DNA from: a virus
Virus record (IMG/VR): IMGVR_UViG_3300020202_000068
Coordinates: 1 to 64,000 of that record
Length of the DNA stretch: 64,000 nucleotides
Strand: one strand, 5' to 3'
Below the pieces are notes generated by a model. The model did not search any database. It worked only from the letters and a program-made list of their open reading frames with translations, and was not told where the DNA came from. Positions within the stretch are counted from its first letter, which is position 1. Each line of letters opens with the position of its first letter. Of this stretch, positions 1 through 64,000 are shown piece after piece. The translations under genes were made by a program, and so were the position numbers.

Positions 1-53
1 AGGATCAAAGATAAGGCCTACGGAAAAGCTACTTCCCGGGACCAGGAACGATC

Positions 54-335
54 GTGTTTGTTTTCCCGCACGGCCCGTACGTGGGCGTTGAGTTTGATGA
101 CGTGGGCCTGGACAATGCTGGCCATTCCATAAATGGCTTGGCTGCTGATGGTCATGGATGGAACCTCACCTACGAGGAACTCGACCTAGTCAAGGAGCCA
201 CCCGCTCCTTCCTCTCAAGAACTCGCCTGGTTCGATTACTGCGATCAACTCGAAGGCAAGCTCTCCCGGACTGAAGAAGAGGCGAAGAACCTCTTCCTGG
301 CGGGATGGGAAGCCGCGAAGGGAGGTGGGCCATGA
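54..335 (+). CDS. SH3/CAP-Gly-like small protein, paralog 1 (5' end uncertain)
   Basis: VGVEFD..GH...G.GW...EELDLV pattern shared with the next two ORFs; ATGA overlap with next gene. Confidence 0.6.
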   Translation: MFVFPHGPYVGVEFDDVGLDNAGHSINGLAADGHGWNLTYEELDLVKEPPAPSSQELAWFDYCDQLEGKLSRTEEEAKNLFLAGWEAAKGGGP

Positions 336-601
336 AATTCAACGTCGGCGACCGCGTCAGCACCTACAGCGGCAAGACAGGGACCGTGTGCCACATCCAC
401 CTGGATGGTGACGATGTATTTATCGGGGTCAAGATGGACAACCCGGGGTGGGGACTGCACGATTGCCAGAATAATTGCGAATGGGGCCTGGGGAGATATT
501 GGTGCAATGACCAGCTTGAGCTAATCACCCCCGCTATCGACCCTCAGGAGCTAGCCGAATGGGATGAAATCGACCAAGCGGCCGATGGGGGTGAGACATG
601 A
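332..601 (+). CDS. SH3/CAP-Gly-like small protein, paralog 2
   Basis: MKFNVGDRV...GTV...IGVKMDNPGWGLHDC...GRYW; SD GGAGG before ATG 332. Confidence 0.75.
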   Translation: MKFNVGDRVSTYSGKTGTVCHIHLDGDDVFIGVKMDNPGWGLHDCQNNCEWGLGRYWCNDQLELITPAIDPQELAEWDEIDQAADGGET

Positions 602-876
602 AGATTCCCATTGGGACCAGGGTGATCATCGCTCGATCCAGATGCGCCATGTATCAAGGATTGACTGGGAAATTTGTCGGCCCATCAAATGGGGGAGGAA
701 GCGCTGGAGTGGAACTGGACCTTCCGAGGGGCATCCATTCCTGTGGAGGACGTTGCAAGCGCGGTCATGGCAAGTATTTCCCCTGGGAGGAAATCGAGCC
801 GATCAATACGCCACCCATCCCCCCTGAGGAGCTTGCTGCCTGGGACGAGATAGATCAAGCAGGGGACGGCGCGTAA
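598..876 (+). CDS. SH3/CAP-Gly-like small protein, paralog 3
   Basis: IGTRV...GVELDLPRGIHSCGGRCKRGHGKYF; ATGA overlap. Confidence 0.75.
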   Translation: MKIPIGTRVIIARSRCAMYQGLTGKFVGPSNGGGSAGVELDLPRGIHSCGGRCKRGHGKYFPWEEIEPINTPPIPPEELAAWDEIDQAGDGA

Positions 877-1382
877 GGCGGGCTTCCCTCGTCATTAGGG
901 TGACTAATAGCCCCAATGCGATGCTCCTGCGTCTGTCTCTCGGATCGTCTAACCCCGATGCGGCTTACTGAGGGAGTTACGGTGCATGACTTGTGACCGG
1001 GACGTAGCCCGCATTGCTGGATCAACTACCAGCCCGTGGCCCGGGAACGCAATCGCTGGGTGATGGCGATCGCCGCTACAGCCTTTGGCCGCATAAGGCC
1101 CACCAGTCATCACGACGGTGGGTACTTCTATTCCGCGTTCTTTTGGTGATGCAGGAAGAACAACGCGGCAGCAAGAAACCTGCCCAAGAGAGTCTGTCGG
1201 CGCATAGAAAAGCCCAAGAGGGATTGCTCTCTCCTGGGCCTTCCATTTGCTTGGGTTGCTCAACACCCCAGCACGGACAGACGACGCATTGAATTGGTTG
1301 GCCACTTCCATGTGGCGAGCTTCCGTGCATGAGGACTGTGTTGAGCTGCTCCCACAATACCACATCCACGAGGAAATAGGCA

Positions 1383-1625
1383 ATGCTGCTCTACCGAACC
1401 GGGCCTGGCACCGACCAGTCCCAATGGAAGATCGTCCAGATCGCTGACAAAGACGAGGACAACTTCGTCTGCGAATGCGAGACGCCTGAATTGGCACAAC
1501 TGATCGTGTCCTGCGTGAACACGATCGACTACCTGGCACCATTCGACCCACGTCTGCTCTCCAAGGCCAACCTCATGAATGCCTGGAAGCGGGTCAGGTC
1601 GGCAAATAAAGGGGAAATCGTTTAA
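1383..1625 (+). CDS. hypothetical protein
   Basis: SD-like GAGGA upstream; coupled to next ORF. Confidence 0.65.
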   Translation: MLLYRTGPGTDQSQWKIVQIADKDEDNFVCECETPELAQLIVSCVNTIDYLAPFDPRLLSKANLMNAWKRVRSANKGEIV

Positions 1626-1840
1626 TGGCGATCAAGAATCGTCTGGGGCAGGAAGTGACTGGCTGGGAGGCTTTAGTCGTCACAGCTGAGCACCAGCGTG
1701 ACCTCTATGGTGAGGAGATTGTGGCCATCGCCAGATTATTCGGGATCACGGCCTGGGAATACAAGAACCTCAGCGGCCCGCAGGTACTCCATCTGGCGGA
1801 CTGTATCAAAGAAGCAATTAAGGAGTTACCCCAAGAATGA
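1625..1840 (+). CDS. hypothetical protein
   Basis: TAATG overlap, operon context. Confidence 0.65.
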   Translation: MAIKNRLGQEVTGWEALVVTAEHQRDLYGEEIVAIARLFGITAWEYKNLSGPQVLHLADCIKEAIKELPQE

Positions 1841-2130
1841 AGCTCAGTAGTCACGTCTCAGGTGATGGCCATGTGTTTTATTTGGCTATAGACGATCCAC
1901 GGCACATTGTGGTCGCATGGGTCGGCAAGGATCATGAATCGGAGGCGACGGAGATCGTTCGCCGCTTCAACGCTCATGAGGAGCTGGTAGAGACGCTGGA
2001 AATGCAGATCGCCAGGGTGGAAGGCCATTGGGACCATCCACTGCTCGTTAAATACGGTCCGCTAAGGACTGATCCGGCGACTGATATGGCCATCATGGCC
2101 AGGGCGATGCTGGCCAAACTCAAGGAGTAA
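1837..2130 (+). CDS. hypothetical protein
   Basis: ATGA overlap, SD AAGGAG. Confidence 0.65.
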   Translation: MKLSSHVSGDGHVFYLAIDDPRHIVVAWVGKDHESEATEIVRRFNAHEELVETLEMQIARVEGHWDHPLLVKYGPLRTDPATDMAIMARAMLAKLKE

Positions 2131-2207
2131 CCCATGGACTATCTCATCCTCATCAGCCTGTTCACGCTGGCCGTGATCGGGCATGAATTACCACGCTGGA
2201 GGGCCAC

Positions 2208-2405
2208 ATGACAAGCCTGGAGATTAGGAGCCAACCGGCTCCTGAGTTCGGGAACTTCCACGTCTGGGCCTATCGTGGCGAGCAGTGGAAGCATTTAGGT
2301 TCTTTTCTCGTCCGCAAGGAGGCGGAAGCATGTTTCAAAGAGCATTTACGGGAAATCGCCATCCAGGATGGCTCGGACTACTTGTTTGGTCAGCGACCAG
2401 CATAG
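2208..2405 (+). CDS. hypothetical protein
   Basis: SD GGAGG, operon context. Confidence 0.55.
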   Translation: MTSLEIRSQPAPEFGNFHVWAYRGEQWKHLGSFLVRKEAEACFKEHLREIAIQDGSDYLFGQRPA

Positions 2406-2505
2406 TCCTCTGGGCCGGCTGTGCCCGGGACAAAGTGACCGTCAAGGCTGAAATGAAGCCTTTTACGAACGATCTGACCTGCACCATTCAATACGAGGTG
2501 AGTCG

Positions 2506-2757
2506 ATGATCTATCTCGCGTGGCTGGGTGGCATCGCTGCCATCTGGCTCGTTGTGGCTGGGGTGATCGCCGGGACGTTCTTTAAGAACAGCAGCGAGGC
2601 TAAGCGATGGGACGCTGTCGCCATATTCCTCTGGCCATTCACGCTGTTCTTCCTCAGCACGTTTGGCCTGGGGATATTCATCGGCGACTCCATCCGCCGG
2701 AAATGGCCCTGGCTGGCCAACTCGGATGAGTGGGATCAACGAAAGGACAACCCGTGA
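2506..2757 (+). CDS. small membrane protein (2 TM)
   Basis: two hydrophobic stretches; SD GAGGTG. Confidence 0.7.
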   Translation: MIYLAWLGGIAAIWLVVAGVIAGTFFKNSSEAKRWDAVAIFLWPFTLFFLSTFGLGIFIGDSIRRKWPWLANSDEWDQRKDNP

Positions 2758-2924
2758 ACCGCTGGACCATTCGATTCGAAATCGACGGCATCAAGGAGAC
2801 CCGCATCTCTCCCTGGATGCCTGATGCCAATGCGGCTTTAGTTTGGCTATATCGCCAGAAGCCCTTAATCCTCAGATGCCTGGAGACCTTGGTCGTCAGG
2901 CCCTACCAAAAGGGGGATTCATGA
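2754..2924 (+). CDS. hypothetical protein
   Basis: GTGA overlap with SD AAGGA. Confidence 0.55.
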   Translation: MNRWTIRFEIDGIKETRISPWMPDANAALVWLYRQKPLILRCLETLVVRPYQKGDS

Positions 2925-3124
2925 TCACGTTCGAGGATGGGTATTTCGAGGTCTTAAAGGAGCATAGCTGCCTGGAGACGGGTGGGGAGTCGGTCGATGT
3001 CTCTGGGAATGGGGCTGATGTCGTGCGGGTGAATGATCGTGAGGTCGTCGTGACCATGCCAAATGGTGGTTACGTGCGTCTCTGGTCCACTCACCCGATT
3101 AAAGCGAAGTGCAAGCCTGAGTAA
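2921..3124 (+). CDS. hypothetical protein
   Basis: ATGA overlap, SD AGGGGG. Confidence 0.6.
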   Translation: MITFEDGYFEVLKEHSCLETGGESVDVSGNGADVVRVNDREVVVTMPNGGYVRLWSTHPIKAKCKPE

Positions 3125-3199
3125 CGTCCCGTAATCGGCCGCCCTAGTAATAGGGCTGCCATTTATCGGTCGTTCCTGTCACTAATCGAGGAGTCTTTT

Positions 3200-4510
3200 A
3201 TGGTCACGGCAATCGTGGGCCAGGGTCCGCCCTTGGCCAAATCCCTGCACCCTGGCAGGCTGGTGAAGCTGCTCCAAGCCAGCAAGACCCAGGTGGGCTA
3301 CAACCACCGCCCGCCCGTCAATCGCGTCCTGCGGGTCCACAGTAAATACAGCTGGAAGGAGCAGCCCTGCGTTTACCTCCAGGATGAGCTAACCGGTACC
3401 ACCTACGGCACCACCGAGCTGGACAGCGTGTTCGCGGCGGTCAGTCGGCGCGAGAAGGCCGAATACCGGGACGAACTCACGAAGCTCTACATCTCCGGGA
3501 AACGCTCCCTGGGGGGTAATGGCTGTGGGGGACGCGGGACCGACCCGGAGGTGTTCGTGGTGAACGGGGAGGGCGAGATCATCCCCGCCTACCTGTTCCT
3601 CCCGTCCAAGGCCGCGCCGCTCTATATGAAGGGGGCCCTGGGGGACGTGAAGGCCTTCTACGACGGCTTCCAGGCTGAGTTCACGGTCGGCGTGGCTGGC
3701 TGCCACGAGAACCTCTGTCACGATGTCCGGTTGGGATTGAAGTCGATCTACGAGGCGGCTAAGAAGCTCGACCCCACAGCCAAGCTGACACATCAATGCG
3801 TCCTGGACCTGCCTGAGCACGTTTGGGCCACCACCCCCGCTGAGCAGCGAGTCTTGGGCTGCGATCCCTCCTCGAATGTCTATTTCGAGGGACCGAATCC
3901 CCGCCTGGGAACCGCCGAGGAGCTGCCTTTCCGCTTTGCGGGCTGCCACCTGCATTATGCGATCGGCAGCGATCAGTCCCTGAAGGCTAAGCAGGGGATC
4001 GTGAAGCTCCTGGATGCGATCTCGGGGGTCTGCTCAGTCAGCCTCCTGCGGGGCCTGGAAGACCCGCGTCGCCGGGCCTTCTATGGCCTGGCGGGGGAAT
4101 ACCGGCTGCCGCAGCACGGGCTGGAATGGCGGACGCTGAGTTCCGCGATTCTGATCCACCCGGTCGTTTGGCATTTGGTCTGCGATCTGTCCCGGAAGGT
4201 CGTGGCGATTGCCTTGAGCGATCAGGCCTTTATCTGGGACTGCTCCGCTGATGAGGCTCAGCAGGTCATTAACGACCTGAACGTCCCGCTGGCCGAAGAG
4301 ATCATCCACCGCAACGAGAAAGCCTTACACGCGATCTTGCTCGGCACGTATGGAGCCCAGGAGGTCATCGAGAAGTCCACCCGGCTGATCCTGGAAGGGG
4401 CGGAGAACTGCCTGCCATCGCTGGATGTGGTCGCCAACTGGCACCTCAACGAGGCCCAGTGGCCCCGCCAACCGCAAATGAGAAACACCACACTCAAGGC
4501 GAAGCCATGA
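3200..4510 (+). CDS. phiEco32-like COOH-NH2 ligase type 2 (glutamine synthetase-like fold)
   Basis: GTDPEVF, DGFQAEF, GCDP, RFAGCHLH, RRAFYGLAGEYR, GLEWRTLS motifs. Confidence 0.88.
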   Translation: MVTAIVGQGPPLAKSLHPGRLVKLLQASKTQVGYNHRPPVNRVLRVHSKYSWKEQPCVYLQDELTGTTYGTTELDSVFAAVSRREKAEYRDELTKLYISGKRSLGGNGCGGRGTDPEVFVVNGEGEIIPAYLFLPSKAAPLYMKGALGDVKAFYDGFQAEFTVGVAGCHENLCHDVRLGLKSIYEAAKKLDPTAKLTHQCVLDLPEHVWATTPAEQRVLGCDPSSNVYFEGPNPRLGTAEELPFRFAGCHLHYAIGSDQSLKAKQGIVKLLDAISGVCSVSLLRGLEDPRRRAFYGLAGEYRLPQHGLEWRTLSSAILIHPVVWHLVCDLSRKVVAIALSDQAFIWDCSADEAQQVINDLNVPLAEEIIHRNEKALHAILLGTYGAQEVIEKSTRLILEGAENCLPSLDVVANWHLNEAQWPRQPQMRNTTLKAKP

Positions 4511-5037
4511 CGGGTTACCTGCAAAATATCCTTCTTCAACCGCACCACCAAAGGAGCAATGCCGTGTCTGTTACCGCATCTATCAACCCCCTGCCGGTGT
4601 ACGTCACCGATGCAGACGTGAACCGGGTAGCACCCAAGAAAGAGGAGGATTGGGTCGTTAATTTTGGCGACCCGAACGACAGCGTTGAAGAGTTTCCGTT
4701 CTGCTGTGCCATCGGCGTCATCGGGCACGCGATCGCCACTGAAGGTGACTACGACCGAGAGATTGAGAGCCTCACGCCGCAGCACGGAGAAGCCTTCTTG
4801 AAAGCCATGAAGGAGGAGGTGGCTGGACGTTCTCGGGAAGGTCTAATCCTCTACACCGTCACCGACAACCAAGTGGTGGAGCGGGCAGGCCTGGAGGCGG
4901 TTGGCTTTCAAATCATGGCCGTCTTCAAGAACCCTAAGACCGGCAATCGGATCACGCTTTACGGTCTTTTGGTGAACCAGCCGCGTAGCCGGCCGGTCCA
5001 CCCTAAGGCCGCGAAGAAGAAGCTGAAGCGTAAATAG
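4507..5037 (+). CDS. hypothetical protein
   Basis: ATGA overlap with ligase gene. Confidence 0.65.
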   Translation: MTGYLQNILLQPHHQRSNAVSVTASINPLPVYVTDADVNRVAPKKEEDWVVNFGDPNDSVEEFPFCCAIGVIGHAIATEGDYDREIESLTPQHGEAFLKAMKEEVAGRSREGLILYTVTDNQVVERAGLEAVGFQIMAVFKNPKTGNRITLYGLLVNQPRSRPVHPKAAKKKLKRK

Positions 5038-5084
5038 TCCAGCCCTAGCTTTCGACAAAATGTAAGCGCAGGCTGCTTCTCACG

Positions 5085-5121
5085 GGCTCCGCCGGCTAAT
5101 AAGCTGGCGGGGCCTTTTTTT
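5085..5121 (+). terminator. intrinsic terminator
   Basis: 13-bp GC-rich stem GGCTCCGCCGGCT/AGCTGGCGGGGCC followed by T7. Confidence 0.85.
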
Positions 5122-5189
5122 GTTGAGTGGACGGACCAATGTTTGGTTCCTGTCACGAAGTCCCATGTTTTTCTTAGGAGGTAGGTTTC

Positions 5190-5612
5190 ATGGCTGTGAA
5201 AGCGACTATTGGTGGCGGTGGTCAGGTCGGCACGCTCTCGTTCAACGAGATCATCGGCTACACGCCGGGTCAGGGCCGGGGGGACGCGAAGAAGAACTGC
5301 TACCAGAATGTCAACAATGGCAACATTCTGGTCGTGTTCGGCGTCAACGCCCAGCTCGTCGAGTACGAGCGCCGGCCCAGCGGCAAGCGGACCAACCGCA
5401 CCGGACTGACGCGGGCCGGTATGTTCGTGATCGAGAAGAAGACGGGCAAGCTCCGTCCGGTGACGGCCGACCGCAGCCCTGATGGCAAGAAGGTTTGGGT
5501 GCCGTACTCGGGCTCGATCACCATCGGGGGTAACCCCCACGTCATCCAGCCAGGCCAGAACGCCCAGGCGGCTGGCAGCGACGAGTACGACGACGAAGAC
5601 GGCGAGGCCTAG
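5190..5612 (+). CDS. hypothetical protein, acidic C-terminus
   Basis: SD AGGAGGT, strong GC3 codon bias. Confidence 0.75.
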   Translation: MAVKATIGGGGQVGTLSFNEIIGYTPGQGRGDAKKNCYQNVNNGNILVVFGVNAQLVEYERRPSGKRTNRTGLTRAGMFVIEKKTGKLRPVTADRSPDGKKVWVPYSGSITIGGNPHVIQPGQNAQAAGSDEYDDEDGEA

Positions 5613-5628
5613 GCAATCTGGGCTAACC

Positions 5629-5670
5629 CAAAAGCGACATGACTGTGTCGCTTTTGACGTAAGTCCTTAT
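5629..5670. repeat. palindrome plus TAAGTCCTTAT element, copy 1
   Basis: CAAAAGCGACA-N6-TGTCGCTTTTG-ACGTAAGTCCTTAT; recurs at 31033 and 39333. Confidence 0.85.
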
Positions 5671-5774
5671 CCGACGTGAGTCGCGGAGGTCCGTTCACCG
5701 GCCCTGGGCAGTAGCTTAGGGCCGAGACGCGGTTTTCCCTGTCACAAAACCTAGAGGAGGAAGGAGGGGATGCT

Positions 5775-7970
5775 ATGCCCCAAAACAAACGCTTAGCGGG
5801 GGTTCTAGATACCGAACTCACCACGAAGCAAGTCGCCGATTGGCTCACCGAGCTGATCGAGAGATTCTCGAAAGCCGCCCCCAAGGGCTCCGGCGAGCGA
5901 ACCGCCAAGGACATCGTCAGCCCGCTCAAGAAGCGGGTGGAGGAGTACCTGGCCCATCGCAAGCAAGGCGACCCACATCGCACCTCAACCCACACCGACC
6001 TCTGTGAAGGAGTGCGATTCGCCCTCAACAGCTTCCGCAACATCATCAATGTAAAGTCGGTAGAGGGGCTCAACATCGAGCCCTATCAGGCCGTCGCGGA
6101 TCGGCGCTGGGAGGAAGTCGTCAATGCCCGGATCGAAGGCAAGCACTGGACGTTCCCGTGCTGCCACTGTGGCCGAGGCGGGACGGAGCTAATTGCAGAG
6201 AAGTATTTCTGCGTCCGCTGTCGGGATGTCTATACGGCCGTTTGCCGGGGGTGCGACGAGCGGTCGGATAAAGCCGACATGCGAGTCGTGACCAATGAAG
6301 ACGCGGCGGAGCTGTATTACTGCGAGGAGTGCGTCAGTGGGCTCGATACTCATGAATGCACGGCCTGTCACGTCCCTTACTTGGGGCGCGAGAACCACGG
6401 CCATCGGCACTCCGCCGAACTCAAGGCCGCTGGCATCTCCGCGTGCCGGAACTGCGCGCCTGGCTACCGGAAGCTGCACTGCGGGCACTGGTGGCCCAAC
6501 GGCGGACATCGGCAGGCGGTTGTCGTCGATACCGAGGACGACAATCGCGTCCGTGAGACCGTCATCGAGCAGGGGCAGCATGTCTGCGACAACTGCCTCG
6601 ACCGGCGACATCGGGACGATGCTTTGCCTGAGTTCTGGCGGCAGAAGGTCCCCAAGGTCAACGGCAGCCTCTTCACGGAGGTTGGCTCGCTACGGACGTT
6701 CGGGGTCGAGCTGGAGTTCTGCGAGGTCTATCAGATGCCTCGCATGAGCGACGACATTAAGAACTACTGGACCGCCAAGGAAGATGCCTCCCTGCCACGG
6801 GGCGGGGTGGAAATGGCTTCCACGATCCTCCATGGGGATGAAGGATTGCAGCGGATTCGCGAGCTATGCGAGTACGCTCATGCCCCGGAAGGCAACCCCA
6901 AGAAGAAGTGGGCCGTGGATGCCAGGAGTGGCTTTCATCTGCATGTGGGTCTGGCGACGGACAGCCAGGAGCAGGTGGCCGCGATTGCGATGGGGTATTT
7001 GCAGACGTACGAGCTGTGGCGGCTGTTTGTCGCTCCCAGCCGGACGAATAGCTGCAAGTATTGCCGCCGCAACCGGATCACCCCCGCTCAGCTCGTCGGC
7101 TATCAGCCTCGGGAGTACATCCAGAAGCTGACGGCTCTCGACGACCGGCGGGTGTGGTGCAATTGGCACTCCTATCCGGCTCGGCAGACTGTCGAGCTGC
7201 GGGTCCATCAGGGCACGAAGGTGTATGAGAAGATCGCGAATTGGGTCAAAGCCCATACGCGGTTCTGCGACTGGTGCGCCAGCCTGAAGAACCCCAAGAA
7301 GGTCTATGAGCGGCTCAAGGATTACGAGACGAAGCCGCGTGAGCTGTTTCTGATCGTGGCCCAGGAGGCCTGGAAGGATCGGGAGCTGGGTATGTGGTTC
7401 CGTAAGCGGGCAGAGGCGCTGCACGAGAAGGGCAATCGCCTCCTGTCGCATCGCAAGCTGCGGCAGAAAGGGATTGACCCGAAGGCAGTGCCGACGTTCA
7501 CCAACGGGACGCTGACCTTCAAGGGGAGAAGGCTGTTCGTGGTGGAGTACGAGCGGACAATCTACGTGATTGACCGCGAAAACATCCACGACTCGGGTGG
7601 CGTTAGATTCCTCCATCCAACCAAGGACGATTGGATCGCAAGCCCCAGTCGCCGATTTCTTACCCGAGAGGACGCCGAGAGGTGGTGCATTGAGCACGCT
7701 GATCAGAACCAAGTCCCAGTCGAGACGCTCGCGGACGAGATCGCTCGTCGCATAGCCCGGGCGAGCGAGAACCGGCGGGCACGTCCAGCGAATCGGGTTG
7801 TCATGCCGGAGTTCGCTATCAGCTCCGGGCCATGGACTCCTGATCCGCTGCCAGCGACTGTCGAGGTAACTGACGAGATCACGGCTGGCGATCGTCAGCT
7901 ATTAGATGATCTGGATGATGAGGACGAGCCAGAGGAAGAAGAGGAGTCGGTTGCGGACGACATCTTCTAA
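5775..7970 (+). CDS. amidoligase (Amidoligase_2-like) with N-terminal Zn-ribbon repeats
   Basis: RTFGVELE, EDASL, EMAS, SGFHLHVG, TVELRVHQGT motifs; multiple CxxC pairs. Confidence 0.85.
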   Translation: MPQNKRLAGVLDTELTTKQVADWLTELIERFSKAAPKGSGERTAKDIVSPLKKRVEEYLAHRKQGDPHRTSTHTDLCEGVRFALNSFRNIINVKSVEGLNIEPYQAVADRRWEEVVNARIEGKHWTFPCCHCGRGGTELIAEKYFCVRCRDVYTAVCRGCDERSDKADMRVVTNEDAAELYYCEECVSGLDTHECTACHVPYLGRENHGHRHSAELKAAGISACRNCAPGYRKLHCGHWWPNGGHRQAVVVDTEDDNRVRETVIEQGQHVCDNCLDRRHRDDALPEFWRQKVPKVNGSLFTEVGSLRTFGVELEFCEVYQMPRMSDDIKNYWTAKEDASLPRGGVEMASTILHGDEGLQRIRELCEYAHAPEGNPKKKWAVDARSGFHLHVGLATDSQEQVAAIAMGYLQTYELWRLFVAPSRTNSCKYCRRNRITPAQLVGYQPREYIQKLTALDDRRVWCNWHSYPARQTVELRVHQGTKVYEKIANWVKAHTRFCDWCASLKNPKKVYERLKDYETKPRELFLIVAQEAWKDRELGMWFRKRAEALHEKGNRLLSHRKLRQKGIDPKAVPTFTNGTLTFKGRRLFVVEYERTIYVIDRENIHDSGGVRFLHPTKDDWIASPSRRFLTREDAERWCIEHADQNQVPVETLADEIARRIARASENRRARPANRVVMPEFAISSGPWTPDPLPATVEVTDEITAGDRQLLDDLDDEDEPEEEEESVADDIF

Positions 7971-8014
7971 GCGTTAACTAACTGTCACAAACTCTTGATA
8001 AATAAGGACTTATC

Positions 8015-8245
8015 ATGGATCAATCAGATGGATTCAGGGGCCTACTGGACCGCGTGTCGGTCCATGGTCCTGAGATGTGGGAGAACGACACTGGTCCTCC
8101 TGGCTGGCACGCAGTCTCGCACGACGACCTAAGTATCGTCGCCTACTTCTTGTTTGAGGCTGACGCTTACCGCTATCGTCTGGACCTGATAAATCGGCTC
8201 CTGAACGAATTGCCTCCAGAGTTTCTGGGGGCCGGAAGTCAGTAG
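8015..8245 (+). CDS. hypothetical protein
   Basis: SD TAAGGA; overlapped by the 3' tail of the antisense HNH ORF. Confidence 0.55.
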   Translation: MDQSDGFRGLLDRVSVHGPEMWENDTGPPGWHAVSHDDLSIVAYFLFEADAYRYRLDLINRLLNELPPEFLGAGSQ

Positions 8246-8762
8246 TGCCGTCGTTCTTTTTGGAGTTGCAGGAGTGACACAGGGGCTGCCTGTTCGAGAT
8301 GCTGTTGGTGCCGCCAAGCGACACGGGGATCACATGGTCAGCGACCAGTCGATCCTTGCTGCCGCAAGCCAGACACCGATAGCCATAAACCGACAGGAGC
8401 AGCTCCCAGTCCTCTTCTGTCCAGGTTCCTCCTGCGGCGCGGAGGCGATCAACATACTGCCTCTCGTAGGCGCGTATCTTGGCCCTGTTCTTCTTGCGGT
8501 ACTCGGCCATGTAGGCTCTGGCCTTGGCCTTACCATCCTCAGAGGTTCTGTTGGCAGACTTACGTGCCTTTACGTCTGGATTGGCGTGATGCTCAGCTTG
8601 CTTTGCTCGCACCTTGTCGCCATGGGTGGCTTTATATCGCGCCCACCGGGCGGACTGACAGGCTCGGCAGTGAGGCTGCAAGCCGTCTTTAGCTGAGTGA
8701 CATTTAGCGAAATCCTCGACGAGTTTTTCGTGTTTGCAGGAGCAGCATGTTTTAGTTTCCAT
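8034..8762 (-). CDS. HNH endonuclease with N-terminal Zn finger (homing-type)
   Basis: CxxC..K....F N-terminus; CLACG...DHVIP...GG.N...N...LCHSCN. Confidence 0.85.
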   Translation of the reverse strand: METKTCCSCKHEKLVEDFAKCHSAKDGLQPHCRACQSARWARYKATHGDKVRAKQAEHHANPDVKARKSANRTSEDGKAKARAYMAEYRKKNRAKIRAYERQYVDRLRAAGGTWTEEDWELLLSVYGYRCLACGSKDRLVADHVIPVSLGGTNSISNRQPLCHSCNSKKNDGTTDFRPPETLEAIRSGADLSGPDDSGKRQPQTRSRRRYLGRRARLRASQEDQCRSPTSQDHGPTRGPVGP

Positions 8763-8768
8763 GCAGCT

Positions 8769-8796
8769 ACTGTATCATTTGCGAACTTACTGTCAA
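8769..8796 (-). promoter_or_regulatory. sigma70-like promoter of the HNH gene (leaderless)
   Basis: TTGACA-16-TACAGT with extended TG; ATG 6 nt after the -10. Confidence 0.6.
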
Positions 8797-8815
8797 GAAT
8801 AAAGGAGACCACAAA

Positions 8816-10354
8816 TTGTGCGGATTATTTGGCGGACTTGGTGCCAACATTAATGTCCATGCGGTGCGTCACCTCGCGGCTCTCAATGAGAGTCGGGGGC
8901 GTGACTCCGCTGGCTTCTTTGACCAGCATGGAGACTGGCTTAAGAAGGGTTATACCTCGATCACGGAGTGGCTCAAGGACGAAGGGCTGCGGGACAAGCT
9001 CCAGCGGATGTGCCTCACGGGGGCCGTCTGCGGGCATACCCGGGGCTCGACTCGTGGGAACCACAAGACCGAAAACGCCCATCCCTTCGCCTACGGCGAG
9101 GAGGGCAAGCAGGTAGTGCTCTCACACAACGGGGTGATCGACGCCCCGGCGAAGTACGACGTGGATTCGATGTACATGGCCGACTTGCTCGCTCAGGGCA
9201 AGCCTGGCCAGTACCAGGAGGCCTTGGGGGGTGTCTCGGGGTGGTACGTGCTGACCTGGCACGACGAGCGGACGGGTTGCATCTACTTCCTTAATTGGAC
9301 GGGCACTCTATGCTTCGCCCCGCTGGGGGACACGATCTACTACTCGTCCGCCAAGCAGCATCTCCAGCAGGTCCTGGCCCACCCTAAGATTCACGAGACG
9401 GTCTCGGGGGAGGTTTGGATGTGGACCGGCAAGAAGATGAAGCCGCTCAAGCACTTCACCGGGAAGGTGCGGACCTATACCCAGAGCAATAATTATGGCC
9501 AGCAATGGGACGACACCCGACCCTCTGGATCGGTTCTCAAGCTCCGCTCGACCGGCAAGTGGGTCGCCAACCTGCGTGGCGCTTACTTCGCGGAATTGAC
9601 CGACCAGGAGAAGTGGGAGGAGATGTACGGGAACGACCCCAACCCTTACACCTCCAATGGTAAGTGGCCCGGGTTTCAAGTGATCGAGGCGCATATCAAG
9701 AACGCGACCATCATTGACTTCGACGGCAAGCCCGTCTCCAAAAAGAAGCTGCGAAGAGGGATTCGCAGCTGGGTCGGTAACGACGACACCGAGCTGGAGG
9801 AGTCGGAGAAGCAGGGAGTGGTGGTCGTGGATAGTCCCGGCGTGGCCGATACCAAGGTTGTTACCACTGTCCAGAATGCCACCCCCGAGCAGAATGAGGC
9901 CCTCGATAAGTTCTTCTCAGACAACCAGATCGGCAAGGAGACGTGCGTGGCCTGTGAGGGAACGGGGCTGGCCACGCAAGGGAGTGAGTTACGCTGCCGG
10001 CCCTGTAACGGGACGGGCAAAATGATCGCTCACGCCCTCGTGAAGGCCGATGTCGCCAAGCGGGCGGCGGAGGCCGAAGCAGGGGACAACGTCGCCAAGG
10101 CCCTGGCCCTGCAAGAGGAGATCAATCGCAAACAGCGTGATCTTCGCTACCGGGACCGCTCCGATGCCTCGGCGGCTGCCAGAGCGGCCTTAAACGCCCA
10201 ATGGCAGAAGCTGAGGGCTAAGGGCATGGATGACGAGACGATCGGCAAGGAGCTGTGGAGGGCCGGATTCTACGAAGACATCTACGACCTGGACGAGAAA
10301 GACCTCCTCCCACTGCGGGGCTGGATGGAAAACGACGCCTTCGCCATGGACTAG
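8816..10354 (+). CDS. class II (Ntn) glutamine amidotransferase with C-terminal CxxCxGxG Zn finger
   Basis: MCGLFG, RGRDSAG, GHTR, NAHPF, HNGVI, DVDS motifs; TTG start after AAGGAG. Confidence 0.9.
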   Translation: MCGLFGGLGANINVHAVRHLAALNESRGRDSAGFFDQHGDWLKKGYTSITEWLKDEGLRDKLQRMCLTGAVCGHTRGSTRGNHKTENAHPFAYGEEGKQVVLSHNGVIDAPAKYDVDSMYMADLLAQGKPGQYQEALGGVSGWYVLTWHDERTGCIYFLNWTGTLCFAPLGDTIYYSSAKQHLQQVLAHPKIHETVSGEVWMWTGKKMKPLKHFTGKVRTYTQSNNYGQQWDDTRPSGSVLKLRSTGKWVANLRGAYFAELTDQEKWEEMYGNDPNPYTSNGKWPGFQVIEAHIKNATIIDFDGKPVSKKKLRRGIRSWVGNDDTELEESEKQGVVVVDSPGVADTKVVTTVQNATPEQNEALDKFFSDNQIGKETCVACEGTGLATQGSELRCRPCNGTGKMIAHALVKADVAKRAAEAEAGDNVAKALALQEEINRKQRDLRYRDRSDASAAARAALNAQWQKLRAKGMDDETIGKELWRAGFYEDIYDLDEKDLLPLRGWMENDAFAMD

Positions 10355-10485
10355 CACGGTGGACAACCACCCGGCCCTGGGAAACTGGGGCCGGAAACTT
10401 GTCAGATCGTGAAATGATGGCATTGACAGCCATCGTTCAGTTTTCTACATTGTCCGCGTCACACTTAATGAGGAGGTTCCTGAGG

Positions 10486-10950
10486 ATGCCCAGTGTTATG
10501 CAGATTCGCCGGATGGAGGAGTTCCGGGAATACTTTCGCCAGAAATGGGCGGGACGGGTCACGGATTGGGAGGTCGTCAAGCAGGATATGCTGGACAAGA
10601 ACCCTTGGCTCAATAAGGATCGCTGGCCCAATCTCCGCACGCAGCTGAAGAAGATCAACGATGAGTCAGTGGGTCGCCGGGAGTCGGCGGCACTCGTGCC
10701 GGCGGTGCCCGTCGCCCAGCACGAAGACAACGGCCAGGTGATGGAAATCCCCACACTAACACTCCCCCGCGAGCTGTCGGATGAGGCCCGGGAGTGCATC
10801 AACCGGCTCCTGGAGGAGAATCACCGACTCTCCACGGACATCAGCCTGAAGGAAATGGAGATGGGTGGGCAGAAGCAGCGGCTGGCTGGCCAAGAGGCCC
10901 GCGTGCGGCTGCTGAAGAAGATCGCATTCGAGGCCATTGATGCCCTGTAA
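10486..10950 (+). CDS. hypothetical coiled-coil protein
   Basis: SD AGGAGG upstream of ATG 10486. Confidence 0.65.
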   Translation: MPSVMQIRRMEEFREYFRQKWAGRVTDWEVVKQDMLDKNPWLNKDRWPNLRTQLKKINDESVGRRESAALVPAVPVAQHEDNGQVMEIPTLTLPRELSDEARECINRLLEENHRLSTDISLKEMEMGGQKQRLAGQEARVRLLKKIAFEAIDAL

Positions 10951-10966
10951 GGGAATTGGAAGGACC

Positions 10967-11060
10967 GTGCTAGTAGCTCAACGGTAGAGCGCCGCAGAAC
11001 AAGGACCGCGAAAGCGAGCACCGCCTACGGAGGTAGCTGGATCGTCACCAGCCTAGCACC
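10967..11060 (+). ncRNA. tRNA-like RNA with the anticodon loop replaced by a 29-nt insert
   Basis: acceptor GTGCTAG/CTAGCAC, D arm GCTC-AACGGTA-GAGC, T arm GCTGG-ATCGTCA-CCAGC; no 7-nt anticodon loop. Confidence 0.8.
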
Positions 11061-11062
11061 CT

Positions 11063-11233
11063 TGTCGGTGGAGAAAGGTCAACAAGTGCAACGAGGGTGG
11101 CGCTTAGGCCGTACCCAGCTGGGCACCCTCACCGAGCAGTGATCCGCGTGGAGCGACAAAATCCATTAGGTGTCGAAAAAGACACTGACCGAAGCGTCAA
11201 CCCCACCGGGTGAGCACACGCTGCCCACCGACA
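11063..11233 (+). ncRNA. multi-stem structured RNA of unknown class
   Basis: closing stem TGTCGGTGG/CCACCGACA plus at least four internal helices. Confidence 0.6.
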
Positions 11234-11241
11234 TAATACAC

Positions 11242-11310
11242 GGCAGGAGACGGGAACTGGATTATTTCACCCTTGGGTGGATGACCATGAAGAAGGGAAC
11301 GTCTCCTGCC
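11242..11310 (+). ncRNA. small structured RNA
   Basis: perfect 11-bp closing stem GGCAGGAGACG/CGTCTCCTGCC with an internal hairpin. Confidence 0.5.
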
Positions 11311-11322
11311 ACCTTATAAGGA

Positions 11323-11910
11323 GTGCTTATGATCGACACATTCAAGACTGCTGATGAATGGATGGAGGCAGTCAGGAAGGAAGGTCGCGAGGAGAAGGCG
11401 AAGCACCCGTTCCGCTACTTCATGCGGAGGACATGGCCACGGTTCTGGCGGTGCTATATCCACGAGCCCTGGTACTGGCTGAAGTGCCATGTTTGGCACC
11501 GCTATAACGTCCTGGTCATGCGGGATTTGCCGCCGACCTGGGTAGATCGAGACGTGGCGATCCTGCACGCCAACTTCCAGATACTGAAGGACTTTGTGGA
11601 GAAGGAGGATCGCGGTTCCGAGGAGTTCCCCGGTCACACCCAACGGTCCCGGGAGGACCTCATCAGCGACTACTGGATTTGTAAGGAACGGGAGTATTGG
11701 ACGGAAGAGCAGATCGCCGAGAGCAGGAAGTTCGCGGAACAGAGAGCGGACGACTGGATGGAAATCAAGGCTCTATACGACTGGTGGGAAGTGCGTCGTC
11801 GCGTTGGAGATGATGGCGACTGGGCTCCAGGAGCCGAGATGAATCAAGATCAAGAGGACACCGAGAAGCTCAAGCGGCTCATCGAGCTGCGTGGGTATCT
11901 CTGGAGTTAG
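11323..11910 (+). CDS. hypothetical phage protein
   Basis: SD TAAGGAG; Trp-rich, ends LKRLIELRGYLWS. Confidence 0.75.
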   Translation: MLMIDTFKTADEWMEAVRKEGREEKAKHPFRYFMRRTWPRFWRCYIHEPWYWLKCHVWHRYNVLVMRDLPPTWVDRDVAILHANFQILKDFVEKEDRGSEEFPGHTQRSREDLISDYWICKEREYWTEEQIAESRKFAEQRADDWMEIKALYDWWEVRRRVGDDGDWAPGAEMNQDQEDTEKLKRLIELRGYLWS

Positions 11911-11938
11911 TTTCGTTTGTTCTTTGGAGGAATATGTA

Positions 11939-12241
11939 ATGGCAGATGTGATTAAGTTGGACGAGGCTCGTCGCCCGGACATTAGCGATCGCCAAGTGGA
12001 GTTCTGCAAGGAACTCATCGGCATCGGGCTGACGAGGAACACGATCGTGGGCCTAGTGATCGGCAAGGACGTGGACAAGCTCAACCACGCCGAGATCAAT
12101 GTCGGCTACAAGCTGATCAACCAGTGCCGGGAGGAGTTGGGGTATGGGTTGATGGACGCTCGTCGCGCCCAATCCCCGTTCACCATCGCTGCGGTGCGGG
12201 CGGCGGCTCGCAACCAGAAGGTCAAAATCCGTATCGCCTAG
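11939..12241 (+). CDS. hypothetical protein
   Basis: SD GGAGG. Confidence 0.7.
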   Translation: MADVIKLDEARRPDISDRQVEFCKELIGIGLTRNTIVGLVIGKDVDKLNHAEINVGYKLINQCREELGYGLMDARRAQSPFTIAAVRAAARNQKVKIRIA

Positions 12242-12249
12242 GAGGCACC

Positions 12250-12489
12250 ATGACGGCGACTGAATGGCAAACCAAGCCCCTGGGTGAGGTCTTTACCGAG
12301 GGGCAACTGAAGCAGGCACGGGACATCTACAGGCTCTACGACAGGCCCAGCAAGCCCTGCGTGGACCATCTCCGGGAGGAGATTACCGGGCCTCTTATTA
12401 AGCAGATCGACGAGCGTACCGGCCAGGAAAACGGCCCGGCCTATTGGGCCTGGGTTCTGGCCTATGACCTGGGAAAGGATGAGGCATGA
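12250..12489 (+). CDS. hypothetical protein
   Basis: SD AGGAGG. Confidence 0.65.
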   Translation: MTATEWQTKPLGEVFTEGQLKQARDIYRLYDRPSKPCVDHLREEITGPLIKQIDERTGQENGPAYWAWVLAYDLGKDEA

Positions 12490-12707
12490 CCAGAGTCAGA
12501 GACAAGAAAGAACCCGTGGTGATGATAACGCTACGGGTCCCTGAGTGGCTGCACGATGCGATCGTGGATACCGCCCACGAGAACCGTGTCAGCATGAACG
12601 AGTATTGCCGGCAACTACTCGAACAAAATGTTGCCCCCGCCCCGAAAGGATTCACGAATGCTGCCGTCGCTAACCATCCTCTCTCAGCTCAAGTCCGCCG
12701 GGCGTGA
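12486..12707 (+). CDS. Arc/HicB-like ribbon-helix-helix DNA-binding protein
   Basis: ITLRVPEWLHDAIVDTAHENRVSMNEYCRQLL. Confidence 0.8.
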   Translation: MTRVRDKKEPVVMITLRVPEWLHDAIVDTAHENRVSMNEYCRQLLEQNVAPAPKGFTNAAVANHPLSAQVRRA

Positions 12708-12894
12708 GGCGGCCTATTACGGGGCGCTCCTTACGGACTGCCCGCACCAGACCGCTGACTTGAAGGCAGCATGGGAGAGGGGTTGGCACTTAGGGCGACA
12801 AGACCGGGCCGAGGATATACAGGACGGCCGGCACCCCGATCAACACACTGTCACAAAAAGGAAAAGGAACCATGCTGCATCCAGAGCCAGTTAG
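12658..12894 (+). CDS. Rmf/CrpP-like protein
   Basis: G..A...G.....CPH......AWERGW..G motif. Confidence 0.6.
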   Translation: MLPSLTILSQLKSAGREAAYYGALLTDCPHQTADLKAAWERGWHLGRQDRAEDIQDGRHPDQHTVTKRKRNHAASRAS

Positions 12895-13198
12895 CGGGGG
12901 CGCTGCCCTCGAAAACGTCATCGAGCGACTCATCGCCCGCAAGGCGGTTCATGCCAGAAAAGGCATCGTTATGGGCGAGGAGTGCTGGGTTGACATTTTT
13001 GATCACCTTCGCGAGGAGGTGAAGGAGCTGGAGGATGCGGTATGGGCTAATCACGCACTCCCAGGCAGTGCAGGGATTGGCGAAGAAATTGGTGACATAC
13101 TCGGGATCGTCGTCCACGCCGCACTCAAGGCCGGCTTCTCGGTGGGCGAGATCGTAAACATGGAAATCGAGAAGCTGAAGGAACGATTCCCTGAATGA
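12872..13198 (+). CDS. MazG-like nucleotide pyrophosphohydrolase
   Basis: LREEVKELEDA...EEIGDIL (EExxE/EExxD). Confidence 0.75.
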   Translation: MLHPEPVSGGAALENVIERLIARKAVHARKGIVMGEECWVDIFDHLREEVKELEDAVWANHALPGSAGIGEEIGDILGIVVHAALKAGFSVGEIVNMEIEKLKERFPE

Positions 13199-14256
13199 AC
13201 ATTACGACCAGCATTAAGACAGTTAAAGATTCCCTCCGCGAGTGGCAGGGCCAGCGTGGCCTGAATTACGCCGTGGAGGGCTCGTTTGAGAACGGTGGGG
13301 ACTGGGAAGCCTCCCACCAGACGCCAGAGAAGGCTCGCGAGACGATGGAGGTCATGAAGGGCCTGATCGGGATCGACCACGAGTTCGAAGTGGACGATAA
13401 GACCCGCCAGTACCAGGGCCGCACCCAATACCGGCTCAAGAACTGGCCGGGCAAGCCGCAGTACAGTGGAGGTGGGGGTGGTGGTCGCTCTGGTGGAGGC
13501 AGCTTCCAGACACAGTACCGCAACTCCGAGCAGGGCGCGAAGGAAGAGCGGGACTCAATTGCTCGTAGCGTGGCCCTTCAGCAGGCCGTCGTCTTTATCG
13601 GCAGCGACAGTAAAGAGCCTGGGGAGGTGCTTTCGGCTGCGGATCGCTTCTACGAGTGGCTGGTGAAGAATAATAAGCCCGTCTCTCAGGCCTTTCAGCA
13701 GGCCGCCAACACCGAGGCAACAACGCCCGTCACGGCCGGCACACAGAGCAAGATAGTCCAGAAGGCCAATACGCTCTTCAACGAACCCGACAAACCGGCT
13801 CCTCCGGCTGGTGGCTACAAGACGATGACGTGCCCTAAGTGCGGCAAGCCAGAAGCCGTCCGCAAGAGCAAGCTCGACGGAACACCTCCCTGGTACTGCT
13901 ACAGCAAGATCGGTGGCTGCGGGCATCAATGGGGCGATACCCAGCCACTCACCAGCGACGCGCCGGTCGAGCATAAGTCCCCCGCCGTCCTGGCATCAGA
14001 ACAGATCGCCCTCTCCGTGAAGAAGGGGGACATGACTCATCTCAAGAAGGTCATGGAGCGGATCGCGGAGCGGGTGATCGACGGGGGTATCAGCCAGGCG
14101 GAAGCCGACGAGCTGGACATCGAGACCCAGACAGCCAAAAAGGCCATCGAATCAGGCCAATCGTACAACGAGTGGTATCAGAAGATGCTCCAAGCCGTGC
14201 AGAATCGCGAAAGCGAAACCCATCCCGATATGCAGGAGCTTGAGAAGAGGTTCTAG
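13195..14256 (+). CDS. putative ssDNA-binding/recombination protein with Zn ribbon
   Basis: Gly-rich linker, SIARSVALQQAV segment, CPKCG...C......GC ribbon. Confidence 0.45.
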   Translation: MNITTSIKTVKDSLREWQGQRGLNYAVEGSFENGGDWEASHQTPEKARETMEVMKGLIGIDHEFEVDDKTRQYQGRTQYRLKNWPGKPQYSGGGGGGRSGGGSFQTQYRNSEQGAKEERDSIARSVALQQAVVFIGSDSKEPGEVLSAADRFYEWLVKNNKPVSQAFQQAANTEATTPVTAGTQSKIVQKANTLFNEPDKPAPPAGGYKTMTCPKCGKPEAVRKSKLDGTPPWYCYSKIGGCGHQWGDTQPLTSDAPVEHKSPAVLASEQIALSVKKGDMTHLKKVMERIAERVIDGGISQAEADELDIETQTAKKAIESGQSYNEWYQKMLQAVQNRESETHPDMQELEKRF

Positions 14257-14299
14257 GGGTTAGGAAGCCCGCTGTTTCGTTTACTTCTTTGGAGGATTT

Positions 14300-15313
14300 A
14301 TGACTGCTGTAGCTACCGCTCCGGCCACTGACCGCCAGCTGACGATCGAGATGCCGGATGAGCCGATTTACGACATCTCCAGCCTTGGAGAAGGAATTGC
14401 TCTTCGCAACCGCCGTACCGTTGAGTTCACGACCGAGTTCGCCGCAGACTTCCTGAGTCGCTATGCGGAGTTTTGGGTTAATGACGAGAAGGTGGATCGC
14501 AAGCTCTCCGACAATCATGTGATCTACCTGGGTCGCGAGATGCTCTCCAGTAACTTTCGCTGGGAGCAGGTTAATCTCGTGATCGCGGAGGTTGAAGGCA
14601 CGATCTATCGCCTCAACGGTCAGCACACCGCCTGGGCCCGGCTGTACGCCGACGACGAGGGCCTCGATAAGAAGACCCGCTGCCCGGTCCAGCTCCTGCG
14701 GTACAACTGCGAGACGATCCAGGACGCACGACGACTCTACGCCTCCCTGGATCGCGGCCGTCCTCGCGGCCAGAATACCGTCGTCCAGTCCCATCTCCTG
14801 GGGACCGAGGAGTTCGAAGGGTACAAATCCAGCCAGCTCAGCCTCCTCTCACAGGGCCTGGCGTTCTGGATGTGGGACAGTATGCACACCCGGGGCCTGC
14901 ATGGCGGGGACGATCGGGCCTACCTGCTCCTCAAGGACTACCACAAGCTGGCCCTGGCGGTCGGCAACATCATTAAGCAGTCCAAGGCCTCCGACTTTAA
15001 GCATATGAAGCGGGCTCCGGTCGTGGGAGCAATGTTCGAGACCTTCAGCAAGGCCCCGCAGATCGCTCACGACTTCTGGCTGTCCGTGCGGGATGGGGTG
15101 GGCATCGGTGACAAAGAGGACCCCCGCTGGACGCTCCGGGAATACCTAAAAAACACGATCCTCTCGAAGTCCAAGGTCCATGCCGACCTGAAGATCGTGA
15201 CTCAGGAAGAGACCTACCGGGCCTGCGTTCATATGTGGAACGCTCACCGCTCTGGGCGGCGGGTGAAGCACATCCGGGTCAACATGACGGAAGCCCGGCC
15301 CACGGCCCGTTAA
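14300..15313 (+). CDS. ParB/Srx-like (DGQHR-variant) domain protein
   Basis: RKLSDNHV...M....F...YRLNGQHT..A...LDRGRPR. Confidence 0.65.
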   Translation: MTAVATAPATDRQLTIEMPDEPIYDISSLGEGIALRNRRTVEFTTEFAADFLSRYAEFWVNDEKVDRKLSDNHVIYLGREMLSSNFRWEQVNLVIAEVEGTIYRLNGQHTAWARLYADDEGLDKKTRCPVQLLRYNCETIQDARRLYASLDRGRPRGQNTVVQSHLLGTEEFEGYKSSQLSLLSQGLAFWMWDSMHTRGLHGGDDRAYLLLKDYHKLALAVGNIIKQSKASDFKHMKRAPVVGAMFETFSKAPQIAHDFWLSVRDGVGIGDKEDPRWTLREYLKNTILSKSKVHADLKIVTQEETYRACVHMWNAHRSGRRVKHIRVNMTEARPTAR

Positions 15314-15325
15314 TTCAACCATTAG

Positions 15326-15958
15326 ATGGCAGCGAGGAAGACGACGCCTGTCATGGAGATCAATATGCCGGCACCGAAGATAGTTCAGAAGCTACACGAC
15401 AAACCGTCGTTCCCGACGACGTACAAAATCGCCTGCCGGGACCACGGCAAGCAGGTCTCTGCCATCATGGATCGGGTCGCAGCCAGCAAGTCCGAGACGA
15501 TTAAAGCAGCCGTCAACGACCCAGCGGGGATTAAATGGCAGTTCGTAATGGCGCGGGCGAAAGACCCGGATGACCTGGAGACCGCCGAGCAGATCAAGGA
15601 CTACTTCATCAAGAAGAGCAGGGTCTATCTCAAGGCCACGGTCGGTGCGCCAGGCTCCGGGGGACGTTCCCTGCAATACGAGCCACTGGACACCATTCCG
15701 GTCTCGATCATGGCCCTCTTCGAGCAGAAGGCCAGCCAACTGGCGAAGCGCCGCGACCAGGAGGATACTGACATCGACGCCGAAGAGGAGCAGGGGGCCC
15801 TGATGATCGGCTACCGGGGAGACGAGGACAGCCTGGTCTCGATCCTCGATCGCTGGTGGACCACCCACCCTCAAGCCGATAAGCGGCTCTACTACTACGT
15901 GCGTGAGGGAGTAAAGCAACTTATGGAGTCGGCTGGCGAAACCAGCCGGAGACGATGA
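15326..15958 (+). CDS. hypothetical protein
   Basis: long ORF in operon, GC3 bias. Confidence 0.65.
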   Translation: MAARKTTPVMEINMPAPKIVQKLHDKPSFPTTYKIACRDHGKQVSAIMDRVAASKSETIKAAVNDPAGIKWQFVMARAKDPDDLETAEQIKDYFIKKSRVYLKATVGAPGSGGRSLQYEPLDTIPVSIMALFEQKASQLAKRRDQEDTDIDAEEEQGALMIGYRGDEDSLVSILDRWWTTHPQADKRLYYYVREGVKQLMESAGETSRRR

Positions 15959-16740
15959 GCGATACAGCGAGGCCGGGGGAATTGCCGACAGAGGTAGACA
16001 ACAAACGCAATAGCATTATGTGGATACACTACCCGCCAGCCGAAGGGTGGGCGCTGGTCAATCGTGGAGTCACGGAGTTTAACCGTCACAAGATGGTGTC
16101 TATCAGCTTCTCGGCTGACGGTGGTAAATCGTGGTCTAGCTGTGGTTTCGCAAAAAGGAGTTGGGCTGAGTCACTGTTTGCCAGGATAGATTCGGCCCTC
16201 AAGGCCATCGCGCCCGCTGGAGAGCAGACCCCAGATCAGCGACGAGCCACGGCCGCCGCAAGCATCACGGATGAGCAGCTATCGTTAGTCGAAGTGTCCG
16301 AAGAACCCGCCGGCGAGCAAAGGCAGGGTGAGAAGGTGGCGTGGTCCGCCGAACGTATCCGCAAGGAGCTTGGTCAGTTGTTCGCCAATCGCTTCAACTG
16401 CTGGGCGAAGAAAGTCGATGACCCAGAGCCGGACGACGAGATCGGCAGTCACATGGCCATGTCGCAGGATCGCTTCGTTGAAGTGGTGGGGCCGCTCTTA
16501 AAGCAACTGGCCGACGATTACGGGATGCTGACTGCGGCTGCGACCCGGGCCAAAGAGGCGGCAGAGAAAGAGCGAGGTGCGATTGCCGGCGAGATATACC
16601 GGCTCAAGATCGCAGCCAAGCAACTAATGAAGGCGCTCGATCAAGACGAAGCGTCAGGACTGGCGGCCTTTAAAAATTCCGACCACACACTCGTTGGCGA
16701 CCTACTGGAGCTGAGAAGGGCGTTAAATGTCGGGCGGTAA
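15955..16740 (+). CDS. hypothetical protein
   Basis: ATGA overlap. Confidence 0.6.
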   Translation: MSDTARPGELPTEVDNKRNSIMWIHYPPAEGWALVNRGVTEFNRHKMVSISFSADGGKSWSSCGFAKRSWAESLFARIDSALKAIAPAGEQTPDQRRATAAASITDEQLSLVEVSEEPAGEQRQGEKVAWSAERIRKELGQLFANRFNCWAKKVDDPEPDDEIGSHMAMSQDRFVEVVGPLLKQLADDYGMLTAAATRAKEAAEKERGAIAGEIYRLKIAAKQLMKALDQDEASGLAAFKNSDHTLVGDLLELRRALNVGR

Positions 16741-16746
16741 TCCGCA

Positions 16747-16775
16747 TTGACAAATTGACGGCAGGATGCCATTTT
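16747..16775 (+). promoter_or_regulatory. sigma70-like promoter
   Basis: TTGACA-17-CATTTT with extended TG; ACTGTCAC at the predicted start site. Confidence 0.6.
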
Positions 16776-16827
16776 GTCCCGCACTGTCACAAAACTACGT
16801 CACGCACACCATCGGGAGGGATTTCGT

Positions 16828-17601
16828 ATGGGTCAGGAGTTGAAGGCCGCCGGTTTAGCTCAAGGCCGCATTACGCTCAAGACCGCCGCCGAGCACATCA
16901 ATCGGCTGCACCAGGAAGCCACGAACTTCTGCAAGGCCGGGCTGCTGAAGGCCATTGAGGCAGGGGAGGAGTTAGCCAGGACCAGGTCCGCCATTAAGCA
17001 CGGGGCGTTTGGAGCCTGGGTCGAGTCGGAGTGCGAGTTCACGCTCCGCACGGCCCAGCGCTACATGGACCTCGCCGAGAATAAGGACAAACTGTACGAG
17101 GACATTGGCCCCGGGCAGATGTCGATCACGACCTTAAATGAGGGGATTGCCAAGCTCACGCAGAAGCGCAAGGAGAAAAAGGATGCTCTTAAAGCCGCCA
17201 CTTTACCAGCAAGGGAACCTGCTGTTTCAGAGAATAAACCCACGGAGGGAGCCGTCGATGAGTGCATCAAGGGAGGAGCCCACAATTGGGAAGGTGACGT
17301 GGAGCTTCCCGGCGAGTTCTGTGCCAAATGCCACGAAGCGCGACCCGCTGTACGATCGGCCCCTGACGCGGATGATTCGGGATATTCTGCGGCTGAACGA
17401 TCCGACCCTGAAGAGGAAGCTGATTGTGGCCTGGCTGAGAGGGGATTGGCCGACGATCTCCTCAGCGAACTTGCCGCCCTACTCAAAGAGGCAGCGGACC
17501 TCGTTGACCAAGCGGCGAAAGCCCGCCCGTCGCCGCTCAAAGAAAGCGTCCTGACGAGCCTGACCGTGGCGTATGAAGATGTTCTTAAATGGAGGAAGTG
17601 A
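16828..17601 (+). CDS. DUF3102 domain protein
   Basis: INRLH...AIEAGEEL...KHGAFGAWVE..CEFTLRTAQRYM.LA. Confidence 0.85.
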   Translation: MGQELKAAGLAQGRITLKTAAEHINRLHQEATNFCKAGLLKAIEAGEELARTRSAIKHGAFGAWVESECEFTLRTAQRYMDLAENKDKLYEDIGPGQMSITTLNEGIAKLTQKRKEKKDALKAATLPAREPAVSENKPTEGAVDECIKGGAHNWEGDVELPGEFCAKCHEARPAVRSAPDADDSGYSAAERSDPEEEADCGLAERGLADDLLSELAALLKEAADLVDQAAKARPSPLKESVLTSLTVAYEDVLKWRK

Positions 17602-17876
17602 TGAGCGTTGAAACTGATGGTGATGTCCCCATTGAATCGCTCCTGGCTGAATTGTGGTCGGCCGCTCCTATGCCGATCTCGCTCACCATCGGTGAGTGGG
17701 GTTATGCGATGGCCGATATGGAGATGAGCATCAAGCGATCCAGGGCAGCTGGCGAGACGACGGTCGCCGACTGCCTGGAGGCCATTCTCCACAAGATGGA
17801 GGGCCAACTATTTCCGCAGTTTGGGCTGTCGTCGAGCGTCGAGGAGATTCGCCAGGCTACACGATTACAGGACTGA
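17601..17876 (+). CDS. hypothetical protein
   Basis: SD GGAGG, TGATG overlap. Confidence 0.6.
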   Translation: MSVETDGDVPIESLLAELWSAAPMPISLTIGEWGYAMADMEMSIKRSRAAGETTVADCLEAILHKMEGQLFPQFGLSSSVEEIRQATRLQD

Positions 17877-17890
17877 GAAGCTAAGAACGG

Positions 17891-19456
17891 ATGCTGGAAT
17901 TACGTGACTATCAAGTAATCGCGGTCCGTCAGGTGTTTGACGCCTGGCGGGCTGGTCATCGTTCGGTGGTGCTCGTCGCGCCAACAGGGATGGGGAAGCG
18001 GATCGTGGCCTTGTGGCTGATGCAATACGCAGCCCAGGCCCGGAGGAAGGTGCTGTTCGTGGGCAACCGCCGGCTCCTGATCAACCAGGCCCAGGTCGAT
18101 GCCGAGAAGTTCGGCCTGGATTACGGCGTGCTAATGGCCGACGCCGAGATGGGCAACGCCGGAGCCTCGAACCAGATCGCATCCATTCAGTCCCTGGAGA
18201 GCTGGTATTTCTATGAACGATTCTCCGACATTCCCACCGGTAGGGGACTGCCCCCAGCCAACTGCGTCATTATTGACGAAGGCCATCAGGATGTTGGACG
18301 ATATGGCACCCTTCTTGGGTTTTATCCCGATGCAAAAATACTCATCCTTACGGCGACACCTGCTGGCGCTGAGGGCCGGGCTCTCGTCCCGTCGCCCTAC
18401 GAAGTGATGGTCGAGCCGGTGAAGAACTCGCAGCTCATCCAGCGATTCCGCGACACCGGAGAGGGACTCCTCCCCGTGAAGGTGTTCGCCCCCAGCGAGC
18501 CGTTTCTCAAGGGAGTCTCGATTGATGGTCAGAAAGAATACAACCAAGCGAAGCTCGGCAGGGCGGTCCAAAGCTGCACCGTCGCGGCCGATGTCTTCAA
18601 AGAGTGGGAGCCGCACCAAGACCGGGCGACTGTCTGCTTTGTCCCAGGAATACCTTTCGGGCGTTCACTCGCCGGGCAATTCAATGATCGTTACGGTTCA
18701 GGGACGGCACACCTCATCGAAGCCAAGACAAAACCCCACGATCGGGAGCGGATTATTAACTCGATTAGAGACGGGGAGAGCCGGGTGCTGGTCTCGTGCG
18801 ACGTTCTACGAGAGGGGTTTGACCTGCCCCTACTGTCTCTCGGAATTGATCTACAGCCTAATGCTCAGCTCCGAACATACTGGCAAAAACTTGGACGCAT
18901 TAAGCGTCCTGAAGCAGGTCAAAGTGAAGCTATTTGGCTTGATTTCGCCGGCAACTACTGGCAGTTCCCCCACCCCGACGAAGACCCGGAGTGGCCGGTC
19001 GGCAGCGAAGAGACGACACAGGAGCTGATCCAGCGGAAGCGGAAGGAGCAGGGCGAGTCGCAGCCGATTATGTGCCCGAAGTGCTCGTACGTGCGGGCCA
19101 AAGGCCCTACCTGCCCCAACTGTGGCCACACCTCCGCGAATCCGATCCGCCGCATTCGGATGGGGGACGGCAGGCTGCAAGAGGTTCCGGCCGTGGCCCG
19201 TAAGGCCAAAGAACTGACGGCCGAGCAGCGGATGTTCAATAAATGGAAACAGAGGCTCTTTGCGGCCCTGCATTCCGGCTTGACGTATGGGCAATGTGCT
19301 GCCATCTTCAAGCGAGAGACGGGTCAGTCACCGCGTCACGGGTGGCCCGGGGTTTATCCCGCCCACGATCTATCGTGGAGCCGGAAGCCTCAACATGATC
19401 ACAGTCGTGGCAGCCTCAACGCTGCCTGCCGTCACTATCAGGAGTCCATGGAATGA
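17891..19456 (+). CDS. SF2 DEAD/DEAH-box helicase (RadD/YejH-like) with Zn ribbon
   Basis: LRDYQ, APTGMGK, IIDEGH, LTATP, EGFDLP, QKLGRIKR, CPKC..CPNCG. Confidence 0.92.
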   Translation: MLELRDYQVIAVRQVFDAWRAGHRSVVLVAPTGMGKRIVALWLMQYAAQARRKVLFVGNRRLLINQAQVDAEKFGLDYGVLMADAEMGNAGASNQIASIQSLESWYFYERFSDIPTGRGLPPANCVIIDEGHQDVGRYGTLLGFYPDAKILILTATPAGAEGRALVPSPYEVMVEPVKNSQLIQRFRDTGEGLLPVKVFAPSEPFLKGVSIDGQKEYNQAKLGRAVQSCTVAADVFKEWEPHQDRATVCFVPGIPFGRSLAGQFNDRYGSGTAHLIEAKTKPHDRERIINSIRDGESRVLVSCDVLREGFDLPLLSLGIDLQPNAQLRTYWQKLGRIKRPEAGQSEAIWLDFAGNYWQFPHPDEDPEWPVGSEETTQELIQRKRKEQGESQPIMCPKCSYVRAKGPTCPNCGHTSANPIRRIRMGDGRLQEVPAVARKAKELTAEQRMFNKWKQRLFAALHSGLTYGQCAAIFKRETGQSPRHGWPGVYPAHDLSWSRKPQHDHSRGSLNAACRHYQESME

Positions 19457-19863
19457 AGGCTGAAGAATTGACCGCTGATTTTTTGGATTGGCTCAAGGGG
19501 GTGGGCGAGAAGTCCGCCGAGTTCATCGAGCGCGAGTCCCCACTCTTGGCCCAGGAGATCGTCGCCTGGCACTTCTGGAGCAACGCCGTTGAGGCGTGCC
19601 TGGGGATTCTATTCGCTTCCGTATTCGCTGCCGCATCTGCATATGCCTTTCGGAAGTGGATGCAGATGGCCCCCATCAGCCGGGACACTCCCAATGAACA
19701 CGATGGGAAAGTGCTCGCGCTGGGCTTCGGCTGGGGAATCCTGGCCGCTATCGCCGTCCTGATTTTGGCGATTCATCTAACGGATGGCGTCTGGGGTATG
19801 GCAAAAGCCTCCTGCGCCCCGCGTCTCGTCATCATCGAAAACCTGAAAGGACTCGCGAAATGA
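19453..19863 (+). CDS. membrane protein
   Basis: two hydrophobic helices; ATGA overlap. Confidence 0.7.
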   Translation: MKAEELTADFLDWLKGVGEKSAEFIERESPLLAQEIVAWHFWSNAVEACLGILFASVFAAASAYAFRKWMQMAPISRDTPNEHDGKVLALGFGWGILAAIAVLILAIHLTDGVWGMAKASCAPRLVIIENLKGLAK

Positions 19864-20111
19864 CTAAGGAAGCTATCGACGCCATGCTCGACCAGCTGGA
19901 AACGGCCATGCGTGAGTCGGCCGAGATGATGGTCAAGCTCAAGGCCCCGTCCACCGACGGCTCGATGCGGCCATCGCAGAGCCTGCGGATGATGTCGATC
20001 TGCGTGATGTTTGGCGAGATCATTGCCAGCTCCTTGGATTCCGGGGACAGGTCGGCCATGGAAATGTACCGGCGCATGGTCCAAGAGCTAAATGAGAGGG
20101 AAGATGACTAA
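19860..20111 (+). CDS. hypothetical protein
   Basis: ATGA overlap. Confidence 0.6.
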   Translation: MTKEAIDAMLDQLETAMRESAEMMVKLKAPSTDGSMRPSQSLRMMSICVMFGEIIASSLDSGDRSAMEMYRRMVQELNEREDD

Positions 20112-20445
20112 CCAGGAACTGCGGGATAACATCCTCCGGGACATCAAAGCCGCCTACCGGGACATCAAGCGGCTCAACTGCCAGCTCAATACGCCGGCCA
20201 TGAAGCGGGTCTATCGGACAATCTGCCCGGCCAGGAAGGCGAGGGACGAGCAGAAGTCTGCCTACCGGATCGGAATCATGGAAGCAGAGGATGAGCTGCT
20301 TCTGGCCTGGGATCGACTGCCTGAGGTAGATAAGCGGCTTCCGCCCACAGCCAGACTCAAGGAGGCGATGGCCTTCGGGGCTTCGCTCACGCGGCACCCC
20401 TATCGCCGTAAATACATGAAGAACCAGCTACAGCTGACGACCTAA
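20104..20445 (+). CDS. hypothetical protein
   Basis: SD GAGGG, operon context. Confidence 0.65.
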   Translation: MTNQELRDNILRDIKAAYRDIKRLNCQLNTPAMKRVYRTICPARKARDEQKSAYRIGIMEAEDELLLAWDRLPEVDKRLPPTARLKEAMAFGASLTRHPYRRKYMKNQLQLTT

Positions 20446-20523
20446 CGGAGCCGCAGGGATCGCGGTGGCCGGCAAGGACCGTCGGCCTGGCAAGGACGCG
20501 ACCGGGCGAAGAGGCCCATTTTT
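20445..20523 (+). ncRNA. CsrB/RsmZ-like GGA-repeat RNA ending in a terminator
   Basis: ACGGA, CCGC-AGGGATC-GCGG, GGCCGGC-AAGGACC-GTCGGCC, GC-AAGGAC-GC, then GGGC/GCCC-ATTTTT. Confidence 0.65.
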
Positions 20524-20538
20524 CGTCCATCACGCGCC

Positions 20539-20567
20539 TTGACGCCAGTCACGGCCAAGTCAATAAT
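20539..20567 (+). promoter_or_regulatory. sigma70-like promoter
   Basis: TTGACG-17-AATAAT; ACTGTCAC at the predicted start site. Confidence 0.65.
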
Positions 20568-20733
20568 CCACCACTGTCACGCAGCAGCTCAGCGTAAGAG
20601 GTCCTTTTCCGGCTCGTCCGGCAGGGCCGACCGAGAATAATCTCTTAGCCTTTCTGGCCACGGGACTCCTGCTCGGTCGATCACCCTGGTGACAGGGAGG
20701 GCCTCTTACCCTGGGCTGCCCAAGGAGTCACGG

Positions 20734-21138
20734 ATGAGCCTGACATTCAGGAGCGAATCCGACCTACTGCACTATCTCACCACCTCCCCACGCGGGAAGG
20801 GCATCCTCCGCGAGGCCTGTACCGAGAAGTGGATCACTGACGAGATATTGGAGTACAACCGCACCACGCACATCCTCGTGAAGGCTTATCGGGACGGCTG
20901 GATCGAGGTCTATGGACCAAAGACTACCCGCGCTCGCATCGTCTTCCTGGGTCGCACAACGACCTTCCCCGAGTACGAAGTCACCCTTGAACGGCACCTT
21001 GATAGCCTCCTACCCACGCCGTATCGCGAAGTGCATTACCCCGGAAACAGACGGGCCATCGGCTATAGGTATAGCGGTCTTGAGAAAGACCGAGAGGTGA
21101 GGCTGCCGTGGAGCGGAGCGTTAAAATGTTCGAAGTGA
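20734..21138 (+). CDS. hypothetical protein
   Basis: SD AAGGAG. Confidence 0.7.
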   Translation: MSLTFRSESDLLHYLTTSPRGKGILREACTEKWITDEILEYNRTTHILVKAYRDGWIEVYGPKTTRARIVFLGRTTTFPEYEVTLERHLDSLLPTPYREVHYPGNRRAIGYRYSGLEKDREVRLPWSGALKCSK

Positions 21139-21323
21139 GGAGCGTAGAAGGTAAGTTGCTGGGTAGCTACCTCATCAAGGATGAGGCCATTGGCCGCATG
21201 AATGAGTGGCCCCACGCTCATTACGTGGTCGAGGTGTACGAGGTGCGGCAGCTGGTCACTACCAAGGAGCAGGGAGGCTCTAGTGAAGCGAATAAGCCCG
21301 AAGCGCCGGAAGCGTATTTCTGA
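21126..21323 (+). CDS. hypothetical protein
   Basis: operon context. Confidence 0.55.
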   Translation: MFEVRSVEGKLLGSYLIKDEAIGRMNEWPHAHYVVEVYEVRQLVTTKEQGGSSEANKPEAPEAYF

Positions 21324-21648
21324 GGTCGCTCCGTTCCGGGAGGCCTTCAAGCTGGAAGTCGGCTGCTGTGAGCGATGTCGCAAGCGGAGACACCTGGATG
21401 TCCATGAAATCGCCCGAGGATGTGACCGCAGCAAGGCCCTCGACAAGCGATACGCCCTGCTCGTGCTATGTCGAGAATGCCACGATCACATGGATCATTG
21501 GTCCCGTGCCAAGCAACTATGTCTGCTGTATATCCGACGACCATACGACTTTGATCTCGGACGCTATCACGTCCTTATTTGCCGCCGGACTCCCGAGATG
21601 GGCGAAGTCCTGGCCTGGGTGGAGCATTTAATGGAGGAGCTAAGATGA
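21283..21648 (+). CDS. HNH-like nuclease
   Basis: CERC......DVHEI.RG..R......LCRECH. Confidence 0.7.
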   Translation: MKRISPKRRKRISEVAPFREAFKLEVGCCERCRKRRHLDVHEIARGCDRSKALDKRYALLVLCRECHDHMDHWSRAKQLCLLYIRRPYDFDLGRYHVLICRRTPEMGEVLAWVEHLMEELR

Positions 21649-22097
21649 CTGACAGTGACGCCGGGTGTCTATTTATGGTTGTGATGGCCACAGTGGCGGG
21701 AGCCGCCGGTATCGGTGGAGGATGCGTGAACAGCAGCTGGAAGAATGCTGCAATCCGAGAGGGAGTGGCCAGCTACGATCCGGCCACGAAGGAATTTAAG
21801 TGGAAGGGAGAGTCCGATAAGCCATCAGAACCCAAGCCGGAGCTGAAGCTCGGACAGCCGGTCGTGGTCTTGCACTCCACTACGGACGACCCTTTTTTCG
21901 AGGGCAAGGTCCTGGCGTTCACGGCCGACGGCCAGATGGCTAAAGTCGCCGACACTGGTACATTCCAGTGGCAACATATCGCAAAGCTACGACCTATCGC
22001 CACACCGGAGAAAGTCGATGAACTGCAAGGACGCATCGGAAGTCAAGCAACTCGCCAAGCAGAGCGACAAGGCGAAGCTGGAGAACAGCTTCCATAG
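21645..22097 (+). CDS. hypothetical membrane-anchored protein
   Basis: N-terminal hydrophobic helix; SD GGAGG. Confidence 0.6.
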   Translation: MTDSDAGCLFMVVMATVAGAAGIGGGCVNSSWKNAAIREGVASYDPATKEFKWKGESDKPSEPKPELKLGQPVVVLHSTTDDPFFEGKVLAFTADGQMAKVADTGTFQWQHIAKLRPIATPEKVDELQGRIGSQATRQAERQGEAGEQLP

Positions 22098-22425
22098 CCA
22101 TTGGGTGCTAATGTTCGGCGACCTGCCAGAGCCGGTACGGCAGCATCCGATTCTTAACCCCGAGACGAACCGCCATTTCAAGCTGGACTTCGCTTGGGTA
22201 GAGGAAAAGCTGGCAGTGGAGATTCAGGGCGGGGCCTGGGGGAAGGGCGGGCACAACACCGCGCTGGGTCAGGCCCACGACTACGCCCGCCACAACTACC
22301 TGACTCGCATCGGCTGGAGAATCCTGTATTTCAACTCACCCATGCTCAAAGACACGGCGGGCTGCGTGGAGCTGACCGCTGAGATACTATGCGGGGCCGA
22401 AGAAGTGATCCCGACGGAGGAATGA
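22018..22425 (+). CDS. DUF559/Vsr-like endonuclease
   Basis: DFAW.EEKLAVEIQGG.W..GGH......D..R.N.L...GWRIL.F. Confidence 0.8.
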   Translation: MNCKDASEVKQLAKQSDKAKLENSFHSHWVLMFGDLPEPVRQHPILNPETNRHFKLDFAWVEEKLAVEIQGGAWGKGGHNTALGQAHDYARHNYLTRIGWRILYFNSPMLKDTAGCVELTAEILCGAEEVIPTEE

Positions 22426-22428
22426 GTA

Positions 22429-22614
22429 ATGCCCAACTACCAATGGACCATCCCGAGAGCGTCAATGCAGGCTTACGGCAAGTGGTATGTTTACGATCCG
22501 TTCCTGGATCGCTTCGTCTCGAAGGAGCATGAGAGTAAGAACAGTAAAGAGCGTCGTGAGCGCGAGGCCCGTGAGCTGGCTGAGTTCGACGAGTGGGACC
22601 AGCGGCTGGATTAA
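22429..22614 (+). CDS. small protein ending ELAEFDEWDQRLD
   Basis: SD GGAGG; last + strand gene before the convergent late operon. Confidence 0.6.
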   Translation: MPNYQWTIPRASMQAYGKWYVYDPFLDRFVSKEHESKNSKERREREARELAEFDEWDQRLD

Positions 22615-22946
22615 CCAATCTCCTGGTAGGTCAGGTGGCCCATTACCGCTGCCGTGCCGGCCTCGATGCTCAATGACGCGCCGGCAGCCGTCTCTAGAAG
22701 TCCCATCGGGCAGTAATTGCCCTGCACCACCAGATCAGCTGTGGTCGTGACCATTACGCCCGAGAGGGCCGTCCCGGCGGCTCCGCTCTCGAACCGCACG
22801 GTCCCGGCGGCGGACTGGCGGATGTAGTACGCCAAGACGCGAATCTTCTTACCGGCAACGGCCGCTACCGCCTCTACATCGCCAGCTCCAGCGCTCGTGA
22901 TGACAGCGAACTTAACAGGAGCCAGGGACTGGCTGGGATGGTGCAT
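22611..22946 (-). CDS. virion structural protein (putative)
   Basis: Ala/Gly-rich beta protein at the end of the late operon. Confidence 0.65.
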   Translation of the reverse strand: MHHPSQSLAPVKFAVITSAGAGDVEAVAAVAGKKIRVLAYYIRQSAAGTVRFESGAAGTALSGVMVTTTADLVVQGNYCPMGLLETAAGASLSIEAGTAAVMGHLTYQEIG

Positions 22947-22964
22947 TATCGTAATCCTTTACGG

Positions 22965-23318
22965 TTAGTCTGATCCGTGGTATCGCGCGACGTACGCTAA
23001 TCGCCTAAATCCTACCCGATCACCAGAGCCGGTGGCGGTGATCTCCAGGTAGTACGTGGAGTTCTCCGTGAGCGATACCCCGTCTTCCAGGACCCCCTCG
23101 TAAACCCCCTGCGTGCCCGTCACGTAGGTCATAGAAACGGCGGAGGCTCCAGAGACCGCCGATCCAGCGGAGTTCTTGAGGGTGAATGTGAGCGTGGCGT
23201 CATTCAGAAAGGTCCCGGCCACCCGGTCGTACAGGCCGCTGCCAGGGACATCCCGATCGCCCCAAAAGACGACATTGTCCTCGCCGATGTATAAGTTACC
23301 GCCCTTGATTCCTGGCAC
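22965..23318 (-). CDS. virion structural protein, Ig-like (putative)
   Basis: GTG start with AAGGA; beta-strand-rich. Confidence 0.65.
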   Translation of the reverse strand: MPGIKGGNLYIGEDNVVFWGDRDVPGSGLYDRVAGTFLNDATLTFTLKNSAGSAVSGASAVSMTYVTGTQGVYEGVLEDGVSLTENSTYYLEITATGSGDRVGFRRLAYVARYHGSD

Positions 23319-23342
23319 AGCAGCATCCTTGCCGCAAAAGGC

Positions 23343-23555
23343 CTATTCGGCTCCCGATCCATTCACGTAATCCACAATCCCAACTTCCCCTTCCAGCCGG
23401 GCTCGCAGGCCTATCTTACCATCTAGGTAGGGGTAAATCCCGACCATCCCGATCAGCGCGTTCACCAGCGGCACGGCCTGGGCCTCACCAGCCACCCAGG
23501 TCCACATCTGACCTGAGCAGTCCAGCTGCCCGGATTGATGGAGTTCGGTGATCAT
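23343..23555 (-). CDS. hypothetical protein
   Basis: TAATG coupling. Confidence 0.5.
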   Translation of the reverse strand: MITELHQSGQLDCSGQMWTWVAGEAQAVPLVNALIGMVGIYPYLDGKIGLRARLEGEVGIVDYVNGSGAE

Positions 23556-25123
23556 TAGGTGGGTTGCGTGCGGAACTGAATAAAGCGGGTGGCGCAGCCA
23601 GTCCCAGTGAACTTCAAGAGGATGTTATCCGCCGTCATCTCGGTGCTTGTGAGGGTGATCTTATAGGCCCCAGCACTGATCTCGCTGGCGCTGTTCGAGC
23701 AGGAGGCAAAGGCTCCGCCATCCTTACTGATTGTGGCCGTGACCGTGACTCCCGTCTCCGGGGTATTGAAGTCCGTGGCATCCACCATCACGAATGTCAA
23801 GTCAGCCAGGGCCACTCCACGGGTGGGGCGATTCGGATTATCGGCAATGATGGAGTCCACGAGCAGGTCCAGCCGACCGCCATTGGCCCAATCCGTTTGG
23901 AGTTCATTCGTATCCGCCAGGATCGCCGTAATATCCGTCTGGGCCGTGGAGAGCGATGAAGCTGTAGCGTAGCTTGCTGCTGCAAGCGTCCTAGCCTCCA
24001 TCTCGGCATTTGTGGGTGGGTCGTACACGGCCAGGGCGTCTGCTACTTCACTCTGTGCTTCGGCGTCCCAATCCGCGTTCCACTGCGCCGTCGCATGCGG
24101 GAGAATCGCGAACTCACTGCCTGACGTGGGCGTTGTGATCCAGGCTGGTGTTACCGTCGCCGTCTTCGAGCTGCCCACGTAATCCGTGATGAGCCTCGAC
24201 TGGCCCGCACCAGTGCCGCTTGTGATCCGCAGCACATTGCCGTTGTAGATGTCATCCGTGGCGCTGGCAGACGTATCCAGAACCGCTGTCGTGGAGGTGC
24301 TGCCGCTTTGGCAATTCACACCGCTGCGGATAGCCTTCCAGCCAGAGCCGGTAGCGAAGGAATCGGCCCCCACTCCGCCGCTGGCAATCGTAACCCCCGC
24401 TGAGACAGAGGCGACGCTTCCCAGTAGATTTCCCGTAATGTTATCGACAGTGAAGTTCACTCCACCCGTTCCGTCGAACGCCGCCTCCAGGCTATCGGCG
24501 GCCGTAGAGTCACCGCTGATTTGGGCCATGTTCACGGCTGGGATACCGCTGGCGAACGTCCCCGCCGAACCACCAAAGTTCACCACATTCACCCCAAGCT
24601 GCGCCGTACTCGTCGAGACAGCTGAGCCGGCGATGTTGATGAGGTTCGCGCGGACTTCGGTTGAGGCGACTGCGGTGCCGGCCCAGTGGGTTGTGTTAAC
24701 TTCTGGGCGTCCGCTGGAGAAGGTGCCGTTGCTGCCGCCAAATTGGGTGACGTTGGCTGGCAGGTTAGCCGCGCTTAAGTCAGCTTGATACATCGCAGAG
24801 GCGTTGCCGTACGTCTCGACATCGAACATTTGGTCTTCAACGGCCTTGGTTGCCGAGTCGGCTACGGTGATGCTGAGGACTTTGCATTGCAGCTCGGCAT
24901 CGCTGAATACAAACTTCCACATCGCCGTGTTGCCCATCGTGATAGCTGTCGGGAGCGTGCCGATGTTCGCAGCAGCGGCTCCATCCTTCGACACCTTCAC
25001 GTCACCGGCTGATGGCGTCCAATCAGCGCTCACCGCGAAGTCCACGACGGCACGCTTGACAATCGGCACGTAAACATCAGCGCCCGTGCCAGTGCCGTAT
25101 TTGCGAAGAAAAACTCCCATCAA
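23555..25123 (-). CDS. tail fibre-like protein
   Basis: Ser/Thr/Ala/Gly-rich; repeated VN..Q..G..; ITSGTGAGQSR.I.DY; SKDG domains at both ends. Confidence 0.7.
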   Translation of the reverse strand: MMGVFLRKYGTGTGADVYVPIVKRAVVDFAVSADWTPSAGDVKVSKDGAAAANIGTLPTAITMGNTAMWKFVFSDAELQCKVLSITVADSATKAVEDQMFDVETYGNASAMYQADLSAANLPANVTQFGGSNGTFSSGRPEVNTTHWAGTAVASTEVRANLINIAGSAVSTSTAQLGVNVVNFGGSAGTFASGIPAVNMAQISGDSTAADSLEAAFDGTGGVNFTVDNITGNLLGSVASVSAGVTIASGGVGADSFATGSGWKAIRSGVNCQSGSTSTTAVLDTSASATDDIYNGNVLRITSGTGAGQSRLITDYVGSSKTATVTPAWITTPTSGSEFAILPHATAQWNADWDAEAQSEVADALAVYDPPTNAEMEARTLAAASYATASSLSTAQTDITAILADTNELQTDWANGGRLDLLVDSIIADNPNRPTRGVALADLTFVMVDATDFNTPETGVTVTATISKDGGAFASCSNSASEISAGAYKITLTSTEMTADNILLKFTGTGCATRFIQFRTQPT

Positions 25124-26391
25124 TCAAACCTCGTGTACATGCCGCGCATGAGGCCGCGAGTGCCACGTTCCAATTGCGTGTAAACGATTCCGACAGCGGA
25201 CAAGTCAGCCGCCTCGAAGTCGTCATAAAAGACGTTGGCGATATCCACGCCATAGACCCCACCGCGGGTGTTGCCGGCAATCGAGCTATCCGTCGTTGGT
25301 CCCCATTCCGTGGAACCGTTGCGCGAGCCGGTGATGCTTGAGCCGTTGCACGAGATTTTCAAAACGTCATTCGCATTGAGCGAAGACGCCCCGCCGGACG
25401 CAATCAGCGTGTACGTTCCCGTGACAACCTTGAAGAAGTCGTATCGCGAGTTGGACGCTCGCCACAGATTCACATAGGCCGTTTCGGCAGAGCCTGAAAA
25501 CCTCGCTGTCACACCCCTATTGCTTGTGCCACCGCTCACCCATTTGACCTGTCCATAATGATCGGACGATGAAAGGTCGGAGTCTGCCCGGACTGTCCGG
25601 TTGGCGGACGCCCCGGAATCAAGGCGAAGCTGATTGGTGTTATTGCTCCACGCACCGCTCACTTCGGACCAGGTAAGCGTGTTTCCGGGGGTTGCGCTGT
25701 CGGCCGCGTTGAAGTTGTCGGTGATCGTGGTTTCATGCTTGAGCCGGCCAGGCACGTCCTGCTGGAGCGCCTGCGGCACCAGCTCGCGCCAATCCTCAGC
25801 GCCTTGCAGCCCGAATTTCTCGCACCAGAAGTCGAGCACGCGGCGATGGTGCTCGCGATCCCTGAGCCTGCCCTTCTGGGCATCGTCCATCAGCTCGGCA
25901 AACTGTTTCCTGAGCAGATGTTTGATCTTCGGCGTGTGGTCATTGCCACGAGAGCCCGGCCTGCCCCACTCGAATCGCTCGCTCAAGACGCGGCTGTGGC
26001 CAGCCATATAGAGATCAAGCCAGCCAGAGAGCGACGGCATGAGCGGCAGGGGTCCGCTGGAGCCATCCGGGTCCGAGCCGCCAACCAGGCAGTCGTAGAT
26101 CAACTCCACCAACCTGTCGCCGCGTGGACGATAGCCAGCGAGCGATTGGAAGGCCGACCGCATGTCGTTGCCAGCCGCCAGCTCCCGGCAATCGCCATCA
26201 CCCAGCAGCGCGTACTCGCTCGGCAGAACCGCGCCACTCGTCCAGCAGACGCAAACAGGACGGTCGCTGCCCGCAATGGCTTGGCTTGGAACGCTGCCCA
26301 AGTCGATCATGCCCAGCGTGCCAGCGGGACGGGAGAAATGCCCGCCAAAGTCATTCACAACCCACGGAATGGGACCGATGTAATACTTCAT
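25120..26391 (-). CDS. virion protein with C-terminal lectin/ConA-like beta domain
   Basis: DNFN..D...TW...SG.W ... FYDDFEA pattern. Confidence 0.6.
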   Translation of the reverse strand: MKYYIGPIPWVVNDFGGHFSRPAGTLGMIDLGSVPSQAIAGSDRPVCVCWTSGAVLPSEYALLGDGDCRELAAGNDMRSAFQSLAGYRPRGDRLVELIYDCLVGGSDPDGSSGPLPLMPSLSGWLDLYMAGHSRVLSERFEWGRPGSRGNDHTPKIKHLLRKQFAELMDDAQKGRLRDREHHRRVLDFWCEKFGLQGAEDWRELVPQALQQDVPGRLKHETTITDNFNAADSATPGNTLTWSEVSGAWSNNTNQLRLDSGASANRTVRADSDLSSSDHYGQVKWVSGGTSNRGVTARFSGSAETAYVNLWRASNSRYDFFKVVTGTYTLIASGGASSLNANDVLKISCNGSSITGSRNGSTEWGPTTDSSIAGNTRGGVYGVDIANVFYDDFEAADLSAVGIVYTQLERGTRGLMRGMYTRFD

Positions 26392-26828
26392 CCGGCCACC
26401 TCCGCGCAGTTCAGCCCGTTGATGTTGACGCCGGGATCAAGCTGGCTCGCGAGAGACTGAATAAGCGAGCGGTACGAATCGCCGTCCTGGTGACTGGCGT
26501 CGAAGTTCAATCCATTTCCGTCGAGGTTATAGGCTTCGACACTCTGCACCAGACCCGTGCGGGCCTCTGACTCCATGCCGTCCATACGCCCATCGAGGTT
26601 GTAATCTGGGAAGACGTATGCATTGGTGACCGCTGCAATCGCATTCACGTTGGCAGTTGCGACGAGGCACAGCGCGAAGTTGTGCTTCGGTTGGCCAAGA
26701 TTGGGGCCGCTCGTGTGGGTCGGGATGATGGCCGCACTGTTCACGTTCGCGACATCCGAGACGGACGCACGATATACATCCTCTCCGACGCCGGTTCCAA
26801 TGATCGGGCTAATCATGTATCGCAGCAT
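26388..26828 (-). CDS. hypothetical virion protein
   Basis: ATGA coupling to the downstream gene. Confidence 0.65.
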   Translation of the reverse strand: MLRYMISPIIGTGVGEDVYRASVSDVANVNSAAIIPTHTSGPNLGQPKHNFALCLVATANVNAIAAVTNAYVFPDYNLDGRMDGMESEARTGLVQSVEAYNLDGNGLNFDASHQDGDSYRSLIQSLASQLDPGVNINGLNCAEVAG

Positions 26829-26843
26829 TCAATCACTCCCTAT

Positions 26844-26924
26844 TTATCGTTTTCGAGGCTGCATGAGTTCTTTCCGACGTTCCTTCGGCAGGTATTCGCG
26901 TTCAACCAGTTCCGGGTCGTGCTG
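26844..26924 (-). pseudogene. displaced duplicate 3' end of the 27399..27785 gene
   Basis: QHDPELVEREYLPKERRKEL vs QWDVELAEREVLPKEKRKEL. Confidence 0.75.
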
Positions 26925-26925
26925 G

Positions 26926-27402
26926 CTAGTTGTTGGCTGGGGTAACCCAAGACCGGCCGTTCCTGATGTGTTTAATAGCTGCCTGCGAAACACCAAAAGC
27001 GGTTGCCAGAATGCGCTCATGCACTCCGGCTGCGGATAGCGTTTTGATGTTTTCAACTTCCCATTTTAGCAGCCGCGACCTGTAGTGCCGCTCGCCGCAT
27101 GGGATTGTTCCGTGAGCGATCCGGTCACGATTGTTCTCGGTGACAGTGCCCCACACCACGTTATTGGCGTGATTGTTTCGGGGATTCCCGTCTTTATGGC
27201 GGCACACAGCCCCCGCAGGGCGAGGACCGTTAAAAGTCTCGCACACGAGTACATGAACGTGATACGTCTTGCCGTCTAGGGAGACGTTGAAATACCGCCC
27301 ATTCCACGATAGCTTCAAAGCCTTTAGAGAGCCACGCCTCTCACTGAGTATTAGCCCGTCTGTTGTCGCGTAATACCCAACACGATTGGCGATTGGCCTC
27401 AT
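26926..27402 (-). CDS. HNH homing endonuclease (NUMOD4/HNH_3-like)
   Basis: VHVLVCETF.GPRP...CRHKDGNP.NN...N..WGT..EN..D...HGT; C-terminal HTH-like segment. Confidence 0.88.
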   Translation of the reverse strand: MRPIANRVGYYATTDGLILSERRGSLKALKLSWNGRYFNVSLDGKTYHVHVLVCETFNGPRPAGAVCRHKDGNPRNNHANNVVWGTVTENNRDRIAHGTIPCGERHYRSRLLKWEVENIKTLSAAGVHERILATAFGVSQAAIKHIRNGRSWVTPANN

Positions 27403-27785
27403 TTCCTCTTTGGAACGCAAGGCAGTAGCTCCTTCCTTTTCTCTTTTGGGAGAACCTCCCTCTCTGCCAGCTCTACATCCCATTGTGTCCAGGTCTCTCG
27501 GGCGGCTCGTGAGGTAATGTGGCGGGTTTGCTCTCCGTCCTGCCAGTGACAGGTCCAGTAGCCAGTCTGCCAGTCCTTTTCCGGGAGCTGCTCGTGCTTC
27601 TTCACCAGCCGCCAGGCCCGTACATTGTAGCGGCCATCACCACCCGACCAGTCGTAAAAAATAACCTGATCGAAGACAAGCCTCCCATGCTCGTCAAAGA
27701 AGTGATTGACCTCAATGAGATCGACCGTCTCTCTGGAGGTGCTGTCACGCGGGATGACCCCTAGGAGCAGCAATAAGATCGGCAT
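27399..27785 (-). CDS. conserved hypothetical protein (planctomycete-like)
   Basis: VDLIEVNHFFDEHGRLVFDQVIFYDW...AWRLVK; family recalled from memory, not searched. Confidence 0.7.
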   Translation of the reverse strand: MPILLLLLGVIPRDSTSRETVDLIEVNHFFDEHGRLVFDQVIFYDWSGGDGRYNVRAWRLVKKHEQLPEKDWQTGYWTCHWQDGEQTRHITSRAARETWTQWDVELAEREVLPKEKRKELLPCVPKRK

Positions 27786-27794
27786 TCGTGCCTC

Positions 27795-28010
27795 CTACGA
27801 GTCTGTCTCCAGGACGATATTGCCGTTCCTGAGCACGCGAGCCTTAATTCCCAGCGAGGCCCCGGAGATCAGGTCCTCGTTACTGAAGGTCCGCTTGCTG
27901 AACCGCACGCCAGCTAGCGCCATCCGCTCCCGGAGGGAGTCATTCTCAGCCCATAAGGCCCCGATAATGGCCAGCAACTCTTTATTGGTCGGGTCGATCA
28001 CTACGTCCAT
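27795..28010 (-). CDS. hypothetical protein
   Basis: SD AGGAGG. Confidence 0.6.
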   Translation of the reverse strand: MDVVIDPTNKELLAIIGALWAENDSLRERMALAGVRFSKRTFSNEDLISGASLGIKARVLRNGNIVLETDS

Positions 28011-28019
28011 GCGGGCCTC

Positions 28020-28370
28020 CTATTGCCTGTCCCGTTCATCCAGGACGCGATCGAGGTGGCGGTGTACGTTCTGGTCATCCGTGGCGGCCTTGGCGGCCTC
28101 GGCGATATGGCCCAGCATCTTGGGCACCTTCGACTGGACTGTGAAGCTCTTAGTGAGCATGTCCAGGTTCTTGGTATTAGCCTCCAGGCTTTCTGTATTG
28201 CGCTTCGAACAGTCCTTGAGCACGTCCGTCAGCTCGATCTGGCCCTGAAACCACTTCCCCCCGTACATCCAGATCAGGTACATCACCAGCCCGAAGATGG
28301 CCGTGAGGGGGCCTTTCTCCAGGAGGTAGGTGACGACGCTGCCGATGTCTGGTGCTTGCGCGAATAGCAT
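28020..28370 (-). CDS. holin-like protein (1 TM plus coiled coil)
   Basis: hydrophobic N-terminal helix; lysis-region position. Confidence 0.5.
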   Translation of the reverse strand: MLFAQAPDIGSVVTYLLEKGPLTAIFGLVMYLIWMYGGKWFQGQIELTDVLKDCSKRNTESLEANTKNLDMLTKSFTVQSKVPKMLGHIAEAAKAATDDQNVHRHLDRVLDERDRQ

Positions 28371-28396
28371 GGGGCGAATCCATTCGTCCTAATTAA

Positions 28397-28846
28397 CTAC
28401 CACCTACGGAAGATGCCCCTCACAGGCCGACTATTATTGTAATAGCTACCTTGAGAGTAGTAGTTGCTGTAGGTTGAGCGGGCTGGTTGGGGGCAGGTCG
28501 CGCAGACCGGAGCGGTGGCCGGGGCCGCGAACACTGTCGGCCTGGCTTTCAGCCCCTCGTTTTCCTTCCGCAGCTCCGCGATCTCCATATCGAGGAGCAC
28601 CAGCTTGGTTTGCAGCTCCAGCTCCGTGGCTGTGAACTGCTCAGGTGGAAGATGCTGGGGCGTACCGTCGTCATCGGCAGAGGCCCCAGCGCCGTCGTCG
28701 GAGGAGGAGGCCGACTCGGCAGATGATTCGTTGCCAAAGATCACCTTCTTGATGATCGCGGCGGGGATGCTGGGTTTCGGAGGCTCAGGCTTCTTAAACA
28801 AGAAGAGCACCACAACCACGATTCCCAGCGCTAAAAGACGGTTCAT
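28397..28846 (-). CDS. membrane-anchored coiled-coil protein (spanin-like?)
   Basis: N-terminal TM, coiled coil, CxxC. Confidence 0.5.
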   Translation of the reverse strand: MNRLLALGIVVVVLFLFKKPEPPKPSIPAAIIKKVIFGNESSAESASSSDDGAGASADDDGTPQHLPPEQFTATELELQTKLVLLDMEIAELRKENEGLKARPTVFAAPATAPVCATCPQPARSTYSNYYSQGSYYNNSRPVRGIFRRW

Positions 28847-29307
28847 GCGACGACCCTCCGAGACAGCAGGCGAACGAGTGCATTCAGCCACCAATCGTTC
28901 CAGCCGCTAAGAATACAGTAATTGCGATCGAAGACCCCATCGTGATGGCCAGCGTGGTGCTGGGGGCTGATGATCAGGCGCGTGGCCTGTAAGAACGCCA
29001 CAAACCTCCCACCGCCCTCATGCGCCCAGTAATGCGGGAGCTGGGCGAAGCAGCCGATCACACCCGCGATCGTCAGAAACTCTGAGTGAACCCAGGCCCC
29101 GTAAACCAAGGCCGGAATAGCTGCCAGCATAGGCTGCCAGTCAAAGCCGTCCATGGAATTGGTCTTGTGATGGTTCTCGAACAGGTCGATCTGCTGCTGG
29201 ACGTTCCAGCCCTTGTCGGTGAGCAGGTGATAAACGCCCGTTAAGGCATCCACCAGAATGTAGGCCAGCACGGCTTTCACGAAGAGCATGAGGATCGCGA
29301 GCATCAT
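28843..29307 (-). CDS. TMEM189/CarF/FAD4-family lipid desaturase domain protein
   Basis: D..TG.YH...D, F..HH, HYWAH, LQ.....ISPQHH..HH....RNYCILSGW.D histidine boxes. Confidence 0.82.
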   Translation of the reverse strand: MMLAILMLFVKAVLAYILVDALTGVYHLLTDKGWNVQQQIDLFENHHKTNSMDGFDWQPMLAAIPALVYGAWVHSEFLTIAGVIGCFAQLPHYWAHEGGGRFVAFLQATRLIISPQHHAGHHDGVFDRNYCILSGWNDWWLNALVRLLSRRVVA

Positions 29308-30203
29308 GGACCCCCTACTGGCTTCAGCCAATCGTCCGGGGTGGTCATCGTGGCAATCGCAAACGACCCGCTCCAGGCACTCCTCATCGTCCCCTTGGAG
29401 TCATAACGGATCACATCGTAGCTGTCCGGGTAGGGGGCGGAGCTGATCTCGTTGCCGCTAAACTGGAGCCCCGCCCAGGGCACGGCGTGGCCCGAGCGAC
29501 CGACGCTCACCAAGTAACCGTGCAGGAGCAGGCACACAGCCTGTTCGTACGAGGAGGGGAAGATCACCTCCAGGGGTTTGAACCACTTAGCCGTCTCTTC
29601 CCAGCCCGCCGGGAAGCTGGAGACACTGACCCAAGGGCCTTTGGACTGATTCTTTCCGCCCTGGCCAGTCGTGCCTTGCAGGCTGTGTTTGAAACTGTAT
29701 TCGAGGGGCTGAATCTTCTCCGGCAGGAAGCCTCGCCGACAAGCAATCTCCAGCACCTGCCGGATGCCTGCTCCGCCCCATTGCCGGGGGTTAGCCTCGG
29801 CGTACACCGAAAGCGGGCTGAGCCAGACCGAGCCCTTCACCGACTCGTCGTAGCGGAAGTCCTTCTTCGGGCCGTCGGGGAAGATGATGCCCCGGGCCCG
29901 GTTGCGGGCCGCTTCGGCATTCGCCCGGAGGGAGTGGCAGGTGCATTCGTGGGTGGGTGACTGGTTCGTGAAGCGGTCCAGCCGATTCATCCCCCAGGTC
30001 TTGTATTTGTCGTTGTCGCGGGCCTTATCCGCCCAGTCCTTGGGCTCAATCCAGAGGGCCGTCGGGAACTCTCGCGAGGATGAGCCGCAGACATCCATCA
30101 AGACATCGCGGGTGTCCCCGGCCTGAATCTCGACCGGGTAACCGTCGTGCTGCGGAAGGACTACGTCAACGAGTTTGGGGTCAACTGGGTCGAAGCTGCT
30201 CAT
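29304..30203 (-). CDS. papain-like (C1/C39) cysteine peptidase, candidate endolysin
   Basis: NQ....ECT (catalytic Q/C), LSP.SVY, GHAV, DSY. Confidence 0.65.
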   Translation of the reverse strand: MSSFDPVDPKLVDVVLPQHDGYPVEIQAGDTRDVLMDVCGSSSREFPTALWIEPKDWADKARDNDKYKTWGMNRLDRFTNQSPTHECTCHSLRANAEAARNRARGIIFPDGPKKDFRYDESVKGSVWLSPLSVYAEANPRQWGGAGIRQVLEIACRRGFLPEKIQPLEYSFKHSLQGTTGQGGKNQSKGPWVSVSSFPAGWEETAKWFKPLEVIFPSSYEQAVCLLLHGYLVSVGRSGHAVPWAGLQFSGNEISSAPYPDSYDVIRYDSKGTMRSAWSGSFAIATMTTPDDWLKPVGGP

Positions 30204-30580
30204 TTCAGTACCTCCATGACATCAGCTTCCGTCTGCGGGGCCTTCACGGTCTTCAAGACCTTCTCGCCAGCCGTGGCGACAGCCGCTGGCAGGCCAGACT
30301 CTCTAGCCGCTGCCACCGGGACCTTGTATTGGTCTGGAATCTCGCCAGAGCCATCCGTGGAATCCACTTCATGGAACGTGGCAACTAAACTTAAGTCTTT
30401 GTCGCGATTAAGTTTATCGAATGCTGCCTGGACTGGGTTCGGAATGCCGCCCGAGTCCTTCTCGTACACATAAGTCACAGCCGTGGCCTTCTGTGTGGAC
30501 GGGAAGATATTCGGTAGGTTGCCCTTGAACGCGAAGTACAAGAGCGCCAACGCCAGGACAGTGCGTAAGTCAAACTTCAC
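30200..30580 (-). CDS. membrane-anchored thioredoxin-like-fold protein
   Basis: signal anchor; D.D...LP...... pattern; no CxxC. Confidence 0.5.
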   Translation of the reverse strand: MKFDLRTVLALALLYFAFKGNLPNIFPSTQKATAVTYVYEKDSGGIPNPVQAAFDKLNRDKDLSLVATFHEVDSTDGSGEIPDQYKVPVAAARESGLPAAVATAGEKVLKTVKAPQTEADVMEVLK

Positions 30581-30590
30581 AGCCGGCCTC

Positions 30591-30989
30591 CTATTCCGCG
30601 CAGTGTTCGCACTTCTTCATGACCTTCAGGACCGCCTCTTCATGGTCCTTATCGCCAGCTTCCTTAGCCTTAAACAACTCCTCCAGGAGCTTCTTCAGGA
30701 AGTCGGAGAAGTCAAAAGGACCGGGGGCGGGTGGGGTGGGATCAGTGTTAGGGGGCTGCGGCTCCAGGCGAGCCAATAGGAACTTCAACAGCTGCACCAG
30801 AATCGTGGAGAAACTGAAGCCGCCGCCTGCCTGAGCGGGCTGACTACCCCGGAAGAACAGCAAGTAGATCGCGATCGCTGCGGCGATCAGCGGGTGGGAC
30901 TGAATCAGTCCAATCAGGAAAGAGATGTCTTGCACGACAAGGCCTCCATGCCAAAGAACGTCCATCATCGACCAGCCGTGATCATACAC
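30591..30989 (-). CDS. membrane protein (start uncertain)
   Basis: hydrophobic helices, Pro-rich linker. Confidence 0.55.
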   Translation of the reverse strand: MYDHGWSMMDVLWHGGLVVQDISFLIGLIQSHPLIAAAIAIYLLFFRGSQPAQAGGGFSFSTILVQLLKFLLARLEPQPPNTDPTPPAPGPFDFSDFLKKLLEELFKAKEAGDKDHEEAVLKVMKKCEHCAE

Positions 30990-31032
30990 GGAACGTCAGT
31001 GGTTACGCAAAGACCCACCCGAAATGGCTAGG

Positions 31033-31073
31033 CAAAAGCGACATGCCGTGTCGCTTTTGACGTAAGTCCTTAT
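31033..31073. repeat. palindrome plus TAAGTCCTTAT element, copy 2
   Basis: CAAAAGCGACA-N5-TGTCGCTTTTG-ACGTAAGTCCTTAT. Confidence 0.85.
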
Positions 31074-34000
31074 TTCTTGGTTGCCTTTCGCTTCTTACCA
31101 CGCTCATCGAGCAGGCTGTCCAGGGATTTCAGCTGGGCCACCAGCGCCTTTTTCTCGGGTGAGAGCGACGCAATTACGTCCTTCGGGATGTAGGCGCTGG
31201 AGAAGACCCGGCCACCGAGCTGCTTCTCGACGCGAGCCACCCGGTTGCGCAGCTCACGATCCATCGAGGCCGGAGAAACGTCCGTTAGATGCACACCAGT
31301 TCCGAGATTAACCGCCTTGGTGGCGGCGTTCTTGCGGGGATCGGTGAGTGTGCGGAGGGACGTAGCCACGCCCGAGAGCGGGGAATTCGAGAGCACATGC
31401 TCCATCAGGCCGCTGCCTGGATACCGAACCGGCTCCTTGGACTGCCGTAGGCCTGTCAGTTGGCCGATATTCGCCAACGTGCGGCCCAGCGGTGGGTCCA
31501 GGTCTTCCAGGTCTCGACCACCGAACGGCCCCTTCTGAAAGGCCGAGCGGCCGAACATATACTCCAGCGGGCCCTTAATGACCGGGCTGGTGCGGCTGAT
31601 AGCCTCCAACCCAACCTGCTTCAGGCTGGGGGTGGCGAATCCGGCTGGGTCTTCGAAGCCCAGGCCCAGGCCCGTCAGGTAGCGGCGCGAACCGTCCTGG
31701 AGGTCGCCTAGAGGGATACTGGCGGTCTCGGAGAGGTATTCAGGGGATAAGTCTTCGTGGCGGTGCTCGCGGCCCAGAGCCTTTATAGTCTGGGCCATCG
31801 GGCCGCCGGGGCTCGTCAATAGCCGCTCAATCGTCCATGGCAGGTTATTCCGACTGAACACATAAAACGGCACCACCCGCCGCATAACCTCCCGCTCGAA
31901 CGGGGCCATCGCGTGAGTCGAGTAGTCGTAATGCACCTCGGTCACGATCTTGGCGGCTTGCTCAGGATCAAACCCCTTGCCCTTCAGGTACTGATAGAGG
32001 GCCGCCCGGTTGTGATACTCCACCACCCGGTTCATCTTGGCGTTGGTCTGCATCCAGGTCCCAGCACCTTTACGAACCCCCTTCACGCCCTGGCCGAGCA
32101 GCGACGAGGGGTCGGCCGTGATCTGGCTCTCGACCTCTTTCGCGGTGGCCTTGATGTTTAGTGGGTTGTCTGGCAGGGCCTGATGCGGTGGCATTGCTCC
32201 CTGATAGACGTGCTGGTGGGCTTCGAGGGTCGAGTCGGCCCCGAGAATACCCATTACCTCCAGCTCACGCTCAAAGGACTTATCGCCTTTCCGCCAGAGA
32301 CTATTCACCTCGCCATACGCCTTCACGTAGTCCGCAATGTCGGCCGGGTTCTCGATGTACCCGCTAACAAGGTTGGCATACTGACCGCTGGTGTGATTGC
32401 GGAACCAGAATGCCGGCTTAACAAGCACCATCGCCGGTTTGAAATAACGATTGACGGTATCGAGCGTATTAGTGACCAGGTTTGCCCATTCCGGGTTCTC
32501 GTAGGTCTTAATGACGGCCGCTGCCGCATTAGCCAGCTCTGCCGGAACACGGGCCGCATCCAGCTGATCCAGCGGCACGCCAGACAACTTCCAGAAGTGC
32601 TGAAGCGCTGTATTCGGGTCCATCCCGGCGTGCTTAAAGGCGTCTTCTAGCCGCACCCCATCGCTGCCGAGGTTCATGTGGAAGGCTTCGTGAATAGCAC
32701 GGAAGGAGGCGTTCCGTTTATGGGCCTGGAGCATGTACCGTCCGAGGTCCTGGAAGGTCATATTGTCGAACAGTCGCTTCTGCTTCTCGACAGCGTCGGG
32801 GCTGGCGGCTTTCGCATACTCCGCCAGCTCTTTGGCGTGGGAAATCGAGTCCACGATGTCGTCTTTGGCCCGATAGCCGAGGTTGGGGAAGTCCTTGAGG
32901 ATTTCAGCCGCCCCACCCTCAGCGCGGTACTTCGGGTTCATTCGCAGGTCTTCAATCTGATCGGCACGCAAATGCCGCAGCGCCTCCTGGCGACCAGCCA
33001 TAGACTCGTGTCCGGTTGGCAGCTGACGGAAGGTATCCAGCGGACCTGTGCCCCGCTTGGACATATGCCTGGGGAAGTGCTGGAATTCATCAGTCTCGTC
33101 AATGAGATGCCCTTTACCGCCCATCTCCAGGTTTTGCCGCCACAGCTCGTCTTTGGCGGTGACGGCGTCCTCAGCCAGCTTGGCGATGTCGTCTTTCAGA
33201 GCGGCGGGAATCTCCGCTCCTGAGGCAAATTTCTCGATAGCCGCGTCCACATCCCCCTTCGTCTCGGCCGTCATGCGGAGAATGCGATCAAAGACCCGGG
33301 CTACGGGATCATGGGCAGCCCGCAGGCTCTCCGGTAGGTCGGCTGAGTTCGCCTTGGTGAGCTTCTCGAAGGGCATCTTTACCGTGGCCGTGGCCCCGGT
33401 CTGTGGGTGGGTGAAATGCACCTCTGCCCCGTCGTCCACCACCGAGGCAACGTACCCGTAGTTGCCACGGTCGGAGGCCTGAACAAGGTCTCCCTCTCGG
33501 AATGGCTTCGCTGATGCCTTGACGCCCTCAAACACATACGACTTACCGCTCCCAACATCCAGCCGAGTCCTTGCCCCTGGCTGGAGGATTTCGTCGGGAC
33601 CCAGCTCTCGCCATCCGTCAGGAGCGGCCTGACCGGCAGGCTTAAATGCCTGGCGGAATTTATCATCCACTTCCTTGAAGCGGTCCCAGAACTGGAGGGA
33701 TTGCTGGACGACCTGGCGGCGAGCAGCGGGCATCTTCTCGCTGGCCAGCTCAGAAACCACCTGGCCGTACTTATCGAATCGGCCACCCGATGGACCATGG
33801 AACAGGCCCTTTACCGTCCGCTTCACGGCACTGCCAGCGGCAGCAGCGGCGCGAGCACCGGGGATATAAGAGGCGGCTTTCCCGAGCCCTTCGATCAGCT
33901 TGGCCCCGCCCTCCCCAGCGCCCAGTGTTTGCGTCCCCATCCCCGGAATCCACAGATTCGCCACCCCGCCCAGAGGTTCTTTAAGTATCTCGTCGAAGTT

Positions 34001-34582
34001 CACACCCATCTTGGTGGCGGCATTCTTCGCGGCTGATCGGCGGGTGGTCTGCGTGGCCTCATCCCCGAAACTCAAGAGATCATCGAGCGTGGTGCGGGCC
34101 ATGGCCGGGGCGCGGCCCATCGTGGCACCTGCCCCCAGCTTGCCGGAGCGGCGGCCAGCGGCGGTCGCAGCCTTCGCCACGTCTCTCAGGGCCCCGGCCG
34201 CGTGAGCGACCTTCCCGGCCTTCGTGGCAGCCCCCAGCTTCGTGGCAAAACCAAGTGGATTGAGATACGTCAGCGGGTCAGTGGCAATATCCACCGCCAG
34301 CCCGGCACCCCAATTACCCCATGTATCCTTTCTTCCCACCATCCCGGCCTGTCGAAGCAGGTCCCGGCCCTCAACCCGGCCTTCCCCGGAGAGCGGGTGC
34401 AGGATCGGGGTAAGTGGGTTCTTGCCGGCCAGGGCGTTCTTAACGACGGCTCCCGGCGTTCCCAGGACGTTGCCGATATACGAAAGCCCACTCAGTCCGA
34501 CACTCTTGGCCTTCGAGAGGACGCCTTCCGGCTCCGGCGTCGGGCCGAGGAGCTGGTCTTCCGTGTATTTACGCTTAGCCAT
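31070..34582 (-). CDS. large internal virion/ejection protein (putative)
   Basis: 1170 aa Ala/Gly-rich helical; DIATDPLTY, F.FRNH, HYDYS...FER..MRR.VPFY.F.R.N motifs typical of podophage DNA-transfer proteins. Confidence 0.65.
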   Translation of the reverse strand: MAKRKYTEDQLLGPTPEPEGVLSKAKSVGLSGLSYIGNVLGTPGAVVKNALAGKNPLTPILHPLSGEGRVEGRDLLRQAGMVGRKDTWGNWGAGLAVDIATDPLTYLNPLGFATKLGAATKAGKVAHAAGALRDVAKAATAAGRRSGKLGAGATMGRAPAMARTTLDDLLSFGDEATQTTRRSAAKNAATKMGVNFDEILKEPLGGVANLWIPGMGTQTLGAGEGGAKLIEGLGKAASYIPGARAAAAAGSAVKRTVKGLFHGPSGGRFDKYGQVVSELASEKMPAARRQVVQQSLQFWDRFKEVDDKFRQAFKPAGQAAPDGWRELGPDEILQPGARTRLDVGSGKSYVFEGVKASAKPFREGDLVQASDRGNYGYVASVVDDGAEVHFTHPQTGATATVKMPFEKLTKANSADLPESLRAAHDPVARVFDRILRMTAETKGDVDAAIEKFASGAEIPAALKDDIAKLAEDAVTAKDELWRQNLEMGGKGHLIDETDEFQHFPRHMSKRGTGPLDTFRQLPTGHESMAGRQEALRHLRADQIEDLRMNPKYRAEGGAAEILKDFPNLGYRAKDDIVDSISHAKELAEYAKAASPDAVEKQKRLFDNMTFQDLGRYMLQAHKRNASFRAIHEAFHMNLGSDGVRLEDAFKHAGMDPNTALQHFWKLSGVPLDQLDAARVPAELANAAAAVIKTYENPEWANLVTNTLDTVNRYFKPAMVLVKPAFWFRNHTSGQYANLVSGYIENPADIADYVKAYGEVNSLWRKGDKSFERELEVMGILGADSTLEAHQHVYQGAMPPHQALPDNPLNIKATAKEVESQITADPSSLLGQGVKGVRKGAGTWMQTNAKMNRVVEYHNRAALYQYLKGKGFDPEQAAKIVTEVHYDYSTHAMAPFEREVMRRVVPFYVFSRNNLPWTIERLLTSPGGPMAQTIKALGREHRHEDLSPEYLSETASIPLGDLQDGSRRYLTGLGLGFEDPAGFATPSLKQVGLEAISRTSPVIKGPLEYMFGRSAFQKGPFGGRDLEDLDPPLGRTLANIGQLTGLRQSKEPVRYPGSGLMEHVLSNSPLSGVATSLRTLTDPRKNAATKAVNLGTGVHLTDVSPASMDRELRNRVARVEKQLGGRVFSSAYIPKDVIASLSPEKKALVAQLKSLDSLLDERGKKRKATKK

Positions 34583-34620
34583 TGATTCCTTCCTTGGAAT
34601 CTGTAATTCTAGTGAATCCC

Positions 34621-34973
34621 TGGAGGGACGCCGCTATAGAACCTCCAACCCTGGCGTTCGGGACGCGGCACAGAACGCATTGATGGGCCCGTAGCGGCAG
34701 TGGCTCCCGGTTGCAAACGGCTGCAAGCTGGATGGTGCAAATCCATCACCCGTCAACTGTCTTAGCTTCGGTCTAACGAGAGCCGTCATCTTCTCGTGAG
34801 GTGTGCGGGCGACCTTCATCGCTTTTGCAACACACCCGCCCGCAAACCCTGGTAGCAGCAGGGAGGGCGTATCGTCAATCAGGAGCCATCGACCAGGGCT
34901 CCGGCTTAGTCCGTCGGGCCTAACGAGCCTCCAATGCAATGGCGGACTTCACGGCCACTAGCAGAAGGTGGCC
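34621..34973 (+). ncRNA. array of about 9 tandem stem-loops including a tRNA-like unit (34680-34756)
   Basis: consecutive 5-8 bp inverted repeats; G.U pairs indicate the + strand. Confidence 0.55.
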
Positions 34974-34978
34974 AAACT

Positions 34979-35067
34979 CCCCGTATCGTTTAGTGGCAAG
35001 ACTTCGTGCAAAACTGGCCTCGGGCTGTAATTGCACGGTTCCCGGCGTTCGATTCCCGGTGCGGGGG
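34979..35067 (+). ncRNA. tRNA-like RNA with an extended hairpin instead of an anticodon loop
   Basis: acceptor CCCCGTA/TGCGGGG, D loop AGTGGCA, T loop TTCGATT; anticodon arm TCGTGCAA-AAC-TGGCC-TCG-GGCTG-TAA-TTGCACGG. Confidence 0.75.
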
Positions 35068-35069
35068 CT

Positions 35070-35141
35070 GAGTCCTTAGCCTAGAGGAGAGGCATCCGTC
35101 TTCTAAGCGGATATACGCTGGTTCGAATCCAGCAGGACTCG
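35070..35141 (+). tRNA. tRNA-Arg(TCT)
   Basis: GAGTCCT/AGGACTC acceptor, TCCGT-CTTCTAA-GCGGA anticodon arm, GCTGG-TTCGAAT-CCAGC T arm; CCA not encoded. Confidence 0.92.
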
Positions 35142-35246
35142 CTCACCAGCCTGGAAGAATGCCGATCCGCTGTGACGGATTCGCGTGGGTGACACACGAG
35201 ACGAGGTCTTGATCCGGGAGTCCGGGGAGCCAAAGTGATGCACGCC

Positions 35247-35519
35247 TCAGCGGTCGGCACCAGGTTTTTCCAGATACTCGATCAGCTTGTCCAAGTACCA
35301 CCGGCACTTCTTCAGGTCCTGGACGCCGTTCTTGAGCTTCCACCGCCAGAGATACTTGATGCAGTTGCCGGTGAGTACCCCCTCGAATCCGTCGAGACCC
35401 TGCGTGACCACCTCAATGGCCTGGATGCACTCAACTCCGCCTTGCCGGTAATGATTGGGGTTGATCGCTGGATCGCTCACAGACGGCTTCCCAGAGTCTT
35501 CGTTCGAGGGCTTTGACAT
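35247..35519 (-). CDS. DUF3310 (SaV-like) protein
   Basis: INPNHY..GG.ECI.AI...GN.IKYLWR...KNG.QDLKK..WYL. Confidence 0.88.
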   Translation of the reverse strand: MSKPSNEDSGKPSVSDPAINPNHYRQGGVECIQAIEVVTQGLDGFEGVLTGNCIKYLWRWKLKNGVQDLKKCRWYLDKLIEYLEKPGADR

Positions 35520-35642
35520 GGCAGATGGAGTATTTCCCGAGGTCGTTGACGGCGGTTAGATACTGGCGCAGTAGCTCTCGGTAATGATCGTTCACGGTGG
35601 GCTTCCTTGCTAGATGAAATGCGGAGGGTCGATCTTACACGA

Positions 35643-36725
35643 TCACCCACGAACTGCCTTCAGAAACGTAAGCCCGTCTTCTAACTGGTGGAAGCCAACG
35701 ATCTTGCGTCGATCCGGGAAGATCACGAACGTTGGGCATGTAGGGCGGGTCTTATTCCAGCCGAACTGCCGAGAATAAGCCGACGTGATCTGATAGGACC
35801 CCGGGCGACAGGCCCACCGCTCGATCCCGTGGCCGTAAAACGGCTCGACACAGCCCAGGTGGTTGTGGCAGATGCAGCCGATGTCCCAGTCGCACTCACC
35901 ATTTCGGAACCACTGCTTTGGCGCGTGCGTCTCGTTAAACGATGAATTGAGGCGGTACTGGTGCCTGACGCCCACCTTATACGACTGACCCCCCGTACGA
36001 ATCTTCAGGAAGGCCTCGTCCGGGGCATAGCACACTCGATTCCGCTTCAGCAGGCTCGATAGAACGTCCACGCCAGCAATTTGATTCGTCCACAGGTCGT
36101 GATTACCAGAAATAGCAACGAGGACACGATGAGCGAAGATATTCAAATACCACTCAAACAACTCCATCTGCTCGCTTGGCTGGGACCTCGCGGCGAGGAC
36201 GGCGCTACGGTGCTTAATGTGGTTGTCCGTGGCGTCCCCGCCGAGGATGGCGTAGCACCCATCACTTTCAGCCACCGCCACGGCATCCTGGCGCATCCTG
36301 GCCAAATCGACCGTGTTCCCAAGGCTAATATGCTGGTCGCTGATGAACGTAATAGCGCATGGCTCGGCTGGGAGTTCGACACTGAACTCCGACATGAGCA
36401 GTGAGCGTTGAATCTGATCAGCGTTCTCAACCTCTGCCGCCTTCCAGCGGGCCTCTGGCGAGCTGGATTCGGGCGGGATATAGGCGGGGACGACTTCCGG
36501 TCTGGTTCCCTCGGCGATCTTCAGCTGGGCCCTGAGAGCGGCCAGCTCCATTTCCTTGGCCTCCAGCGGGTCCACGGGAGCGGGTTGGCCGGAATCGGCG
36601 GCCAGCTTCTGCTGCCAGCCCCAGGCCGTGGAGCGGGGGACCCCCACGATCCTCCCCACCTCCGTCGCCCCCACCCCCAACGCGAATAGCTTCTCCGCCT
36701 CAGCCTTCTTGGCCAGATCGTCCAT
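35643..36725 (-). CDS. calcineurin-like metallophosphoesterase with N-terminal HTH
   Basis: SDQH, GGD..DN, GNHD, RH, CHNH motifs; EVGRIVGVPRSTAWGW HTH. Confidence 0.85.
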   Translation of the reverse strand: MDDLAKKAEAEKLFALGVGATEVGRIVGVPRSTAWGWQQKLAADSGQPAPVDPLEAKEMELAALRAQLKIAEGTRPEVVPAYIPPESSSPEARWKAAEVENADQIQRSLLMSEFSVELPAEPCAITFISDQHISLGNTVDLARMRQDAVAVAESDGCYAILGGDATDNHIKHRSAVLAARSQPSEQMELFEWYLNIFAHRVLVAISGNHDLWTNQIAGVDVLSSLLKRNRVCYAPDEAFLKIRTGGQSYKVGVRHQYRLNSSFNETHAPKQWFRNGECDWDIGCICHNHLGCVEPFYGHGIERWACRPGSYQITSAYSRQFGWNKTRPTCPTFVIFPDRRKIVGFHQLEDGLTFLKAVRG

Positions 36726-36893
36726 GATTACTCCCAGTCCCTGAGATCAATTCCGCTCTCAAGATCGTCCCTGACTGCTGTCAGGAGGTCGTTTTCGTTC
36801 ACGGCTCACCCCCATCCGTGTGAGGTAAACCCCTGAGTTTGTGCATTCTTTTGTAGGGCGGGAGGGAATTTTTGTCGTGCGGGCTTCCGGGGT

Positions 36894-36922
36894 TTGCAAT
36901 AAGTCGGGGGCCTTGCTATGGT
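36894..36922 (+). promoter_or_regulatory. sigma70-like promoter
   Basis: TTGCAA-17-TATGGT with extended TG. Confidence 0.65.
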
Positions 36923-37024
36923 TACGGACGGCAAGAGGGTATGGATTTACATGACACATCTTCAGCAATACAATCTGAGCAGCGTCTGTGGGTCCGGCCT
37001 CTTGCCAAGAGCCTCCACGATATT

Positions 37025-37066
37025 GGCCCAGCACTCCGCCTTGTAAGCGGTTTGTTGGGCCTTTTT
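37025..37066 (+). terminator. intrinsic terminator/attenuator
   Basis: GGCCCAGCA...TGTTGGGCC-TTTTT. Confidence 0.55.
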
Positions 37067-37323
37067 CGTGCGCTGGCTCCTTATTCGGAGGCGGTATTGG
37101 ATGCCGCCCGGCAAGGACGTGCCGGATAAACCCGCCACCAGGCGAGGTAAAGACGCCTATCGAAATCAGTCACCCATAGCCGAGAGGCGGGTGCAGGTTG
37201 GAACGCTATCGTTCTCCCGGTCATGCTGACGACTCCAGGCCAGGGCTAATAGAGATAGCGGCGGTGGAGGAATCCTAAGGCCGTTGTTAATAGAAACTTA
37301 GGACGCTAGAGCGATGCCCGGCT

Positions 37324-37398
37324 CCGTCGGTTATCAGGCCAGCGATTTTCCGTACAGCACGGAGTCGCTGCGCTCAACCCTCACCGTCGGTTATCAGG
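37324..37398. repeat. 15-bp direct repeat x2 (60-bp period)
   Basis: CCGTCGGTTATCAGG at 37324 and 37384. Confidence 0.8.
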
Positions 37399-37408
37399 GT
37401 TCACTGAC

Positions 37409-37885
37409 ATGACGACAGATATGTCGGCCTATCCGGCCAGAGACAGGCTATTGAGGCTCATGGGCTATGAGAGCTACAGCCAGTACCTGGCATCAGCGTT
37501 ATGGAGACGCATACGAGAGGCGGCTTTAGCCCGTGATGGCGGGAAGTGTCGATGCGGGAGCCCAGCGACCCAGGTTCACCATAAAAACTACAACCTCCTC
37601 ACCCTCCAAGGAGAATGTCTGTCTGGCTTGGTATCTGTCTGTGGTGGGTGCCACTATGGGGCTGAGTTCTCGAAGTACGGGAAGACGACGCTGAAAAGAG
37701 CCAATAGCAGGCTGAAGACGATCGCCAAGAGGCGGCGTAAATCGAAGGTGGCAGAGTCACCGGAGTATCGCGCTGCCGTAGCCAGGAAGTGGCGGCTCCT
37801 GCGTGGCGGTAGGCCGAGAGAGGAGATCGCGAACGAGCTAAAGGCCGTCCGATCGGAGATTCGCAGGTTGATCGCTGAGCAGTAG
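37409..37885 (+). CDS. HNH endonuclease
   Basis: YL.S..W...R...L.RDG.KC.CG.....VHH..Y...E...L..VC..CH. Confidence 0.8.
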   Translation: MTTDMSAYPARDRLLRLMGYESYSQYLASALWRRIREAALARDGGKCRCGSPATQVHHKNYNLLTLQGECLSGLVSVCGGCHYGAEFSKYGKTTLKRANSRLKTIAKRRRKSKVAESPEYRAAVARKWRLLRGGRPREEIANELKAVRSEIRRLIAEQ

Positions 37886-37952
37886 GCATGGGGCACCTGC
37901 GCGCTAACCCGGAGTTCTTGGATAGAGGTTATCTGTAAAGGAGACCGTGGCC

Positions 37953-38474
37953 ATGGCTGAGAAGTGGAGGCCATATCGTTCAATCGGCAAGGAGCTGGTT
38001 GAGAGATATGGCCAGAGCGGAGAGATGAATTTACTGGACAAGGAAACTGACATATTGAGTGTCCTCTGCTATCTGACCAAGGAAGTATCCGAATTAAAGA
38101 ACCTACTGACCGTGTTGAGTCTTGATCGTCTGCATGTCGCAAGAGCAAGCCATGAGGACTGGCGTCAGAGAAACCAGGAGCTTGACAACTGGATTCAAGC
38201 GAAAGAGGCCAGACACGGTCCAATCCCAAAGCGTGTCAGGTCGTATATCTCTAGTCAGTGGCTGGCTGTATGGGATGGCTTGAACACAATGAGATTGCCG
38301 TGGGTTGAAGAAGATGGCTCGATATTTGGCATCACGAGGCGTAGCATCATCATTCCAGGGCCGAAATGGGAGCCAAAGTTCACCACGCGATCGAAAGTGG
38401 CCAAAGAATACCAAGACTGGGTCGGCACGGTTCGCAAGCCCGATCGCTCAGCTTCACCATCGGAATCCAATTAA
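37953..38474 (+). CDS. hypothetical protein
   Basis: SD AAGGAG. Confidence 0.6.
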   Translation: MAEKWRPYRSIGKELVERYGQSGEMNLLDKETDILSVLCYLTKEVSELKNLLTVLSLDRLHVARASHEDWRQRNQELDNWIQAKEARHGPIPKRVRSYISSQWLAVWDGLNTMRLPWVEEDGSIFGITRRSIIIPGPKWEPKFTTRSKVAKEYQDWVGTVRKPDRSASPSESN

Positions 38475-38488
38475 CTAGGAGCCTGACA

Positions 38489-38674
38489 ATGGCAGTTAAG
38501 TTTGTAACGGCAGAGCACCGAGAGGTGCGATCTGAGGATGGAAAGAGACTTCTTGGGTTGCTGGTTCGTAATGATGGGGAATGGCTATTCAGTCCCCGGC
38601 TGGAGGATATGACCTACCAGGACCTGGAGATGGTTAGTCATCACCTCCGGGTCATCAATGGAGCCGTCCAATGA
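38489..38674 (+). CDS. hypothetical protein
   Basis: SD AGGAG. Confidence 0.6.
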   Translation: MAVKFVTAEHREVRSEDGKRLLGLLVRNDGEWLFSPRLEDMTYQDLEMVSHHLRVINGAVQ

Positions 38675-38889
38675 AGCTCCCCCTGACACCGGCCCAGAAG
38701 GACGTGCTGGACCAGATCGACCGCTACATCTTCACCCACGGCTACCCACCCACCATCCGAGACCTCAATGCTCTCAATGGCTGGAACAGCCCCAATGCCG
38801 CCATGCGGCACATCCGGGAGCTGCGCCGTAAAGGCTATCTCAAACCCAACCCCGAGGGACGAGCCCGTGCGCTCGTGATTCAGCGATGA
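38671..38889 (+). CDS. LexA-type winged-helix DNA-binding domain protein (no peptidase domain)
   Basis: LT..Q..VL..I..YI...GYPPTIR.L....G..S..A...H...L..KGYL......ARAL. Confidence 0.88.
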   Translation: MKLPLTPAQKDVLDQIDRYIFTHGYPPTIRDLNALNGWNSPNAAMRHIRELRRKGYLKPNPEGRARALVIQR

Positions 38890-39152
38890 TCTATAAGGCC
38901 CAGTGGCCGCTGGCAGGCCTGAAGATGGTCGTGATCTATCCCGTGGAGCAGGAGCGACTCATGCCCCTGGAGCGGGACACATATTTTCTCCCGGCCACGC
39001 CCCAACTACGGAAGCACCTCTTCGACGGTCGCTTCATCAAGGTCTATTTCGAAGGCAGCTGCCTCCCCGGACTAGCTCCCGCCGTCAAAGAGTTCGTCCG
39101 CCACGAGGATTGGGTGGAACGTGATCCCCTCACAGGAGAATTAGTGCCATGA
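38886..39152 (+). CDS. hypothetical protein
   Basis: ATGA overlap. Confidence 0.6.
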   Translation: MIYKAQWPLAGLKMVVIYPVEQERLMPLERDTYFLPATPQLRKHLFDGRFIKVYFEGSCLPGLAPAVKEFVRHEDWVERDPLTGELVP

Positions 39153-39361
39153 GCGAGCCGATAAAGTTCATGGGAGAGGTGATCATTCCCGTGGGTAGGG
39201 GGCACCTGCTCATTGAGTCCTGGACCGAGCCGGGGGAGTACCACAGCATCGACCTAGAGGAAGGCTCCTGCTCCTGTCGAGGCTGGGAATGCACCCGAGG
39301 GTGTCGTCACTTGGATGTCGCCCGCGAGCTGGCAAAAGCGACACAGCCGTGTCGCATTTGA
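39149..39361 (+). CDS. SWIM zinc-finger protein
   Basis: Y.ID.....CSC.GW.....CRH. Confidence 0.75.
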   Translation: MSEPIKFMGEVIIPVGRGHLLIESWTEPGEYHSIDLEEGSCSCRGWECTRGCRHLDVARELAKATQPCRI

Positions 39362-39375
39362 GCTAAGTCCTTATT
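39333..39375. repeat. palindrome plus TAAGTCCTTAT element, copy 3
   Basis: CAAAAGCGACA-N6-TGTCGCATTTG-AGCTAAGTCCTTATT. Confidence 0.8.
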
Positions 39376-39391
39376 CTACGTGTAGGCTTAG

Positions 39392-39646
39392 GTGGATAAG
39401 GAAAGATGGATAAGACTGATGGAGAGCAGCGTGCTATCGCTCACACAGGAGGAGCTGGACATCGGCTGGCACTTCTGCGGAGACTGGGATGGCCTGCTGG
39501 TCAGTCCGTCAATGCCGATGGAATGGGACTGCTGCACCTGCATTGCACCCGAGGATAAGAATTATTATGAGCGGCAAAGCGCTAACGGAATTGACGCGGG
39601 GGGAGCTGCTGGAGAAGTGCCTGGACCTGATCGAGGCCCTACATAA
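39392..39646 (+). CDS. hypothetical Cys-containing protein
   Basis: GWHFC.DWDGL......EW.CC.C. Confidence 0.55.
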   Translation: MDKERWIRLMESSVLSLTQEELDIGWHFCGDWDGLLVSPSMPMEWDCCTCIAPEDKNYYERQSANGIDAGGAAGEVPGPDRGPT

Positions 39647-39947
39647 GAAGCACGAGCAGCTCCGAGAGGCGAAACGGGACCTGCCTTTTAATAAGGCCGC
39701 CAACGAACGCCATCAGCTCCATAAGCGGGCCTGGGGCCGCCGCAAGGCTCACCTGCTGGGCCTGCTAATCGAGGCCCAGCGGCTCCTGGAGCTGGCCGAT
39801 AAAAAAGGCTTCATCTACTCCAAGGACATCGTCTCTGCCATCCAGTACGAGCTGGACTGCGGGGAGCGTGATTTCCAAAAGCACCTGCACCGCAAGAAGA
39901 TAAGGAGGCTCCATGCTGCCGCCAGCCGCCCGCTTGATAGAGCGTGA
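39567..39947 (+). CDS. hypothetical coiled-coil protein
   Basis: operon context. Confidence 0.55.
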   Translation: MSGKALTELTRGELLEKCLDLIEALHKKHEQLREAKRDLPFNKAANERHQLHKRAWGRRKAHLLGLLIEAQRLLELADKKGFIYSKDIVSAIQYELDCGERDFQKHLHRKKIRRLHAAASRPLDRA

Positions 39948-40191
39948 GTCCGCCTTCCGGCAGGGGTCCTGCTTCCACGACTTCATGGACAAGCCATGTG
40001 CCCCGGGAGATGCGTGTGCATACGACGCCCTGGGGGCGATCTTCAACGCCTACCGGAATACCGATCCCGAGAACCGCCATCTCGCTGCCAAGCGGGCCTT
40101 CGCCCTCTGTCGGGCACGCTACGGCCACGCCATGCTGGGCAAGCTCATTTGGGAGCAAGCCCTGGAATTACTAACCGACGCCGACTGCTAA
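39913..40191 (+). CDS. hypothetical protein
   Basis: SD AAGGAGG; abuts the convergent gene. Confidence 0.6.
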   Translation: MLPPAARLIERESAFRQGSCFHDFMDKPCAPGDACAYDALGAIFNAYRNTDPENRHLAAKRAFALCRARYGHAMLGKLIWEQALELLTDADC

Positions 40192-41904
40192 CTACTTCCG
40201 AGGACCTCGCTGCATGTCCTTGGTCTGCTTTCCCGTGATCTTTCCGGCGATATAGCGGCCAATTTTTCCAGCCCACGCCTGGGGACTGAATGGGTTGGTC
40301 AGGTCCATCGGCGATGCCGGTCCGGGCCGCATAGGTTTCTCGGTAAGGCCCAGGCCCAGTTCCTGGTCGCCGGTCGCTTCGCGGAGGATTTTGTCCTGGT
40401 CTTCCTTGTTTGTGACGCCATTCGCGGCTAGGTCGGCCCGGGCTCCTTCGATGTCACCGCCAGTAGCTTTATCTCGCACCGAACCAGTGACCTGTTCCGG
40501 CAGGCTGGGGGCCGTTGCCAGCGGCGGGGGCTTGGGCGCGGCTGGGCCGTTCTCAGCCTCCGTGCGGGCACGCTGGGCGTCCACGATAGCCTTGTTTCGA
40601 CCCTCAGCAATCTTCTCGTTGGAGGTGATCTGCCTCTCAGCTAAGCCGAGTCGCTTGTCAGCCATAAGCTGCTCACCGTTCATCCGTGCTTCCATTCCCT
40701 TGCGGGCCTGGTAGGCACCAGGATTGGCCGCAGCGAACCGCTCTTCCACGGTCAGGTGGCCACGCTTGACGCGCACCGCATCCCGTCGCCCCTTATCCTT
40801 TTCCTGGGCCTTGGCGGTCGCCAGCTCCCGCCGCTTACCGAGTTCCGCCTTGCGACCGGCGAGGTACTTCTGCCGGGCGGGAGCGCTGGCGGTATTGGCC
40901 TGCTTCGCAGCCTCCACCCGTTTGGCGGCACTGCTGCCCTGGTTCGGCGTCAGCGATCCACCAGGCGTCTCTGTGTACTGACCAGCTGGAAACTGAGGCT
41001 TCTGGGCAAGGTCAAGTTCCGGTCGTGGTGTCGGTTGGTAGCCGGTTGGCCGCTTATTGATGCTGGCCAGCATAGCCTCGCGGCCATTACCCTGGATGCC
41101 GATGTTTCGGGCAATCCGCAGGTCGTCCTCGGTGATATTTGGAGTCCCCTGACCGAAGTTCCCGCCGACCGTCGTGCGCGGCATGTGGCCGTGAGCTTGA
41201 TAAACCTGATTGGCTCCGTAGTTGCTTGGCAGCATTCCATTGCTGGCTGGGTTCGCCAGGGCATCTGCGTAATGCCCAGCACCGCTCACCGGCCCGCTGG
41301 GGAATCTCTGTTCGATATCCGGCATCGACCCTTGAAGGTTATGGTTGCCGCTGGAGATGGCTCTCAGGGCTTGTAGCGATGGATGATTATCGACCGGGCT
41401 CGGCGGCTGCATCGCCCGGGCTGCCGGGCTACCTGCGATACGGTCGGACTCTCCGCCAGGCGTGAAGATGCCGTACGGGGCATTGGGCCCGAGGTTCGGA
41501 TTCCGACCAGTCCTCATATACGCATCCCAGGCCTGAGCGTGGGGCAGCGGTTGTGCTGGAGCCGGAACTTGCGGAGCGACCGCCTGTGGCTGGACGGGTG
41601 TGCTTGGTTGTGGCCTGAGCGCCTCGGCGGCACCAGCTTCCATGCCTTGAAAAGGAGACGGCCCTGGCTGTGGAGGAGGCGGCGTGAGTTGGATGGGGTT
41701 CGGACGAGCCGCTACCGGGTGCTGCTGGCCCGCTACTGGCTGAGGCGTCAACCCAACGCTGGGAGGCCCAGGTTGAGCGTGGAGATACCCCTCCCGCGTC
41801 CCCGACGGGGCCATCTGCGGCCCCGGAGGCCGCCAGGGAGCCGATAATCCAGTCGGGGATTTGTATCCGGCAGTCCGCTTGTTCGCCGTGGTGGGATGGG
41901 GCAT
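40192..41904 (-). CDS. Pro/Gly/Ala-rich internal virion (ejection) protein, putative
   Basis: low-complexity N-terminus, helical C-terminus, late-strand position. Confidence 0.55.
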   Translation of the reverse strand: MPHPTTANKRTAGYKSPTGLSAPWRPPGPQMAPSGTREGYLHAQPGPPSVGLTPQPVAGQQHPVAARPNPIQLTPPPPQPGPSPFQGMEAGAAEALRPQPSTPVQPQAVAPQVPAPAQPLPHAQAWDAYMRTGRNPNLGPNAPYGIFTPGGESDRIAGSPAARAMQPPSPVDNHPSLQALRAISSGNHNLQGSMPDIEQRFPSGPVSGAGHYADALANPASNGMLPSNYGANQVYQAHGHMPRTTVGGNFGQGTPNITEDDLRIARNIGIQGNGREAMLASINKRPTGYQPTPRPELDLAQKPQFPAGQYTETPGGSLTPNQGSSAAKRVEAAKQANTASAPARQKYLAGRKAELGKRRELATAKAQEKDKGRRDAVRVKRGHLTVEERFAAANPGAYQARKGMEARMNGEQLMADKRLGLAERQITSNEKIAEGRNKAIVDAQRARTEAENGPAAPKPPPLATAPSLPEQVTGSVRDKATGGDIEGARADLAANGVTNKEDQDKILREATGDQELGLGLTEKPMRPGPASPMDLTNPFSPQAWAGKIGRYIAGKITGKQTKDMQRGPRK

Positions 41905-42120
41905 TGTCGTTCCTTCTATTGGCTAGTTGGCGACCATCCTGGCCGCATAACGATCAGTTATTTACCGGACAATCGTTCACTAGAAATCCTACCACAAGGC
42001 GATTCCAATGGACCTGTCGGGTGGATCGTCCGTAAAAATCCACGCCAGGACCAGGAAATGCTGGTGATCGGCCGTCAATGTGTCGTCAAAATGTCAATAC
42101 GGACAGGGAGGTGTCCCATC

Positions 42121-42318
42121 TTGGTGCTATCACGAAAAAAAGGCGAACGTCTTATTATCGGCGAGGACATCGCGATTGAGGTCGTCGAGGTCAGGGGAGA
42201 CCGCGTCAGGCTCGGCCTGGAGGCACCGGACTATGTATCCATCGTCCGGGAGGAGCTATTAGACGTGCTGCGGGAGCAGGCGCAGCGCGAGACTAGGCTG
42301 GCGAGGGCAGCCGGCTAG
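42121..42318 (+). CDS. csrA: carbon storage regulator CsrA/RsmA
   Basis: (M)LVLSRKKGERLIIGEDIAIEVVEVRGDRVRLGLEAP..V.IVREEL with the conserved R44 equivalent; TTG start after GGGAGG. Confidence 0.95.
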   Translation: MVLSRKKGERLIIGEDIAIEVVEVRGDRVRLGLEAPDYVSIVREELLDVLREQAQRETRLARAAG

Positions 42319-42656
42319 TCGGTAAGTCGGAAGAGCCTACGGAAGAATCGCGAGGCCCTGGCTCCCAGTGAGTTCAGGGTCTCTTCTCTTTGTGGGCATT
42401 TGCAGGGCTTTACCAGACCAAGCATCCGCTTGATCCGATTGATTCGTCGTGGGGTGATGCTGAATACTTCCGCGATGATAGAGACCCAGCAGCCAATCTC
42501 ATGGGCGAATGGCAGTCCATTGCAACTTGCCAAGATTTTTTCGTTTCCGTGAGGCGTCGATAGCGGCCTCGTGTGGCGCGTGCATGTTGGCCGGCGGCAT
42601 CGCACGCGGCGAATTCCGTTTACCGTGTCGCAGATGTCCTCCCAGTCACATCGCAT
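42315..42656 (-). CDS. Cys-rich protein
   Basis: KPCKCPQREETLN motif. Confidence 0.65.
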   Translation of the reverse strand: MRCDWEDICDTVNGIRRVRCRRPTCTRHTRPLSTPHGNEKILASCNGLPFAHEIGCWVSIIAEVFSITPRRINRIKRMLGLVKPCKCPQREETLNSLGARASRFFRRLFRLTD

Positions 42657-42657
42657 A

Positions 42658-43236
42658 TTATGGCACGAATGTTACGGATGCTGTTGAGCCGGCCCCCGCA
42701 CAGTATCGCGTTGGCGTGGCAAACGGGGCGCAGTTAACCGCAGCATCGCTGAATAAGGTGAACACCTCGCCCGACCATGATGCGCACGGGGTTGTCGAGG
42801 TTCTCCATTCATAAAAGCACGTTCCCCCACCTGCGATCGAGAGCAATGCCGCTCCGCCGCTTCCGTTGCCGAGAACGCTCATTCCCGACCCCGAAAAGAC
42901 AGTTCCAGGGCAAGGAGTCGGGTCAGGTCCGCTGTCGGCCGGCGTCATGCGGTAGTTGCAGTTTGGAACGTCAAATAAATCGTCGCAGACATAAGTGGCA
43001 TTCATATTTTCGCATGCTGTGCATCCGGCGTCTGCCATTCCCGCGATCACTACTGAGTAGTAGCTCGGGAAGCAATCACAGGCTGCTACGCAGCAACCAC
43101 ACCCCGGCCACCAGCCGAATCCCGCAGCGAACACAACAAAGGAAGCCTCCAGTGACCATGTCGACAGAGCGATAGCGGTCAGGCACACGAGCCCCTTGCG
43201 GATGGTCGGTACTAGAGGGTGTTCGCGCATCAACAT
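42658..43236 (-). CDS. Cys-rich tail-tip protein (putative)
   Basis: GWWPGCGCC...CDC; many Cys. Confidence 0.6.
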   Translation of the reverse strand: MLMREHPLVPTIRKGLVCLTAIALSTWSLEASFVVFAAGFGWWPGCGCCVAACDCFPSYYSVVIAGMADAGCTACENMNATYVCDDLFDVPNCNYRMTPADSGPDPTPCPGTVFSGSGMSVLGNGSGGAALLSIAGGGTCFYEWRTSTTPCASWSGEVFTLFSDAAVNCAPFATPTRYCAGAGSTASVTFVP

Positions 43237-43865
43237 TGAACCCACATAAGCGCCGGGATACCATTGCCGATCGTCACTCCGCAATACTTTCCGTTGACGC
43301 TCGTAAGCGCTGTGCCACGGTTAACGACGCCCGTAATGTTCATCGAGGAGTCTGTTTGGTAGGTCGTGCCGACGTGCACACTGACAGTGCAGGTATTGCC
43401 CAAACTGACGTTTGTATCGTCAATCTTCCCAATGACCGTGTGAATTCCTAACCACTGAGCAACGACGACGTTTTGCCCGGCAGAGGTTGTAGCGCCGCCG
43501 ATAATTCCATAGCCGTAGTAATTTAGTTCCAGGGTGTGCTGCCCGTGCTTGGGACCATAGACCGCGCCGGCGGATGGGGCGCTGCCGTTGTAGCGCACAA
43601 AGCCTGGCTTCAGGAGATCGGCAGCCCAACCTTCACTGGAACTGCTGGCTCCGATCGCCCAGGGGCCAGTGACGTAATAGGCCCCAAAGTTGAACTGAGT
43701 GCTGGTGGAGTTGGGCTTGATGACAGACAACACGGGCTCGCCGTCTGAGGTCGTGACAGTGCCGTTCGCCAGGACCACGGAATGCGGCGGAATCACTGCT
43801 CCGGTCGCGTTCTTGACTCGGAACCAGTTGCGACGAAAGGATGGGGCGATTTCGTTGGAGATCAC
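43230..43865 (-). CDS. tail protein (putative)
   Basis: VKNATGAVIPP.SVV; beta-rich. Confidence 0.65.
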   Translation of the reverse strand: MISNEIAPSFRRNWFRVKNATGAVIPPHSVVLANGTVTTSDGEPVLSVIKPNSTSTQFNFGAYYVTGPWAIGASSSSEGWAADLLKPGFVRYNGSAPSAGAVYGPKHGQHTLELNYYGYGIIGGATTSAGQNVVVAQWLGIHTVIGKIDDTNVSLGNTCTVSVHVGTTYQTDSSMNITGVVNRGTALTSVNGKYCGVTIGNGIPALMWVQC

Positions 43866-45409
43866 GGCAGCTCCTCCAGCTTAAGGGCGAACCGCTTCTC
43901 CTGGGCGGAGCGATCGAGCACGTCGTACTCACCACCTTCATAGACCCTGGTCCGGGGAGGCTTATTGATCACCCACTCCCAGGTCACTTGGGCGATATTG
44001 CCGTTCAGTGTCCCGAATACCAGGCCTGGATAAGTGATCTCGCTGGAGTACGGACTTTGGTACTTGTCGATGAAGATTTGGACGTAGGCGTCGGCTTCAG
44101 CGATGGTCTGCTCCTCTGTGCTTAGCCCGCTCTGGAGGTCATAGACCGAGAACAGCTCGGGACGCCGGAGGAGCAGGTCACCGCCATCCCCGCCAACTGT
44201 CCCGAAGCGGTAGATACCGCCCACAAACCCCTCGACGGTCTTGAGCTTATAAGCCGTAATCAGATAGAGCGTTGGCTCGGCAAAGGTCCCCGTGCTGGAG
44301 AGCTTGAAGAGTGGCGTATTAAACTCCACGATCTGCCGTTCCCTATGGAGGACGAACGGCACGAAAGATCGCGAGTTGGTGTGATTAGTGGCGATTTCCA
44401 GATAGCCCCAGCACTCCCCGACCTCGACGTAGGGCTGGAGGCTGTGCTGGACGTTGTGATAGTCGGTCTCGGAATAGAGGATGTAGTCCTGGAGAATGTA
44501 TTGGTTGATGTTCGTGATCGGGAAGGGGAAGTTCCCGACCGGCAAAGTGCCGTTCTCCTGGCCGATAATCTTGTACATCCGGTACACATCCTCGAAGGCC
44601 CGAATGCGATGCTGGGCATTGCCCGACAGGCCAGCGAATATCCAGGGGTGCTCGTAATCCCAACCACCAGCGGGTTTGATGTTGGTTTGGGAGAGCGACT
44701 TCTGCTGGTTGCTGGGATAGTCCCGACAAGCAGCCTGAAGCCTTAGCCGGCTCTGCCAGAGGCTGTCTCCGCAGATCACCACCACGCGGTTGGGGACGTT
44801 GGCCCGAGGAGCGAACTGCACCTTCGGCAGGACCTCGCCGACATCCGTGGGCGTCCCATTGCCCTGCCCCAGCCGCCAGATTTCCACCTGATTCGTGAGT
44901 GGGTTCAGCACGACCTCGCAGGCTACATAGTCACAGAGCCGCTGAAGGGCGATGTCCGCTCGCTCGTTCTGCCAATTGCAGCGGGGAAAGACCCCGCCCG
45001 GCATTTGACTCACGTCGTAGCCTGACTCGCCGATGGCATCTAAGAGCAGGGTCGCTAATTCAGCTGGTGACTTCCTGGTGATCTCGTCGATCTCGCCCGC
45101 CGCTGTCCGTCGGTTCCAGTCGCCCCCGATCGTCTTCCCCGCCCACCGCCACCGCCGGTCTAAGAGATGCACGGCCAGGATCGGGTGGCCATTATGACGC
45201 TGCCGGAGATGGGCCGATTTGATGGCCATATCCGGGAATTGCAGGGAGATTTCGTTGTAGGTCAGGGTGAGCGTACCGACTGAATCCACGACCTCTTGCG
45301 GGGTTAGGTAAAGACAGGCGACCGAGGGGGTCACGCCCCGCGCAAACGGGAAGCGGACGGCCCGGATACCGCTGAGTCCGCTATGCGTAATCCCTGATTG
45401 AATCGGCAT
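43862..45409 (-). CDS. baseplate hub/tail protein (putative)
   Basis: DRRWRW, AL..LCD...C.VV pattern; position after tail genes. Confidence 0.6.
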   Translation of the reverse strand: MPIQSGITHSGLSGIRAVRFPFARGVTPSVACLYLTPQEVVDSVGTLTLTYNEISLQFPDMAIKSAHLRQRHNGHPILAVHLLDRRWRWAGKTIGGDWNRRTAAGEIDEITRKSPAELATLLLDAIGESGYDVSQMPGGVFPRCNWQNERADIALQRLCDYVACEVVLNPLTNQVEIWRLGQGNGTPTDVGEVLPKVQFAPRANVPNRVVVICGDSLWQSRLRLQAACRDYPSNQQKSLSQTNIKPAGGWDYEHPWIFAGLSGNAQHRIRAFEDVYRMYKIIGQENGTLPVGNFPFPITNINQYILQDYILYSETDYHNVQHSLQPYVEVGECWGYLEIATNHTNSRSFVPFVLHRERQIVEFNTPLFKLSSTGTFAEPTLYLITAYKLKTVEGFVGGIYRFGTVGGDGGDLLLRRPELFSVYDLQSGLSTEEQTIAEADAYVQIFIDKYQSPYSSEITYPGLVFGTLNGNIAQVTWEWVINKPPRTRVYEGGEYDVLDRSAQEKRFALKLEELP

Positions 45410-45424
45410 TTAGGAGAACTTGCG

Positions 45425-45622
45425 ATGGATGAGATGCGAATGACTTCTGAGGCTCTGGATTACGTGGATAAGCTGCACTGGAGGTTTAATAAGCTGCTGT
45501 GTGATGCCGCCTTCTCAGAGGCTCATGAACGTGGCCGGGAGGTTGTGCAGGTAATTGATGTCCAGCATGTGCTCTCCAGGGTCTGTGAGCGGATATTCGA
45601 TGAGGAGATCGCCAAGCACTAG
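45425..45622 (+). CDS. histone-fold protein lacking helix alpha1
   Basis: gapless match of RMTSEA...AAFSEAHERGREVVQVIDV to archaeal HMf RVSDDA...EAIKLARHAGRKTIKAEDI; SD AGGAG. Confidence 0.7.
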   Translation: MDEMRMTSEALDYVDKLHWRFNKLLCDAAFSEAHERGREVVQVIDVQHVLSRVCERIFDEEIAKH

Positions 45623-46947
45623 CTGAAGGTGATGGTCTTGTTCGTCCGTGGATGAATGATGGTGACTTCATCAAGAGTGCAATCAATCAGCTGGATTACT
45701 ACGTTCCCGGTCCTTCCCTGGGGGTCCCTGAAGGTTGATCCGGCAGACATGGTGATCGTGTTGGTGATCGCGAAGCTGGCCACGCCCTTGGTGCAGTCGA
45801 TCTCGCCACCGTTGAGGTCGAGAGTGGTGATCGTCGCCGCCCCAGTGGGCCAGAACTTCGCTCCCTTGTTCACGGTCAGGCTGGTAATGGTCCCGGCCCC
45901 ATGCTTCCAGATGCCACCGTTCGCCACCCCAGTCGCTAAAGCGGAATTGGTAGTCAGGCTCCCGCCGTTGATCGTGACCGTGGCGGAATTGAACGTGACT
46001 CCTGAGCTACAATAAGTCTCGGCCTGGGAGGTGGGGCCGCTACCGTTGATCAGCGTCGTGCAGGTAAAGGTCTCACCGCCATAAAAAGCCAGCCCCACAT
46101 CCCCGTCGAGGTTCCGCACGACGTTGGAGTTGTTGTTGCCGATCAGGAGGATGCAGGGGACACCGTTTGTTTCCCGCGTACCCTTACCGAAGACGTTATA
46201 GACCGAGGCGACTGTGCCGCCGTCGAGCTTGATCCGCCCGCTGCCAGGTCCCGCCCCGACTTCCAGGTCGGCATTCGTGAAGCCGTCAGCCGTGAGGTAT
46301 TGAGGGGTGCGGTATTCCGGGTAGGGGTTCGCCGAGTCATCGACGTTCGTCCGGGCCAATCCGATCTTGCCGTTGTAGCTCTTGTACTTCGTGAATTGGG
46401 TGACCGCGATCGCTCCCAGGTCCAGCTCCCACAGGCAGTCCACGCTGCCGGTGTCGAAGATGACCGTGTCGCCATTACCAGGAACCGCGTTACCATCCCA
46501 GTTATCGGCCTGATTGGCGTGATTGCGGCTCGTGGCGGCTGTAGCGGCGTTGGTGTAGTTCACTGCACCGTCGCCAGCCGTCGTCTCCGCTTCCGTCATC
46601 GTGAACGGCGTGCCAGCTAGAACCCCTGTGCCGGCCGTCGTAATCGTGACCGTGCTGGAGCTGACCGTAGCTGAGAGGTTGCCGAACTGCGGAATGCCCT
46701 GTGCCCCAAGGTCAGCGATCGAGGGCACGCAGCTGGCGGTCGTGTCGGCAAGAGTGTCGCCGTTTAGGGCCTCTTTGATCGTGGTGGCAACGCCGGCTGT
46801 GGTAGTGTTGGCACCAATCGTGATCACGAAATCGACATTCGCGATCGTGTACGTTTCAGTGTCTCCGGCCCCCCACGTACCAGACACGATCGCTGTCGCG
46901 ACTTGCCGCACCGCCTTCGAGGCACCAATCCATTTTGCAGTGGCCGT
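45619..46947 (-). CDS. tail protein with beta-helix region (probable ACG start)
   Basis: Thr/Gly-rich; frame open to ACG-GCC-ACT-GCA-AAA-TGG behind an SD hairpin. Confidence 0.7.
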   Translation of the reverse strand, partial: TATAKWIGASKAVRQVATAIVSGTWGAGDTETYTIANVDFVITIGANTTTAGVATTIKEALNGDTLADTTASCVPSIADLGAQGIPQFGNLSATVSSSTVTITTAGTGVLAGTPFTMTEAETTAGDGAVNYTNAATAATSRNHANQADNWDGNAVPGNGDTVIFDTGSVDCLWELDLGAIAVTQFTKYKSYNGKIGLARTNVDDSANPYPEYRTPQYLTADGFTNADLEVGAGPGSGRIKLDGGTVASVYNVFGKGTRETNGVPCILLIGNNNSNVVRNLDGDVGLAFYGGETFTCTTLINGSGPTSQAETYCSSGVTFNSATVTINGGSLTTNSALATGVANGGIWKHGAGTITSLTVNKGAKFWPTGAATITTLDLNGGEIDCTKGVASFAITNTITMSAGSTFRDPQGRTGNVVIQLIDCTLDEVTIIHPRTNKTITFS

Positions 46948-46977
46948 ATAAGTACCCTGCCTTCCTTGGCTTGGGGG

Positions 46978-47709
46978 TTATTCCTTCGATGTCGGGAAGA
47001 TGTCCAATTGCCCGAATGTGCTCGGGTCCCGGTACATCGTGTACGACCATCTTATCGGATAGAACCGCAGGCCATTCCCCAGCTGCTGAGCATTCGAGCG
47101 GATGATGCTCCGGGCAGCTTCCATCTCGCCAGCGGGGTTAAGTGGGCCAGGCTCGTCCGGGTAGGCCGTATAGCCGATCGCCATCCCGGTTTGCTTGTAG
47201 GTAACGGCTGTCTTTTGGGCGGTGAAGATGGCCCGAGGGATGTCATCGATCGTCTCCAGGACGTACCAGCGGGGTCCGCCTGTACCGATCGTCTGGACGG
47301 TCTCCTGCCAGTAAATAAGGTCCTCATCGCAGGCATCATAGACGGCCTGAACCGTGAAGGAGAATGACCGCCGAGTCACCAGCTCCGCCCCGTCCCCTTT
47401 GGGGAACGAGTAGTTCACGCAGCGAACCGCCGAGACGCAGTCCCCGCTGTGACGGATGACATGCGGCGTCCCGCCACTGACTCCGTATGTGAAGTCCACG
47501 CCCACGTTCCTGAGGGCCTGCTCAATAACCGGGATGCGGCCAATGATCTCCCCAGCCGAATCGCCCTGGATTTCTCCGAAGCACTGAGCCGTCTCGGTCC
47601 GCTGGAGCCGTCGCCCTCGCTGGGAGAATGTAGTCTGCTTGTTGACATTGACGAGGTTGACCTCGTTCTCCTCGAAGGAGAATCCTCCGAAGCGGCAGAA
47701 GCTGGCCAT
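46978..47709 (-). CDS. tail protein (distal-tail-like, putative)
   Basis: position after tail tube; SD GGGAGG. Confidence 0.6.
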   Translation of the reverse strand: MASFCRFGGFSFEENEVNLVNVNKQTTFSQRGRRLQRTETAQCFGEIQGDSAGEIIGRIPVIEQALRNVGVDFTYGVSGGTPHVIRHSGDCVSAVRCVNYSFPKGDGAELVTRRSFSFTVQAVYDACDEDLIYWQETVQTIGTGGPRWYVLETIDDIPRAIFTAQKTAVTYKQTGMAIGYTAYPDEPGPLNPAGEMEAARSIIRSNAQQLGNGLRFYPIRWSYTMYRDPSTFGQLDIFPTSKE

Positions 47710-48293
47710 TACAACCTCCCACGCTCAAGGCGTTCGAGGATGCCGTCTAGCTGCTGGGTGTGATCCAGGAGGAAGTCGGCGGTGGCCTGACTGAAGTTAC
47801 CGGCTGACTGGATGTATTGCTTGAGGGGCTCGCCCGCCTCTTCGGGGCGTGGACCAGGAATTCCCGGTAGGGCACCTAGCCCGCCCTGGATCGTGCCACC
47901 AGCCTCGTAGAAGTCTTTTAGGGTTGCTGGTGGTGCCTGAGGATCGTCCTCTGGCATGTCGCTTATGTCTGGCGATGCTGGCTGACTAATGGGCTCGACG
48001 GCAGCAGAGGCCTGGTGGGCCTGGGGCTGAAAAGGTTCGTTGGTCTCCAGGGTTTGGAGCTGATCCTTAAGGGCTTCGTCTGGGTGGATTGGGGAAACGC
48101 CTTCGTCGGCGATCTCCGGCTCCTGAGCCATCTCTGGCTCATTGGCTTCCAAGTGTTTAAGTTGGGCGTCCAATTCCTCGGAGCTAGGCAATTCAGGCGC
48201 AGGCTCATCCCGAGAGACTTCCTCATTGGTGATGGGTCCCTCCTCCCAGTCGTCATCTTCGCCGCCGTTATCGACGATTGTGTTAATAGCCAT
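47709..48293 (-). CDS. acidic, largely disordered tail-region protein
   Basis: E/D/P-rich; TAATG coupling. Confidence 0.6.
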   Translation of the reverse strand: MAINTIVDNGGEDDDWEEGPITNEEVSRDEPAPELPSSEELDAQLKHLEANEPEMAQEPEIADEGVSPIHPDEALKDQLQTLETNEPFQPQAHQASAAVEPISQPASPDISDMPEDDPQAPPATLKDFYEAGGTIQGGLGALPGIPGPRPEEAGEPLKQYIQSAGNFSQATADFLLDHTQQLDGILERLERGRL

Positions 48294-49234
48294 TACGTGG
48301 TCTCGTCAATCGTGACTTCCAAGCTGGCCGTACTACTGACTCTGCGGGCCGAGAACTGCAACTGGAGATCGATTTCGCTCTTCCCGGCTACGACCGGCGT
48401 CACCACATCGGCCTGAAGCATTCCGAACGTGAACAGGATGCTGGTGTTTCCATTAACGAACGTCAGCGTGCCGGCGGCTGAGCTGCCCAGGGCGACGTTG
48501 TAGAGGTTGGAGGTCCCAGAGTCGTAGGGGTGCGTCGTCTGGAGCGTGATCGTCCGCCGTGTCGGGCAGAGTGAAGTCGGCTCTAAGGCGTTCACATACC
48601 GAGGCTGGACATGGTTGTTGATGTCCAGGCGGAAGGATTTGTATTCACGGGCCGACCCGCCGAGCACTAAGCGGCTAGTGCCGGAGTTATCGCTGTCTTC
48701 CAGGACGAGCGGCGTGTACTCTCCGGTAACGCCCAGGGTGACGCTGGGATAGCTCTCGGCGGAGGAGGGGTCCTTGTAGCTGCGGAACATGCACTGCACG
48801 GCACAGCGGAGGAAGTTCGGACCATTCCCAGGACCCTTCTGCTCGCCTTCGATGATGCAGCGATTGACGACGCCGTTGTAAAACTCATGGACGCCCGTGA
48901 CTTTATCGACCAGCATCCCGAAGGTCTGGAGGGTCTCGGCCAAGGCGAAGGTGTTCGTGCTCTCGTCGCTCCCGAGAACCCACGGGAAGAAGAAGTCGGC
49001 AAATCCCGGCGAGAGCCCAAAGACTACCCACCCGCCGTAGAAGTACGGCTCCATCCGTGCCCGTTCGGAGATTTCCTCGCGGGTCCCATGGATGAAGTCT
49101 GGGACGCCATTGCGAGCCCGTTTTTGCAGGGACTCACGCGCAAACGGGAAGCCAGTGGCTCCCGAGCTGAAATCAATCTCACCCGACCCCTCCTTCATGC
49201 AGAGGCGGGCGAGGGCTCCTTGTGCGCACGGCAT
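48293..49234 (-). CDS. tail tube protein
   Basis: F..ESL, GTR, Y.G.V, F.LDINN...RY...P......RTI pattern of phage tube proteins. Confidence 0.7.
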   Translation of the reverse strand: MPCAQGALARLCMKEGSGEIDFSSGATGFPFARESLQKRARNGVPDFIHGTREEISERARMEPYFYGGWVVFGLSPGFADFFFPWVLGSDESTNTFALAETLQTFGMLVDKVTGVHEFYNGVVNRCIIEGEQKGPGNGPNFLRCAVQCMFRSYKDPSSAESYPSVTLGVTGEYTPLVLEDSDNSGTSRLVLGGSAREYKSFRLDINNHVQPRYVNALEPTSLCPTRRTITLQTTHPYDSGTSNLYNVALGSSAAGTLTFVNGNTSILFTFGMLQADVVTPVVAGKSEIDLQLQFSARRVSSTASLEVTIDETT

Positions 49235-49376
49235 TGGCGAGCATCCTTGCTCTGGTTATTTGATCCGTATAAACGCTCCTGGAATTCATTTCGGAGCGTC
49301 TCCAAGTCCCAGCTGCCACGGTCTTCATCCTCCCACTGCGGCTTTCTTGCTAGATGCGACAGAAGGAGTAGCTCGA

Positions 49377-49847
49377 TCATGGATTCAATTCTCGCAACCA
49401 CACGACAACAACCAATCGGCTGATGTTGCAATTGGGGTATTTCTTGGGGTTACTCAGCGACTCCCCCGAGCGGATGACCCTGCATACATGCTCGCTCGGA
49501 TCAGTGCTGTTTACGATTGTAACCGAGAGCCGTTGGTCGGTCAGTCTGCGGCGGACCAGCTCCCGCCAGGCTTGCATCTGGTCCCCGGACAGCCGGGCGT
49601 CATAGTCGTCCTTCTCGACGAACACGATCCCGCAGGTGTAGCCAATATCCTGGGCCCCGATCACCCCAGCTGCGTACTGCTCCCCGAGGTCGTAGATCGT
49701 GACCCCACGGAGCGGCTCCCCCTGGATCAGCCAGGAACCACGAACCTGGACCTCCTCGTCTGCCATATTGTCGGGCTGGAGGTCTTTTATGAGGTCTCGC
49801 AGGGCGGCCATCACCTGACCGTGATTGGAGCCAAATGACTCGGCCAT
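49377..49847 (-). CDS. tail completion/terminator-like protein
   Basis: position between adaptor and tube; TAATG coupling. Confidence 0.55.
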   Translation of the reverse strand: MAESFGSNHGQVMAALRDLIKDLQPDNMADEEVQVRGSWLIQGEPLRGVTIYDLGEQYAAGVIGAQDIGYTCGIVFVEKDDYDARLSGDQMQAWRELVRRRLTDQRLSVTIVNSTDPSEHVCRVIRSGESLSNPKKYPNCNISRLVVVVWLRELNP

Positions 49848-51043
49848 TAGGGCTGCGTCCCTCCGGTTGTGAGGTCAGCACTGGCGACAATGTCGGCTAG
49901 GTTACTAACCATCTTCCCGCCGGGCTGGGTTTCCTCCATTCGCTGGTCAGCAGCCATTGCCAGGCTCAGGGCCCGCTCGTACCGGGCCTGCCGCTCTTCG
50001 TAGCCCTTCCGGTCGCCTGGGGCGAACTTCGCCTCACAGCCCAGCAGGAAGGCGTTCCGCATAGCTCCGGGCTCGATGTCGATCCGGCTGGAGATGCGGT
50101 AATTACTTCCCGAGAGGGTGGTGTCGGCGTCTTGTTCGAGGATCAACTCGGTGGCGGAGTTGCGGGTCTTGATCACCCGCTGCATGGCGTACGGCTCCAG
50201 CCGGTTCTTGTCGATCTCCCCCTGAAAGTCTGTGGGAATCTTTACCGATCCGGTGGCACTGAACCGCATCACGCACCCCTCATGGGCAGCGGTGAACGTC
50301 GTGCTCGTGCCGGTGACCGTGGCGGAGTCGGCCGTCGTGGCCACCGTCCCGATGCTGTGGTAATCCAGGGTCTTTAATGGCTGGGGCCAAAAGAGTCCCA
50401 GAGCTTGGTAGGTGATGGCCGAGGCTGGGGCAGGGGCAAAGTGGATGGCCAGTCCCGAAGCATATCGCTCGGACCGAAACACTGAATACATTCTTGGCGT
50501 GCTGGCGGTTCTGGCGATTCGCTGCTCGGCGATAATATCTCCGGGGTCAACGCACTCAACGAGTCTCCCAGGGGAGGAAGTGTCATAAAGGGAGAGGAGC
50601 TTACGAAGGTTATCGGGGAGTTCGTAGGTGTCTCTAGCAAGCGTATAAGACGTTCCCGACGCAATATCTCTCGTCGGAGCGTCCTTCTCATCCAGAACCA
50701 CCACCGTCGAACTCGTGCGCGTAGTGATCCCATAACGGTTCCCTGCAATCCAAAGAGCGTATTTCGTCACGTCGCTGGGCCAGGTCGTGCTGGTCAGCGT
50801 CACTGAGCGGGTCGAGGCCGTATAGGCGACCGAGCCGGTCGTCTGCTGGGCTGCTGTGGGGATCGTGATGGGCCGGTAGTAGTATCGCCAGTTCCGCCGC
50901 ATGGCGATCTCGGCGTACATCTCCTGCACGGCCCGCGTAGCCATCCGGCGACTACGGGGCGTTGAGTCTCCTGAGAGCACGGAATCCAGGACGTGATCGA
51001 CACAATCCTGGACCGTGAGGAGTGGATAATTGATTAGGCTCAT
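49847..51043 (-). CDS. head-tail adaptor protein with inserted beta domains
   Basis: V.E.Y..I..RRNW.Y, YELPDN..KL, FAPAP, Y...L..A...D motifs. Confidence 0.7.
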   Translation of the reverse strand: MSLINYPLLTVQDCVDHVLDSVLSGDSTPRSRRMATRAVQEMYAEIAMRRNWRYYYRPITIPTAAQQTTGSVAYTASTRSVTLTSTTWPSDVTKYALWIAGNRYGITTRTSSTVVVLDEKDAPTRDIASGTSYTLARDTYELPDNLRKLLSLYDTSSPGRLVECVDPGDIIAEQRIARTASTPRMYSVFRSERYASGLAIHFAPAPASAITYQALGLFWPQPLKTLDYHSIGTVATTADSATVTGTSTTFTAAHEGCVMRFSATGSVKIPTDFQGEIDKNRLEPYAMQRVIKTRNSATELILEQDADTTLSGSNYRISSRIDIEPGAMRNAFLLGCEAKFAPGDRKGYEERQARYERALSLAMAADQRMEETQPGGKMVSNLADIVASADLTTGGTQP

Positions 51044-51073
51044 ACGCAGCCCTCCATGGCTGGAGGACTAGGC

Positions 51074-51739
51074 TTAGAAGCCGAAAATCTCGATCAGGAA
51101 CTTACCGGCCGTGTAGGTGCCGACCGTACCAGCCGCACCGCACGTCAGATATAGATACTCGGTCGAGAGCGGGACGGTCGTGGCACCCTTAACCGTGCCG
51201 TTCGCCCAGGCCCCACCAGCGGTGATTACCGCCGTCTCGGCCAGCGAAGCGATGCCACCATCGAACACACCCGTGCCTTCCGTGGCCGAGTAGAGGTCGA
51301 TGTCGGTGACACCCGTGGCAGGGGCTTCCAGGCAGGTCATCCGTACCGCCAGGATCGTGGTCCCGCATTCGGCCGCTGTGAGCTTGGCGATGTAAGCCGC
51401 CGACCCACCCTGACCGATGATGTCCAGGTCCGTCGTCGAGGACTGAAGGTCCGTGATGTCGATCAGGATCGAAGTGACGTACAGATTGCCTTCCCGGCGG
51501 AGGCTGTTCTTATAGACCGTCCCGGCACCGCCAGTGACGCCAGCCCCAGCACCGGTGGCCAGGCCGGATGGATTCAGGACCACGCCAGTAGCGCCCTTGC
51601 TGGAATCCAGGACCAGCGCCTTCGAGGCCTCAGCCGTACCAGCCGTAGTCACGTCGTAGATGTCTCGGAACTCTTTCGAGGCTCCGATACTACCGAGGGC
51701 CGAGTTCAGGCGGTTCTTCAGGTTTTGGGAGAAAGACAT
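51074..51739 (-). CDS. virion structural protein
   Basis: TAGTAEASKALVLDS, YTAGKFLIEIFG. Confidence 0.65.
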   Translation of the reverse strand: MSFSQNLKNRLNSALGSIGASKEFRDIYDVTTAGTAEASKALVLDSSKGATGVVLNPSGLATGAGAGVTGGAGTVYKNSLRREGNLYVTSILIDITDLQSSTTDLDIIGQGGSAAYIAKLTAAECGTTILAVRMTCLEAPATGVTDIDLYSATEGTGVFDGGIASLAETAVITAGGAWANGTVKGATTVPLSTEYLYLTCGAAGTVGTYTAGKFLIEIFGF

Positions 51740-51774
51740 CGGGGGGAATCCTTTCCTTGAGGCGATGCTTTGCC

Positions 51775-52461
51775 TTATTTGGATGGACCAAAGCGGTCCA
51801 GCACTTTCTCGCGAGCCTGTTTCCTGTCCAGACCCTTAAAGGCATCTTTGTCCTTTTGTAGCATCATCCGGCCTTTTTTACGAATGATGTCGTCGGCTAG
51901 CGGGACGGCCGTCTCGTATGGGTCCTCGTCGGGGTCCCGGTGATCGACGGTCACGGCCCCATCGCATTGCCAACCCCGCTTTTGGCAGAGGTTTTTGATG
52001 TAACTCCTTGCCCCTTCGAATGGTACGACCGCTTCTGGGTCAGCCTGGTAGCGGGCCAGCTCGGGCATGTACTCTTTATTCGTGATGTCAACGCCCTGGG
52101 CCGCCAGCTTCTTTTTGATCGTTTCGACGTAGCGGGGGTCAAAGACCTGGTGCCAGGGCTTCCGGCCGGCCCAGAAGGTGTCGGTGGTCTTAAGGCCGGG
52201 AGGGGCGTTGAGACTGAGCATCGTTGCCCAGCGATCCCCGGAGGCCATCTTGTCCTCCCGCCGGACCCGCACATAGATCGCCCCCCGGCTAACGTACGAC
52301 CCGCCCTCTGTGACCATCTCCATGCAGCGGGCTAAGACCTCCGGGCTCACGTCATGAAACTCTTCCATGATCTCTTCGACCAGGGGCGGGAAGGCCACGA
52401 GGTCCGCGTACCCACACCAGTCGGGATTGTCCCGGAAAAACTTCTCCAAATCCATTTCCAT
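51775..52461 (-). CDS. hypothetical protein
   Basis: SD AAGGAGG before MEMDL. Confidence 0.65.
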   Translation of the reverse strand: MEMDLEKFFRDNPDWCGYADLVAFPPLVEEIMEEFHDVSPEVLARCMEMVTEGGSYVSRGAIYVRVRREDKMASGDRWATMLSLNAPPGLKTTDTFWAGRKPWHQVFDPRYVETIKKKLAAQGVDITNKEYMPELARYQADPEAVVPFEGARSYIKNLCQKRGWQCDGAVTVDHRDPDEDPYETAVPLADDIIRKKGRMMLQKDKDAFKGLDRKQAREKVLDRFGPSK

Positions 52462-52577
52462 CCTCCTTGCTCGATCCTTGAGTAAGTAGTGCCTCTGGAA
52501 GTCCTCGCCAGTGACTAAAAGTTGAGGTTGTGCCAGAACAAGAGTACCCATAAGTATTCCAGCGACCATTTCACGGG

Positions 52578-52877
52578 TTACTCCTCTGAGAATGGGATTG
52601 GTGGCATGTACGACTGAACGACCTGTTCGCCTCTCGCGGCCCCCATAGCCACGGCCAATCCCCTGTCGATCTCCATCTCGGGCTCATCAGCAAGCCGCAG
52701 ATTGTTCAGGAAATTGGCGTACTGCGAGGCACGGCGATGATGGTCTGGCCCATAAAAGCAAGTCACCATCGCGTTATCACGGAGGTACGGTGTATTGACC
52801 GGGTGGCACTCCACTCGCGTGCAGCCGCGATATGCCTGGTCAGGCATGACGTTGATTAGGTAATCGCAGTAGTTCAT
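52578..52877 (-). CDS. hypothetical protein
   Basis: ATGA overlap with portal stop. Confidence 0.5.
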   Translation of the reverse strand: MNYCDYLINVMPDQAYRGCTRVECHPVNTPYLRDNAMVTCFYGPDHHRRASQYANFLNNLRLADEPEMEIDRGLAVAMGAARGEQVVQSYMPPIPFSEE

Positions 52878-55800
52878 TTCTTACTCCCTGAGGGTTTCGG
52901 CTTGGCTGCGGCTACGGCTTTTGTAGCCTGCACTTTCGCCTGTGTCGTTTGTTTGGTGCTATCCACTTTGGCCTTCGTGGCCTGCTTGGATTGCTCGATC
53001 TTCTGCTGGCCCTGGGCCTTATCGAGCTGCATCTTCTGAGCGCCCTGGGCGAGCTGCTGGCCTCCCTGCGCCTTCTGGAGCTGAAGCTGCTGCCGTCCCT
53101 GAGCAATCTGAAGAGCCCCCTGCTCCTTCGTCACGGCCAGGTCCACCTGACCCTTCTCCTGCTGGAGCTGGAGGTCCTGCTGATGCTCCTGTTGTTTGAA
53201 CTGCATGTCAATCTGCTTTTCCTGAATCTTCAGTTCCAGCTCGACACGCTTGGCCTCTAGCTCAGCTTGCAGCTTCTGCATTTCCATCTGGAGCCGCTGG
53301 ACTTCAGCCTCCTGCTCCATCTGGAGTTCCTGCTGCTTGAACTGGGCTTCCATTTGAAGCTCGACCATCGGATTGGCCTGGGCCTCGCCCTGGAGCTTCA
53401 TGGCCTCGGCCTGGAGCTTCTGAACCTCTGCCTGCTTCATCTGCTGATCCAGCTGGGCGTTCGGATCATTCGGGTCCTTCTGCGGGAACATGAGTCCGTC
53501 CAGCTCCATGTCGTGCAGTTCCGCGAACTTCCGCATGTAGCCGTTGGCCGGCTCGTAATCGCCGGAGAGTTCCCCGTACTTCTGCACCATTGGCAGGAAG
53601 CGGGTCCCGAACTCAGAGAAGTTGTCGATGTCTCGATCCTTGTTTGGCCGGCGGATACTGGCCGCTGCGACCTCGTACCTCATCTGCCGCATGATCAGCT
53701 CGTGGTCGGCGTTCTCGATGTACTGGGCCCAGAGAGAGGCTCCCGTGCGGCCCATGAGCGGGGCCACGTCCTTGCTCTTCACGAACATCCAGGCGATCAA
53801 GGCCTCGACGCTGGCCACCCGGCTCTGCCACTCCACGACCTTCTTCTGCATGTGCTCGGGACGCACCCCGACCGCTTGCTTGCGGGCGTTGGTGGTCTCG
53901 GCCGTGCGGTCCTGGGTGCCGCCTTCGTTCTGGCCATACACGAACGGGGTCATACCCATCCGCTTATCGAACAAGCTGTTCAGTAGCTCCAATACCTCCC
54001 AGGGGTCCTTATTAATGTCCTTGCCCTCGACGAGCTGGATCATCTTCTTGACATCCTGATCACCGCCGATGGGAATCCCGAAGACGCTCATATCGTCGCC
54101 GTCTTCGAGCTGCTTCTTCAGCTCGTCGTGGTACTGGCTCATCACGGCCCACATCTGCCGGCTGGATTGCCAGGTGCGGTTCACGAGCCAGGAGACAATG
54201 GCGTTGATCGCCTTTAGCTCACCCAGAGCGGGAGCCAATGGAGGGAGTCCGTATGGACTGTCTGTGTCCTGGTAGAAGATGAGTCGCTCAACAGGCCATC
54301 TATCATCGGTCCAGAGAGGGATAGGCCACTCGAAATGTGATCTAACCTCTTCAGAACTAGCTCCGCTCCTAATTTTGTCGGATGGGCAGTTGAGTGGGTA
54401 CGGGCAATCAGGGCAGATCGCAAGGTAGGCGTAATCACCGACGGTTTCCTCCAGCTGATTCTTGAGCATGTCCGGCATCCCGGTCATCCGGCTGCCGACA
54501 CCGCATTTCGACCAGATTTCGTACCAGACCACCAGGTCGTTCGTCTTCCCGCTCTTCCGCTCTCCGGTGGCTTGGCCTTCCTGGCTCATGGCTTCGGCGT
54601 AATGCCAGCCTGACTCTAGGGAGGCCTTGCCTTTGAGAGCGCCTTTAGGGAGCTTGAACTTCCGCTCGACCTGCCAGTGGGGCTGGATGTGCTTGCGGGC
54701 CACCCACTTACACTGTTGGGAGGTCTTGAAGTCAGGGTCGTAGATCAGGTCTTCCGGGGGGCAATGGAAGCAGCCAGTGAGCTGGAGATCGGAGCCCGGC
54801 ATCGTATAGGGACCCGGGATCAGGCAGCCCGCCCCCTTGAGCATGGCGTCTAGGACCGCCAGTTCGTTATGGCCCGAGAGCCCGTCCCCCGGCATTTCCC
54901 GGGGCGTGTAGTTCAGCCACTGCTGCATCATGTGCCCGACGATTTTGTCGCTGGCACTTTCCTGGGCAGCTTGCTGCTGAATGAACTGATAGAGCTGCTG
55001 ATCGGGGAACAGCTCGGGTGGGATTTCCAGCAGCTTTTTGCTCGTAGCTGTGCGATGCGGTACGTCCCATAAGAGATTGGGGCCGAAAACCGCCACATAC
55101 TCGAAAGCCTTGTTGATATTGATCCGAAAGCGGGGAGCCTTCACTCCCCGCCAGAACTTCTTGGCGTACAGCGGGTCCCACATGGCAGCCGCTGACTTGC
55201 CGTAGAACATGACGCAATTGCCGCTAATTAGCGGCTTGCCGTTGCGGCGTGTGATCAGCGTACCGTTCGGGACGGTGGCGCAGTACACCATTCCGTCGTA
55301 CTGCTCCGTGTGGTACTTCAGCTTAATCTCGTCGCCGGTGTGTCGCTTTAGAGAGGCTCGCTTGCCTTCGCTCCAGGAGGTCACGAGGTAGAGCTTGCCG
55401 CTCATCCCGGTCCTGGTTTCGAGGCCTGGGTCGGTGATCGCGTATGGTGCTGGCTGTCTCTCGCTGATCGAGGCGCTGCGGCCGATCTTGAGCCACAACT
55501 CCTGGATGTCATCGGCAAGCTGTTTGCTGGCTGTTCCTGATATGGCATGGCCGTGGCGGACGTGGCCGTCACCGGCCAGATACCCACGCAGGAACGCGCG
55601 GATCACGTTCTGGGGGGAGTCTTTAACCCACTGAGGAACCCGCTTGTCGTAGCAGCTTGTGCCGAACTGGCGAAGGTATTCGCACAGCTCCTTGCTGGTG
55701 AATGTGTACGACTTCATCAGCTTGCTATACGGCGGAGCTGGGAACCCGACCCGCTTTGCCAGCTGCTCGTAATACCTGCGTCCAGCCGTCTTTTTCTGCG

Positions 55801-56383
55801 CAATGCCAACTCGATATGGAACGCGAGCTTTCTTCTCGCTCTTTTTCGAGCACCAGCCTTCGGCAATGTAAAAGCCAAGCCATTCGGCGAAGTCAGCCGG
55901 GTCGGTGTCGCCAACGAAATCAGGCAATCTCGGCTTAGTGCCATGCCAATTGGCTGAGGTCAGCTTTAGTTGCTCGCTACGGCGAAGGGAGCTGGCTTCC
56001 TTCAGGGCGGCCCGCCCGGAGTGTGGCGGGAAAAAGACCATTCGGTGGCCTGGGGTCACCATGGCGTCAAGAGACTTACCGGCAAAGCGGATCATCTCAC
56101 CGGCCCTGTGGTGACGGACCAGCCTGGTAGGAACCTGGAACTCGATTGTGTCGGTTTCCAGGTTCACGGTCCCAAGCGGCTCGTCGCCGGTTAGGTCACT
56201 GAAGAGCATCCAGCCGGTGCTGGTGAGCACCTCTGTTTGCTCGTCATGGCATTCATCCGCCACTTCCTTCCACCGCTTGCGGGCGGGGCAGGTCAGCGCA
56301 GACTCCAGCTTGGCTAACCAACCTGTAACAATAGGGCGCAGGAATTCATAATTCCTGTCCTCGAAGGCTGCCAGGTCTTGCAT
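52874..56383 (-). CDS. portal protein (P22-like, Q-rich C-terminal coil) containing an intein
   Basis: DAMLKGAG, PEDL.YDPD...CKWVA, RTAET motifs; position after TerL. Confidence 0.85.
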   Translation of the reverse strand: MQDLAAFEDRNYEFLRPIVTGWLAKLESALTCPARKRWKEVADECHDEQTEVLTSTGWMLFSDLTGDEPLGTVNLETDTIEFQVPTRLVRHHRAGEMIRFAGKSLDAMVTPGHRMVFFPPHSGRAALKEASSLRRSEQLKLTSANWHGTKPRLPDFVGDTDPADFAEWLGFYIAEGWCSKKSEKKARVPYRVGIAQKKTAGRRYYEQLAKRVGFPAPPYSKLMKSYTFTSKELCEYLRQFGTSCYDKRVPQWVKDSPQNVIRAFLRGYLAGDGHVRHGHAISGTASKQLADDIQELWLKIGRSASISERQPAPYAITDPGLETRTGMSGKLYLVTSWSEGKRASLKRHTGDEIKLKYHTEQYDGMVYCATVPNGTLITRRNGKPLISGNCVMFYGKSAAAMWDPLYAKKFWRGVKAPRFRININKAFEYVAVFGPNLLWDVPHRTATSKKLLEIPPELFPDQQLYQFIQQQAAQESASDKIVGHMMQQWLNYTPREMPGDGLSGHNELAVLDAMLKGAGCLIPGPYTMPGSDLQLTGCFHCPPEDLIYDPDFKTSQQCKWVARKHIQPHWQVERKFKLPKGALKGKASLESGWHYAEAMSQEGQATGERKSGKTNDLVVWYEIWSKCGVGSRMTGMPDMLKNQLEETVGDYAYLAICPDCPYPLNCPSDKIRSGASSEEVRSHFEWPIPLWTDDRWPVERLIFYQDTDSPYGLPPLAPALGELKAINAIVSWLVNRTWQSSRQMWAVMSQYHDELKKQLEDGDDMSVFGIPIGGDQDVKKMIQLVEGKDINKDPWEVLELLNSLFDKRMGMTPFVYGQNEGGTQDRTAETTNARKQAVGVRPEHMQKKVVEWQSRVASVEALIAWMFVKSKDVAPLMGRTGASLWAQYIENADHELIMRQMRYEVAAASIRRPNKDRDIDNFSEFGTRFLPMVQKYGELSGDYEPANGYMRKFAELHDMELDGLMFPQKDPNDPNAQLDQQMKQAEVQKLQAEAMKLQGEAQANPMVELQMEAQFKQQELQMEQEAEVQRLQMEMQKLQAELEAKRVELELKIQEKQIDMQFKQQEHQQDLQLQQEKGQVDLAVTKEQGALQIAQGRQQLQLQKAQGGQQLAQGAQKMQLDKAQGQQKIEQSKQATKAKVDSTKQTTQAKVQATKAVAAAKPKPSGSKK
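55217..56251 (-). mobile_element. intein with LAGLIDADG (DOD) homing endonuclease, 345 aa
   Basis: E|CHDEQTEVLT..GW, VTPGH, WLGFYIAEG, FLRGYLAGDG, VYCATVPNG..ITRRNG....GN|C. Confidence 0.93.
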
Positions 56384-56400
56384 TTAGGCGTCCTTGCCTG

Positions 56401-56868
56401 TTAGGCCGGGGCCGGCAGGATGTCCGGCGGGCGTCGCTTCACCAGGGGAGCGGTCTTTCGCTCCTCCTGCTTCTTCTTAAACAGGTCCTCGTTCGCTTTG
56501 GCGTTTTCCTCGCCAGCCCGAAGGTTGGTTTCCCGTTTAGCGATCTCCGAGCGATGGAGGTCGTAATCCCCATCTTCGATGTCGCTCTGCCGGACGTAAT
56601 CCCAGGCCCCGTTGTTGCGGGTTCCGGGGTTCGGCTTCTGGTGAATTTTAGCAGAGACGTGGTACACGCCGGGCCTGTGCTGGGGAAAGCTGTTGATCGG
56701 GAAGACCACCAGCTTCAGCCGCCCGGGCCCTTCGATACCGCTGATCTGGGCCGGAACGGGGTGTTTCAGGTCCCCGCCCACGTACCAGACCACCTTCTCA
56801 CCCACCGGGGGAGTCGGCTGGAGGTTCGCTTTGTCCTCCTGAATTTCCTTCCAAGCTACCTCGTTCAT
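56401..56868 (-). CDS. hypothetical protein
   Basis: ATG 56868 behind an AAGGA hairpin. Confidence 0.65.
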   Translation of the reverse strand: MNEVAWKEIQEDKANLQPTPPVGEKVVWYVGGDLKHPVPAQISGIEGPGRLKLVVFPINSFPQHRPGVYHVSAKIHQKPNPGTRNNGAWDYVRQSDIEDGDYDLHRSEIAKRETNLRAGEENAKANEDLFKKKQEERKTAPLVKRRPPDILPAPA

Positions 56869-56997
56869 CGGAATCCTTTCCTGGGGTAACAAAAATAGTG
56901 AACGTCATGTCCCCGAACGGCATGTTCAGATCGTAACGCCCGTCAAGGAGCAGCTCCGTGCCGTCTCCTAAATTCTCATCGAGCCAAATCGCACTCA

Positions 56998-57318
56998 TTA
57001 CAGGTCAATCCTTGAGAGAAGCTCGCCGACTCGGTCGTTGAGGCGGTCGAGGACGTGATAGGTGTGGTTTAGCTGCTCGGCCACCTTGCAGCTGGAGCAG
57101 TCCCCCTGGGCACCAGGCGGAACCGCCGCTGGCGACGATGGTCGCATGATCGGCTCAAGCCGCGAGAACAGCATCCCGATCTTGTCGTCCAATGCCGAGG
57201 CGGCACTCTCTATTGAGCTAAAGGCGATCGCCACGCCGGAGGCTGGCCGATCCGTCCCGACATGACACATATCTCGCGTTGGGCTGTCCTGGTATCTCAT
57301 CTGCATTCTCCCTGGCAA
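56998..57318 (-). CDS. hypothetical protein
   Basis: operon context. Confidence 0.55.
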   Translation of the reverse strand: MPGRMQMRYQDSPTRDMCHVGTDRPASGVAIAFSSIESAASALDDKIGMLFSRLEPIMRPSSPAAVPPGAQGDCSSCKVAEQLNHTYHVLDRLNDRVGELLSRIDL

Positions 57319-59115
57319 TTAAACGGCAGCCCCTGGTCCGAAGTGGACGTACTTGCCACCGTTTTCTAGGTTCATTTGGCTGATCAGGCCCATGGCCGTG
57401 TGATAGGCCATGCTGCCTTGTCCTTTGCGGTTCTCAGGGGTGATGTAGGCCGTACCGTCCCGGAAGCGGCCGGCGATGTATTCGGCGATGTATTCGACGC
57501 ACATCACGCAGTCGTTCACTCGTTCGGCCTCACCGTCGTCCGTGGGGACGCTTTCCCCTTCGGCATTCTTGACTTCCTTCTTACGGAAGCTGCGGACCTC
57601 GCTGATCGTCAACGGGCATCGCTGCGAGAAGAGGAGACGTGGCCAGCCCCGTTCCGTGGGCTCCATGAGGTCGCGGACCATCCGGCGACGGAGGGCCTTG
57701 TCATTGCAGCCCCGCATAAAGCCGTGCTTCGTGACCCGGCTCTCCAAGCCCTTCTTGCGAAACTCTTCCTCATAAGCCGCGAAGACGGTAGAGTCTGAGC
57801 CGACCGAGGTCTGACGACCCACCATCTGATCCATCACAAAGGCCTCGAACTTCAGGTCCCCGACCCGCGAAGCCACCACCCCCGCAAACATGGAGGGCGT
57901 ATGTTTTCTGACGATGATCTCTTCTTCAATGATCAGCCGATTGCCCAGCTCTTTGAATGTCGGGGGCGGGACGACGCAGACCAGGGCGGCGGTGCGGGTA
58001 TGGCTCGGGTCGATCACCAGGTAGCGGGTCCAGTTGGCCGGCAATCGGTTCGGGTTTTTAGCCAAGAGCGAGCAGATCGCCTTCCAGGCGTTCTCTTCCT
58101 GCTCCTTTTCCAGGAACTCCTGCGGCTTCACGATATGCAGGGCCGAGCCGAAGTTGTACATCAACCGCCCGCTAATGAACGCACTGATGTCACCCTGGTT
58201 ACGATGGGCCTCATCGTCGTCGTTATCCATCCGCTCGATCATTTCCTGGAGACCGAGCTTGTCGGAGTAGGGATTATCGACGCTGACCAGACGGAAGACT
58301 TTGATTGGTGGTTTGTTGGTTTCCTTTTCCCCGCCGGGCTCGTACCGTTTGGCCCGCTCGATGGTTTTGATCAGGGCTTCATTGGCGACCTGCGGCCACA
58401 CCGACCACAGGAACCAGCCCCGAGTCGTGGCCAGACGATCCTGCCATTCCTTGAGGTAAGAGCCCTTATCCACGTCCTCGTCGATCCAGATGCCATCGAC
58501 GGCGTCTCCCTTCTTCGGGCTGTCCCCGGTGCTGGGATAGGCGCAGATCGTGGCTCCGTTGGTGAGCCGCACGCTCTTGAAGACGTTGCCGGCCGCACTC
58601 TCCATGTGCCAACTCTTGGGCACGATCATGTGCTCGCCAAACAGCGGCGGGGAGAGCTGGCTCTCGTTGTACCGCTCCCGGTCGAAGTTGGGGTTATAGG
58701 CCCGCCACTTCCTGGTGGTCAGGTCCTGGATGATGCGGAAGTTCGCTCCCTCTCCGAGGCCCGGGGCGAAGAGTCGGTGATAGAGGGTTTGGCCGATATG
58801 GTTCACGTCGAACCCAATTACCCAATAAAGGCCCGGGTTCTTTTTGCTGGGAGCCCGAAACCGGAGTGGTATTTGAGTCCCGTCTTCGCGGGTGATCGGG
58901 ATGCCGAGAATGCGGCTGGCGAACTCCATCACCACCGCGATGGTCTTGCCCGACCGCTTTCCTCCGATGGTCAGGACCTCACTAGCCGACGACTCGTGAA
59001 CCGGGAGTTGGAACTGGGTCGGTCGATAGACGTGGAGCGGGTGCTGCTCGCGCAGCTCTAGCTCTAGCAAGCCCTTCTTGATCGTCTGGAGTTCGTATTT
59101 ATTCGATCCCGGCAT
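57319..59115 (-). CDS. terL: terminase large subunit
   Basis: Walker A GGKRSGKT, Walker B GIWIDE, DNPY, IDPS nuclease motif, C-terminal DC. Confidence 0.9.
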   Translation of the reverse strand: MPGSNKYELQTIKKGLLELELREQHPLHVYRPTQFQLPVHESSASEVLTIGGKRSGKTIAVVMEFASRILGIPITREDGTQIPLRFRAPSKKNPGLYWVIGFDVNHIGQTLYHRLFAPGLGEGANFRIIQDLTTRKWRAYNPNFDRERYNESQLSPPLFGEHMIVPKSWHMESAAGNVFKSVRLTNGATICAYPSTGDSPKKGDAVDGIWIDEDVDKGSYLKEWQDRLATTRGWFLWSVWPQVANEALIKTIERAKRYEPGGEKETNKPPIKVFRLVSVDNPYSDKLGLQEMIERMDNDDDEAHRNQGDISAFISGRLMYNFGSALHIVKPQEFLEKEQEENAWKAICSLLAKNPNRLPANWTRYLVIDPSHTRTAALVCVVPPPTFKELGNRLIIEEEIIVRKHTPSMFAGVVASRVGDLKFEAFVMDQMVGRQTSVGSDSTVFAAYEEEFRKKGLESRVTKHGFMRGCNDKALRRRMVRDLMEPTERGWPRLLFSQRCPLTISEVRSFRKKEVKNAEGESVPTDDGEAERVNDCVMCVEYIAEYIAGRFRDGTAYITPENRKGQGSMAYHTAMGLISQMNLENGGKYVHFGPGAAV

Positions 59116-59669
59116 TAGCCATCTCGTCCGATAATTGAGTGCATAAGCATCATGTGCAGGTCACCATGGCAAACGAGGCCATGATTTCGATTCCAGCACC
59201 GGGGGTACAGGAACGTCGGCCCTCCTGCTGCTTTGTACTTGTCCACGTTCTCGTCACGATCATCGACCAGCAGCCGAACGGGAGACGCCATAAACTCCTT
59301 GGCTGATCCGATCATTAGTCGCTTTGAGAACTCTGGCAGGTTTTTCCTGACCCAATCTCGCTTCCCTTCGACGCAGCCAGCCGTGGCACAGGGGGCTGTC
59401 AGCAGGCAGACGTTGTCAGTGCCAACCGCAGAGTCCAGGACTCCGAGAATGTCCTGGGCATCTGGCATCCAGTCCATCGTGCTCCAGAAGTCGTACCCGC
59501 ATGGGCTCCAGAAATCACTGGCCGACATGCCCCAGATTTTGTCCATCTCGAATAAACCGCGATTCTCTCCATGGAGAAATGGGTTCGGGCGGTTGTGTAG
59601 TTGACAGATGTGTTTCACGAAGTCCGTGAGCACGCCATCCATATCGAGTAATACTTGCTTAATCACCAA
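59115..59669 (-). CDS. HAD-family 5'(3')-deoxyribonucleotidase
   Basis: LDMDGVLTDF, LTAP, K..W, LVDDR..N, WN. Confidence 0.88.
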   Translation of the reverse strand: MVIKQVLLDMDGVLTDFVKHICQLHNRPNPFLHGENRGLFEMDKIWGMSASDFWSPCGYDFWSTMDWMPDAQDILGVLDSAVGTDNVCLLTAPCATAGCVEGKRDWVRKNLPEFSKRLMIGSAKEFMASPVRLLVDDRDENVDKYKAAGGPTFLYPRCWNRNHGLVCHGDLHMMLMHSIIGRDG

Positions 59670-60192
59670 TCTCCTCCTGTCCCAGGATGGCCTTGAGGGC
59701 GGCCCCTTTCGCCAGGCTCTCTGGCGTCGAGCCGCTTAGTAGCTCGGTCATGCGGACGATGAGCGTGGCCTTCAAGGTCTCGTCGTCCATCTGCTTCCAG
59801 TCGTCTTCGAGCTTCATGCGATCCACCTTGGCGTGGAATCCAAGGAGCTTGAGGGCGGCCTGTACAGCCTGAGGCTTGGTCTTCGGGTGATCACCCATAT
59901 CCTTGATCCAGGTGACCACATCTTCCATGAAGGCCACCGGACCACCCCAGGCGTCGTACCCCTGAGACACCATCTGTTCTAACGGACGCAGGCCCTTGCC
60001 GGCTTCGTTGGCGTCGAACAGCTTGGCGATAACCTGCCCGGCCTTCTTGACTCGGAGGTCCTGGATGCGCATGGCCTGGTCAACGGGGACGCAGGCCTGG
60101 CATCGCTTTTCCCCGACCGGCAGCCCGTCAAATTCAATGACAGGCTTCCACGCCAGGCAGCCGGGGCACTGGAGTTTCTCAGAATCGCTCAT
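59659..60192 (-). CDS. putative terminase small subunit with Zn finger
   Basis: helical, A..LL..H.K motif; near TerL. Confidence 0.45.
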   Translation of the reverse strand: MSDSEKLQCPGCLAWKPVIEFDGLPVGEKRCQACVPVDQAMRIQDLRVKKAGQVIAKLFDANEAGKGLRPLEQMVSQGYDAWGGPVAFMEDVVTWIKDMGDHPKTKPQAVQAALKLLGFHAKVDRMKLEDDWKQMDDETLKATLIVRMTELLSGSTPESLAKGAALKAILGQEEIGD

Positions 60193-61885
60193 TGGTTAGC
60201 TCAGCTAAACGCTCCAGGTCAACCCGCTCGTCATCGTTATCGGCCGGCTCAGCGATGATCTTCGTCTTCTGCGTGACCCGCAGGGCCCAAACATCGTCCG
60301 AGTTCTGGAGGATCAGGTCGTTCTCCTTGGCGAACTTCTTCACCAGGCGAGCGGTCTGCGTCCGTTCGAATCCCAGGCCCGCGATCAATCCACCCGGCTG
60401 GACGTTCGGGAGCCATTGCTCCAGCTTGTCGGCCGTCACGCATTGTTCGAAGAACACGCAGTCCAGATGCTGCCGATCGGGCGGGAATGGCTGCTTCCGC
60501 TGGAGGTTGTCGGCATGGATACGACCTGACTCGATCTCCTTGGAGAAAGTCTGGTTGAACTGTTCGGCCGGGATGGTGCTGAAGCCGTGGATCGTGAAGT
60601 TGTCCAGGGCGTAGATGTGTGAACCTTCCGGCAGGGCCGCGTTGATGGCGGCCGTCGATTGGCCCGTCCCGCCGTGAATCACCGCTACTTCCAGAGCCCC
60701 GCCACGGCGGGCCTGGAGCCAGCTCATCAGGGCCTCGACACCTTCCAGGGAGCGGCCGAAGTCCTTGCCGTCGTAGATCGCGACTTTCTTCCCACCGACC
60801 GTCGTGTAGGTCAGAGGCTTATCGCCGTGATCCTGGCCATTGCCGTCATAGCTGGCAACGGGCGTCTCGATCACGTCCGTGGCGTCTTCGTCGATGTCCG
60901 TATCGTCGTCAGCCTCGACCTCGTTAATCTCGGCTTGAATCAGCTCTTTAGCCGCAGCCATCTGCTCTTCCGTGATCACTACACAGTCGTCATCCGGGCC
61001 CAGCATCTGGCCGAGCTTCGGCAGGTCCTTCGTGCAATCGAGCTGGACCTTACCTTCCCGCACGGAGACGGGGTCGGCGAGGGCGTCCCGCATGTTCTTC
61101 GCCACCGACTCAACAGGTGTTACGCGCGGCCGCCCGACCTTCTTGGGCTTGTAATGCAGAGCCCAGGAGTCGCAGGCTGCGAAGCATACGTCGATCTCTT
61201 TTTTGATCGACCAGTAGAGGCTGAGATTGCGGGTGCAGTAAACGTCCTCGGTGCTGTGTTTCTCGCTGTGGTCTTCATTCCACTCGTAATCGAAGTACGG
61301 CTTCGGCGGGCCGTCGAAGATGTTGGTTGTGAACAGGCAGCAGCCGGTCGGCAGGGCTGCCACCGGATGAATCCCGCGTAGGCGAGCCGCCTCATTGCGG
61401 GTCAACAGCTCCAGCTTCCGCTGCGGGTATTCCTCATCGCTCTCGTTATCCATCCACTCAAAGAGGTACGGGACCTCCCCGCCGCTCTCGTGGACCGGGT
61501 GCGGGGGAGGGCCGCAGTAGGGGGCACCGATGACCGTTGGTAGTCCCTGAATCAGGCGGTCGTAGGCGAAGTCGAAAGAGACCGACCAGAAGGGCTTTGC
61601 CTGAGGGTCGTAATCCAGATACCCATCAGGTTCATTGTCACTGTCGAGCATCAGGATCGTGTCGAAGCCTTCGTCTCGGGCAATCCGCACGGCCCGGTTG
61701 CGGGTCATCGTGATGGGTGTGTCCGAGAGGATAATCGGCTTGATCCGGTCGATCCGCTCGTCGCCCTTCATCTGAAGCATGGCCCGGGCAGCCCAGAGCA
61801 TCATCTCCGGGATCACCGAGCTGACCCCACCATTTCCCCCGTAACAGAAGAAGCAAACCAGGACATCGACTTTGGCTTTCTGCAT
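60179..61885 (-). CDS. GT2-like glycosyltransferase fused to a degenerate SAM-methyltransferase domain
   Basis: TRNRAV, MLDSD (DxD), PTGC.L, TEDVYC; C-terminal EV....G.ST, IYALD.F, W...V.PGGLIAG. Confidence 0.75.
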   Translation of the reverse strand: MQKAKVDVLVCFFCYGGNGGVSSVIPEMMLWAARAMLQMKGDERIDRIKPIILSDTPITMTRNRAVRIARDEGFDTILMLDSDNEPDGYLDYDPQAKPFWSVSFDFAYDRLIQGLPTVIGAPYCGPPPHPVHESGGEVPYLFEWMDNESDEEYPQRKLELLTRNEAARLRGIHPVAALPTGCCLFTTNIFDGPPKPYFDYEWNEDHSEKHSTEDVYCTRNLSLYWSIKKEIDVCFAACDSWALHYKPKKVGRPRVTPVESVAKNMRDALADPVSVREGKVQLDCTKDLPKLGQMLGPDDDCVVITEEQMAAAKELIQAEINEVEADDDTDIDEDATDVIETPVASYDGNGQDHGDKPLTYTTVGGKKVAIYDGKDFGRSLEGVEALMSWLQARRGGALEVAVIHGGTGQSTAAINAALPEGSHIYALDNFTIHGFSTIPAEQFNQTFSKEIESGRIHADNLQRKQPFPPDRQHLDCVFFEQCVTADKLEQWLPNVQPGGLIAGLGFERTQTARLVKKFAKENDLILQNSDDVWALRVTQKTKIIAEPADNDDERVDLERLAELTNERF

Positions 61886-61899
61886 TTCCAACTCCTCCA

Positions 61900-61946
61900 A
61901 TAAAAAACCGACCGCTGAGACCGTGCAGGCGATCTCAGGGTCGGCT
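61900..61946 (-). terminator. intrinsic terminator downstream of the capsid genes
   Basis: CCGACC-CTGAGA...TCTCAG-C-GGTCGG-TTTTTT on the - strand. Confidence 0.7.
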
Positions 61947-62041
61947 AAACCCCAGTGGATTTTCATCCACAACAAAGCTCCCCTCAGGGAAAAAGGAGCC
62001 TTGTTCTATGTCCCATACCTGCATATGGGGATTTCGATCGC

Positions 62042-62680
62042 TTAGAACAACTGAACGTCGATCAAAATGTCGGCGTTCGTGTTGCCAGTCGTTTTGGCGG
62101 ACATCGCTCGGGCGAATTTGTAGAGCTGGTTGCTGTTGGCGAACGTGATGTTCGTCGTGACGCCAGCTTCCGAGATCGCGGGAACCACACGGCCGGAGGT
62201 CGTCGAGTGCGTCGAGGCGGCACCCGTCGAGTTCACCAACCAGTCGTCCACCGCAATGACGTTCGTGCCGTCAGCCGCGAGGCCGGTGAGGGCGAGCGTC
62301 GGACCTCGGACGGTCAGCCAGAAGTAGTCGTTGTTCGGGCAGCCCGTGGAGGGGAGCCATTCATCGACGATTCCGGCGATCGCCCGGTCGGGGCAGAACT
62401 CGGCGTAGCCATCCACCTGCTTGCCGCGCTGACCCGATTTCCAGGTCACCGCCATCTTCGGCAGGAGGGCCACACCACTCGAATTCCGTACGAGGATGCA
62501 GACCACTTCGCCACCCGAACGCGGAGCCTTTGGCCCGGTGCCCGAGTAATCGAGGTCTTTGAAGGTCTTGATGATTCCCTCAATGGCCTTGCTGGTCGTG
62601 CCGGTTGAGTCGGCAGTCCGGTTGGGGCCAGTGAGGTAGGTCTTCCCGCGCTGGGGAAGGGCAACAACATTGTCAGGCAT
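62042..62680 (-). CDS. capsid decoration/cement protein (putative)
   Basis: directly after MCP; VRNSSG.ALLP, GIVDE, FWL.VRGP. Confidence 0.7.
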   Translation of the reverse strand: MPDNVVALPQRGKTYLTGPNRTADSTGTTSKAIEGIIKTFKDLDYSGTGPKAPRSGGEVVCILVRNSSGVALLPKMAVTWKSGQRGKQVDGYAEFCPDRAIAGIVDEWLPSTGCPNNDYFWLTVRGPTLALTGLAADGTNVIAVDDWLVNSTGAASTHSTTSGRVVPAISEAGVTTNITFANSNQLYKFARAMSAKTTGNTNADILIDVQLF

Positions 62681-62754
62681 TGTGAGAAATCCTTTTCTCG
62701 CTAGTCAGTTTTTGCCTTTTGGCGAATACCCTGAATCCTGAGGGGTTAAATGGC

Positions 62755-63867
62755 TTAGGCGAAGTTCTTGAGCTTGGCGAAGAACTTCGGGCTCTCGAAG
62801 CTGGCCTGGCCGTAGAAGCCGCAGGCCCAGAGGGCCGCATAGCCACTACGCGGGTCTTCGGTCGGACCACGCATCCAGAACAGCTCGGGCATCAGGCTCG
62901 CGATCTCCATCTTGGAGGTGTTGAGCATGTAGCCGGTGTTGGCCGGGCAGTCGTAGTCCGAGCTGATCGCACAACCATCCTGGTTCAGGGTGAAGCCCTG
63001 GAAGCCGAGGTCGTTGGCGGTCTTGTGCGGGATGCTGATCCGGCGGATCGCTTCGTCGTGGTTCTTGTACGACTGGAAGAGATTGGGAGCCAGGACGCAG
63101 AGTTCCGGGCCACCCTCGTCGCCGTTGGTGTGGGTCAGCCAGGTGATCGTCTGGCTGATGACGCGCCAGCAGTTGTCTTCGAACGTGGTGCTGCCGGTGC
63201 CCCAGCCCGTGCTCGACCAATTGACCAGCTTCGGCGCGAAGTAGTCGTACTCGCTGTCGCCCGAGCCGTCCGGCCAGTCCTTGGCCAGCGTGGCATTGGG
63301 ATACGTTGAGAGAGCCGAACTCCAGGTCCCGCCCTGATCGGCGAGGTTGGTATTCAGGCCGGCGTAGCTGTCATTGGGTGTGGAGATGCGGTTGCCGGCG
63401 GCGCTATTGGCCTCGGTCATGAACGTCTCCAGGCCGTAGATCGCGTTCTCGCGACCCGACCCACCACCTGCGCTGTAGATTTCCGCTGCCAGACCGTTCT
63501 GGAGCTTCTTCATCAGGCGACCTTGTTTGGTCTTGAAGAGATTGACGAGAGCGGCTTCCCCGCTGTTCATCGCCTTCTGCTTCATCGTGATCGAGTCCGA
63601 GGCCTGGTAGCCCGACCACGGGAGGACGGCCTGTTGGAAGGCCTGGTGATTCGTAAAGTCGATCATCGAGCCGTCGCCATGCTGGTGCATGGTGGGCTGC
63701 GAGAACTCAACCTGCCAGCGGAACTCATAACCGCTGTTGTTGAACGTGATCCGGCCCTTCCGCTTGAGCATCGCAAACAAGAGACGCTTGCGAACGGTCA
63801 GGTCCGAGGCCCCCTTCATGTAGGCTGGCTTCGTGGTATTGATTACGCCAATCCATTCGTCAGACAT
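62755..63867 (-). CDS. major capsid protein
   Basis: 370 aa, strong codon bias, L...L..KG, N.GE..LVNL, I.GL, YMLN motifs typical of HK97-fold MCPs. Confidence 0.85.
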   Translation of the reverse strand: MSDEWIGVINTTKPAYMKGASDLTVRKRLLFAMLKRKGRITFNNSGYEFRWQVEFSQPTMHQHGDGSMIDFTNHQAFQQAVLPWSGYQASDSITMKQKAMNSGEAALVNLFKTKQGRLMKKLQNGLAAEIYSAGGGSGRENAIYGLETFMTEANSAAGNRISTPNDSYAGLNTNLADQGGTWSSALSTYPNATLAKDWPDGSGDSEYDYFAPKLVNWSSTGWGTGSTTFEDNCWRVISQTITWLTHTNGDEGGPELCVLAPNLFQSYKNHDEAIRRISIPHKTANDLGFQGFTLNQDGCAISSDYDCPANTGYMLNTSKMEIASLMPELFWMRGPTEDPRSGYAALWACGFYGQASFESPKFFAKLKNFA

Positions 63868-64000
63868 CGCTTTTCATCCTTGAAAAGGCCGGCGTAGGGC
63901 AGGCCGCCCAGGTCAGCGTCGTGCTGGCCCTAGGAAGGGCGTGATGCCTACTACCGAAATCTCGTCGTTCAGGCCGCCCCGCTGTGCTGCCGGTAAGCGT

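What the first reader, a model, noticed from the sequence alone, without database searches (positions are those of the whole stretch)
10967..11060. tRNA scaffold displaying a non-anticodon insert that contains CAAGGAC
Seen: perfect 7-bp acceptor stem, canonical D arm, 5-bp T stem with an atypical loop (ATCGTCA), and anticodon stem CCGCA/TACGG enclosing 29 nt (GAACAAGGAC-CGC-GAAA-GCG-AGCACCGCC) rather than a 7-nt loop. The insert has the same CAAGGAC word as the sponge at 20473/20491 and a GNRA hairpin. Perfect flanking stems argue against a decayed tRNA. Inference: a natural tRNA-scaffolded aptamer (stable CsrA decoy), a decoy for tRNA-targeting defence, or an RNase P/Z processing module that releases the downstream RNAs.
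Basis: partly seen in the sequence, partly recalled or inferred. Interest (0 to 1): 0.8.

Follow-up and report, generated by a model that had tools for sequence, protein, structure and literature searches.

The report
Anticodon-less tRNA-shaped phage RNA gene
A soil phage carries a gene for an RNA that folds like a transfer RNA, but the part that should read the genetic code is replaced by a 29-base insert; similar overlooked genes occur in the model Streptomyces phage phiC31 and its relatives, and their job is unknown.

Summary
Window 10967-11060 (+) has a perfect 7-bp acceptor stem, a canonical D arm and a 5-bp T stem. Where a 7-nt anticodon loop should be there are 29 nt, including a stable CGC-GAAA-GCG hairpin.

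Two corrections. The "anticodon stem" CCGCA/TACGG has a C·A mismatch and is not favoured by folding. CAAGGAC is a common word here (23 copies, 9 expected).

ARAGORN (with or without introns) and Rfam miss the element. A covariance model built from look-alikes in phiC31-type Streptomyces phages finds it at 57 bits.

In that phiC31-type family (16+ members, mostly unannotated or called tRNA-Gly) every helix covaries. The would-be anticodon sits in a hexamer that is always a palindrome, so it is a conserved non-decoding tRNA mimic, not an intron-bearing or decayed tRNA. The window copy shares the design. Its insert is not demonstrably homologous, and it has no close relatives.

Best reading: a tRNA mimic that cannot decode, matured by tRNA-processing enzymes, acting as a stable RNA that binds some partner.

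The phage does encode CsrA, so a CsrA decoy is not excluded, but the evidence is weak.

The scan had separately noted a second such mimic at 34979-35067 in this window.

The parts
10967..11060 (+). whole tRNA-shaped RNA (94 nt to the discriminator base); no CCA encoded
   Evidence: Sequence. MFE and centroid form the acceptor, D and T helices. Model R1 scores 57.4 bits, E 9e-12, full length.
10967..10973 (+). acceptor stem, 5' strand GTGCTAG (pairs with 11053-11059 CTAGCAC)
   Evidence: 7 Watson-Crick pairs.
10976..10990 (+). D arm GCTC-AACGGTA-GAGC with G18G19
   Evidence: Identical in type to the D arms of phiC31-type elements.
10992..11030 (+). enlarged anticodon arm: CCGCA, 29-nt insert, TACGG. 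The closing stem has a C·A mismatch (extendable to CCGCAG/CTACGG).
   Evidence: The stem is not formed in the MFE or ensemble. The R1 alignment flags non-standard pairs there.
11000..11006 (+). CAAGGAC word (ACAAGGA resembles the core of a CsrA site or a Shine-Dalgarno sequence). It lies where phiC31-type elements have a palindromic hexamer.
   Evidence: Unpaired probability is 0.98-1.0 for ACAA and the final A; the two G have 0.2-0.25 because of a weak CC/GG pairing. Position by structural parse.
11007..11016 (+). GNRA hairpin CGC-GAAA-GCG, followed by AGCAC (11017-11021)
   Evidence: The only robust helix inside the insert. Same letters as phiC31's hairpin and trailing GCAC.
11036..11052 (+). 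T arm GCTGG-ATCGTCA-CCAGC (A54/U58 swap)
10960..10967 (+). AAGGACCG in the 5' leader, the same 8-mer as 11001-11008, 41 nt upstream. It would be cut off by RNase P.
   Evidence: 5 copies in the window, 2.6 expected, not significant on its own.
11060..11065 (+). CCTTGT at the start of the 3' trailer, perfect complement of ACAAGG (10999-11004)
   Evidence: Read. The chance of such a 6-mer somewhere in the 278 flanking bases of the gap is about 7% (my estimate). Meaning unknown.

Best explanation
It is a gene for a non-decoding tRNA mimic.

Shown: the acceptor, D and T arms can build the tRNA L-shape. Where the anticodon loop should be there is a 29-nt insert with a stable GNRA hairpin, so the RNA has no 7-nt loop with U33 and cannot read a codon.

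Inferred: it lies 16 nt behind the stop of ORF 10255-10950, on the same strand, and is co-transcribed with it. RNase P and the 3' tRNA-processing enzymes cut it out, and CCA is added. These enzymes read only the acceptor/T-arm half. The result is a stable small RNA.

Most likely role (inferred, about one chance in three within this reading): it acts as a decoy or sponge. It would occupy a protein that recognises the tRNA body or the displayed insert without entering translation. Candidates are a tRNA-targeting host defence or toxin, or another RNA-binding protein.

It belongs to a loose and so far unnamed class of phage tRNA-shaped genes with enlarged anticodon arms. The best-defined family of that class is the phiC31-type element.
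For: - tRNA body: three perfect helices, 16 bp in all, plus G18G19 and U55C56. R1 scores 57.4 bits.
- No usable anticodon loop: ARAGORN makes no call with or without introns; only at lowered thresholds does it give 'tRNA-??? (caag)'. Rfam tRNA gives no match.
- The design is used on purpose. A second element in the same phage has a long anticodon-arm hairpin, 2 nt before a normal tRNA-Arg.
- phiC31-type elements keep the same layout: anticodon stem, a loop of 8 nt, a tetraloop hairpin, then YGCA. Every helix shows compensatory changes: 98.5% of cells paired, 7 pairs changed on both sides, 0 of 500 shuffles reach the score (anticodon arm alone).
- Those elements always sit between the same two early genes on the coding strand. 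They are phage-borne: found in 2 of 151 Streptomyces genomes.
- A scan of IMG/VR gave 91 distinct tRNA-shaped genes with 8-26 extra nt. In at least 34 of them the anticodon stem closes an enlarged loop.
- The T54/A58 to A54/U58 change alters both partners of one tertiary pair, which looks compensated rather than decayed (tRNA structure from my knowledge).
Against: - No expression, processing or binding data exist. No RNA run is available.
- The window element is a singleton, so its own structure cannot be tested by covariation. No relative was found by pattern scans or through flanking proteins, and the four soil runs are identical.
- Its closing anticodon stem is weak (C·A mismatch), the 15-48 pair would be A·A, and the T loop is atypical. 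These could equally be early decay.
- A model of the phiC31-type anticodon arm alone does not find the window insert at E 10 or better. Homology of the insert is therefore unproven, and the 49-nt BLAST match to phiC31 (E 0.009) leans partly on the generic D arm.
- No candidate partner protein was identified. Pfam and PHROGs gave no tRNA-related enzyme nearby.
Confidence: 0.5

Rival explanations
1. tRNA-scaffolded CsrA binder. The single-stranded ACAAGGAC in the insert, and in the precursor the second AAGGACCG 41 nt upstream, bind CsrA (the phage's own or the host's). The RNA titrates CsrA, or CsrA controls its maturation.
For: - The phage encodes a CsrA domain (PF02599, 68.1 bits). Its nearest Atlas clusters are mostly Planctomycetota, so the host probably has a Csr system too.
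- ACAAGGA equals the core of the published CsrA SELEX consensus (my knowledge).
- The flanking ACAA and the final A are unpaired in the ensemble.
- The same 8-mer AAGGACCG lies at 10960, 11001 and 20474, the last in a GGA-rich non-coding stretch.
- One other csrA-bearing phage contig type (L077, L115) also has an enlarged tRNA-shaped gene about 470 nt upstream of csrA.
Against: - There is one site in the mature RNA, whereas known sponges carry many.
- GGA is not enriched in the 372-nt gap: 14 against 10.0 +/- 3.5, and 13.5% of same-sized windows reach 14.
- CAAGGAC is frequent throughout the transcribed strand.
- The GGA is not in a simple hairpin loop.
- The second mimic's anticodon arm and the L077 insert have no GGA.
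- The look-alike phiC31-type module exists in Streptomyces genomes without csrA: 0 of 4, with controls positive.
- In L077 a gene and a terminator separate the tRNA-like gene from csrA.
Confidence: 0.15
2. Pure processing signal. The tRNA shape only recruits RNase P and a 3' endonuclease to cut the early polycistronic transcript. This uncouples the upstream mRNA from the structured 260-nt leader and the gene at 11330. The excised RNA itself has no job.
For: - The element lies 16 nt after a stop codon, on the coding strand, and is followed by a structured gap (fold z -1.97, 11-bp stem at 11242-11310).
- phiC31-type elements lie 8-25 nt behind one ORF and 35-40 nt before the next.
- phiBT1 keeps the identical tRNA body but has only a plain 9-nt-loop hairpin as its anticodon arm, so the body alone is kept there.
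- tRNA-like punctuation is established in mitochondria and in murid herpesvirus 68 (my knowledge).
Against: In the phiC31-type family the insert is itself conserved and covaries: a palindromic hexamer, a tetraloop hairpin and the GCA motif. A mere cutting signal would not need this. No transcript ends are known.
Confidence: 0.2
3. A dead tRNA gene: a former tRNA disrupted by an insertion in its anticodon loop and now drifting.
For: C·A mismatch in the anticodon stem, atypical T loop, A15·A48, C73 discriminator, no relatives. Rfam's tRNA model no longer recognises it.
Against: - All 16 pairs of the three tRNA helices are intact.
- The 54/58 change is double and reciprocal.
- A second element of the same design is present in the same compact genome.
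- Whole conserved families of this design exist.
Confidence: 0.1
4. An intron-containing tRNA whose insert is removed to give a decoding tRNA.
For: The insert sits in the anticodon loop, the usual place for tRNA introns. In some phiC31-type members (Sebastisaurus type), removing 15 nt after position 37 would leave AUCCGGA, a plausible loop.
Against: - ARAGORN's intron mode makes no call.
- The window has no U33 in any register.
- Across phiC31-type members the triplet so exposed would be CCG, CTA or CAT, changing amino-acid identity among close relatives while staying inside a palindrome.
- Short protein-spliced tRNA introns and their endonuclease are not known in bacteria (my knowledge).
- The metagenome hits with true 37/38 introns look entirely different.
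Confidence: 0.03

Closest known systems
phiC31-type tRNA-like gene. It lies between gp13 and gp14 of Streptomyces phage phiC31 and is unannotated in NC_001978. In phage Lilbooboo it is annotated 'tRNA-Gly' (gene 37), and ARAGORN calls it tRNA-Gly(ccc).
   Same: tRNA body with the same D arm. An anticodon stem closes an enlarged loop that holds a 3-4-bp tetraloop hairpin followed by NGCAC. The letters GAGCGCCGCA, GGAC, GCGAAAGCG and GCAC are shared with phiC31 itself. It sits inside an operon on the coding strand. R1, built from this family, scores the window element 57.4 bits.
   Different: The window has no palindromic hexamer (CAAGGA instead). It has about 7 extra nt, a mismatched closing stem and a non-canonical T loop. 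The phage is unrelated (77 kb, probably not an actinophage). The arm-only model R2 does not detect the window element.
Canonical tRNA (Rfam RF00005)
   Same: 7-bp acceptor stem, D arm with GG, 5-nt variable loop, 5-bp T stem with UCG in a 7-nt loop.
   Different: No 7-nt anticodon loop and no U33. There are 29 nt in its place. A54/U58. Not detected by RF00005 or ARAGORN.
Engineered 'tRNA scaffold' for expressing recombinant RNAs (Ponchon and Dardel 2007; my knowledge)
   Same: The anticodon stem-loop is replaced by a foreign structured insert, while the tRNA body provides folding, processing and nuclease resistance.
   Different: That one is man-made. Here the design is natural, and nothing is known about stability or processing.
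Viral and cellular tRNA-like RNAs cut out by RNase P and RNase Z: murid herpesvirus 68 vtRNAs, MALAT1 mascRNA (my knowledge)
   Same: tRNA-shaped, processed like tRNA, not used in decoding. vtRNAs release downstream small RNAs.
   Different: Those are eukaryotic systems with no sequence relation, and they keep short anticodon-like arms.
CsrB/RsmZ-type CsrA sponges
   Same: One exposed A(N)GGA-type motif. A csrA gene is in the same genome.
   Different: Sponges carry many GGA loops. Here there is one per mature RNA and no GGA enrichment, and the scaffold is tRNA-shaped.
Bacterial Y-RNA-like YrlA with a tRNA-like module (my knowledge)
   Same: A non-decoding RNA that mimics the tRNA D/T elbow and carries a protein-binding stem in place of the anticodon arm.
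   Different: In YrlA the RNA ends are on the protein-binding stem, not on the acceptor stem. No Rfam match here. No Ro/Rsr gene was seen among the ORFs scanned.

Membership tests
canonical tRNA | 7-bp acceptor stem, D arm with G18G19, 5-bp T stem | tested here: met
canonical tRNA | 5-bp anticodon stem closing a 7-nt loop with U33 and a purine at 37 | tested here: not met
   29 nt between the strands, C·A mismatch, no U33 in any register.
canonical tRNA | Recognised by the standard models (Rfam RF00005, ARAGORN) | tested here: not met
   In contrast, phiC31-type and other enlarged elements do pass RF00005.
canonical tRNA | T loop T54-Psi55-C56-R57-A58 | tested here: inconclusive
   The loop is AUCGUCA. 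Positions 55-57 are kept, and 54 and 58 are exchanged.
intron-containing tRNA | Removing a contiguous insert restores a canonical anticodon loop with a consistent anticodon | tested here: not met
   ARAGORN -i makes no call. In the relatives the would-be anticodon varies between CCG, CTA and CAT.
phiC31-type tRNA-like element | Anticodon stem, A, 6-nt palindrome, tetraloop hairpin, YGCA, then the 3' stem strand | tested here: inconclusive
   The hairpin and GCAC are present. The hexamer CAAGGA is not palindromic and there are extra nt on both sides. R1 is positive, R2 negative.
phiC31-type tRNA-like element | Canonical T loop TTCGAAT and a 15-48 tertiary pair | tested here: not met
   ATCGTCA and A15/A48, against G15-C48 or A15-U48 in most family members.
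phiC31-type tRNA-like element | Location between the gp13-like and gp14-like early genes of phiC31-like phages | tested here: not met
   No homologues of these genes in the window. Different neighbours.
CsrB/RsmZ-type sponge | Several GGA motifs in hairpin loops of one RNA | tested here: not met
   One ACAAGGA-type (CsrA-consensus) site in the mature RNA; the other GGA triplets there (11029, 11039) do not fit it. GGA density in the gap is not above background.
CsrB/RsmZ-type sponge | Binding to CsrA | not testable with these tools
   csrA is present in the phage. No RNA-protein test is available.
tmRNA / tRNA-like domain | Alanine-type acceptor (G3·U70), no D stem, tag reading frame | tested here: not met
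   G3-C70, a full D stem, and no ARAGORN tmRNA call.
substrate of RNase P and 3' tRNA processing | 12-bp acceptor/T-arm stack with a D/T elbow | tested here: met
   The 7+5 bp stack and the GG/UC elbow letters are present. Cleavage itself is not testable here.

The most novel reading that the evidence does not exclude
Phages use the tRNA fold as a natural display scaffold. The window RNA would present a CsrA-type site to the CsrA that this phage itself encodes. The phiC31-type relatives would present a covarying 6-nt palindrome flanked by A's, laid out like the HIV-1 dimerisation loop, which lets two tRNA mimics kiss into a dimer. Together these would define a new class of trans-acting phage RNAs built on anticodon-less tRNAs.
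Probability: 0.15. Interest if true: 0.85.

Novelty: new variant of a known kind. Interest (0 to 1): 0.6.

Why it matters
tRNA genes are the most routinely annotated phage RNAs. They are read as codon-supply or anti-defence devices.

This work shows a set of phage genes that keep the tRNA body under selection but cannot decode. One sits in phiC31, a model phage sequenced in the 1990s, where the element is unannotated or mislabelled tRNA-Gly.

If these RNAs are decoys for tRNA-targeting defences, protein sponges or dimerising regulators, they are a new layer of phage-host conflict. They would also be a natural precedent for the engineered tRNA scaffold.

phiC31 and Streptomyces coelicolor offer an immediate genetic system to test this. 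The window copy adds a link to a phage-encoded CsrA that could be tested in vitro.

Tried and rejected
- Exact-motif scans of IMG/VR for the insert returned only phiC31 plus chance matches inside genes.
- A scan for the window's D arm plus its odd T loop found nothing in IMG/VR. In metagenomes it found only chance hits and eukaryote-type tRNAs with 37/38 introns.
- The flanking proteins 10255-10950 and 11323-11910 have no relatives in IMG/VR. The 598-aa ORF 57319-59115 (unassigned function) has no match in the phage collection. Relatives of this phage could therefore not be used.
- Sequencing runs: no RNA holder listed. Four soil DNA runs hold the stretch with no differing letter, so no population variation is available.
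- The anticodon-arm-only model R2 does not find the window insert. The idea that the insert is a recognisable homologue of the phiC31 module is not supported.
- A conserved neighbouring gene was sought across 19 loci. Only HNH endonucleases recur, and these are common in phages. In the window the HNH gene is 2.2 kb away on the other strand.
- K-turn, SRP domain IV-like (AGG...GNRA...AGCA) and loop-E readings of the internal loop were considered by eye. Registers do not match, and Rfam gives no SRP hit.
- The alternative pairing of the palindrome's CCC with the 3' anticodon-stem strand, suggested by RNAfold, is not supported by covariation. The canonical anticodon stem is.
- Literature searches found no description of these elements. 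The 1999 phiC31 genome paper is not held.

Full report
**What is in the window.**
Positions 10967-11060 (+) read as follows:
- acceptor strand GTGCTAG;
- TA;
- D arm GCTC-AACGGTA-GAGC;
- G;
- CCGCA, a 29-nt insert, TACGG;
- AGGTA;
- T arm GCTGG-ATCGTCA-CCAGC;
- acceptor strand CTAGCAC;
- discriminator C.

The minimum-energy and centroid folds both form the acceptor, D and T helices and a CGC-GAAA-GCG hairpin inside the insert. With the three tRNA helices fixed, the ensemble keeps only that hairpin firmly paired. Alternative weak pairings compete with it.

ARAGORN finds one tRNA in the window, tRNA-Arg(TCT) at 35070-35142, and not this element. With the intron option it still finds nothing. Only at lowered thresholds does it print 'tRNA-??? 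(caag)'. Rfam gives no family at gathering scores, and no tRNA match at E 10 or better on the 601-base stretch 10800-11400 around the element.

The element lies 16 nt after the stop of ORF 10255-10950, on the same strand. A 262-nt non-coding stretch follows before the next gene.

**Relatives.**
A sensitive BLAST of the gap against 50,697 phage records returned phiC31 as its best match: 49 nt covering the D arm, the 5' anticodon-stem strand and most of the insert, 81.6% identity, E 0.009.

At that place phiC31 has an 87-nt tRNA-shaped gene between gp13 and gp14. The reference record does not annotate it. ARAGORN calls it tRNA-Gly(ccc) only by forcing a poor stem.

Using it as a query, together with two specific pattern scans and a genus-wide model search, I collected the following:
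- the same element from phages Lilbooboo (annotated tRNA-Gly), Euratis, Vash, Samora, Sebastisaurus, RemusLoopin and Heather;
- further copies on IMG/VR contigs of about 41 kb;
- copies in Streptomyces chromosomes, found in 2 of 151 genomes sampled, so it is carried by prophages and is not a host gene.

Its layout is: 4-bp anticodon stem; an A·C or G·A opposition at positions 31/39; A; a hexamer; R; a 3-4-bp hairpin with a GAAA, GCAA, GTAA or TTCG loop; Y; GCA; then the 3' stem strand.

All five helices covary. 98.5% of cells are paired, 7 pairs change on both sides, and no shuffle in 500 reaches the covariation score. Sliding the partners destroys the signal. The anticodon arm alone gives the same result on ten diverse members. 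The 15-48 tertiary pair switches between G-C and A-U.

This is therefore a structured RNA under selection, not a relic.

**Why it is not a decoding or intron-bearing tRNA.**
If 15 nt were removed after position 37, the exposed triplet would be CCG in phiC31 and Sebastisaurus, CTA in L094, L291 and L296, and CAT in L142. That would change identity among close relatives.

What is conserved instead is that the hexamer holding this triplet is a perfect palindrome in every member: CCCGGG, TCCGGA, CCTAGG, CCATGG, and ACCCGGGT in a shorter variant. A contiguous palindrome cannot pair within one molecule. The simplest reading is a loop-loop contact between two copies. This is inference only.

phiBT1 keeps an identical tRNA body but has a plain hairpin with a 9-nt loop as its anticodon arm.

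**How the window element relates to this family.**
A covariance model built only from eight phiC31-type sequences (R1) finds the window element over its full length at 57.4 bits. The same model gives 46.8 bits to the ordinary tRNA-Arg with the arm skipped. It also gives 18.4 bits to a second odd element at 34979-35067.

By structural parse the window has the hairpin (the same ten letters as phiC31) and the trailing GCAC. It has CAAGGA where the palindrome should be, about 7 extra nt, and a non-canonical T loop. A model of the anticodon arm alone (R2) does not find the window insert at E 10 or better.

So the window RNA shares the design, and its nearest look-alike is phiC31. Homology of the insert is not established.

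I found no closer relative. Scans for its D arm plus T loop gave nothing in IMG/VR and only unrelated hits in metagenomes. Its flanking proteins have no relatives. Four soil-metagenome runs carry the stretch without a single difference.

**A wider class.**
I scanned IMG/VR for this type of D arm and a canonical T arm separated by 34-52 nt instead of about 26. It gave 91 distinct sequences with at least 6 of 7 acceptor pairs:
- 25 have a normal anticodon arm plus a long variable region (21 with anticodon TAT, 4 with TCC);
- at least 34 have an anticodon stem closing an enlarged loop or arm;
- some giant-virus contigs carry eukaryote-type introns.

Most of those tested pass Rfam's tRNA model. 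Enlarged-arm tRNA-shaped genes are thus common in phages. The window phage has two of them.

**The CsrA idea.**
The phage does encode CsrA (ORF ending at 42318; PF02599, 68.1 bits). Its nearest Atlas clusters are mostly Planctomycetota, so a Csr system in the host is plausible.

In favour:
- ACAAGGA equals the core of the known CsrA consensus (my knowledge). Its flanking bases are unpaired in the ensemble, although the two G have a weak competing pairing.
- A second AAGGACCG lies 41 nt upstream in the leader, and a third at 20474.

Against:
- CAAGGAC occurs 23 times along the transcribed strands.
- GGA is not enriched in the gap.
- The second mimic's anticodon arm has no GGA.
- The phiC31-type module thrives in Streptomyces genomes without csrA: 0 of 4, with controls positive.

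One other csrA-bearing contig type also has an enlarged tRNA-shaped gene nearby. A gene and a terminator lie between the two.

I rate this reading at about 0.15.

**Context.**
The upstream genes are a phiEco32-type COOH-NH2 ligase, an amidoligase, an HNH endonuclease (opposite strand) and a protein with a class-II glutamine amidotransferase N-terminus. Nothing tRNA-related was recognised among 25 further ORFs.

The 380-nt gap folds somewhat better than shuffles (z -1.97). It ends in an 11-bp stem just before the next gene's ribosome-binding site.

**Verdict.**
The most likely identity is a non-decoding tRNA mimic matured by the tRNA-processing machinery.

Its role is open. The candidates are a decoy for a tRNA-binding or RNA-binding protein, a transcript-processing signal, or, less likely, a CsrA binder.

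I found no description of this class in the searchable literature.

Noticed in passing
window 34979-35067 (+), 2 nt before tRNA-Arg(TCT) 35070-35142: A second tRNA-shaped element without an anticodon loop. Acceptor CCCCGTA/TGCGGGG. The anticodon arm is a 7-8-bp stem (CGTGCAA/TTGCACG), an internal loop and a GGCC-TCG-GGCT hairpin. R1 scores 18.4 bits. ARAGORN misses it at default settings.
   Followed up: partly
L001 1495-1581 (phiC31) and relatives L042-L049, L075, L094, L113, L142, L291-L297: In phiC31-type tRNA-like genes the hexamer after the anticodon stem is always a perfect palindrome and changes by paired substitutions (CCCGGG, TCCGGA, CCTAGG, CCATGG). It is flanked A...R, like the HIV-1 dimerisation loop. 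This suggests RNA-RNA kissing dimers. The downstream (G)TGCA(C) is often palindromic too.
   Followed up: partly
L046 605-678 (phiBT1): phiBT1 keeps the phiC31 tRNA body letter for letter but has only CCCCC-GACGTTCGA-GGGGG as its anticodon arm (9-nt loop, no hairpin module).
   Followed up: no
IMG/VR loci L052-L170: 21 distinct phage tRNAs with anticodon TAT (Ile, AUA) carry a long, class-II-like variable arm of about 20 nt, and 4 with anticodon TCC (Gly) have an enlarged variable region. L111 has a roughly 17-bp anticodon stem ending in a normal-looking 7-nt loop. L105, L125 and L086 have other palindromes (GGGCCC, AAGCTT, GGCCGGCC) at the start of the enlarged loop.
   Followed up: partly
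window 41896-42318 (+), CsrA domain from about 42121: Phage-encoded CsrA (PF02599, 68 bits), lying on the + strand among long - strand ORFs. Its nearest Atlas clusters are mostly Planctomycetota, a hint to the host.
   Followed up: partly
window 3200-10354 (+): A run of predicted amide-bond enzymes just upstream of the tRNA-like gene: phiEco32-type COOH-NH2 ligase (3200-4510), Amidoligase_2 (5775-7970), and a 512-aa protein with a class-II glutamine amidotransferase N-terminus (8816-10354).
   Followed up: no
window 10999-11004 and 11060-11065: ACAAGG in the insert is perfectly complementary to CCTTGT, which starts at the discriminator base and runs into the 3' trailer. The pairing is impossible within one folded L-shape, so it would have to be an alternative fold or form between molecules. 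About 7% expected by chance.
   Followed up: no
window 10960, 11001, 20474: The 8-mer AAGGACCG occurs in the leader of the tRNA-like RNA, in its insert, and in the GGA-rich non-coding stretch after 20445. Overall there are 5 copies against 2.6 expected.
   Followed up: partly
window 11242-11310: An 11-bp perfect stem, GGCAGGAGACG/CGTCTCCTGCC, encloses about 47 nt directly upstream of the AAGGAG ribosome-binding site and the ATG at 11330.
   Followed up: no
L077 1498-1595, 1622-1748 and 2064-2260 (also L115): Another phage contig type has an enlarged tRNA-shaped gene, then a roughly 125-nt element with a 7-bp acceptor-like closing stem and a canonical T arm. An Xis-like gene, a terminator and a csrA gene follow.
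   Followed up: partly
runs X1-X4: The phage stretch is present, letter for letter, in four soil-metagenome runs of 2018 from four studies. Two of them may be the source of the record.
   Followed up: yes

Follow-up and report, generated by a model that had tools for sequence, protein, structure and literature searches.

A gap with two stem-closed stretches behind a tRNA-shaped element in a very divergent phage: a possible non-coding leader of the downstream gene

The gene-free gap at 10951-11328 of an uncultivated, very divergent phage contains two closed domains, and only their two closing stems exceed chance; the hairpin with the 11-bp stem is convincing on its own. Since nothing but the closing stems beats chance, the gap appears to be an ordinary leader that codes for nothing and carries one strong hairpin ahead of the next gene. 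We tentatively propose that it is a non-coding, co-transcribed leader, composed of a tRNA-like processing signal, then a spacer closed by a stem and finally a strong hairpin ahead of a free ribosome-binding site, a reading that we consider plausible while stopping short of calling it probable. It is the most economical of the readings considered. An earlier, sequence-only reading of the same DNA had described two closed-end structured RNAs at this place. The closed ends of both do exist, and having the two together is unlikely by chance, but the interiors carry no folding signal beyond that of shuffled sequences, and neither two new structured RNAs nor a ribozyme was borne out.

Genome setting and gene neighbourhood

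The window, that is, the whole stretch of DNA that was analysed (64,000 nt), makes up the opening 64 kb of an IMG/VR virus record that is 77,276 bp long. Its G+C content is 56-63%, and its PHROG and Pfam matches are very few, the recognisable genes being a helicase, a major head protein and an amidoligase/glutamine-amidotransferase cluster. No close relative of the phage was found in any collection searched, and its helicase has no close relative in IMG/VR. The + strand carries every gene from 305 to 22614. Two of these + strand genes are separated by the gap of 378 nt, in which three elements (the tRNA-shaped element, 11063-11233 and 11242-11310) occupy 334 of the bases. The features are as follows.

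10486..10950, + strand: upstream gene for an orphan protein, stop TAA at 10948-50; codon score 0.51, gene-like
10967..11060, + strand: tRNA-shaped element with 7-bp acceptor stem, D arm and T arm
11063..11233, + strand: "RNA2", a 171-nt stretch closed by a perfect 9-bp stem; pair probability of the closing stem ~1.0
11234..11241, + strand: linker TAATACAC, A+U-rich and single-stranded, between the closed domains (read from the sequence)
11242..11310, + strand: "RNA3", a 69-nt hairpin with a perfect 11-bp G+C-rich stem; 5' arm with AGGAG, 3' arm with CUCCU
11318..11323, + strand: Shine-Dalgarno (SD) sequence AAGGAG of the downstream gene, 8 nt past the hairpin 11242-11310
11329..11910, + strand: downstream gene for a conserved W-rich protein of 193 aa, ATG at 11329; 7 homologues

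The only match of the upstream protein among 5.8 billion clusters is its own 154-aa form, and the gene start near 10486 was placed from that length. Between the glutamine-amidotransferase gene and this probable true start (~10486), a terminator-like hairpin at 10413-10437 overlaps a good sigma-70-like promoter, TTGACA-17-TACATT (10423-10451). The downstream protein has no Pfam or PHROG match; its seven homologues show 38-56% identity, with 38 invariant columns. Members of this family are small (~150-200 aa) and tryptophan-rich, their invariant columns include HEPWYWLKC and DLPPTW.DRD, and they come from metagenome contigs and from phage contigs of up to 224 kb. Proteins identical to those flanking the gap are also present on other contigs, with 2 and 3 contigs recorded for them.

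The two closed domains

Every helix that had been proposed for 11063-11233 and 11242-11310 was recovered at its coordinates, by reading the sequence and by a repeat search. The 171-nt stretch is closed by 9 bp (TGTCGGTGG at 11063-71 with CCACCGACA at 11225-33), and this closure begins 2-3 nt past the discriminator base of the tRNA-like element; the closed domains do abut the tRNA-shaped element, behind which they had been located. Its internal helices are GGTCA (11077) with TGACC (11186), GAGGGTG (11093) with CACCCTC (11124), GTGTC (11170) with GACAC (11181) and AGCGT (11193) with ACGCT (11218). The second domain is closed by the perfect 11-bp stem GGCAGGAGACG (11242-52) with CGTCTCCTGCC (11300-10). 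The linkers TAATACAC and ACCTTATAA are A+U-rich, and the one at 11234-11241 might conceivably act as an RNase E-type cleavage site.

The hairpin at 11242-11310 has a minimum free energy (MFE) of -31.8 kcal/mol, a z of -4.8 on both strands and an MFE frequency of 0.40; its interior of 47 nt is predicted to form a three-way junction. Its stem forms in the MFE and centroid structures of the whole gap and in every context folded. For 11063-11233, the whole-domain z is -2.4 on both strands. These whole-unit values (-2.4 for RNA2 and -4.8 for RNA3, each equal on both strands) come from the closing stems. When the closing stems were held fixed and the interiors compared with shuffled interiors, the 171-nt domain had a z of -0.38 and the 69-nt hairpin one of -0.32. 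The ensemble of the 171-nt domain is more diffuse than those of 96% of shuffles, and its four internal helices are at chance level: pair probabilities are 0.25 for P2, 0.42 for P3 and 0.27 for P5, and only P4, the GTGTC hairpin, reaches 0.97. The fold that the sequence-only reading had drawn for 11063-11233 is a near-optimal alternative (-60.8 vs -63.0 kcal/mol). Over 10921-11161, the z of sliding 120-nt windows lay between +1.2 and -0.5 (genome background -0.48 +/- 1.25), and among the 120-nt windows at the gap only the hairpin-bearing one stands out (z -3.6, rank 8/507). Interiors that fold no better than shuffled ones, together with ordinary local z, are what would be expected of a spacer.

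Chance expectation of the closing stems

When the gap is shuffled with its dinucleotides preserved, a perfect stem of at least 11 bp appears in 0.5% of cases. Two non-overlapping domains with closing stems of at least 9 bp appear in 0.07% of gap shuffles and in 0.6% of genomic 378-nt windows, and the gap holds the sole abutting pair among the 52 stems of at least 9 bp (arms within 200 nt) in the 64 kb. Stems of this length occur window-wide at the chance rate (52 seen vs ~49 expected), so the 9-bp closure alone means little; a 9-bp stem spanning 153 nt is expected ~0.3 times by chance in a gap of such size. Because ~1.3 abutting stem pairs are expected per 64 kb, the excess rests on the pair falling inside the main non-coding gap, and it is important to note that the tiling, or abutting-pair, statistic was defined after the data were seen.

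Perfect stems of at least 11 bp are rarer. The window holds four, and the intergenic position of three of them is an argument for a use of such stems; one identical terminator-like hairpin accounts for two of the three. This perfect 11-bp hairpin (CAAAAGCGACA with TGTCGCTTTTG) lies at 5629-5656 and at 31033-31059, intergenic and on opposite sides of the genome, and is probably a shared bidirectional terminator. Strong hairpins, stronger than the one at 11242-11310, are also found inside genes of this phage (z -6.2 at 12421), and the presence of a hairpin alone therefore proves no function. The strongest-folding 120-nt windows of the first 30 kb are 12421-12540, 21061-21180, 12901-13020 and 4021-4140, with z from -6.2 to -5.0; at least the one at 12421-12540 (z -6.2) is inside a coding region whose gene begins at ATG 12250.

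Comparison with known RNA families and element classes

A cmscan search against Rfam 15, whose families include RNase P RNA, self-cleaving ribozymes, 6S, tmRNA and Y RNA, returned no match in the gap at gathering thresholds. At E up to 10 there were three weak, non-credible matches, namely CRISPR-DR35, FuFi-1 (10.8 bits vs 59.6 required) and Yar_3. Nothing in these searches ties either domain to a known RNA; the earlier reading had likewise assigned neither to a known class. A ribozyme had been raised as a possibility, and no self-cleaving ribozyme family was among the Rfam 15 matches at E up to 10; the suggested likeness of AAGTGCAAC to RNase P is without backing too, and no RNase P family matched at that E value.

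Other element classes were considered and rejected. ARAGORN called no tRNA or tmRNA in 11063-11233 at default or at 70-80% thresholds with introns allowed, and in 11242-11310 it produced only weak calls under relaxed settings, which lie past 11268 and run into the next gene. The hairpin 11242-11310 does not qualify as an intrinsic terminator: its stem is followed by ACCTTATAAGG, its interior measures 47 nt and a terminator scan was silent. RNase III needs a near-continuous duplex of about two helical turns (~20 bp). The longest helices here are 11 bp and 9 bp, and the predicted interior of the hairpin is a three-way junction, at odds with a T7-type RNase III site. For a miniature inverted-repeat element or inserted cassette the terminal repeats are present, but there is no flanking duplication and no second genomic copy. 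A replication origin was dismissed in view of the lack of an A+T-rich stretch and of iterons. Finally, the copies of the tRNA-like tail in 11063-11233, considered as att-like footprints, are at chance level.

Search for homologues

BLAST of the gap DNA against 50,697 phage records gave no match; against its own 77-kb genome it found only itself, and against four related virus records nothing. Covariance models of both domains (R1 and R2) returned self-hits only, and an nhmmer search found no paralogue or homologue of either domain. In IMG/VR, a 16-mer from the closed domains had 27 hits, none extending past the seed, and an 18-mer had 9 hits, all inside genes, most of which encode HPWVDD in a shared frame. 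The downstream gene offered another route. In the 12 loci of it that were fetched, the gene is tightly packed behind its neighbour with no gap, and nothing in these loci resembles 10951-11328; a GTDB scan with the alignment of the downstream protein found nothing. Complementarity of at least 13 nt to other sites of the window is absent, and there are three 12-mers, about the chance number, so no trans target is evident.

The tRNA-shaped element heading the gap

The element at 10967-11060 is called neither by default ARAGORN nor by the Rfam tRNA model. Its cloverleaf stems are compatible with the MFE structure of 10951-11360. Relaxed ARAGORN gives it an 8-nt anticodon loop and a long variable arm: the anticodon stem is CGCAG/CCGCG, the 8-nt loop is AACAAGGA and the variable arm has 25 nt. 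This loop contains a four-base "anticodon" CAAG and has no U33, and the relaxed reading replaces an earlier one in which the anticodon loop carried a 29-nt insert. With its deviant T loop (ATCGTCA) and without a normal anticodon loop, the element is no more than a putative substrate of RNase P and RNase Z.

The exact 17-nt T arm, GCTGG-ATCGTCA-CCAGC, recurs in an unrelated, A+T-rich phage (IMGVR_UViG_3300005531_000004, L063:905-996), and the same element is present in L062. The RNA at L063:905-996 is itself tRNA-shaped and uncalled; its acceptor stem has 7 bp, its anticodon loop reads CUUAUAA, its variable arm is long and its ACCA is encoded, and it directly precedes a tRNA cluster (Arg, Glu, Lys, an ORF-filled gap, Lys). 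Beyond the T arm, the element in the window shows no similarity to it. An extended 19-nt T-arm pattern, AGCTGGATCGTCACCAGCC, had 20 hits in GTDB, which have no matching acceptor strand and look coding.

The gap as a leader of the downstream gene

Between the upstream stop and the hairpin there is no promoter or terminator consensus, which makes co-transcription the default. We therefore envisage that the gap would be transcribed together with the surrounding + strand operon. The tRNA-shaped element would be the likely site at which the host tRNA-processing enzymes RNase P and RNase Z recognise and cut the polycistronic RNA, and the RNA downstream of it would be the 5' leader of the gene 11329-11910 rather than two independently folded RNAs. 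From 2-3 nt beyond the predicted RNase Z cut the RNA would be paired, the 9-bp helix tying together the ends of an unspecific 171-nt stretch; after the A+U-rich linker of 8 nt would come the hairpin (11-bp stem, -32 kcal/mol), stopping 8 nt before an accessible ribosome-binding site. The paired ends could protect the message downstream against the kind of decay that needs a free 5' end, and could protect any released pieces against exonucleases; translation of the next gene would be left unblocked. Co-transcription, cleavage at the tRNA-like element and a protective role are thus all conjectural parts of this proposal.

The folding predictions bear on access to the ribosome-binding site. The SD core is 65-98% unpaired in all contexts folded, and the GAG of the site is mostly unpaired. 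A switch in which the tRNA-like tail GCACCCUU pairs with AAGGAGUGC and sequesters the SD was rejected, as the long-range helix has a probability of 0.11 and the SD is open throughout. An anti-SD role for the CUCCU of the hairpin's 3' arm was likewise rejected, given an SD open in all contexts folded. The predicted stability of the hairpin and its position, 8 nt before a free SD, are compatible with an mRNA 5' stabiliser hairpin.

Alternative readings of the gap

Protein coding in the gap is not supported, and the intergenic, non-coding character attributed to it earlier is upheld. The frame common to both flanking genes has two internal stops only across the gap; its GC3 is 0.62-0.70, and its codon score falls in the top 7-9% of non-coding frames and in the bottom 3-4% of coding ones. 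When the translation of this read-through frame was searched against 1.84 billion representatives, no credible relative emerged; the single hit, a repeat protein, extends across both stop codons. A small protein or a leader peptide with translational coupling to the next gene would have to be sought in a 49-codon ORF (11170-11319) or in an ORF of 10-12 codons from ATG 11281 or 11287, with the stop TAA at 11317-19, and we regard it as highly improbable. Such an ORF ends at TAAGGAG, 9 nt ahead of ATG 11329, with the TAA abutting the SD, and it is in the frame of both neighbouring genes with an intermediate codon score of 0.04. However, genes of this phage score 0.39 +/- 0.19, no usable SD precedes GTG 11170 or the ATGs, and the ATGs are inside the hairpin; moreover, the 49-codon ORF is absent from a protein collection that holds both neighbour genes, and no homologue was found. 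The gap may have no function at all: it would be decaying DNA, a former small gene or the remains of a tRNA cluster, and the stems would be chance inverted repeats or leftovers of duplication. This is unlikely, yet it deserves serious consideration. The shared frame with its two stops and intermediate codon score agrees with it, as do the chance-rate frequency of stems of at least 9 bp (about one abutting pair being expected per 64 kb), a 20-nt, 75% copy of the tRNA-like 3' end at 11110-11129 with an inverted copy of the tail at 11091-11099, and the relatives of the downstream gene that lack such a gap. Nevertheless, the chance of such a pair falling in the gap 10951-11328 is ~0.001-0.007, the read-through frame lacks a credible protein relative among the same 1.84 billion representatives, and the internal repeats are themselves at chance level, with about one expected.

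Two further readings give the closed stretches a role of their own. In one of them, a tRNA-headed precursor is cut by RNase P/Z and by an endonuclease in the A+U-rich linkers, and releases stable, trans-acting RNAs of ~171 and ~69 nt whose paired ends are protective. The tiling of 334 of 378 nt by three closed units with A+U-rich linkers would suit this scheme, the closing stems are jointly unlikely by chance, and the tRNA region of T4 gives rise to two small RNAs (PMC3014915). On the other side, the interiors are at the level of shuffled sequences, and the ensemble of the 171-nt domain is even more diffuse than random; there is no Rfam match, and BLAST, nhmmer and covariance models turned up neither a paralogue nor a homologue; complementarity of at least 13 nt within the window is missing, as are a promoter and a terminator of their own. 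On balance we find this scheme doubtful, and its stronger form, two stable small RNAs of a new class whose function would reside in paired ends and unstructured interiors, improbable. In that case they might serve, for instance, as decoys or sponges for host RNA-binding proteins or nucleases, and would have counterparts in RNAC and RNAD of T4, which are themselves unexplained. The other reading, which we think very unlikely, places the action in the DNA, the inverted repeats being binding sites of a phage protein, or else the ends or the footprints left by tiny cassettes that inserted behind a tRNA-type gene. The 3' ends of tRNA genes are known insertion sites, and both stems are perfect Watson-Crick repeats that fold equally on both strands. 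Yet the 77-kb genome has no second copy and neither element has a target-site duplication, arms set 47 and 153 nt apart would make an unusually long operator, and no integrase or transposase is nearby by Pfam and PHROG.

Comparison with known systems

Returning to the reading as a leader, several known systems offer parallels. Emory, Bouvet and Belasco reportedly found in 1992 that bacterial mRNA is stabilised by 5'-terminal stem-loops (reference listed in PMC3997798). Like the stabilisers of bacterial and phage mRNAs of the ompA and papA type, the gap has a strong hairpin that precedes an accessible ribosome-binding site, lacks a U tract and leaves the SD unsequestered; unlike them, its hairpin has a branched interior of 47 nt in place of a small loop, and it is known from sequence alone. 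In phage T7, RNase III processing hairpins lie between early genes, and rRNA operons have leader-trailer stalks. The gap shares with these the presence of intergenic hairpins or long-range helices that tie the ends of a segment, but its stems are only 9 and 11 bp long.

tRNA-like processing signals are known from elsewhere, for example as tRNA punctuation in animal mitochondria and in MALAT1-mascRNA. In plant mitochondria, tRNA-like "t-elements" set mRNA ends (PMC1920247). The element heading the gap is similar in having a tRNA shape without a normal anticodon between coding regions, and it could set ends through RNase P/Z. It differs in its deviant T loop and in that its cleavage is only predicted, and the comparison concerns the neighbouring element and not the closed stretches. 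The tRNA region of T4 yields two small RNAs of unknown role, RNAC and RNAD (PMC3014915). These too are small non-coding stretches directly behind phage tRNA-type genes (PMC3014915); however, they are demonstrated stable transcripts, whereas the stretches in the gap have been recognised in the DNA only, with interiors that show no structure beyond that of shuffled sequences.

Significance

The analysis carries a methodological lesson: in DNA of 59% G+C, helices of 5-7 bp listed within 150 nt are uninformative, and here only the closing stems are informative. The neighbouring tRNA-shaped element is a more interesting object than the closed domains. If the leader reading is true, this would be another phage that manages its polycistronic message by means of RNA ends and hairpins, a finding that would be of use in annotation and would not be surprising.

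Follow-up and report, generated by a model that had tools for sequence, protein, structure and literature searches.

Does the short RNA that closes a replication-gene operon of an uncultured phage act as a sponge for CsrA, or is it an ordinary boundary between two transcription units? The question is raised by a 79-base spacer adjoining the stop codon of a small gene at 20104..20445 of the window, a stretch of 64,000 nucleotides comprising bases 1-64000 of a 77,276-bp IMG/VR virus record (59% G+C). An earlier note had proposed that repeated GGA motifs in hairpin loops, followed by a terminator, form here a CsrB/RsmZ-like sponge RNA whose middle-phase transcription titrates CsrA and releases late-gene translation. 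Our analysis points, with about even confidence, to a lineage-specific junction of two operons whose hairpins happen to resemble CsrA sites. On this reading the element would be neither a conserved sponge dedicated to CsrA nor a part of the core Csr circuit of this clade.

Position of the element between two transcription units

Between about 10.4 and 22.6 kb, the + strand is occupied by replication-type genes. Downstream of an SF2 helicase lie three small, overlapping genes without assigned function, the last of which (coding score 33) overlaps its upstream neighbours in the fashion of an operon and directly precedes the element (Table 1). Its protein matched no Pfam or PHROG family, and a search among 5.8 billion proteins returned only the protein itself. 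No promoter was found between the stop codon and the element, while the sigma-70-like promoter of the following unit begins 16 nt after the element's U-tract. Only four strong promoters of this type were identified in the 77-kb genome, and three of them head + strand units (10423, 20539 and 36946), suggesting that these units are transcribed early by the host polymerase. The middle-phase transcription assumed in the earlier proposal found no basis; the + strand units have sigma-70-like promoters. The preceding unit ends on the same plan: a 10-bp hairpin at ~10371-10394 comes before the promoter at 10423. Because a stop codon, stem-loops and a promoter with 10 of 12 consensus positions follow one another here, and the same layout recurs at the end of the preceding unit, we read the element as an operon junction.

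Table 1. Features of the element, its surroundings and the phage csrA gene (window coordinates)
Feature	Position	Strand	Details
SF2 helicase	17891-19456	+	Lies among the replication-type genes
Gene 20104..20445	20104..20445	+	113 aa; last gene of the upstream operon; stop TAA at 20443-20445
ACGGA motif	20445..20449	+	Overlaps the stop codon; no defined loop
Hairpin 1, GCCGC-AGGGAUC-GCGGU	20450..20466	+	5 bp including one G-U; -6.6 kcal/mol; loop contains CAGGGA
25-codon GTG frame	20465..20542	+	Opens at the 3' arm of hairpin 1 and terminates within the -35 box
Hairpin 2, GGCCGGC-AAGGACC-GUCGGCC	20467..20487	+	7 bp including one G-U; -11.9 kcal/mol; loop contains CAAGGA
Third CAAGGA, inside GGCAAGGACGC (GC-AAGGAC-GC)	20489..20499	+	2-bp stem; AAGGA at 20492-20496
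Terminator-like hairpin, GGGC-GAAGAG-GCCC, then A, T5	20504..20523	+	Stem 20504-20517; T5 at 20519-23; -8.5 kcal/mol
Sigma-70-like promoter, TTGACG-17-AATAAT	20539-20567	+	10/12 consensus positions; serves gene 20734-21138 onward
Leader RNA	20584-20720	+	Between promoter 20539 and RBS AAGGAG (20722-20727); ATG at 20734
Phage csrA	42112..42318	+	68 aa, TTG start; Pfam CsrA, 70 bits; PHROG 9500

The last hairpin of the element, which the earlier note took for an intrinsic terminator, does combine a hairpin with five U, but with a 4-bp stem it was not called by the terminator scan and is the weakest in a genome whose clear terminators have stems of 7-12 bp. Since it is weak compared with the phage's others, a plain terminator role is also poorly supported. 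Other terminator-like structures of the window include a partly bidirectional palindrome, GCGACAT-N3-4-GTGTCGC followed by TTTTG, at 5634-5651, 31038-31054 and 39338-39355; two of its copies have the common tail TTTTGACGTA.

The leader RNA of the downstream unit is far more structured than the GGA element. It folds at -80.6 kcal/mol (z = -3.64), a level reached by none of 200 shuffles, into a multi-branched structure with a closing stem of ~20 bp. No Rfam match was found for this leader, and no relatives were found in the genome or the related loci.

Several further features of the + strand were recorded. The genes at 3200-10354 gave COOH-NH2 ligase, amidoligase and glutamine amidotransferase family matches, a set that recalls phage clusters for DNA base hypermodification. 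A structured non-coding stretch at 10967-11313, after gene 10486-10950, held no tRNA according to ARAGORN or Rfam; the only tRNA called was tRNA-Arg(TCT) at 35070-35142.

Motifs and predicted folds

The four ANGGA motifs that had been described after the stop codon are indeed present in the sequence, at 20445, 20455, 20474 and 20492. Folding likewise bore out the structural description: AGGGA (20455-20459) and AAGGA (20474-20478) lie in the 7-nt loops of hairpins 1 and 2, and the third AAGGA sits on a 2-bp stem of -1.1 kcal/mol. The motif at the stop codon is mostly paired in the prediction when upstream mRNA is included. The other three motifs have a CARGGA core in common, and their GGAs (20457, 20476 and 20494) are spaced 19 and 18 nt apart. 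In E. coli work, 18-19 nt was reported to be the best spacing for a single CsrA dimer bridging two sites. The 11 nt that contain the third motif are identical to part of the RBS hairpin of a 1169-aa late gene, at 56386-56399. The resemblance of the element to CsrA sites, which consists in the threefold CARGGA, the presentation of two copies in predicted loops and the spacing of 18-19 nt, is supported, while the sponge interpretation as a whole is supported in part.

The exposure of these motifs depends strongly on context. The GGA of hairpin 1 is unpaired with a probability of at least 0.9 when the upstream mRNA is included, of 0.5 for the element by itself and of less when the downstream flank is added, whereas the GGA of hairpin 2 behaves conversely, being open at 0.94 in the element alone and at 0.05-0.15 with the upstream mRNA. 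The unpaired probability of a GGA can therefore swing from above 0.9 to below 0.2 with the amount of flanking RNA folded. Both hairpins appear in the centroid fold of the element; the minimum free energy (MFE) fold lies 0.3 kcal/mol from it, and the two differ in the formation of hairpin 2 and of the terminator.

The element was compared with the sponge families CsrB (RF00018), CsrC (RF00084), RsmZ (RF00166), RsmY (RF00195) and RsmX (RF02144). A scan of the whole window with Rfam 15 at gathering scores found only a tRNA, and the Csr/Rsm models gave no match in 20200-20900 at E values up to 10.

Chance expectation

The fold of the 91-nt stretch is ordinary (z = -0.40), with 67 of 200 shuffles folding as well. 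Hairpins with ANGGA in the loop number 46 on the + strand against 41.9 ± 6.8 in shuffles, and adjacent pairs of such hairpins occur twice against 0.97 ± 0.98. By chance, a strand should hold 0.6 groups of four ANGGA within 55 nt, a figure that falls to 0.03 when at least two are required to lie in loops. Three CARGGA within 45 nt, a criterion picked after seeing the data, occurred in 0.8% of shuffles, and the element is the sole case in the three related genomes (the present phage, G000, and its relatives G001 and G002). Under a looser rule of three ANGGA with two in loops, 3 cases were counted in the ~744 kb of strand examined in the clade against ~1.7 expected, the latter being the shuffle rate scaled to that length. 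Overall, a comparable cluster arises by chance in 1-6% of shuffled genomes. The cluster is unusual within one genome and not compelling, and its above-chance status is borderline.

Some related signals were discarded. Counting a GGA in any possible hairpin loop proved useless as a criterion, with 435 per strand and 142 neighbouring pairs, and the other GGA-rich stretches checked (10355-11322 and 73380-73660 in G000, 45060-45270 in G002) are coding. The excess of CAAGGAC and GGCAAGGAC is mostly due to Lys-Asp and Gly-Lys-Asp codons. A separate group of four GGA in 40 nt was noted at 37087-37126 (+), in the long gap before gene 37409 and ~130 nt beyond the promoter at 36946-36974; one of its parts is the hairpin CCGGCA-AGGACG-TGCCGG (37108-37125).

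Conservation

The relatives G001 and G002, with ~60% helicase identity, both carry csrA. The genes at 19453-20445 and the spacer 20446-20733 had no counterpart in 24 related loci or the two complete relatives; gene 20734 had a single weak match among relatives (in L012), and in relatives the helicase is connected to the homologue of 21202 through other genes. Conservation of the GGA loops, by which the earlier note had proposed to judge the sponge, went against it, as relatives that bear csrA and hexaloops have neither the element nor the three genes before it. Judged from its absence from all relatives found, the segment 19453-20733 is a variable, shuffling region.

No comparable GGA cluster was found elsewhere in the relatives' sequences. 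Searched with blastn and nhmmer against the remaining genome and every related locus, 20440-20740 gave nothing beyond 12-17-mers, and no exact 28-mer of the element was found in viral contigs. Close relatives of gene 20104-20445, of gene 20734-21138 or of the helicase, the last used as a single sequence, were likewise not found among viral contigs, and a phage DNA search gave no match. Among genome contigs there was one hit, of 72 kb; it had been binned with a Peribacteria MAG but is probably a phage contig. The helicase of G002 (L003/L015, 6001-8538) has 851 aa, with a ~290-aa insertion splitting the match, and intein or homing-endonuclease Pfam domains occur in this helicase of other relatives.

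Phage CsrA and hexaloop ribosome-binding sites

The csrA gene is kept in both relatives (L025 and L026). In the present phage it is the lone + strand gene within the - strand virion block, where the genes for the major head protein and for a minor tail protein are also found. Its own RBS, GGGAGG, lies in the loop of a GGACA/UGUCC hairpin and is preceded by ACGGA.

On the - strand, 34 hairpins have an exact ANGGAN hexaloop (19.1 ± 4.3 in shuffles), and in many of them the 3' end falls 0-5 nt ahead of a large gene's start codon. Among genes with ANGGAN 3-13 nt before the start, we counted those in which a stem of at least 3 bp flanks the motif, for which the null expectation is 5-9%. Such a stem is present in 13/22 of these genes on the virion strand and 2/29 on the other strand in G000, in 7/11 and 2/25 in G001, and in 10/14 and 2/11 in G002. 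The region that carries them extends over 22950-63887 (-) of the window, L027-L029 of G001 and L030-L033 of G002, with stems of 3-6 bp; the stems vary between genomes and the loops are constant. An example is CTTTTC-AAGGAT-GAAAAG at 63870-63887, before the major head gene.

Past the end of the window, two adjacent hexaloops (GACC-AAGGAC-GGTT and GCCGGC-AGGGAC-GCCGGC) were observed at 64144-64178 (-) of G000, towards the 3' end of the coding sequence that precedes the major head gene. The pair is conserved at 42816-42850 of G002 (L032), where one stem pair is changed on both sides, from C-G to G-C; one of the two changes is Asp to Glu and the other is silent.

The phage has no gene for a protein antagonist of the FliW type. 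Given the phage csrA, the hexaloop RBS of the virion strand and the lack of FliW, it is plausible that translation of virion genes is under Csr-type control in this clade, a scheme in which an antagonist would have its place. In a 2020 survey, csrA was reported in 30 of 2517 phage genomes; its role was left open and no phage sponge was mentioned (PMC7366521).

Weighing the explanations

A CsrB/RsmZ-like sponge in the full sense lacks support, given the missing family match, the two stable GGA loops, the marginal terminator, the random-grade fold and the lack of conservation. A smaller, trans-acting decoy would be an early-operon 3' end whose three to four candidate sites titrate host or phage CsrA, freeing the hexaloop-locked virion RBS. 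The csrA gene carried by the phage and kept by its relatives, the restriction of ANGGAN-hexaloop RBS to the virion-gene strand in three genomes and the missing FliW-type antagonist all argue for such an RNA, as does the cluster of CARGGA itself, the only one of its kind in these genomes. We nevertheless consider the decoy unlikely. Its two stable loops give a capacity of about two dimers against at least 13 target sites on abundant late mRNAs, and it is absent from relatives having the same circuit. It also has no promoter of its own, a weak terminator, a fold that is not robust and no Rfam match, and precedent for phage-borne CsrA sponges is not known, the 2020 survey of phage csrA dealing with genes only (PMC7366521). 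Slightly less likely still is the more specific proposal of a mini-decoy in which three bridging-spaced CARGGA in the 3' UTR of an early transcript time the production of late proteins, and which would be the first virus-borne CsrA sponge. If the decoy were true, the virus would run a full Csr-type circuit of its own, comprising regulator, targets and antagonist RNA. It would then explain the presence of csrA in ~1% of phages, a question left open in the literature (PMC7366521).

As unlikely as the trans-acting decoy is a cis-acting site, at which CsrA binding would shift the RNA between two near-isoenergetic folds, with or without the GGGC/GCCC stem, and so fine-tune termination, read-through or mRNA stability in the early operon. 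The MFE and centroid folds differ in just these parts, the candidate sites adjoin a weak terminator, and control of termination and mRNA stability by CsrA has E. coli examples in pgaA and flhDC. Alternative folds are, however, usual in G+C-rich RNA, as the z-score of the element illustrates, the element is not conserved, and read-through control would add little, as the downstream unit is served by a strong promoter already.

The statement that no open reading frame follows the motifs holds for normal genes but overlooks the 25-codon GTG frame listed in Table 1, of which hairpin 1 could be the RBS hairpin, the GGC-AAG-GAC repeats then being Gly-Lys-Asp codons. AGGGA lies 5 nt before the GTG, the start adjoins the 3' arm as in the phage's hairpin RBS, both copies of GGCAAGGAC are in frame, and the codon score (-0.12) exceeds 98% of out-of-frame windows. 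The same score falls within the lowest 5% of true in-frame windows, though, and the frame crosses the U-tract to end inside the -35 box; hairpin RBS are rare on the + strand and 25-codon open frames are frequent at this G+C content, which leaves such a micro-gene very unlikely. Leftover RBS hairpins are an unlikely origin of the element as well, because + strand genes seldom use hairpin sites. Least likely of all is a DNA operator, with the direct repeat of GGCAAGGAC (20471 and 20489) as the binding site of a transcription factor that controls promoter 20539. It is favoured by two exact 9-mers 18 bp apart, placed 50-68 bp upstream of the -35 box, and by the 9 occurrences of the 9-mer against 0.95 expected in shuffles. 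Most other copies, however, are in-frame Gly-Lys-Asp codons or RBS, none of the other promoters is accompanied by a copy in the corresponding place, and a spacing of 18 bp is off helical phase.

The operon junction accounts best for the whole. Under it, two G+C-rich stem-loops and a weak hairpin plus U5 would close an early-type + strand unit just ahead of the next unit's promoter. The probable role of the hairpins is to slow or stop transcription arriving from upstream, or else to shield the transcript at its 3' end; the hairpin loops would read CARGGA by happenstance, and CsrA may dock there in a phage that makes it. The scarcity of such promoters in the genome, most of them heading + strand units, the absence of the segment from all relatives found, the fold no better than shuffles, the context-dependent loop exposure and the lack of an Rfam sponge match are all consistent with a junction, as are the csrA/hexaloop relatives without a comparable cluster and a clade count near expectation. 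Against it stand the rarity of the cluster in this genome (0.03 per strand, and 0.008 for the post hoc rule of three CARGGA) and a spacing that coincides with the distance reported as best for dimer bridging. As far as present evidence goes, the element is an ordinary junction that is not conserved, and the solid and more interesting result is its context, the virion-specific hexaloop RBS together with a conserved phage csrA.

Comparison with known systems

The element shares with the Csr/Rsm sponges a density of ~5 ANGGA per 100 nt, some of them looped, a dimer-bridging spacing and a hairpin plus U-tract at its end. It differs from them in number, with four GGA, two in stable loops (hairpins of at least 4 bp), against ~5-22 in the families, and in having no covariance-model match, no promoter of its own, no conservation with csrA and a marginal terminator. 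By size, the nearest known RNAs are McaS, a small CsrA-binding sRNA, and RsmW, which is reportedly derived from a 3' UTR.

High-affinity CsrA/RsmE sites of the hcnA and glgC type present A(N)GGA in a short hairpin loop, and the SELEX consensus is RUACARGGAUGU. The element resembles them in its three CARGGA, its C-G closing pairs, its two presenting loops, with an exposure that depends on context, and its intervals of 19 and 18 nt, which fall inside the ~10-63 nt within which a second site allows dimer bridging. Its loops are of 7 nt (ANGGANC), however, as opposed to the ANGGAN hexaloop of the phage's late RBS. The sites overlap no RBS or regulated feature; no start codon of a normal gene follows the element, and the next gene, at 20734, lies behind its own promoter.

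With Rho-independent terminators the element has in common a G+C stem followed by five U, but the stem, at only 4 bp, is below the scanner's rule of a G+C-rich stem of at least 5 bp.

In the hyperplastic regions of T4-type phages, PeSL cassettes pair a stem-loop terminator with a strong sigma-70-like early promoter (Arbiol et al. 2010, PMC2839356). The element differs from them in being neither repeated nor conserved in sequence, having no second copy in the genome or relatives; its region is G+C-rich and not AT-rich, and its stem-loops are set 50-90 nt ahead of the -35 box and not within the promoter. What it shares with PeSL is the order of stop codon, stem-loops, strong promoter and small genes, set in a segment that varies between phages.

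Follow-up and report, generated by a model that had tools for sequence, protein, structure and literature searches.

CsrA-family proteins prefer a 6-nt GGA loop on a short stem closed by a C-G or A-U pair, their dimers use a second GGA site for bridging, and flagellin is a classical CsrA target. The SELEX consensus of CsrA, RUACARGGAUGU, carries its GGA in a hairpin loop (PMC4347634). In cellular CsrA/RsmA/RsmE repression (E. coli glgC, cstA and pgaA; Pseudomonas hcnA), a short hairpin overlaps the Shine-Dalgarno (SD) sequence and presents the GGA in its loop. The same arrangement is present in the genome described here, that of an uncultured soil phage (~77 kb) whose host range is probably planctomycete bacteria. 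The loop AAGGAU with a C-G closing pair, C-AAGGAU-G, matches the consensus core CARGGAUG, a CsrA-family gene is present in the same genome, and the ribosome site of this csrA also bears a hairpin. The known targets belong to cellular metabolism and motility, whereas those predicted here are the virus's own late genes. Most leaders here have one clear site, and no CsrB/RsmZ-type sponge was recognised.

Phage-encoded CsrA/RsmA homologues are present in 81 phage records. Mobile-element genes of this family include those of Burkholderia phages DC1 and CSP3, the Pseudomonas F116 type, Serratia phage Parlo and the plasmid gene RsmQ, with the CSP3 homologue lying among structural genes, as here; they have been discussed as manipulators of host mRNAs (CRISPR-Cas, motility), without targets inside the element (PMC8450108; PMC10269572). 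In contrast, the putative operator set here is carried by the phage genome itself, and five other csrA-carrying phages, all cultured, have no hairpin enrichment. The ColE7 lysis gene is a late or lethal gene on an extrachromosomal element that is gated by CsrA, but it is a single gene under host CsrA only, without an element csrA or regulon (PMC2896534).

In the CsrA-FliW-flagellin checkpoint (Bacillus, Campylobacter, Borrelia), leader hairpins serve to hold back an abundant self-assembling structural protein. Planctomycete flagellin leaders have similar hairpins and the phage CsrA resembles planctomycete paralogues, the difference being that virion genes are the predicted targets here. Small start-site hairpins also let a phage protein time the synthesis of others in MS2/Qbeta (coat protein and replicase) and T4 (RegA), where the binder family and motif differ from the many operators with one shared loop proposed here.

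We came across no published account of a CsrA regulon internal to a phage. With its own csrA and CsrA-type hairpins on about 14 virion-side genes, this phage probably controls the translation of its own late proteins through ribosome-site hairpins, CsrA being the predicted binder.

Hairpins on the ribosome sites of late genes

The ribosome-site hairpins form a real, late-biased and evolutionarily maintained class of ribosome-binding sites. Coordinates refer to the window, the 64,000-nucleotide stretch of DNA analysed, unless given as genome positions. All 12 stem-loop-stem strings of the original prediction are present on the minus strand where it had placed them, and three more hairpins were found, at 30941-30952, at 42101-42116 (csrA) and at genome positions 65157-65172, outside the window. 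The features are as follows (MFE, minimum-free-energy fold).

63870-63887, minus strand: CUUUUC-AAGGAU-GAAAAG on the ribosome site of the major capsid gene 62755-63867; local MFE
62684-62699, minus strand: GAGAA-AAGGAU-UUCUC on the ribosome site of gene 62042-62680 (212 aa, without family match); local MFE
56870-56881, minus strand: GGA-AAGGAU-UCC on the ribosome site of gene 56401-56868 (155 aa); local MFE
56386-56399, minus strand: AGGC-AAGGAC-GCCU on the ribosome site of gene 52874-56383 (1169 aa, predicted as "portal"); not the local MFE
51745-51756, minus strand: GGA-AAGGAU-UCC on the ribosome site of gene 51074-51739 (221 aa); local MFE
51047-51070, minus strand: leader of gene 49847-51043 (398 aa); CAGCC-AUGGAG-GGCUG is weaker, MFE is a 10-bp stem
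49239-49252, minus strand: GAGC-AAGGAU-GCUC on the ribosome site of gene 48293-49234 (313 aa, PHROG 290 "minor tail protein"); local MFE
46959-46970, minus strand: GCC-AAGGAA-GGC upstream of gene 45619-46947; local MFE
46945-46947, minus strand: ACG codon at the ATG start position of the orthologues; same letters in contigs of two soil metagenome runs
42101-42116, plus strand: GGACA-GGGAGG-UGUCC on the ribosome site of csrA
42121-42318, plus strand: csrA, 65 aa from TTG 42121
34584-34601, minus strand: GAUUCC-AAGGAA-GGAAUC on the ribosome site of gene 31070-34582 (1170 aa, without family match); local MFE, z -2.2
30941-30952, minus strand: weak hairpin GGC-AUGGAG-GCC on the ribosome site of gene 30591-30935, newly found
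28375-28386, minus strand: CGA-AUGGAU-UCG on the ribosome site of gene 28020-28370 (116 aa, putative "holin-like"); local MFE
23320-23335, minus strand: GCGGC-AAGGAU-GCUGC, with one G-U pair, on the ribosome site of gene 22965-23318; local MFE
22950-22963, minus strand: CGUA-AAGGAU-UACG on the ribosome site of gene 22611-22946; local MFE

The hairpins had been described as lying just 5' of the start codon, and 11 of the 12 lie 1-6 nt upstream of it; the exception, at gene 45619-46947, has no canonical start, its ACG being aligned to ATG in every orthologue. The local MFE is the claimed hairpin in 10 of the 12 leaders, and AAGGAU loops close further through an A-U pair to leave an AGGA tetraloop. 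For the "portal" leader the string is present, but a different fold is preferred locally. The same is true of the "adaptor" leader (51043), where the best fold is a 10-bp stem at 51047-51070 that pairs CCUCC with the GGAGG ribosome site (-17.7 kcal/mol, z -3.07). This fold hides the ribosome site instead of showing it in a loop, and its pairing CCCUCC...GGAGGG is kept in relatives G003 and G006.

As for gene identities, the capsid assignment stands (PHROG 9953), whereas "portal", "adaptor", "tube", "decoration", "holin-like" and "ejection" have no family support; "terminase" and "tail" family matches are weak. The 1169-aa gene has an intein-like insert. Gene 28020-28370 has no PHROG match and just one weakly hydrophobic stretch, while the product of gene 30591-30935 has one clear transmembrane segment. 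Among others, loops are found at the capsid gene and its immediate upstream neighbour, at two very large genes on the virion side and at several small ones closing the late region.

Stem excess, late bias and covariation

Every ANGGAN at ribosome-site distance before the start of an open reading frame (ORF) of at least 60 aa was scanned on both strands of the whole 77,276-bp genome, and right flanks were permuted among the ANGGAN sites (2000 permutations). Stems of at least 3, 4 and 5 bp were observed at 22, 15 and 9 sites, against 6.1, 2.6 and 1.0 expected; the observed counts were reached in 0 of 2000 permutations. The excess persists with the ORF minimum raised to 100 aa and 150 aa. Taken one by one, the hairpins are weak, at -3 to -12 kcal/mol, and do not outperform shuffled sequences.

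The proposed enrichment in late genes is borne out, with hairpins at 15/42 late genes and 4/57 early genes (Fisher p = 5e-4; curated gene list). When only genes with an intergenic gap of 15 nt or more are counted, the figures are 13/24 late and 3/34 early (p = 2e-4). Early genes have GGAG/GGAGG-type sites, in agreement with the earlier remark on their open SDs.

Hairpin sites also have a composition of their own. Of 63 non-hairpin sites, 45 have a G following GGA and none a U, whereas GGAU is found in 9 of the 19 hairpin sites. GGAG, favoured by ordinary sites, pairs better with the anti-SD than GGAU does. Twelve of the 19 hairpin loops are AAGGAN and nine have U as their last base; most are closed by a C-G or A-U pair. 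A second GGA lies at most 60 nt away in 11/14 leaders, a frequency not above that at other genes.

Varied stems around a fixed loop had been taken as a sign of selection on structure, and comparison with related phages agrees: 19 pair positions changed on both sides with loop and pairing kept (9 orthologue groups, 4 lineages), and three uncultured relatives conserve the hairpins with other stems. Capsid orthologues have UUUUAGC/GCUAAAG in G001 and CGC/GCG in G003. At gene 62042-62680 the stems are GGAA/UUCC in G005 and GCGA-AAGGAA-UCGC in G003. Orthologues of gene 52874-56383 have GCGGC-ACGGAG-GCCGC in G003 and, in G005 and G001, GAGC-AAGGAU-GCUC over the start codon itself. Others are CGGA-AAGGAU-UCCG (gene 51074-51739, G001), ACGCC-AAGGAU-GGUGU and GUGU-AAGGAA-ACAC (gene 45619-46947, G005 and G001), CUUC-ACGGAG-GAAG (gene 31070-34582, G005) and GGC-AAGGAG-GCC (gene 22965-23318, G005). 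The hairpin at 56870-56881 is near-invariant in G005, G001 and G003 and thus gives no covariation evidence, and that at 49239-49252 is not conserved at orthologues in relatives. A DNA-level operator was considered and is unlikely, since the arms vary around a conserved non-palindromic centre.

These hairpins might instead be a ribosome-site design that needs no protein, in which a GGA in a small loop stays single-stranded whatever the flanking mRNA does. It may shield the intercistronic gap from RNases and give robust, high late translation, the CsrA likeness being a by-product of SD resemblance. We consider this unlikely, while noting that the hairpins sit at gap-preceded genes needing fresh initiation (the 13/24 above), that the most abundant virion proteins bear them, including the capsid protein, which is needed in large amounts, and that short weak stems would block ribosomes little. 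The preference for GGAU argues against such a design, being a poorer anti-SD match, and the tight AGGA tetraloop would lower site availability. Moreover, hairpins are rare at early genes with as much intergenic room, and the ribosome site of csrA has one.

Another RNA-binding protein, an unrecognised repressor like MS2 coat protein or T4 RegA, would have room among the many phage proteins without a family match. The motif closely fits CsrA specificity and a csrA gene is present, so that such a binder is highly improbable, as is a compositional accident, chance being excluded by the permutations and negative controls.

The phage csrA and a predicted late-gene circuit

As predicted, the phage encodes an intact csrA of its own (Pfam PF02599, 69.3 bits against a cut-off of 27). 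It is a lone plus-strand gene within the minus-strand late region, and its stop overlaps that of the convergent gene 42315-42656. Over its full length the protein aligns with the CsrA of B. subtilis and that of E. coli, and the R6 and R44 equivalents and the Arg of the REE motif are kept. The leader upstream of the csrA hairpin (~110 nt) has five more GGA words. Own-site hairpins are also present in G001 (UAAGU-CAGGAG-ACUUA) and G008 (UUGC-UUGGAG-GUAG); a GGA-loop hairpin on the ribosome site of csrA (G000, G001, G008) is expected given known CsrA autoregulation.

Judging from sequence, we put at about 60% the probability that CsrA-family proteins bind the hairpin loops and repress late-gene translation, rather than activating it or stabilising the mRNAs. 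The hairpins would be operators, with the ribosome-binding GGA of about 14 late-region genes in a 6-nt loop, most often AAGGAU. A bound CsrA dimer would mask the ribosome site and so reduce the initiation of translation. The phage CsrA would do the binding, very probably together with host paralogues.

The antisense position of csrA in the late region and the similar hairpin on its own site make a circuit plausible. CsrA made before or without late transcription would keep late proteins off and limit its own synthesis. Strong late transcription would then yield operator-bearing mRNAs that outnumber CsrA and, by running antisense through csrA, may release the block, a logic that would amount to an early-to-late switch.

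The "sponge" also proposed, at 20445-20523, remains a candidate: four GGA words and a hairpin resembling a terminator are present, Rfam gives no match, and the relatives lack orthologues of its neighbours.

Co-occurrence in relatives and candidate hosts

Three hairpin-bearing genomes, G000, G005 and G001, cover the csrA region, and all three have the gene antisense at one shared position. Gene and hairpins occur together in three lineages, and both are absent in G002, which, like G006, falls within the hairpin clade (SH-aLRT of 98 or more). In G002 the syntenic spot lacks csrA, hairpins are not enriched, and the capsid leader resembles a decayed hairpin copy; but G002 is a fragment (~46% complete), so csrA could sit elsewhere in that genome. 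The joint gain and loss of csrA and hairpins counts for no more than two events. The disappearance of hairpins in the lineage without a syntenic csrA speaks against the protein-independent design. More distant csrA carriers (G007, G008, G009 and locus L135) show no clear hairpin enrichment, marginal at most in G008 and G009 and none in L135, which, with the cultured phages, favours that design. A phage can thus have a csrA without such a regulon, and the protein may act chiefly on host mRNAs.

Prediction had allowed for a generic host architecture, and no enrichment was found in 210 kb of the planctomycete genome hosting a related prophage, which is the host of a hairpin-less relative and may not be that of this phage. 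A further relative is a contig in a Planctomycetaceae MAG, whose six CsrA paralogues share 49-55% identity with the phage CsrA.

Host paralogues might act alone, tying late synthesis to the Csr state of the host (motility, growth phase), while phage CsrA reprograms host mRNAs (defence, flagella), as proposed for other phage homologues. Published views stress such host manipulation (PMC8450108), and host CsrA represses the lysis gene of the ColE7 operon (PMC2896534). We regard this as distinctly improbable, as the hairpins co-occur with a syntenic phage csrA, are missing where it is missing, and lie on its own site. It differs from regulation by the phage CsrA solely in the binding protein, and both may act.

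Lastly, flagellin leaders on the host side bear similar structures, a point for the CsrA reading in general as well as for host CsrA. The one in the prophage's host has the same AAGGAU hexaloop, GGCUGC-AAGGAU-GUAGCC at -54, and two other planctomycete flagellin leaders have AGGGAC hexaloops at -52/-54 with different stems.

Hexaloop hairpins at late-gene ribosome sites

The original prediction placed 12 hairpins with a CsrA-type ANGGAN hexaloop on the ribosome sites of - strand late genes. All 12 stem-loop-stem strings are present, and in 10 of them the local minimum free energy fold is a short hairpin carrying GGA in its loop. The hairpins overlap the ribosome-binding site or the start codon. 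Counted from the start codon, the first G of GGA is 8-12 nt upstream in 11 of the 12 and 18 nt upstream at the gene starting at 46947.

For the enrichment test, all ANGGAN words lying at ribosome-site distance from long ORFs were treated alike, and the right flanks were permuted among sites. Stems of at least 3, 4 and 5 bp were observed 22, 15 and 9 times, with 6.1, 2.6 and 1.0 expected, values equalled in 0 of 2000 permutations. The enrichment is unchanged at longer ORF cut-offs. A looser test in this genome, allowing any 4-9-nt loop with GGA and stems of at least 4 bp, had too high a background; the signal is confined to hexaloops in which GGA occupies loop positions 3-5. Three additional hairpins were found:

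30941-30952, - strand: additional hairpin
genome 65157-65172: additional hairpin preceding the 394-aa gene that lies upstream of the capsid gene
genome 68164, + strand: additional member at a + strand gene

The gene upstream of the capsid gene also contains internal hairpins, at genome 64144-64178. No in-frame start follows them, and they are either unexplained or due to chance.

The full IMG/VR virus record is 77,276 bp, the window being its bases 1-64000, and its two ends share a repeat, which makes the genome circular or terminally redundant. It is organised as follows:

~65.6 kb via the origin to 22.6 kb, + strand: amidoligase and glutamine-amidotransferase genes (phiEco32 type), superfamily-2 helicase
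65.2 down to 22.6 kb, - strand: capsid gene (PHROG 9953), weak terminase match, tail-like proteins, many family-less proteins
37.4-40.2 kb, + strand: island interrupting the late region
42121-42318, + strand: lone csrA interrupting the late region
35070-35141, + strand: one tRNA gene between opposite-strand late genes (Rfam RF00005, 62.8 bits)

The early region at 3200-10354 (+ strand) holds a phiEco32-like COOH-NH2 ligase, an amidoligase and a class-II glutamine amidotransferase. This set is the peptide or amino-group ligation module of some phages.

With a curated gene list, hairpins stand at 15 of 42 late genes versus 4 of 57 early genes and, where at least 15 nt of intergenic room is available, at 13/24 versus 3/34. 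At hairpin sites GGA is followed by U in 9 of 19 cases, at ordinary sites in 0 of 63; the latter mostly have G, the base that matches the anti-SD. Hairpin sites form a separate class of ribosome site. The main rival to CsrA control, a protein-free "display" design for strong initiation, accounts for the choice of abundant proteins, but it leaves unexplained both the preference for GGAU and the late bias at equal intergenic room.

In terms of loop sequence, AAGGAU is the commonest across the four hairpin-clade genomes (16), followed by AAGGAA (8), and the closing pair is most often C-G (42 of 107), then A-U (19). The CsrA SELEX consensus places GGA in a hairpin loop (PMC4347634); C-AAGGAU-G equals the core of that consensus, and the flanking bases of the hairpins fit the SELEX/RsmE consensus (C-ARGGAU-G; A/UCANGGANGU/A). 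A second GGA within 60 nt upstream is found in 11 of 14 hairpin leaders (0.79) and in 0.66 of other genes, with mean counts of 1.07 and 0.99. No enrichment was seen for the second-site geometry that would permit dimer bridging (GGA 10-63 nt away). We give a probability of roughly 60% to the reading that CsrA-family proteins bind the predicted hairpin sites and repress translation.

Conservation among relatives and controls

Relatives of the phage were found via the capsid protein. The same enrichment is present in three other lineages, G005/G004, G001 and G003, with capsid proteins 72-81% identical. The close relatives G002 and G006 and the distant G007 have no hairpin enrichment, and the distant G008 and G009 are marginal at most. 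Distant relatives (capsid protein 41-65% identical) have plain GAGGUGA-type sites. As regards the stem covariation proposed as a check, orthologous genes keep the loop and vary the stems:

capsid gene, 62755-63867, - strand: CUUUUC/GAAAAG, UUUUAGC/GCUAAAG or CGC/GCG
gene starting at 62680, - strand: GAGAA/UUCUC, GGAA/UUCC or GCGA/UCGC
gene starting at 46947, - strand: GCC/GGC, ACGCC/GGUGU or GUGU/ACAC
large gene starting at 34582, - strand: GAUUCC/GGAAUC or CUUC/GAAG

Across nine orthologue groups, counting only orthologues with a hairpin, 19 pair positions changed on both sides with pairing kept. A DNA-level operator was considered and rejected, as the arms vary around a conserved asymmetric centre. 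In G005 and G001 the hairpin of the gene labelled "portal" covers the AUG. The 14-mer GAGCAAGGATGCTC, which is the ribosome-site hairpin of gene 48293-49234 in the window, recurs over the "portal" ATG at ~35396 in G005 and ~15755 in G001.

Two of the relatives point to Planctomycetota, a phylum whose phage biology is, to our knowledge, almost undescribed. Positions 184,759-254,122 of a 352-kb contig in a Planctomycetota genome match the provirus G009 at 100% identity. A second relative lies on a contig of a Planctomycetaceae MAG that also encodes six CsrA paralogues. The phage family therefore has planctomycete hosts, with at least one temperate member.

This host link bears on whether such hairpins are a generic habit of host ribosome sites. 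The 210 kb of planctomycete chromosome flanking the G009 prophage show no enrichment (8, 5 and 0 stems of at least 3, 4 and 5 bp versus 6.9, 3.2 and 1.3 expected), and in the genome tested planctomycete ribosome sites do not generally follow this pattern. Hairpin enrichment is likewise lacking in five cultured phages of Pseudomonas, Providencia and Acinetobacter that carry csrA. With three control sets free of enrichment, the test does not produce a signal on its own.

In other phyla flagellin is the ancestral target of CsrA. At position -54 the flagellin leader of the G009 host has GGCUGC-AAGGAU-GUAGCC, so the motif is found in the host phylum at a gene expected to be under CsrA. AGGGAC hexaloops stand at -52/-54 on different stems in two further planctomycete flagellin leaders; the stems covary among these three Planctomycetota leaders, and several more leaders contain tandem GGA words. 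This pattern of leader sequences suggests CsrA control of flagellin in Planctomycetota.

A metagenome scan with a capsid profile returned 35 loci. The capsid hairpin occurs only at capsid identities of at least 72%, and all loci with it belong to lineages already in the comparison set. A profile of the 45619-46947 protein returned 24 loci and no further hairpin lineage. In this second set, L125-L127 and L129 represent a single phage (identity at least 99.9%). The phage itself is contained, almost clonally, in four soil metagenome DNA runs, and in no RNA run among the public runs listed. Because the soil-run sequences were all contigs and close to clonal, they yielded no stem variants at population level. 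The INPHARED collection of cultured phages gave neither a DNA match nor a capsid-protein match.

The phage csrA and a possible late circuit

The original prediction also held that the phage carries its own csrA. The gene at 42121-42318 indeed encodes a full-length CsrA, with a PF02599 match of 69.3 bits (cut-off 27) covering model positions 2-49 of 53. The protein is closest to planctomycete paralogues, at 49-55% identity. It retains the RNA-contact residues of strand 1 (L4, R6, R7) and strand 5 (V42, R44, I47; E. coli CsrA numbering), keeping the equivalents of R6 and R44 and having K for R7. In a gapless alignment to 1y00 and 1t3o, LSRK pairs with LTRR and IVREEL with VHREEI. At 42118-42123 (+ strand) the codons read ATC-TTG-GTG, where planctomycete and related phage CsrA begin MLVLSRK; the phage protein begins either with TTG, which would leave it one residue short, or with a non-canonical ATC. 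The csrA ribosome site lies within GGACA-GGGAGG-UGUCC, and analogous hairpins are found at csrA in G001 and G008. The folding of the csrA leader is no better than that of shuffles, and a promoter and terminator scan around the gene gave nothing above shuffles.

In the phage under study, as in G005 and G001, csrA occupies the same antisense slot, adjoining the orthologue of gene 42315-42656. In G002 a large ORF comes directly after that orthologue, and even with E raised to 10 no CsrA-like sequence was detected. In a quick ML tree built from seven concatenated structural proteins, G002/G006 fall within the hairpin clade and G003 is basal, with all forks at 98 SH-aLRT or higher. From this nesting, the hairpins were lost in the G002/G006 lineage, and G002 is without csrA at the syntenic position. 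The protein-free design for strong initiation leaves the joint loss with csrA unexplained. The distant relatives G007, G008 and G009 and the locus L135 have csrA at other positions and no hairpins, so csrA alone is no predictor of the regulon.

Phage late-gene control is taught as transcriptional, through sigma factors, antiterminators and activators. The observation of the hairpins is confirmed and strengthened, and the original interpretation, that Csr-type translational control acts on the virus's own late regulon, is partly supported. A self-contained Csr circuit, in which an antisense csrA lying within the late operon and ~14 operator hairpins at late ribosome sites make up a translational toggle gained and lost as a unit, is a tentative extension that we regard with some doubt. 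CsrA would silence leaky or premature late-protein synthesis, as well as its own synthesis. Strong late transcription would then titrate CsrA and also, by convergent read-through, silence csrA; it is the antisense position of the gene that suggests this way of lifting the block. A single gain at the root of a small clade of planctomycete phages would have brought in the whole circuit, and one descendant would have lost it whole.

CsrA homologues encoded by phages have been described and interpreted as host manipulators (PMC8450108; PMC10269572), and the ColE7 lysis gene is repressed by host CsrA (PMC2896534). We did not find CsrA operators on a phage's own late genes described in the literature. 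If the CsrA reading is true, a bacterial global translational regulator has been domesticated into a virus-internal timing or dosage circuit, and the late switch has a post-transcriptional layer. The system is small, with a 65-aa protein and 20-nt RNAs, and natural compensatory-stem variants are ready controls. Such short orthogonal operator/repressor pairs could become parts for synthetic translational control.

Sponge candidate, individual leaders and the "portal" insert

A sponge RNA had been proposed at 20445-20523 (+ strand). As a sponge of the CsrB/CsrC/RsmX/Y/Z type we accepted a curated-family match, or at least five GGA loops in a conserved non-coding RNA ending in a terminator. The candidate has four GGA words, within ~55 nt after the stop of gene 20104-20445, and the proposal was not borne out. 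Two of the GGAs are in loops, one in a CCGC/GCGG hairpin and one in a 7-bp hairpin with the loop AAGGACC. A terminator-like hairpin, GGGC-GAAGAG-GCCC, and a U run come next. Rfam gave no CsrB/Rsm match in the window at the gathering score, nor in 20300-20800 at E up to 10. Relatives lack orthologues of the flanking genes, and the GGA-density windows of the sponge search are located in coding sequence.

At the 46947 gene the hairpin is as predicted, but the start, an ACG at 46945-46947 (- strand), is not canonical. This ACG aligns with ATG in all seven orthologues, is followed directly by the conserved residues ATAKWIGA, and is also found in contigs of two soil runs. The first canonical start of the gene (45619-46947), a GTG at 46911, would remove the ATAKWIGA residues. 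From these alignments, the ACG may be either a rare non-AUG start or a weakened allele.

Similarly, the predicted string is present in the leader of gene 49847-51043, but the best fold there is a different one, a 10-bp stem at 51047-51070 (- strand; -17.7 kcal/mol, z -3.07). In it CCUCC pairs with the GGAGG ribosome site, and the CCCUCC...GGAGGG pairing is conserved in G003 and G006. The leader is thus of the SD-sequestering kind, with its ribosome site in a stable, conserved stem that includes an upstream anti-SD-like stretch. The stem begins 4 nt past the stop of the upstream gene, a spacing that suggests translational coupling of gene 49847-51043.

Lastly, the 1169-aa "portal" gene (52874-56383, - strand) has a 340-aa insert at residues ~46-385 that is absent from every relative. 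Its first residue is a Cys and it includes a LAGLIDADG domain (Pfam PF14528, 52.8 bits), features that suggest an intein carrying a homing endonuclease within a virion-side gene.
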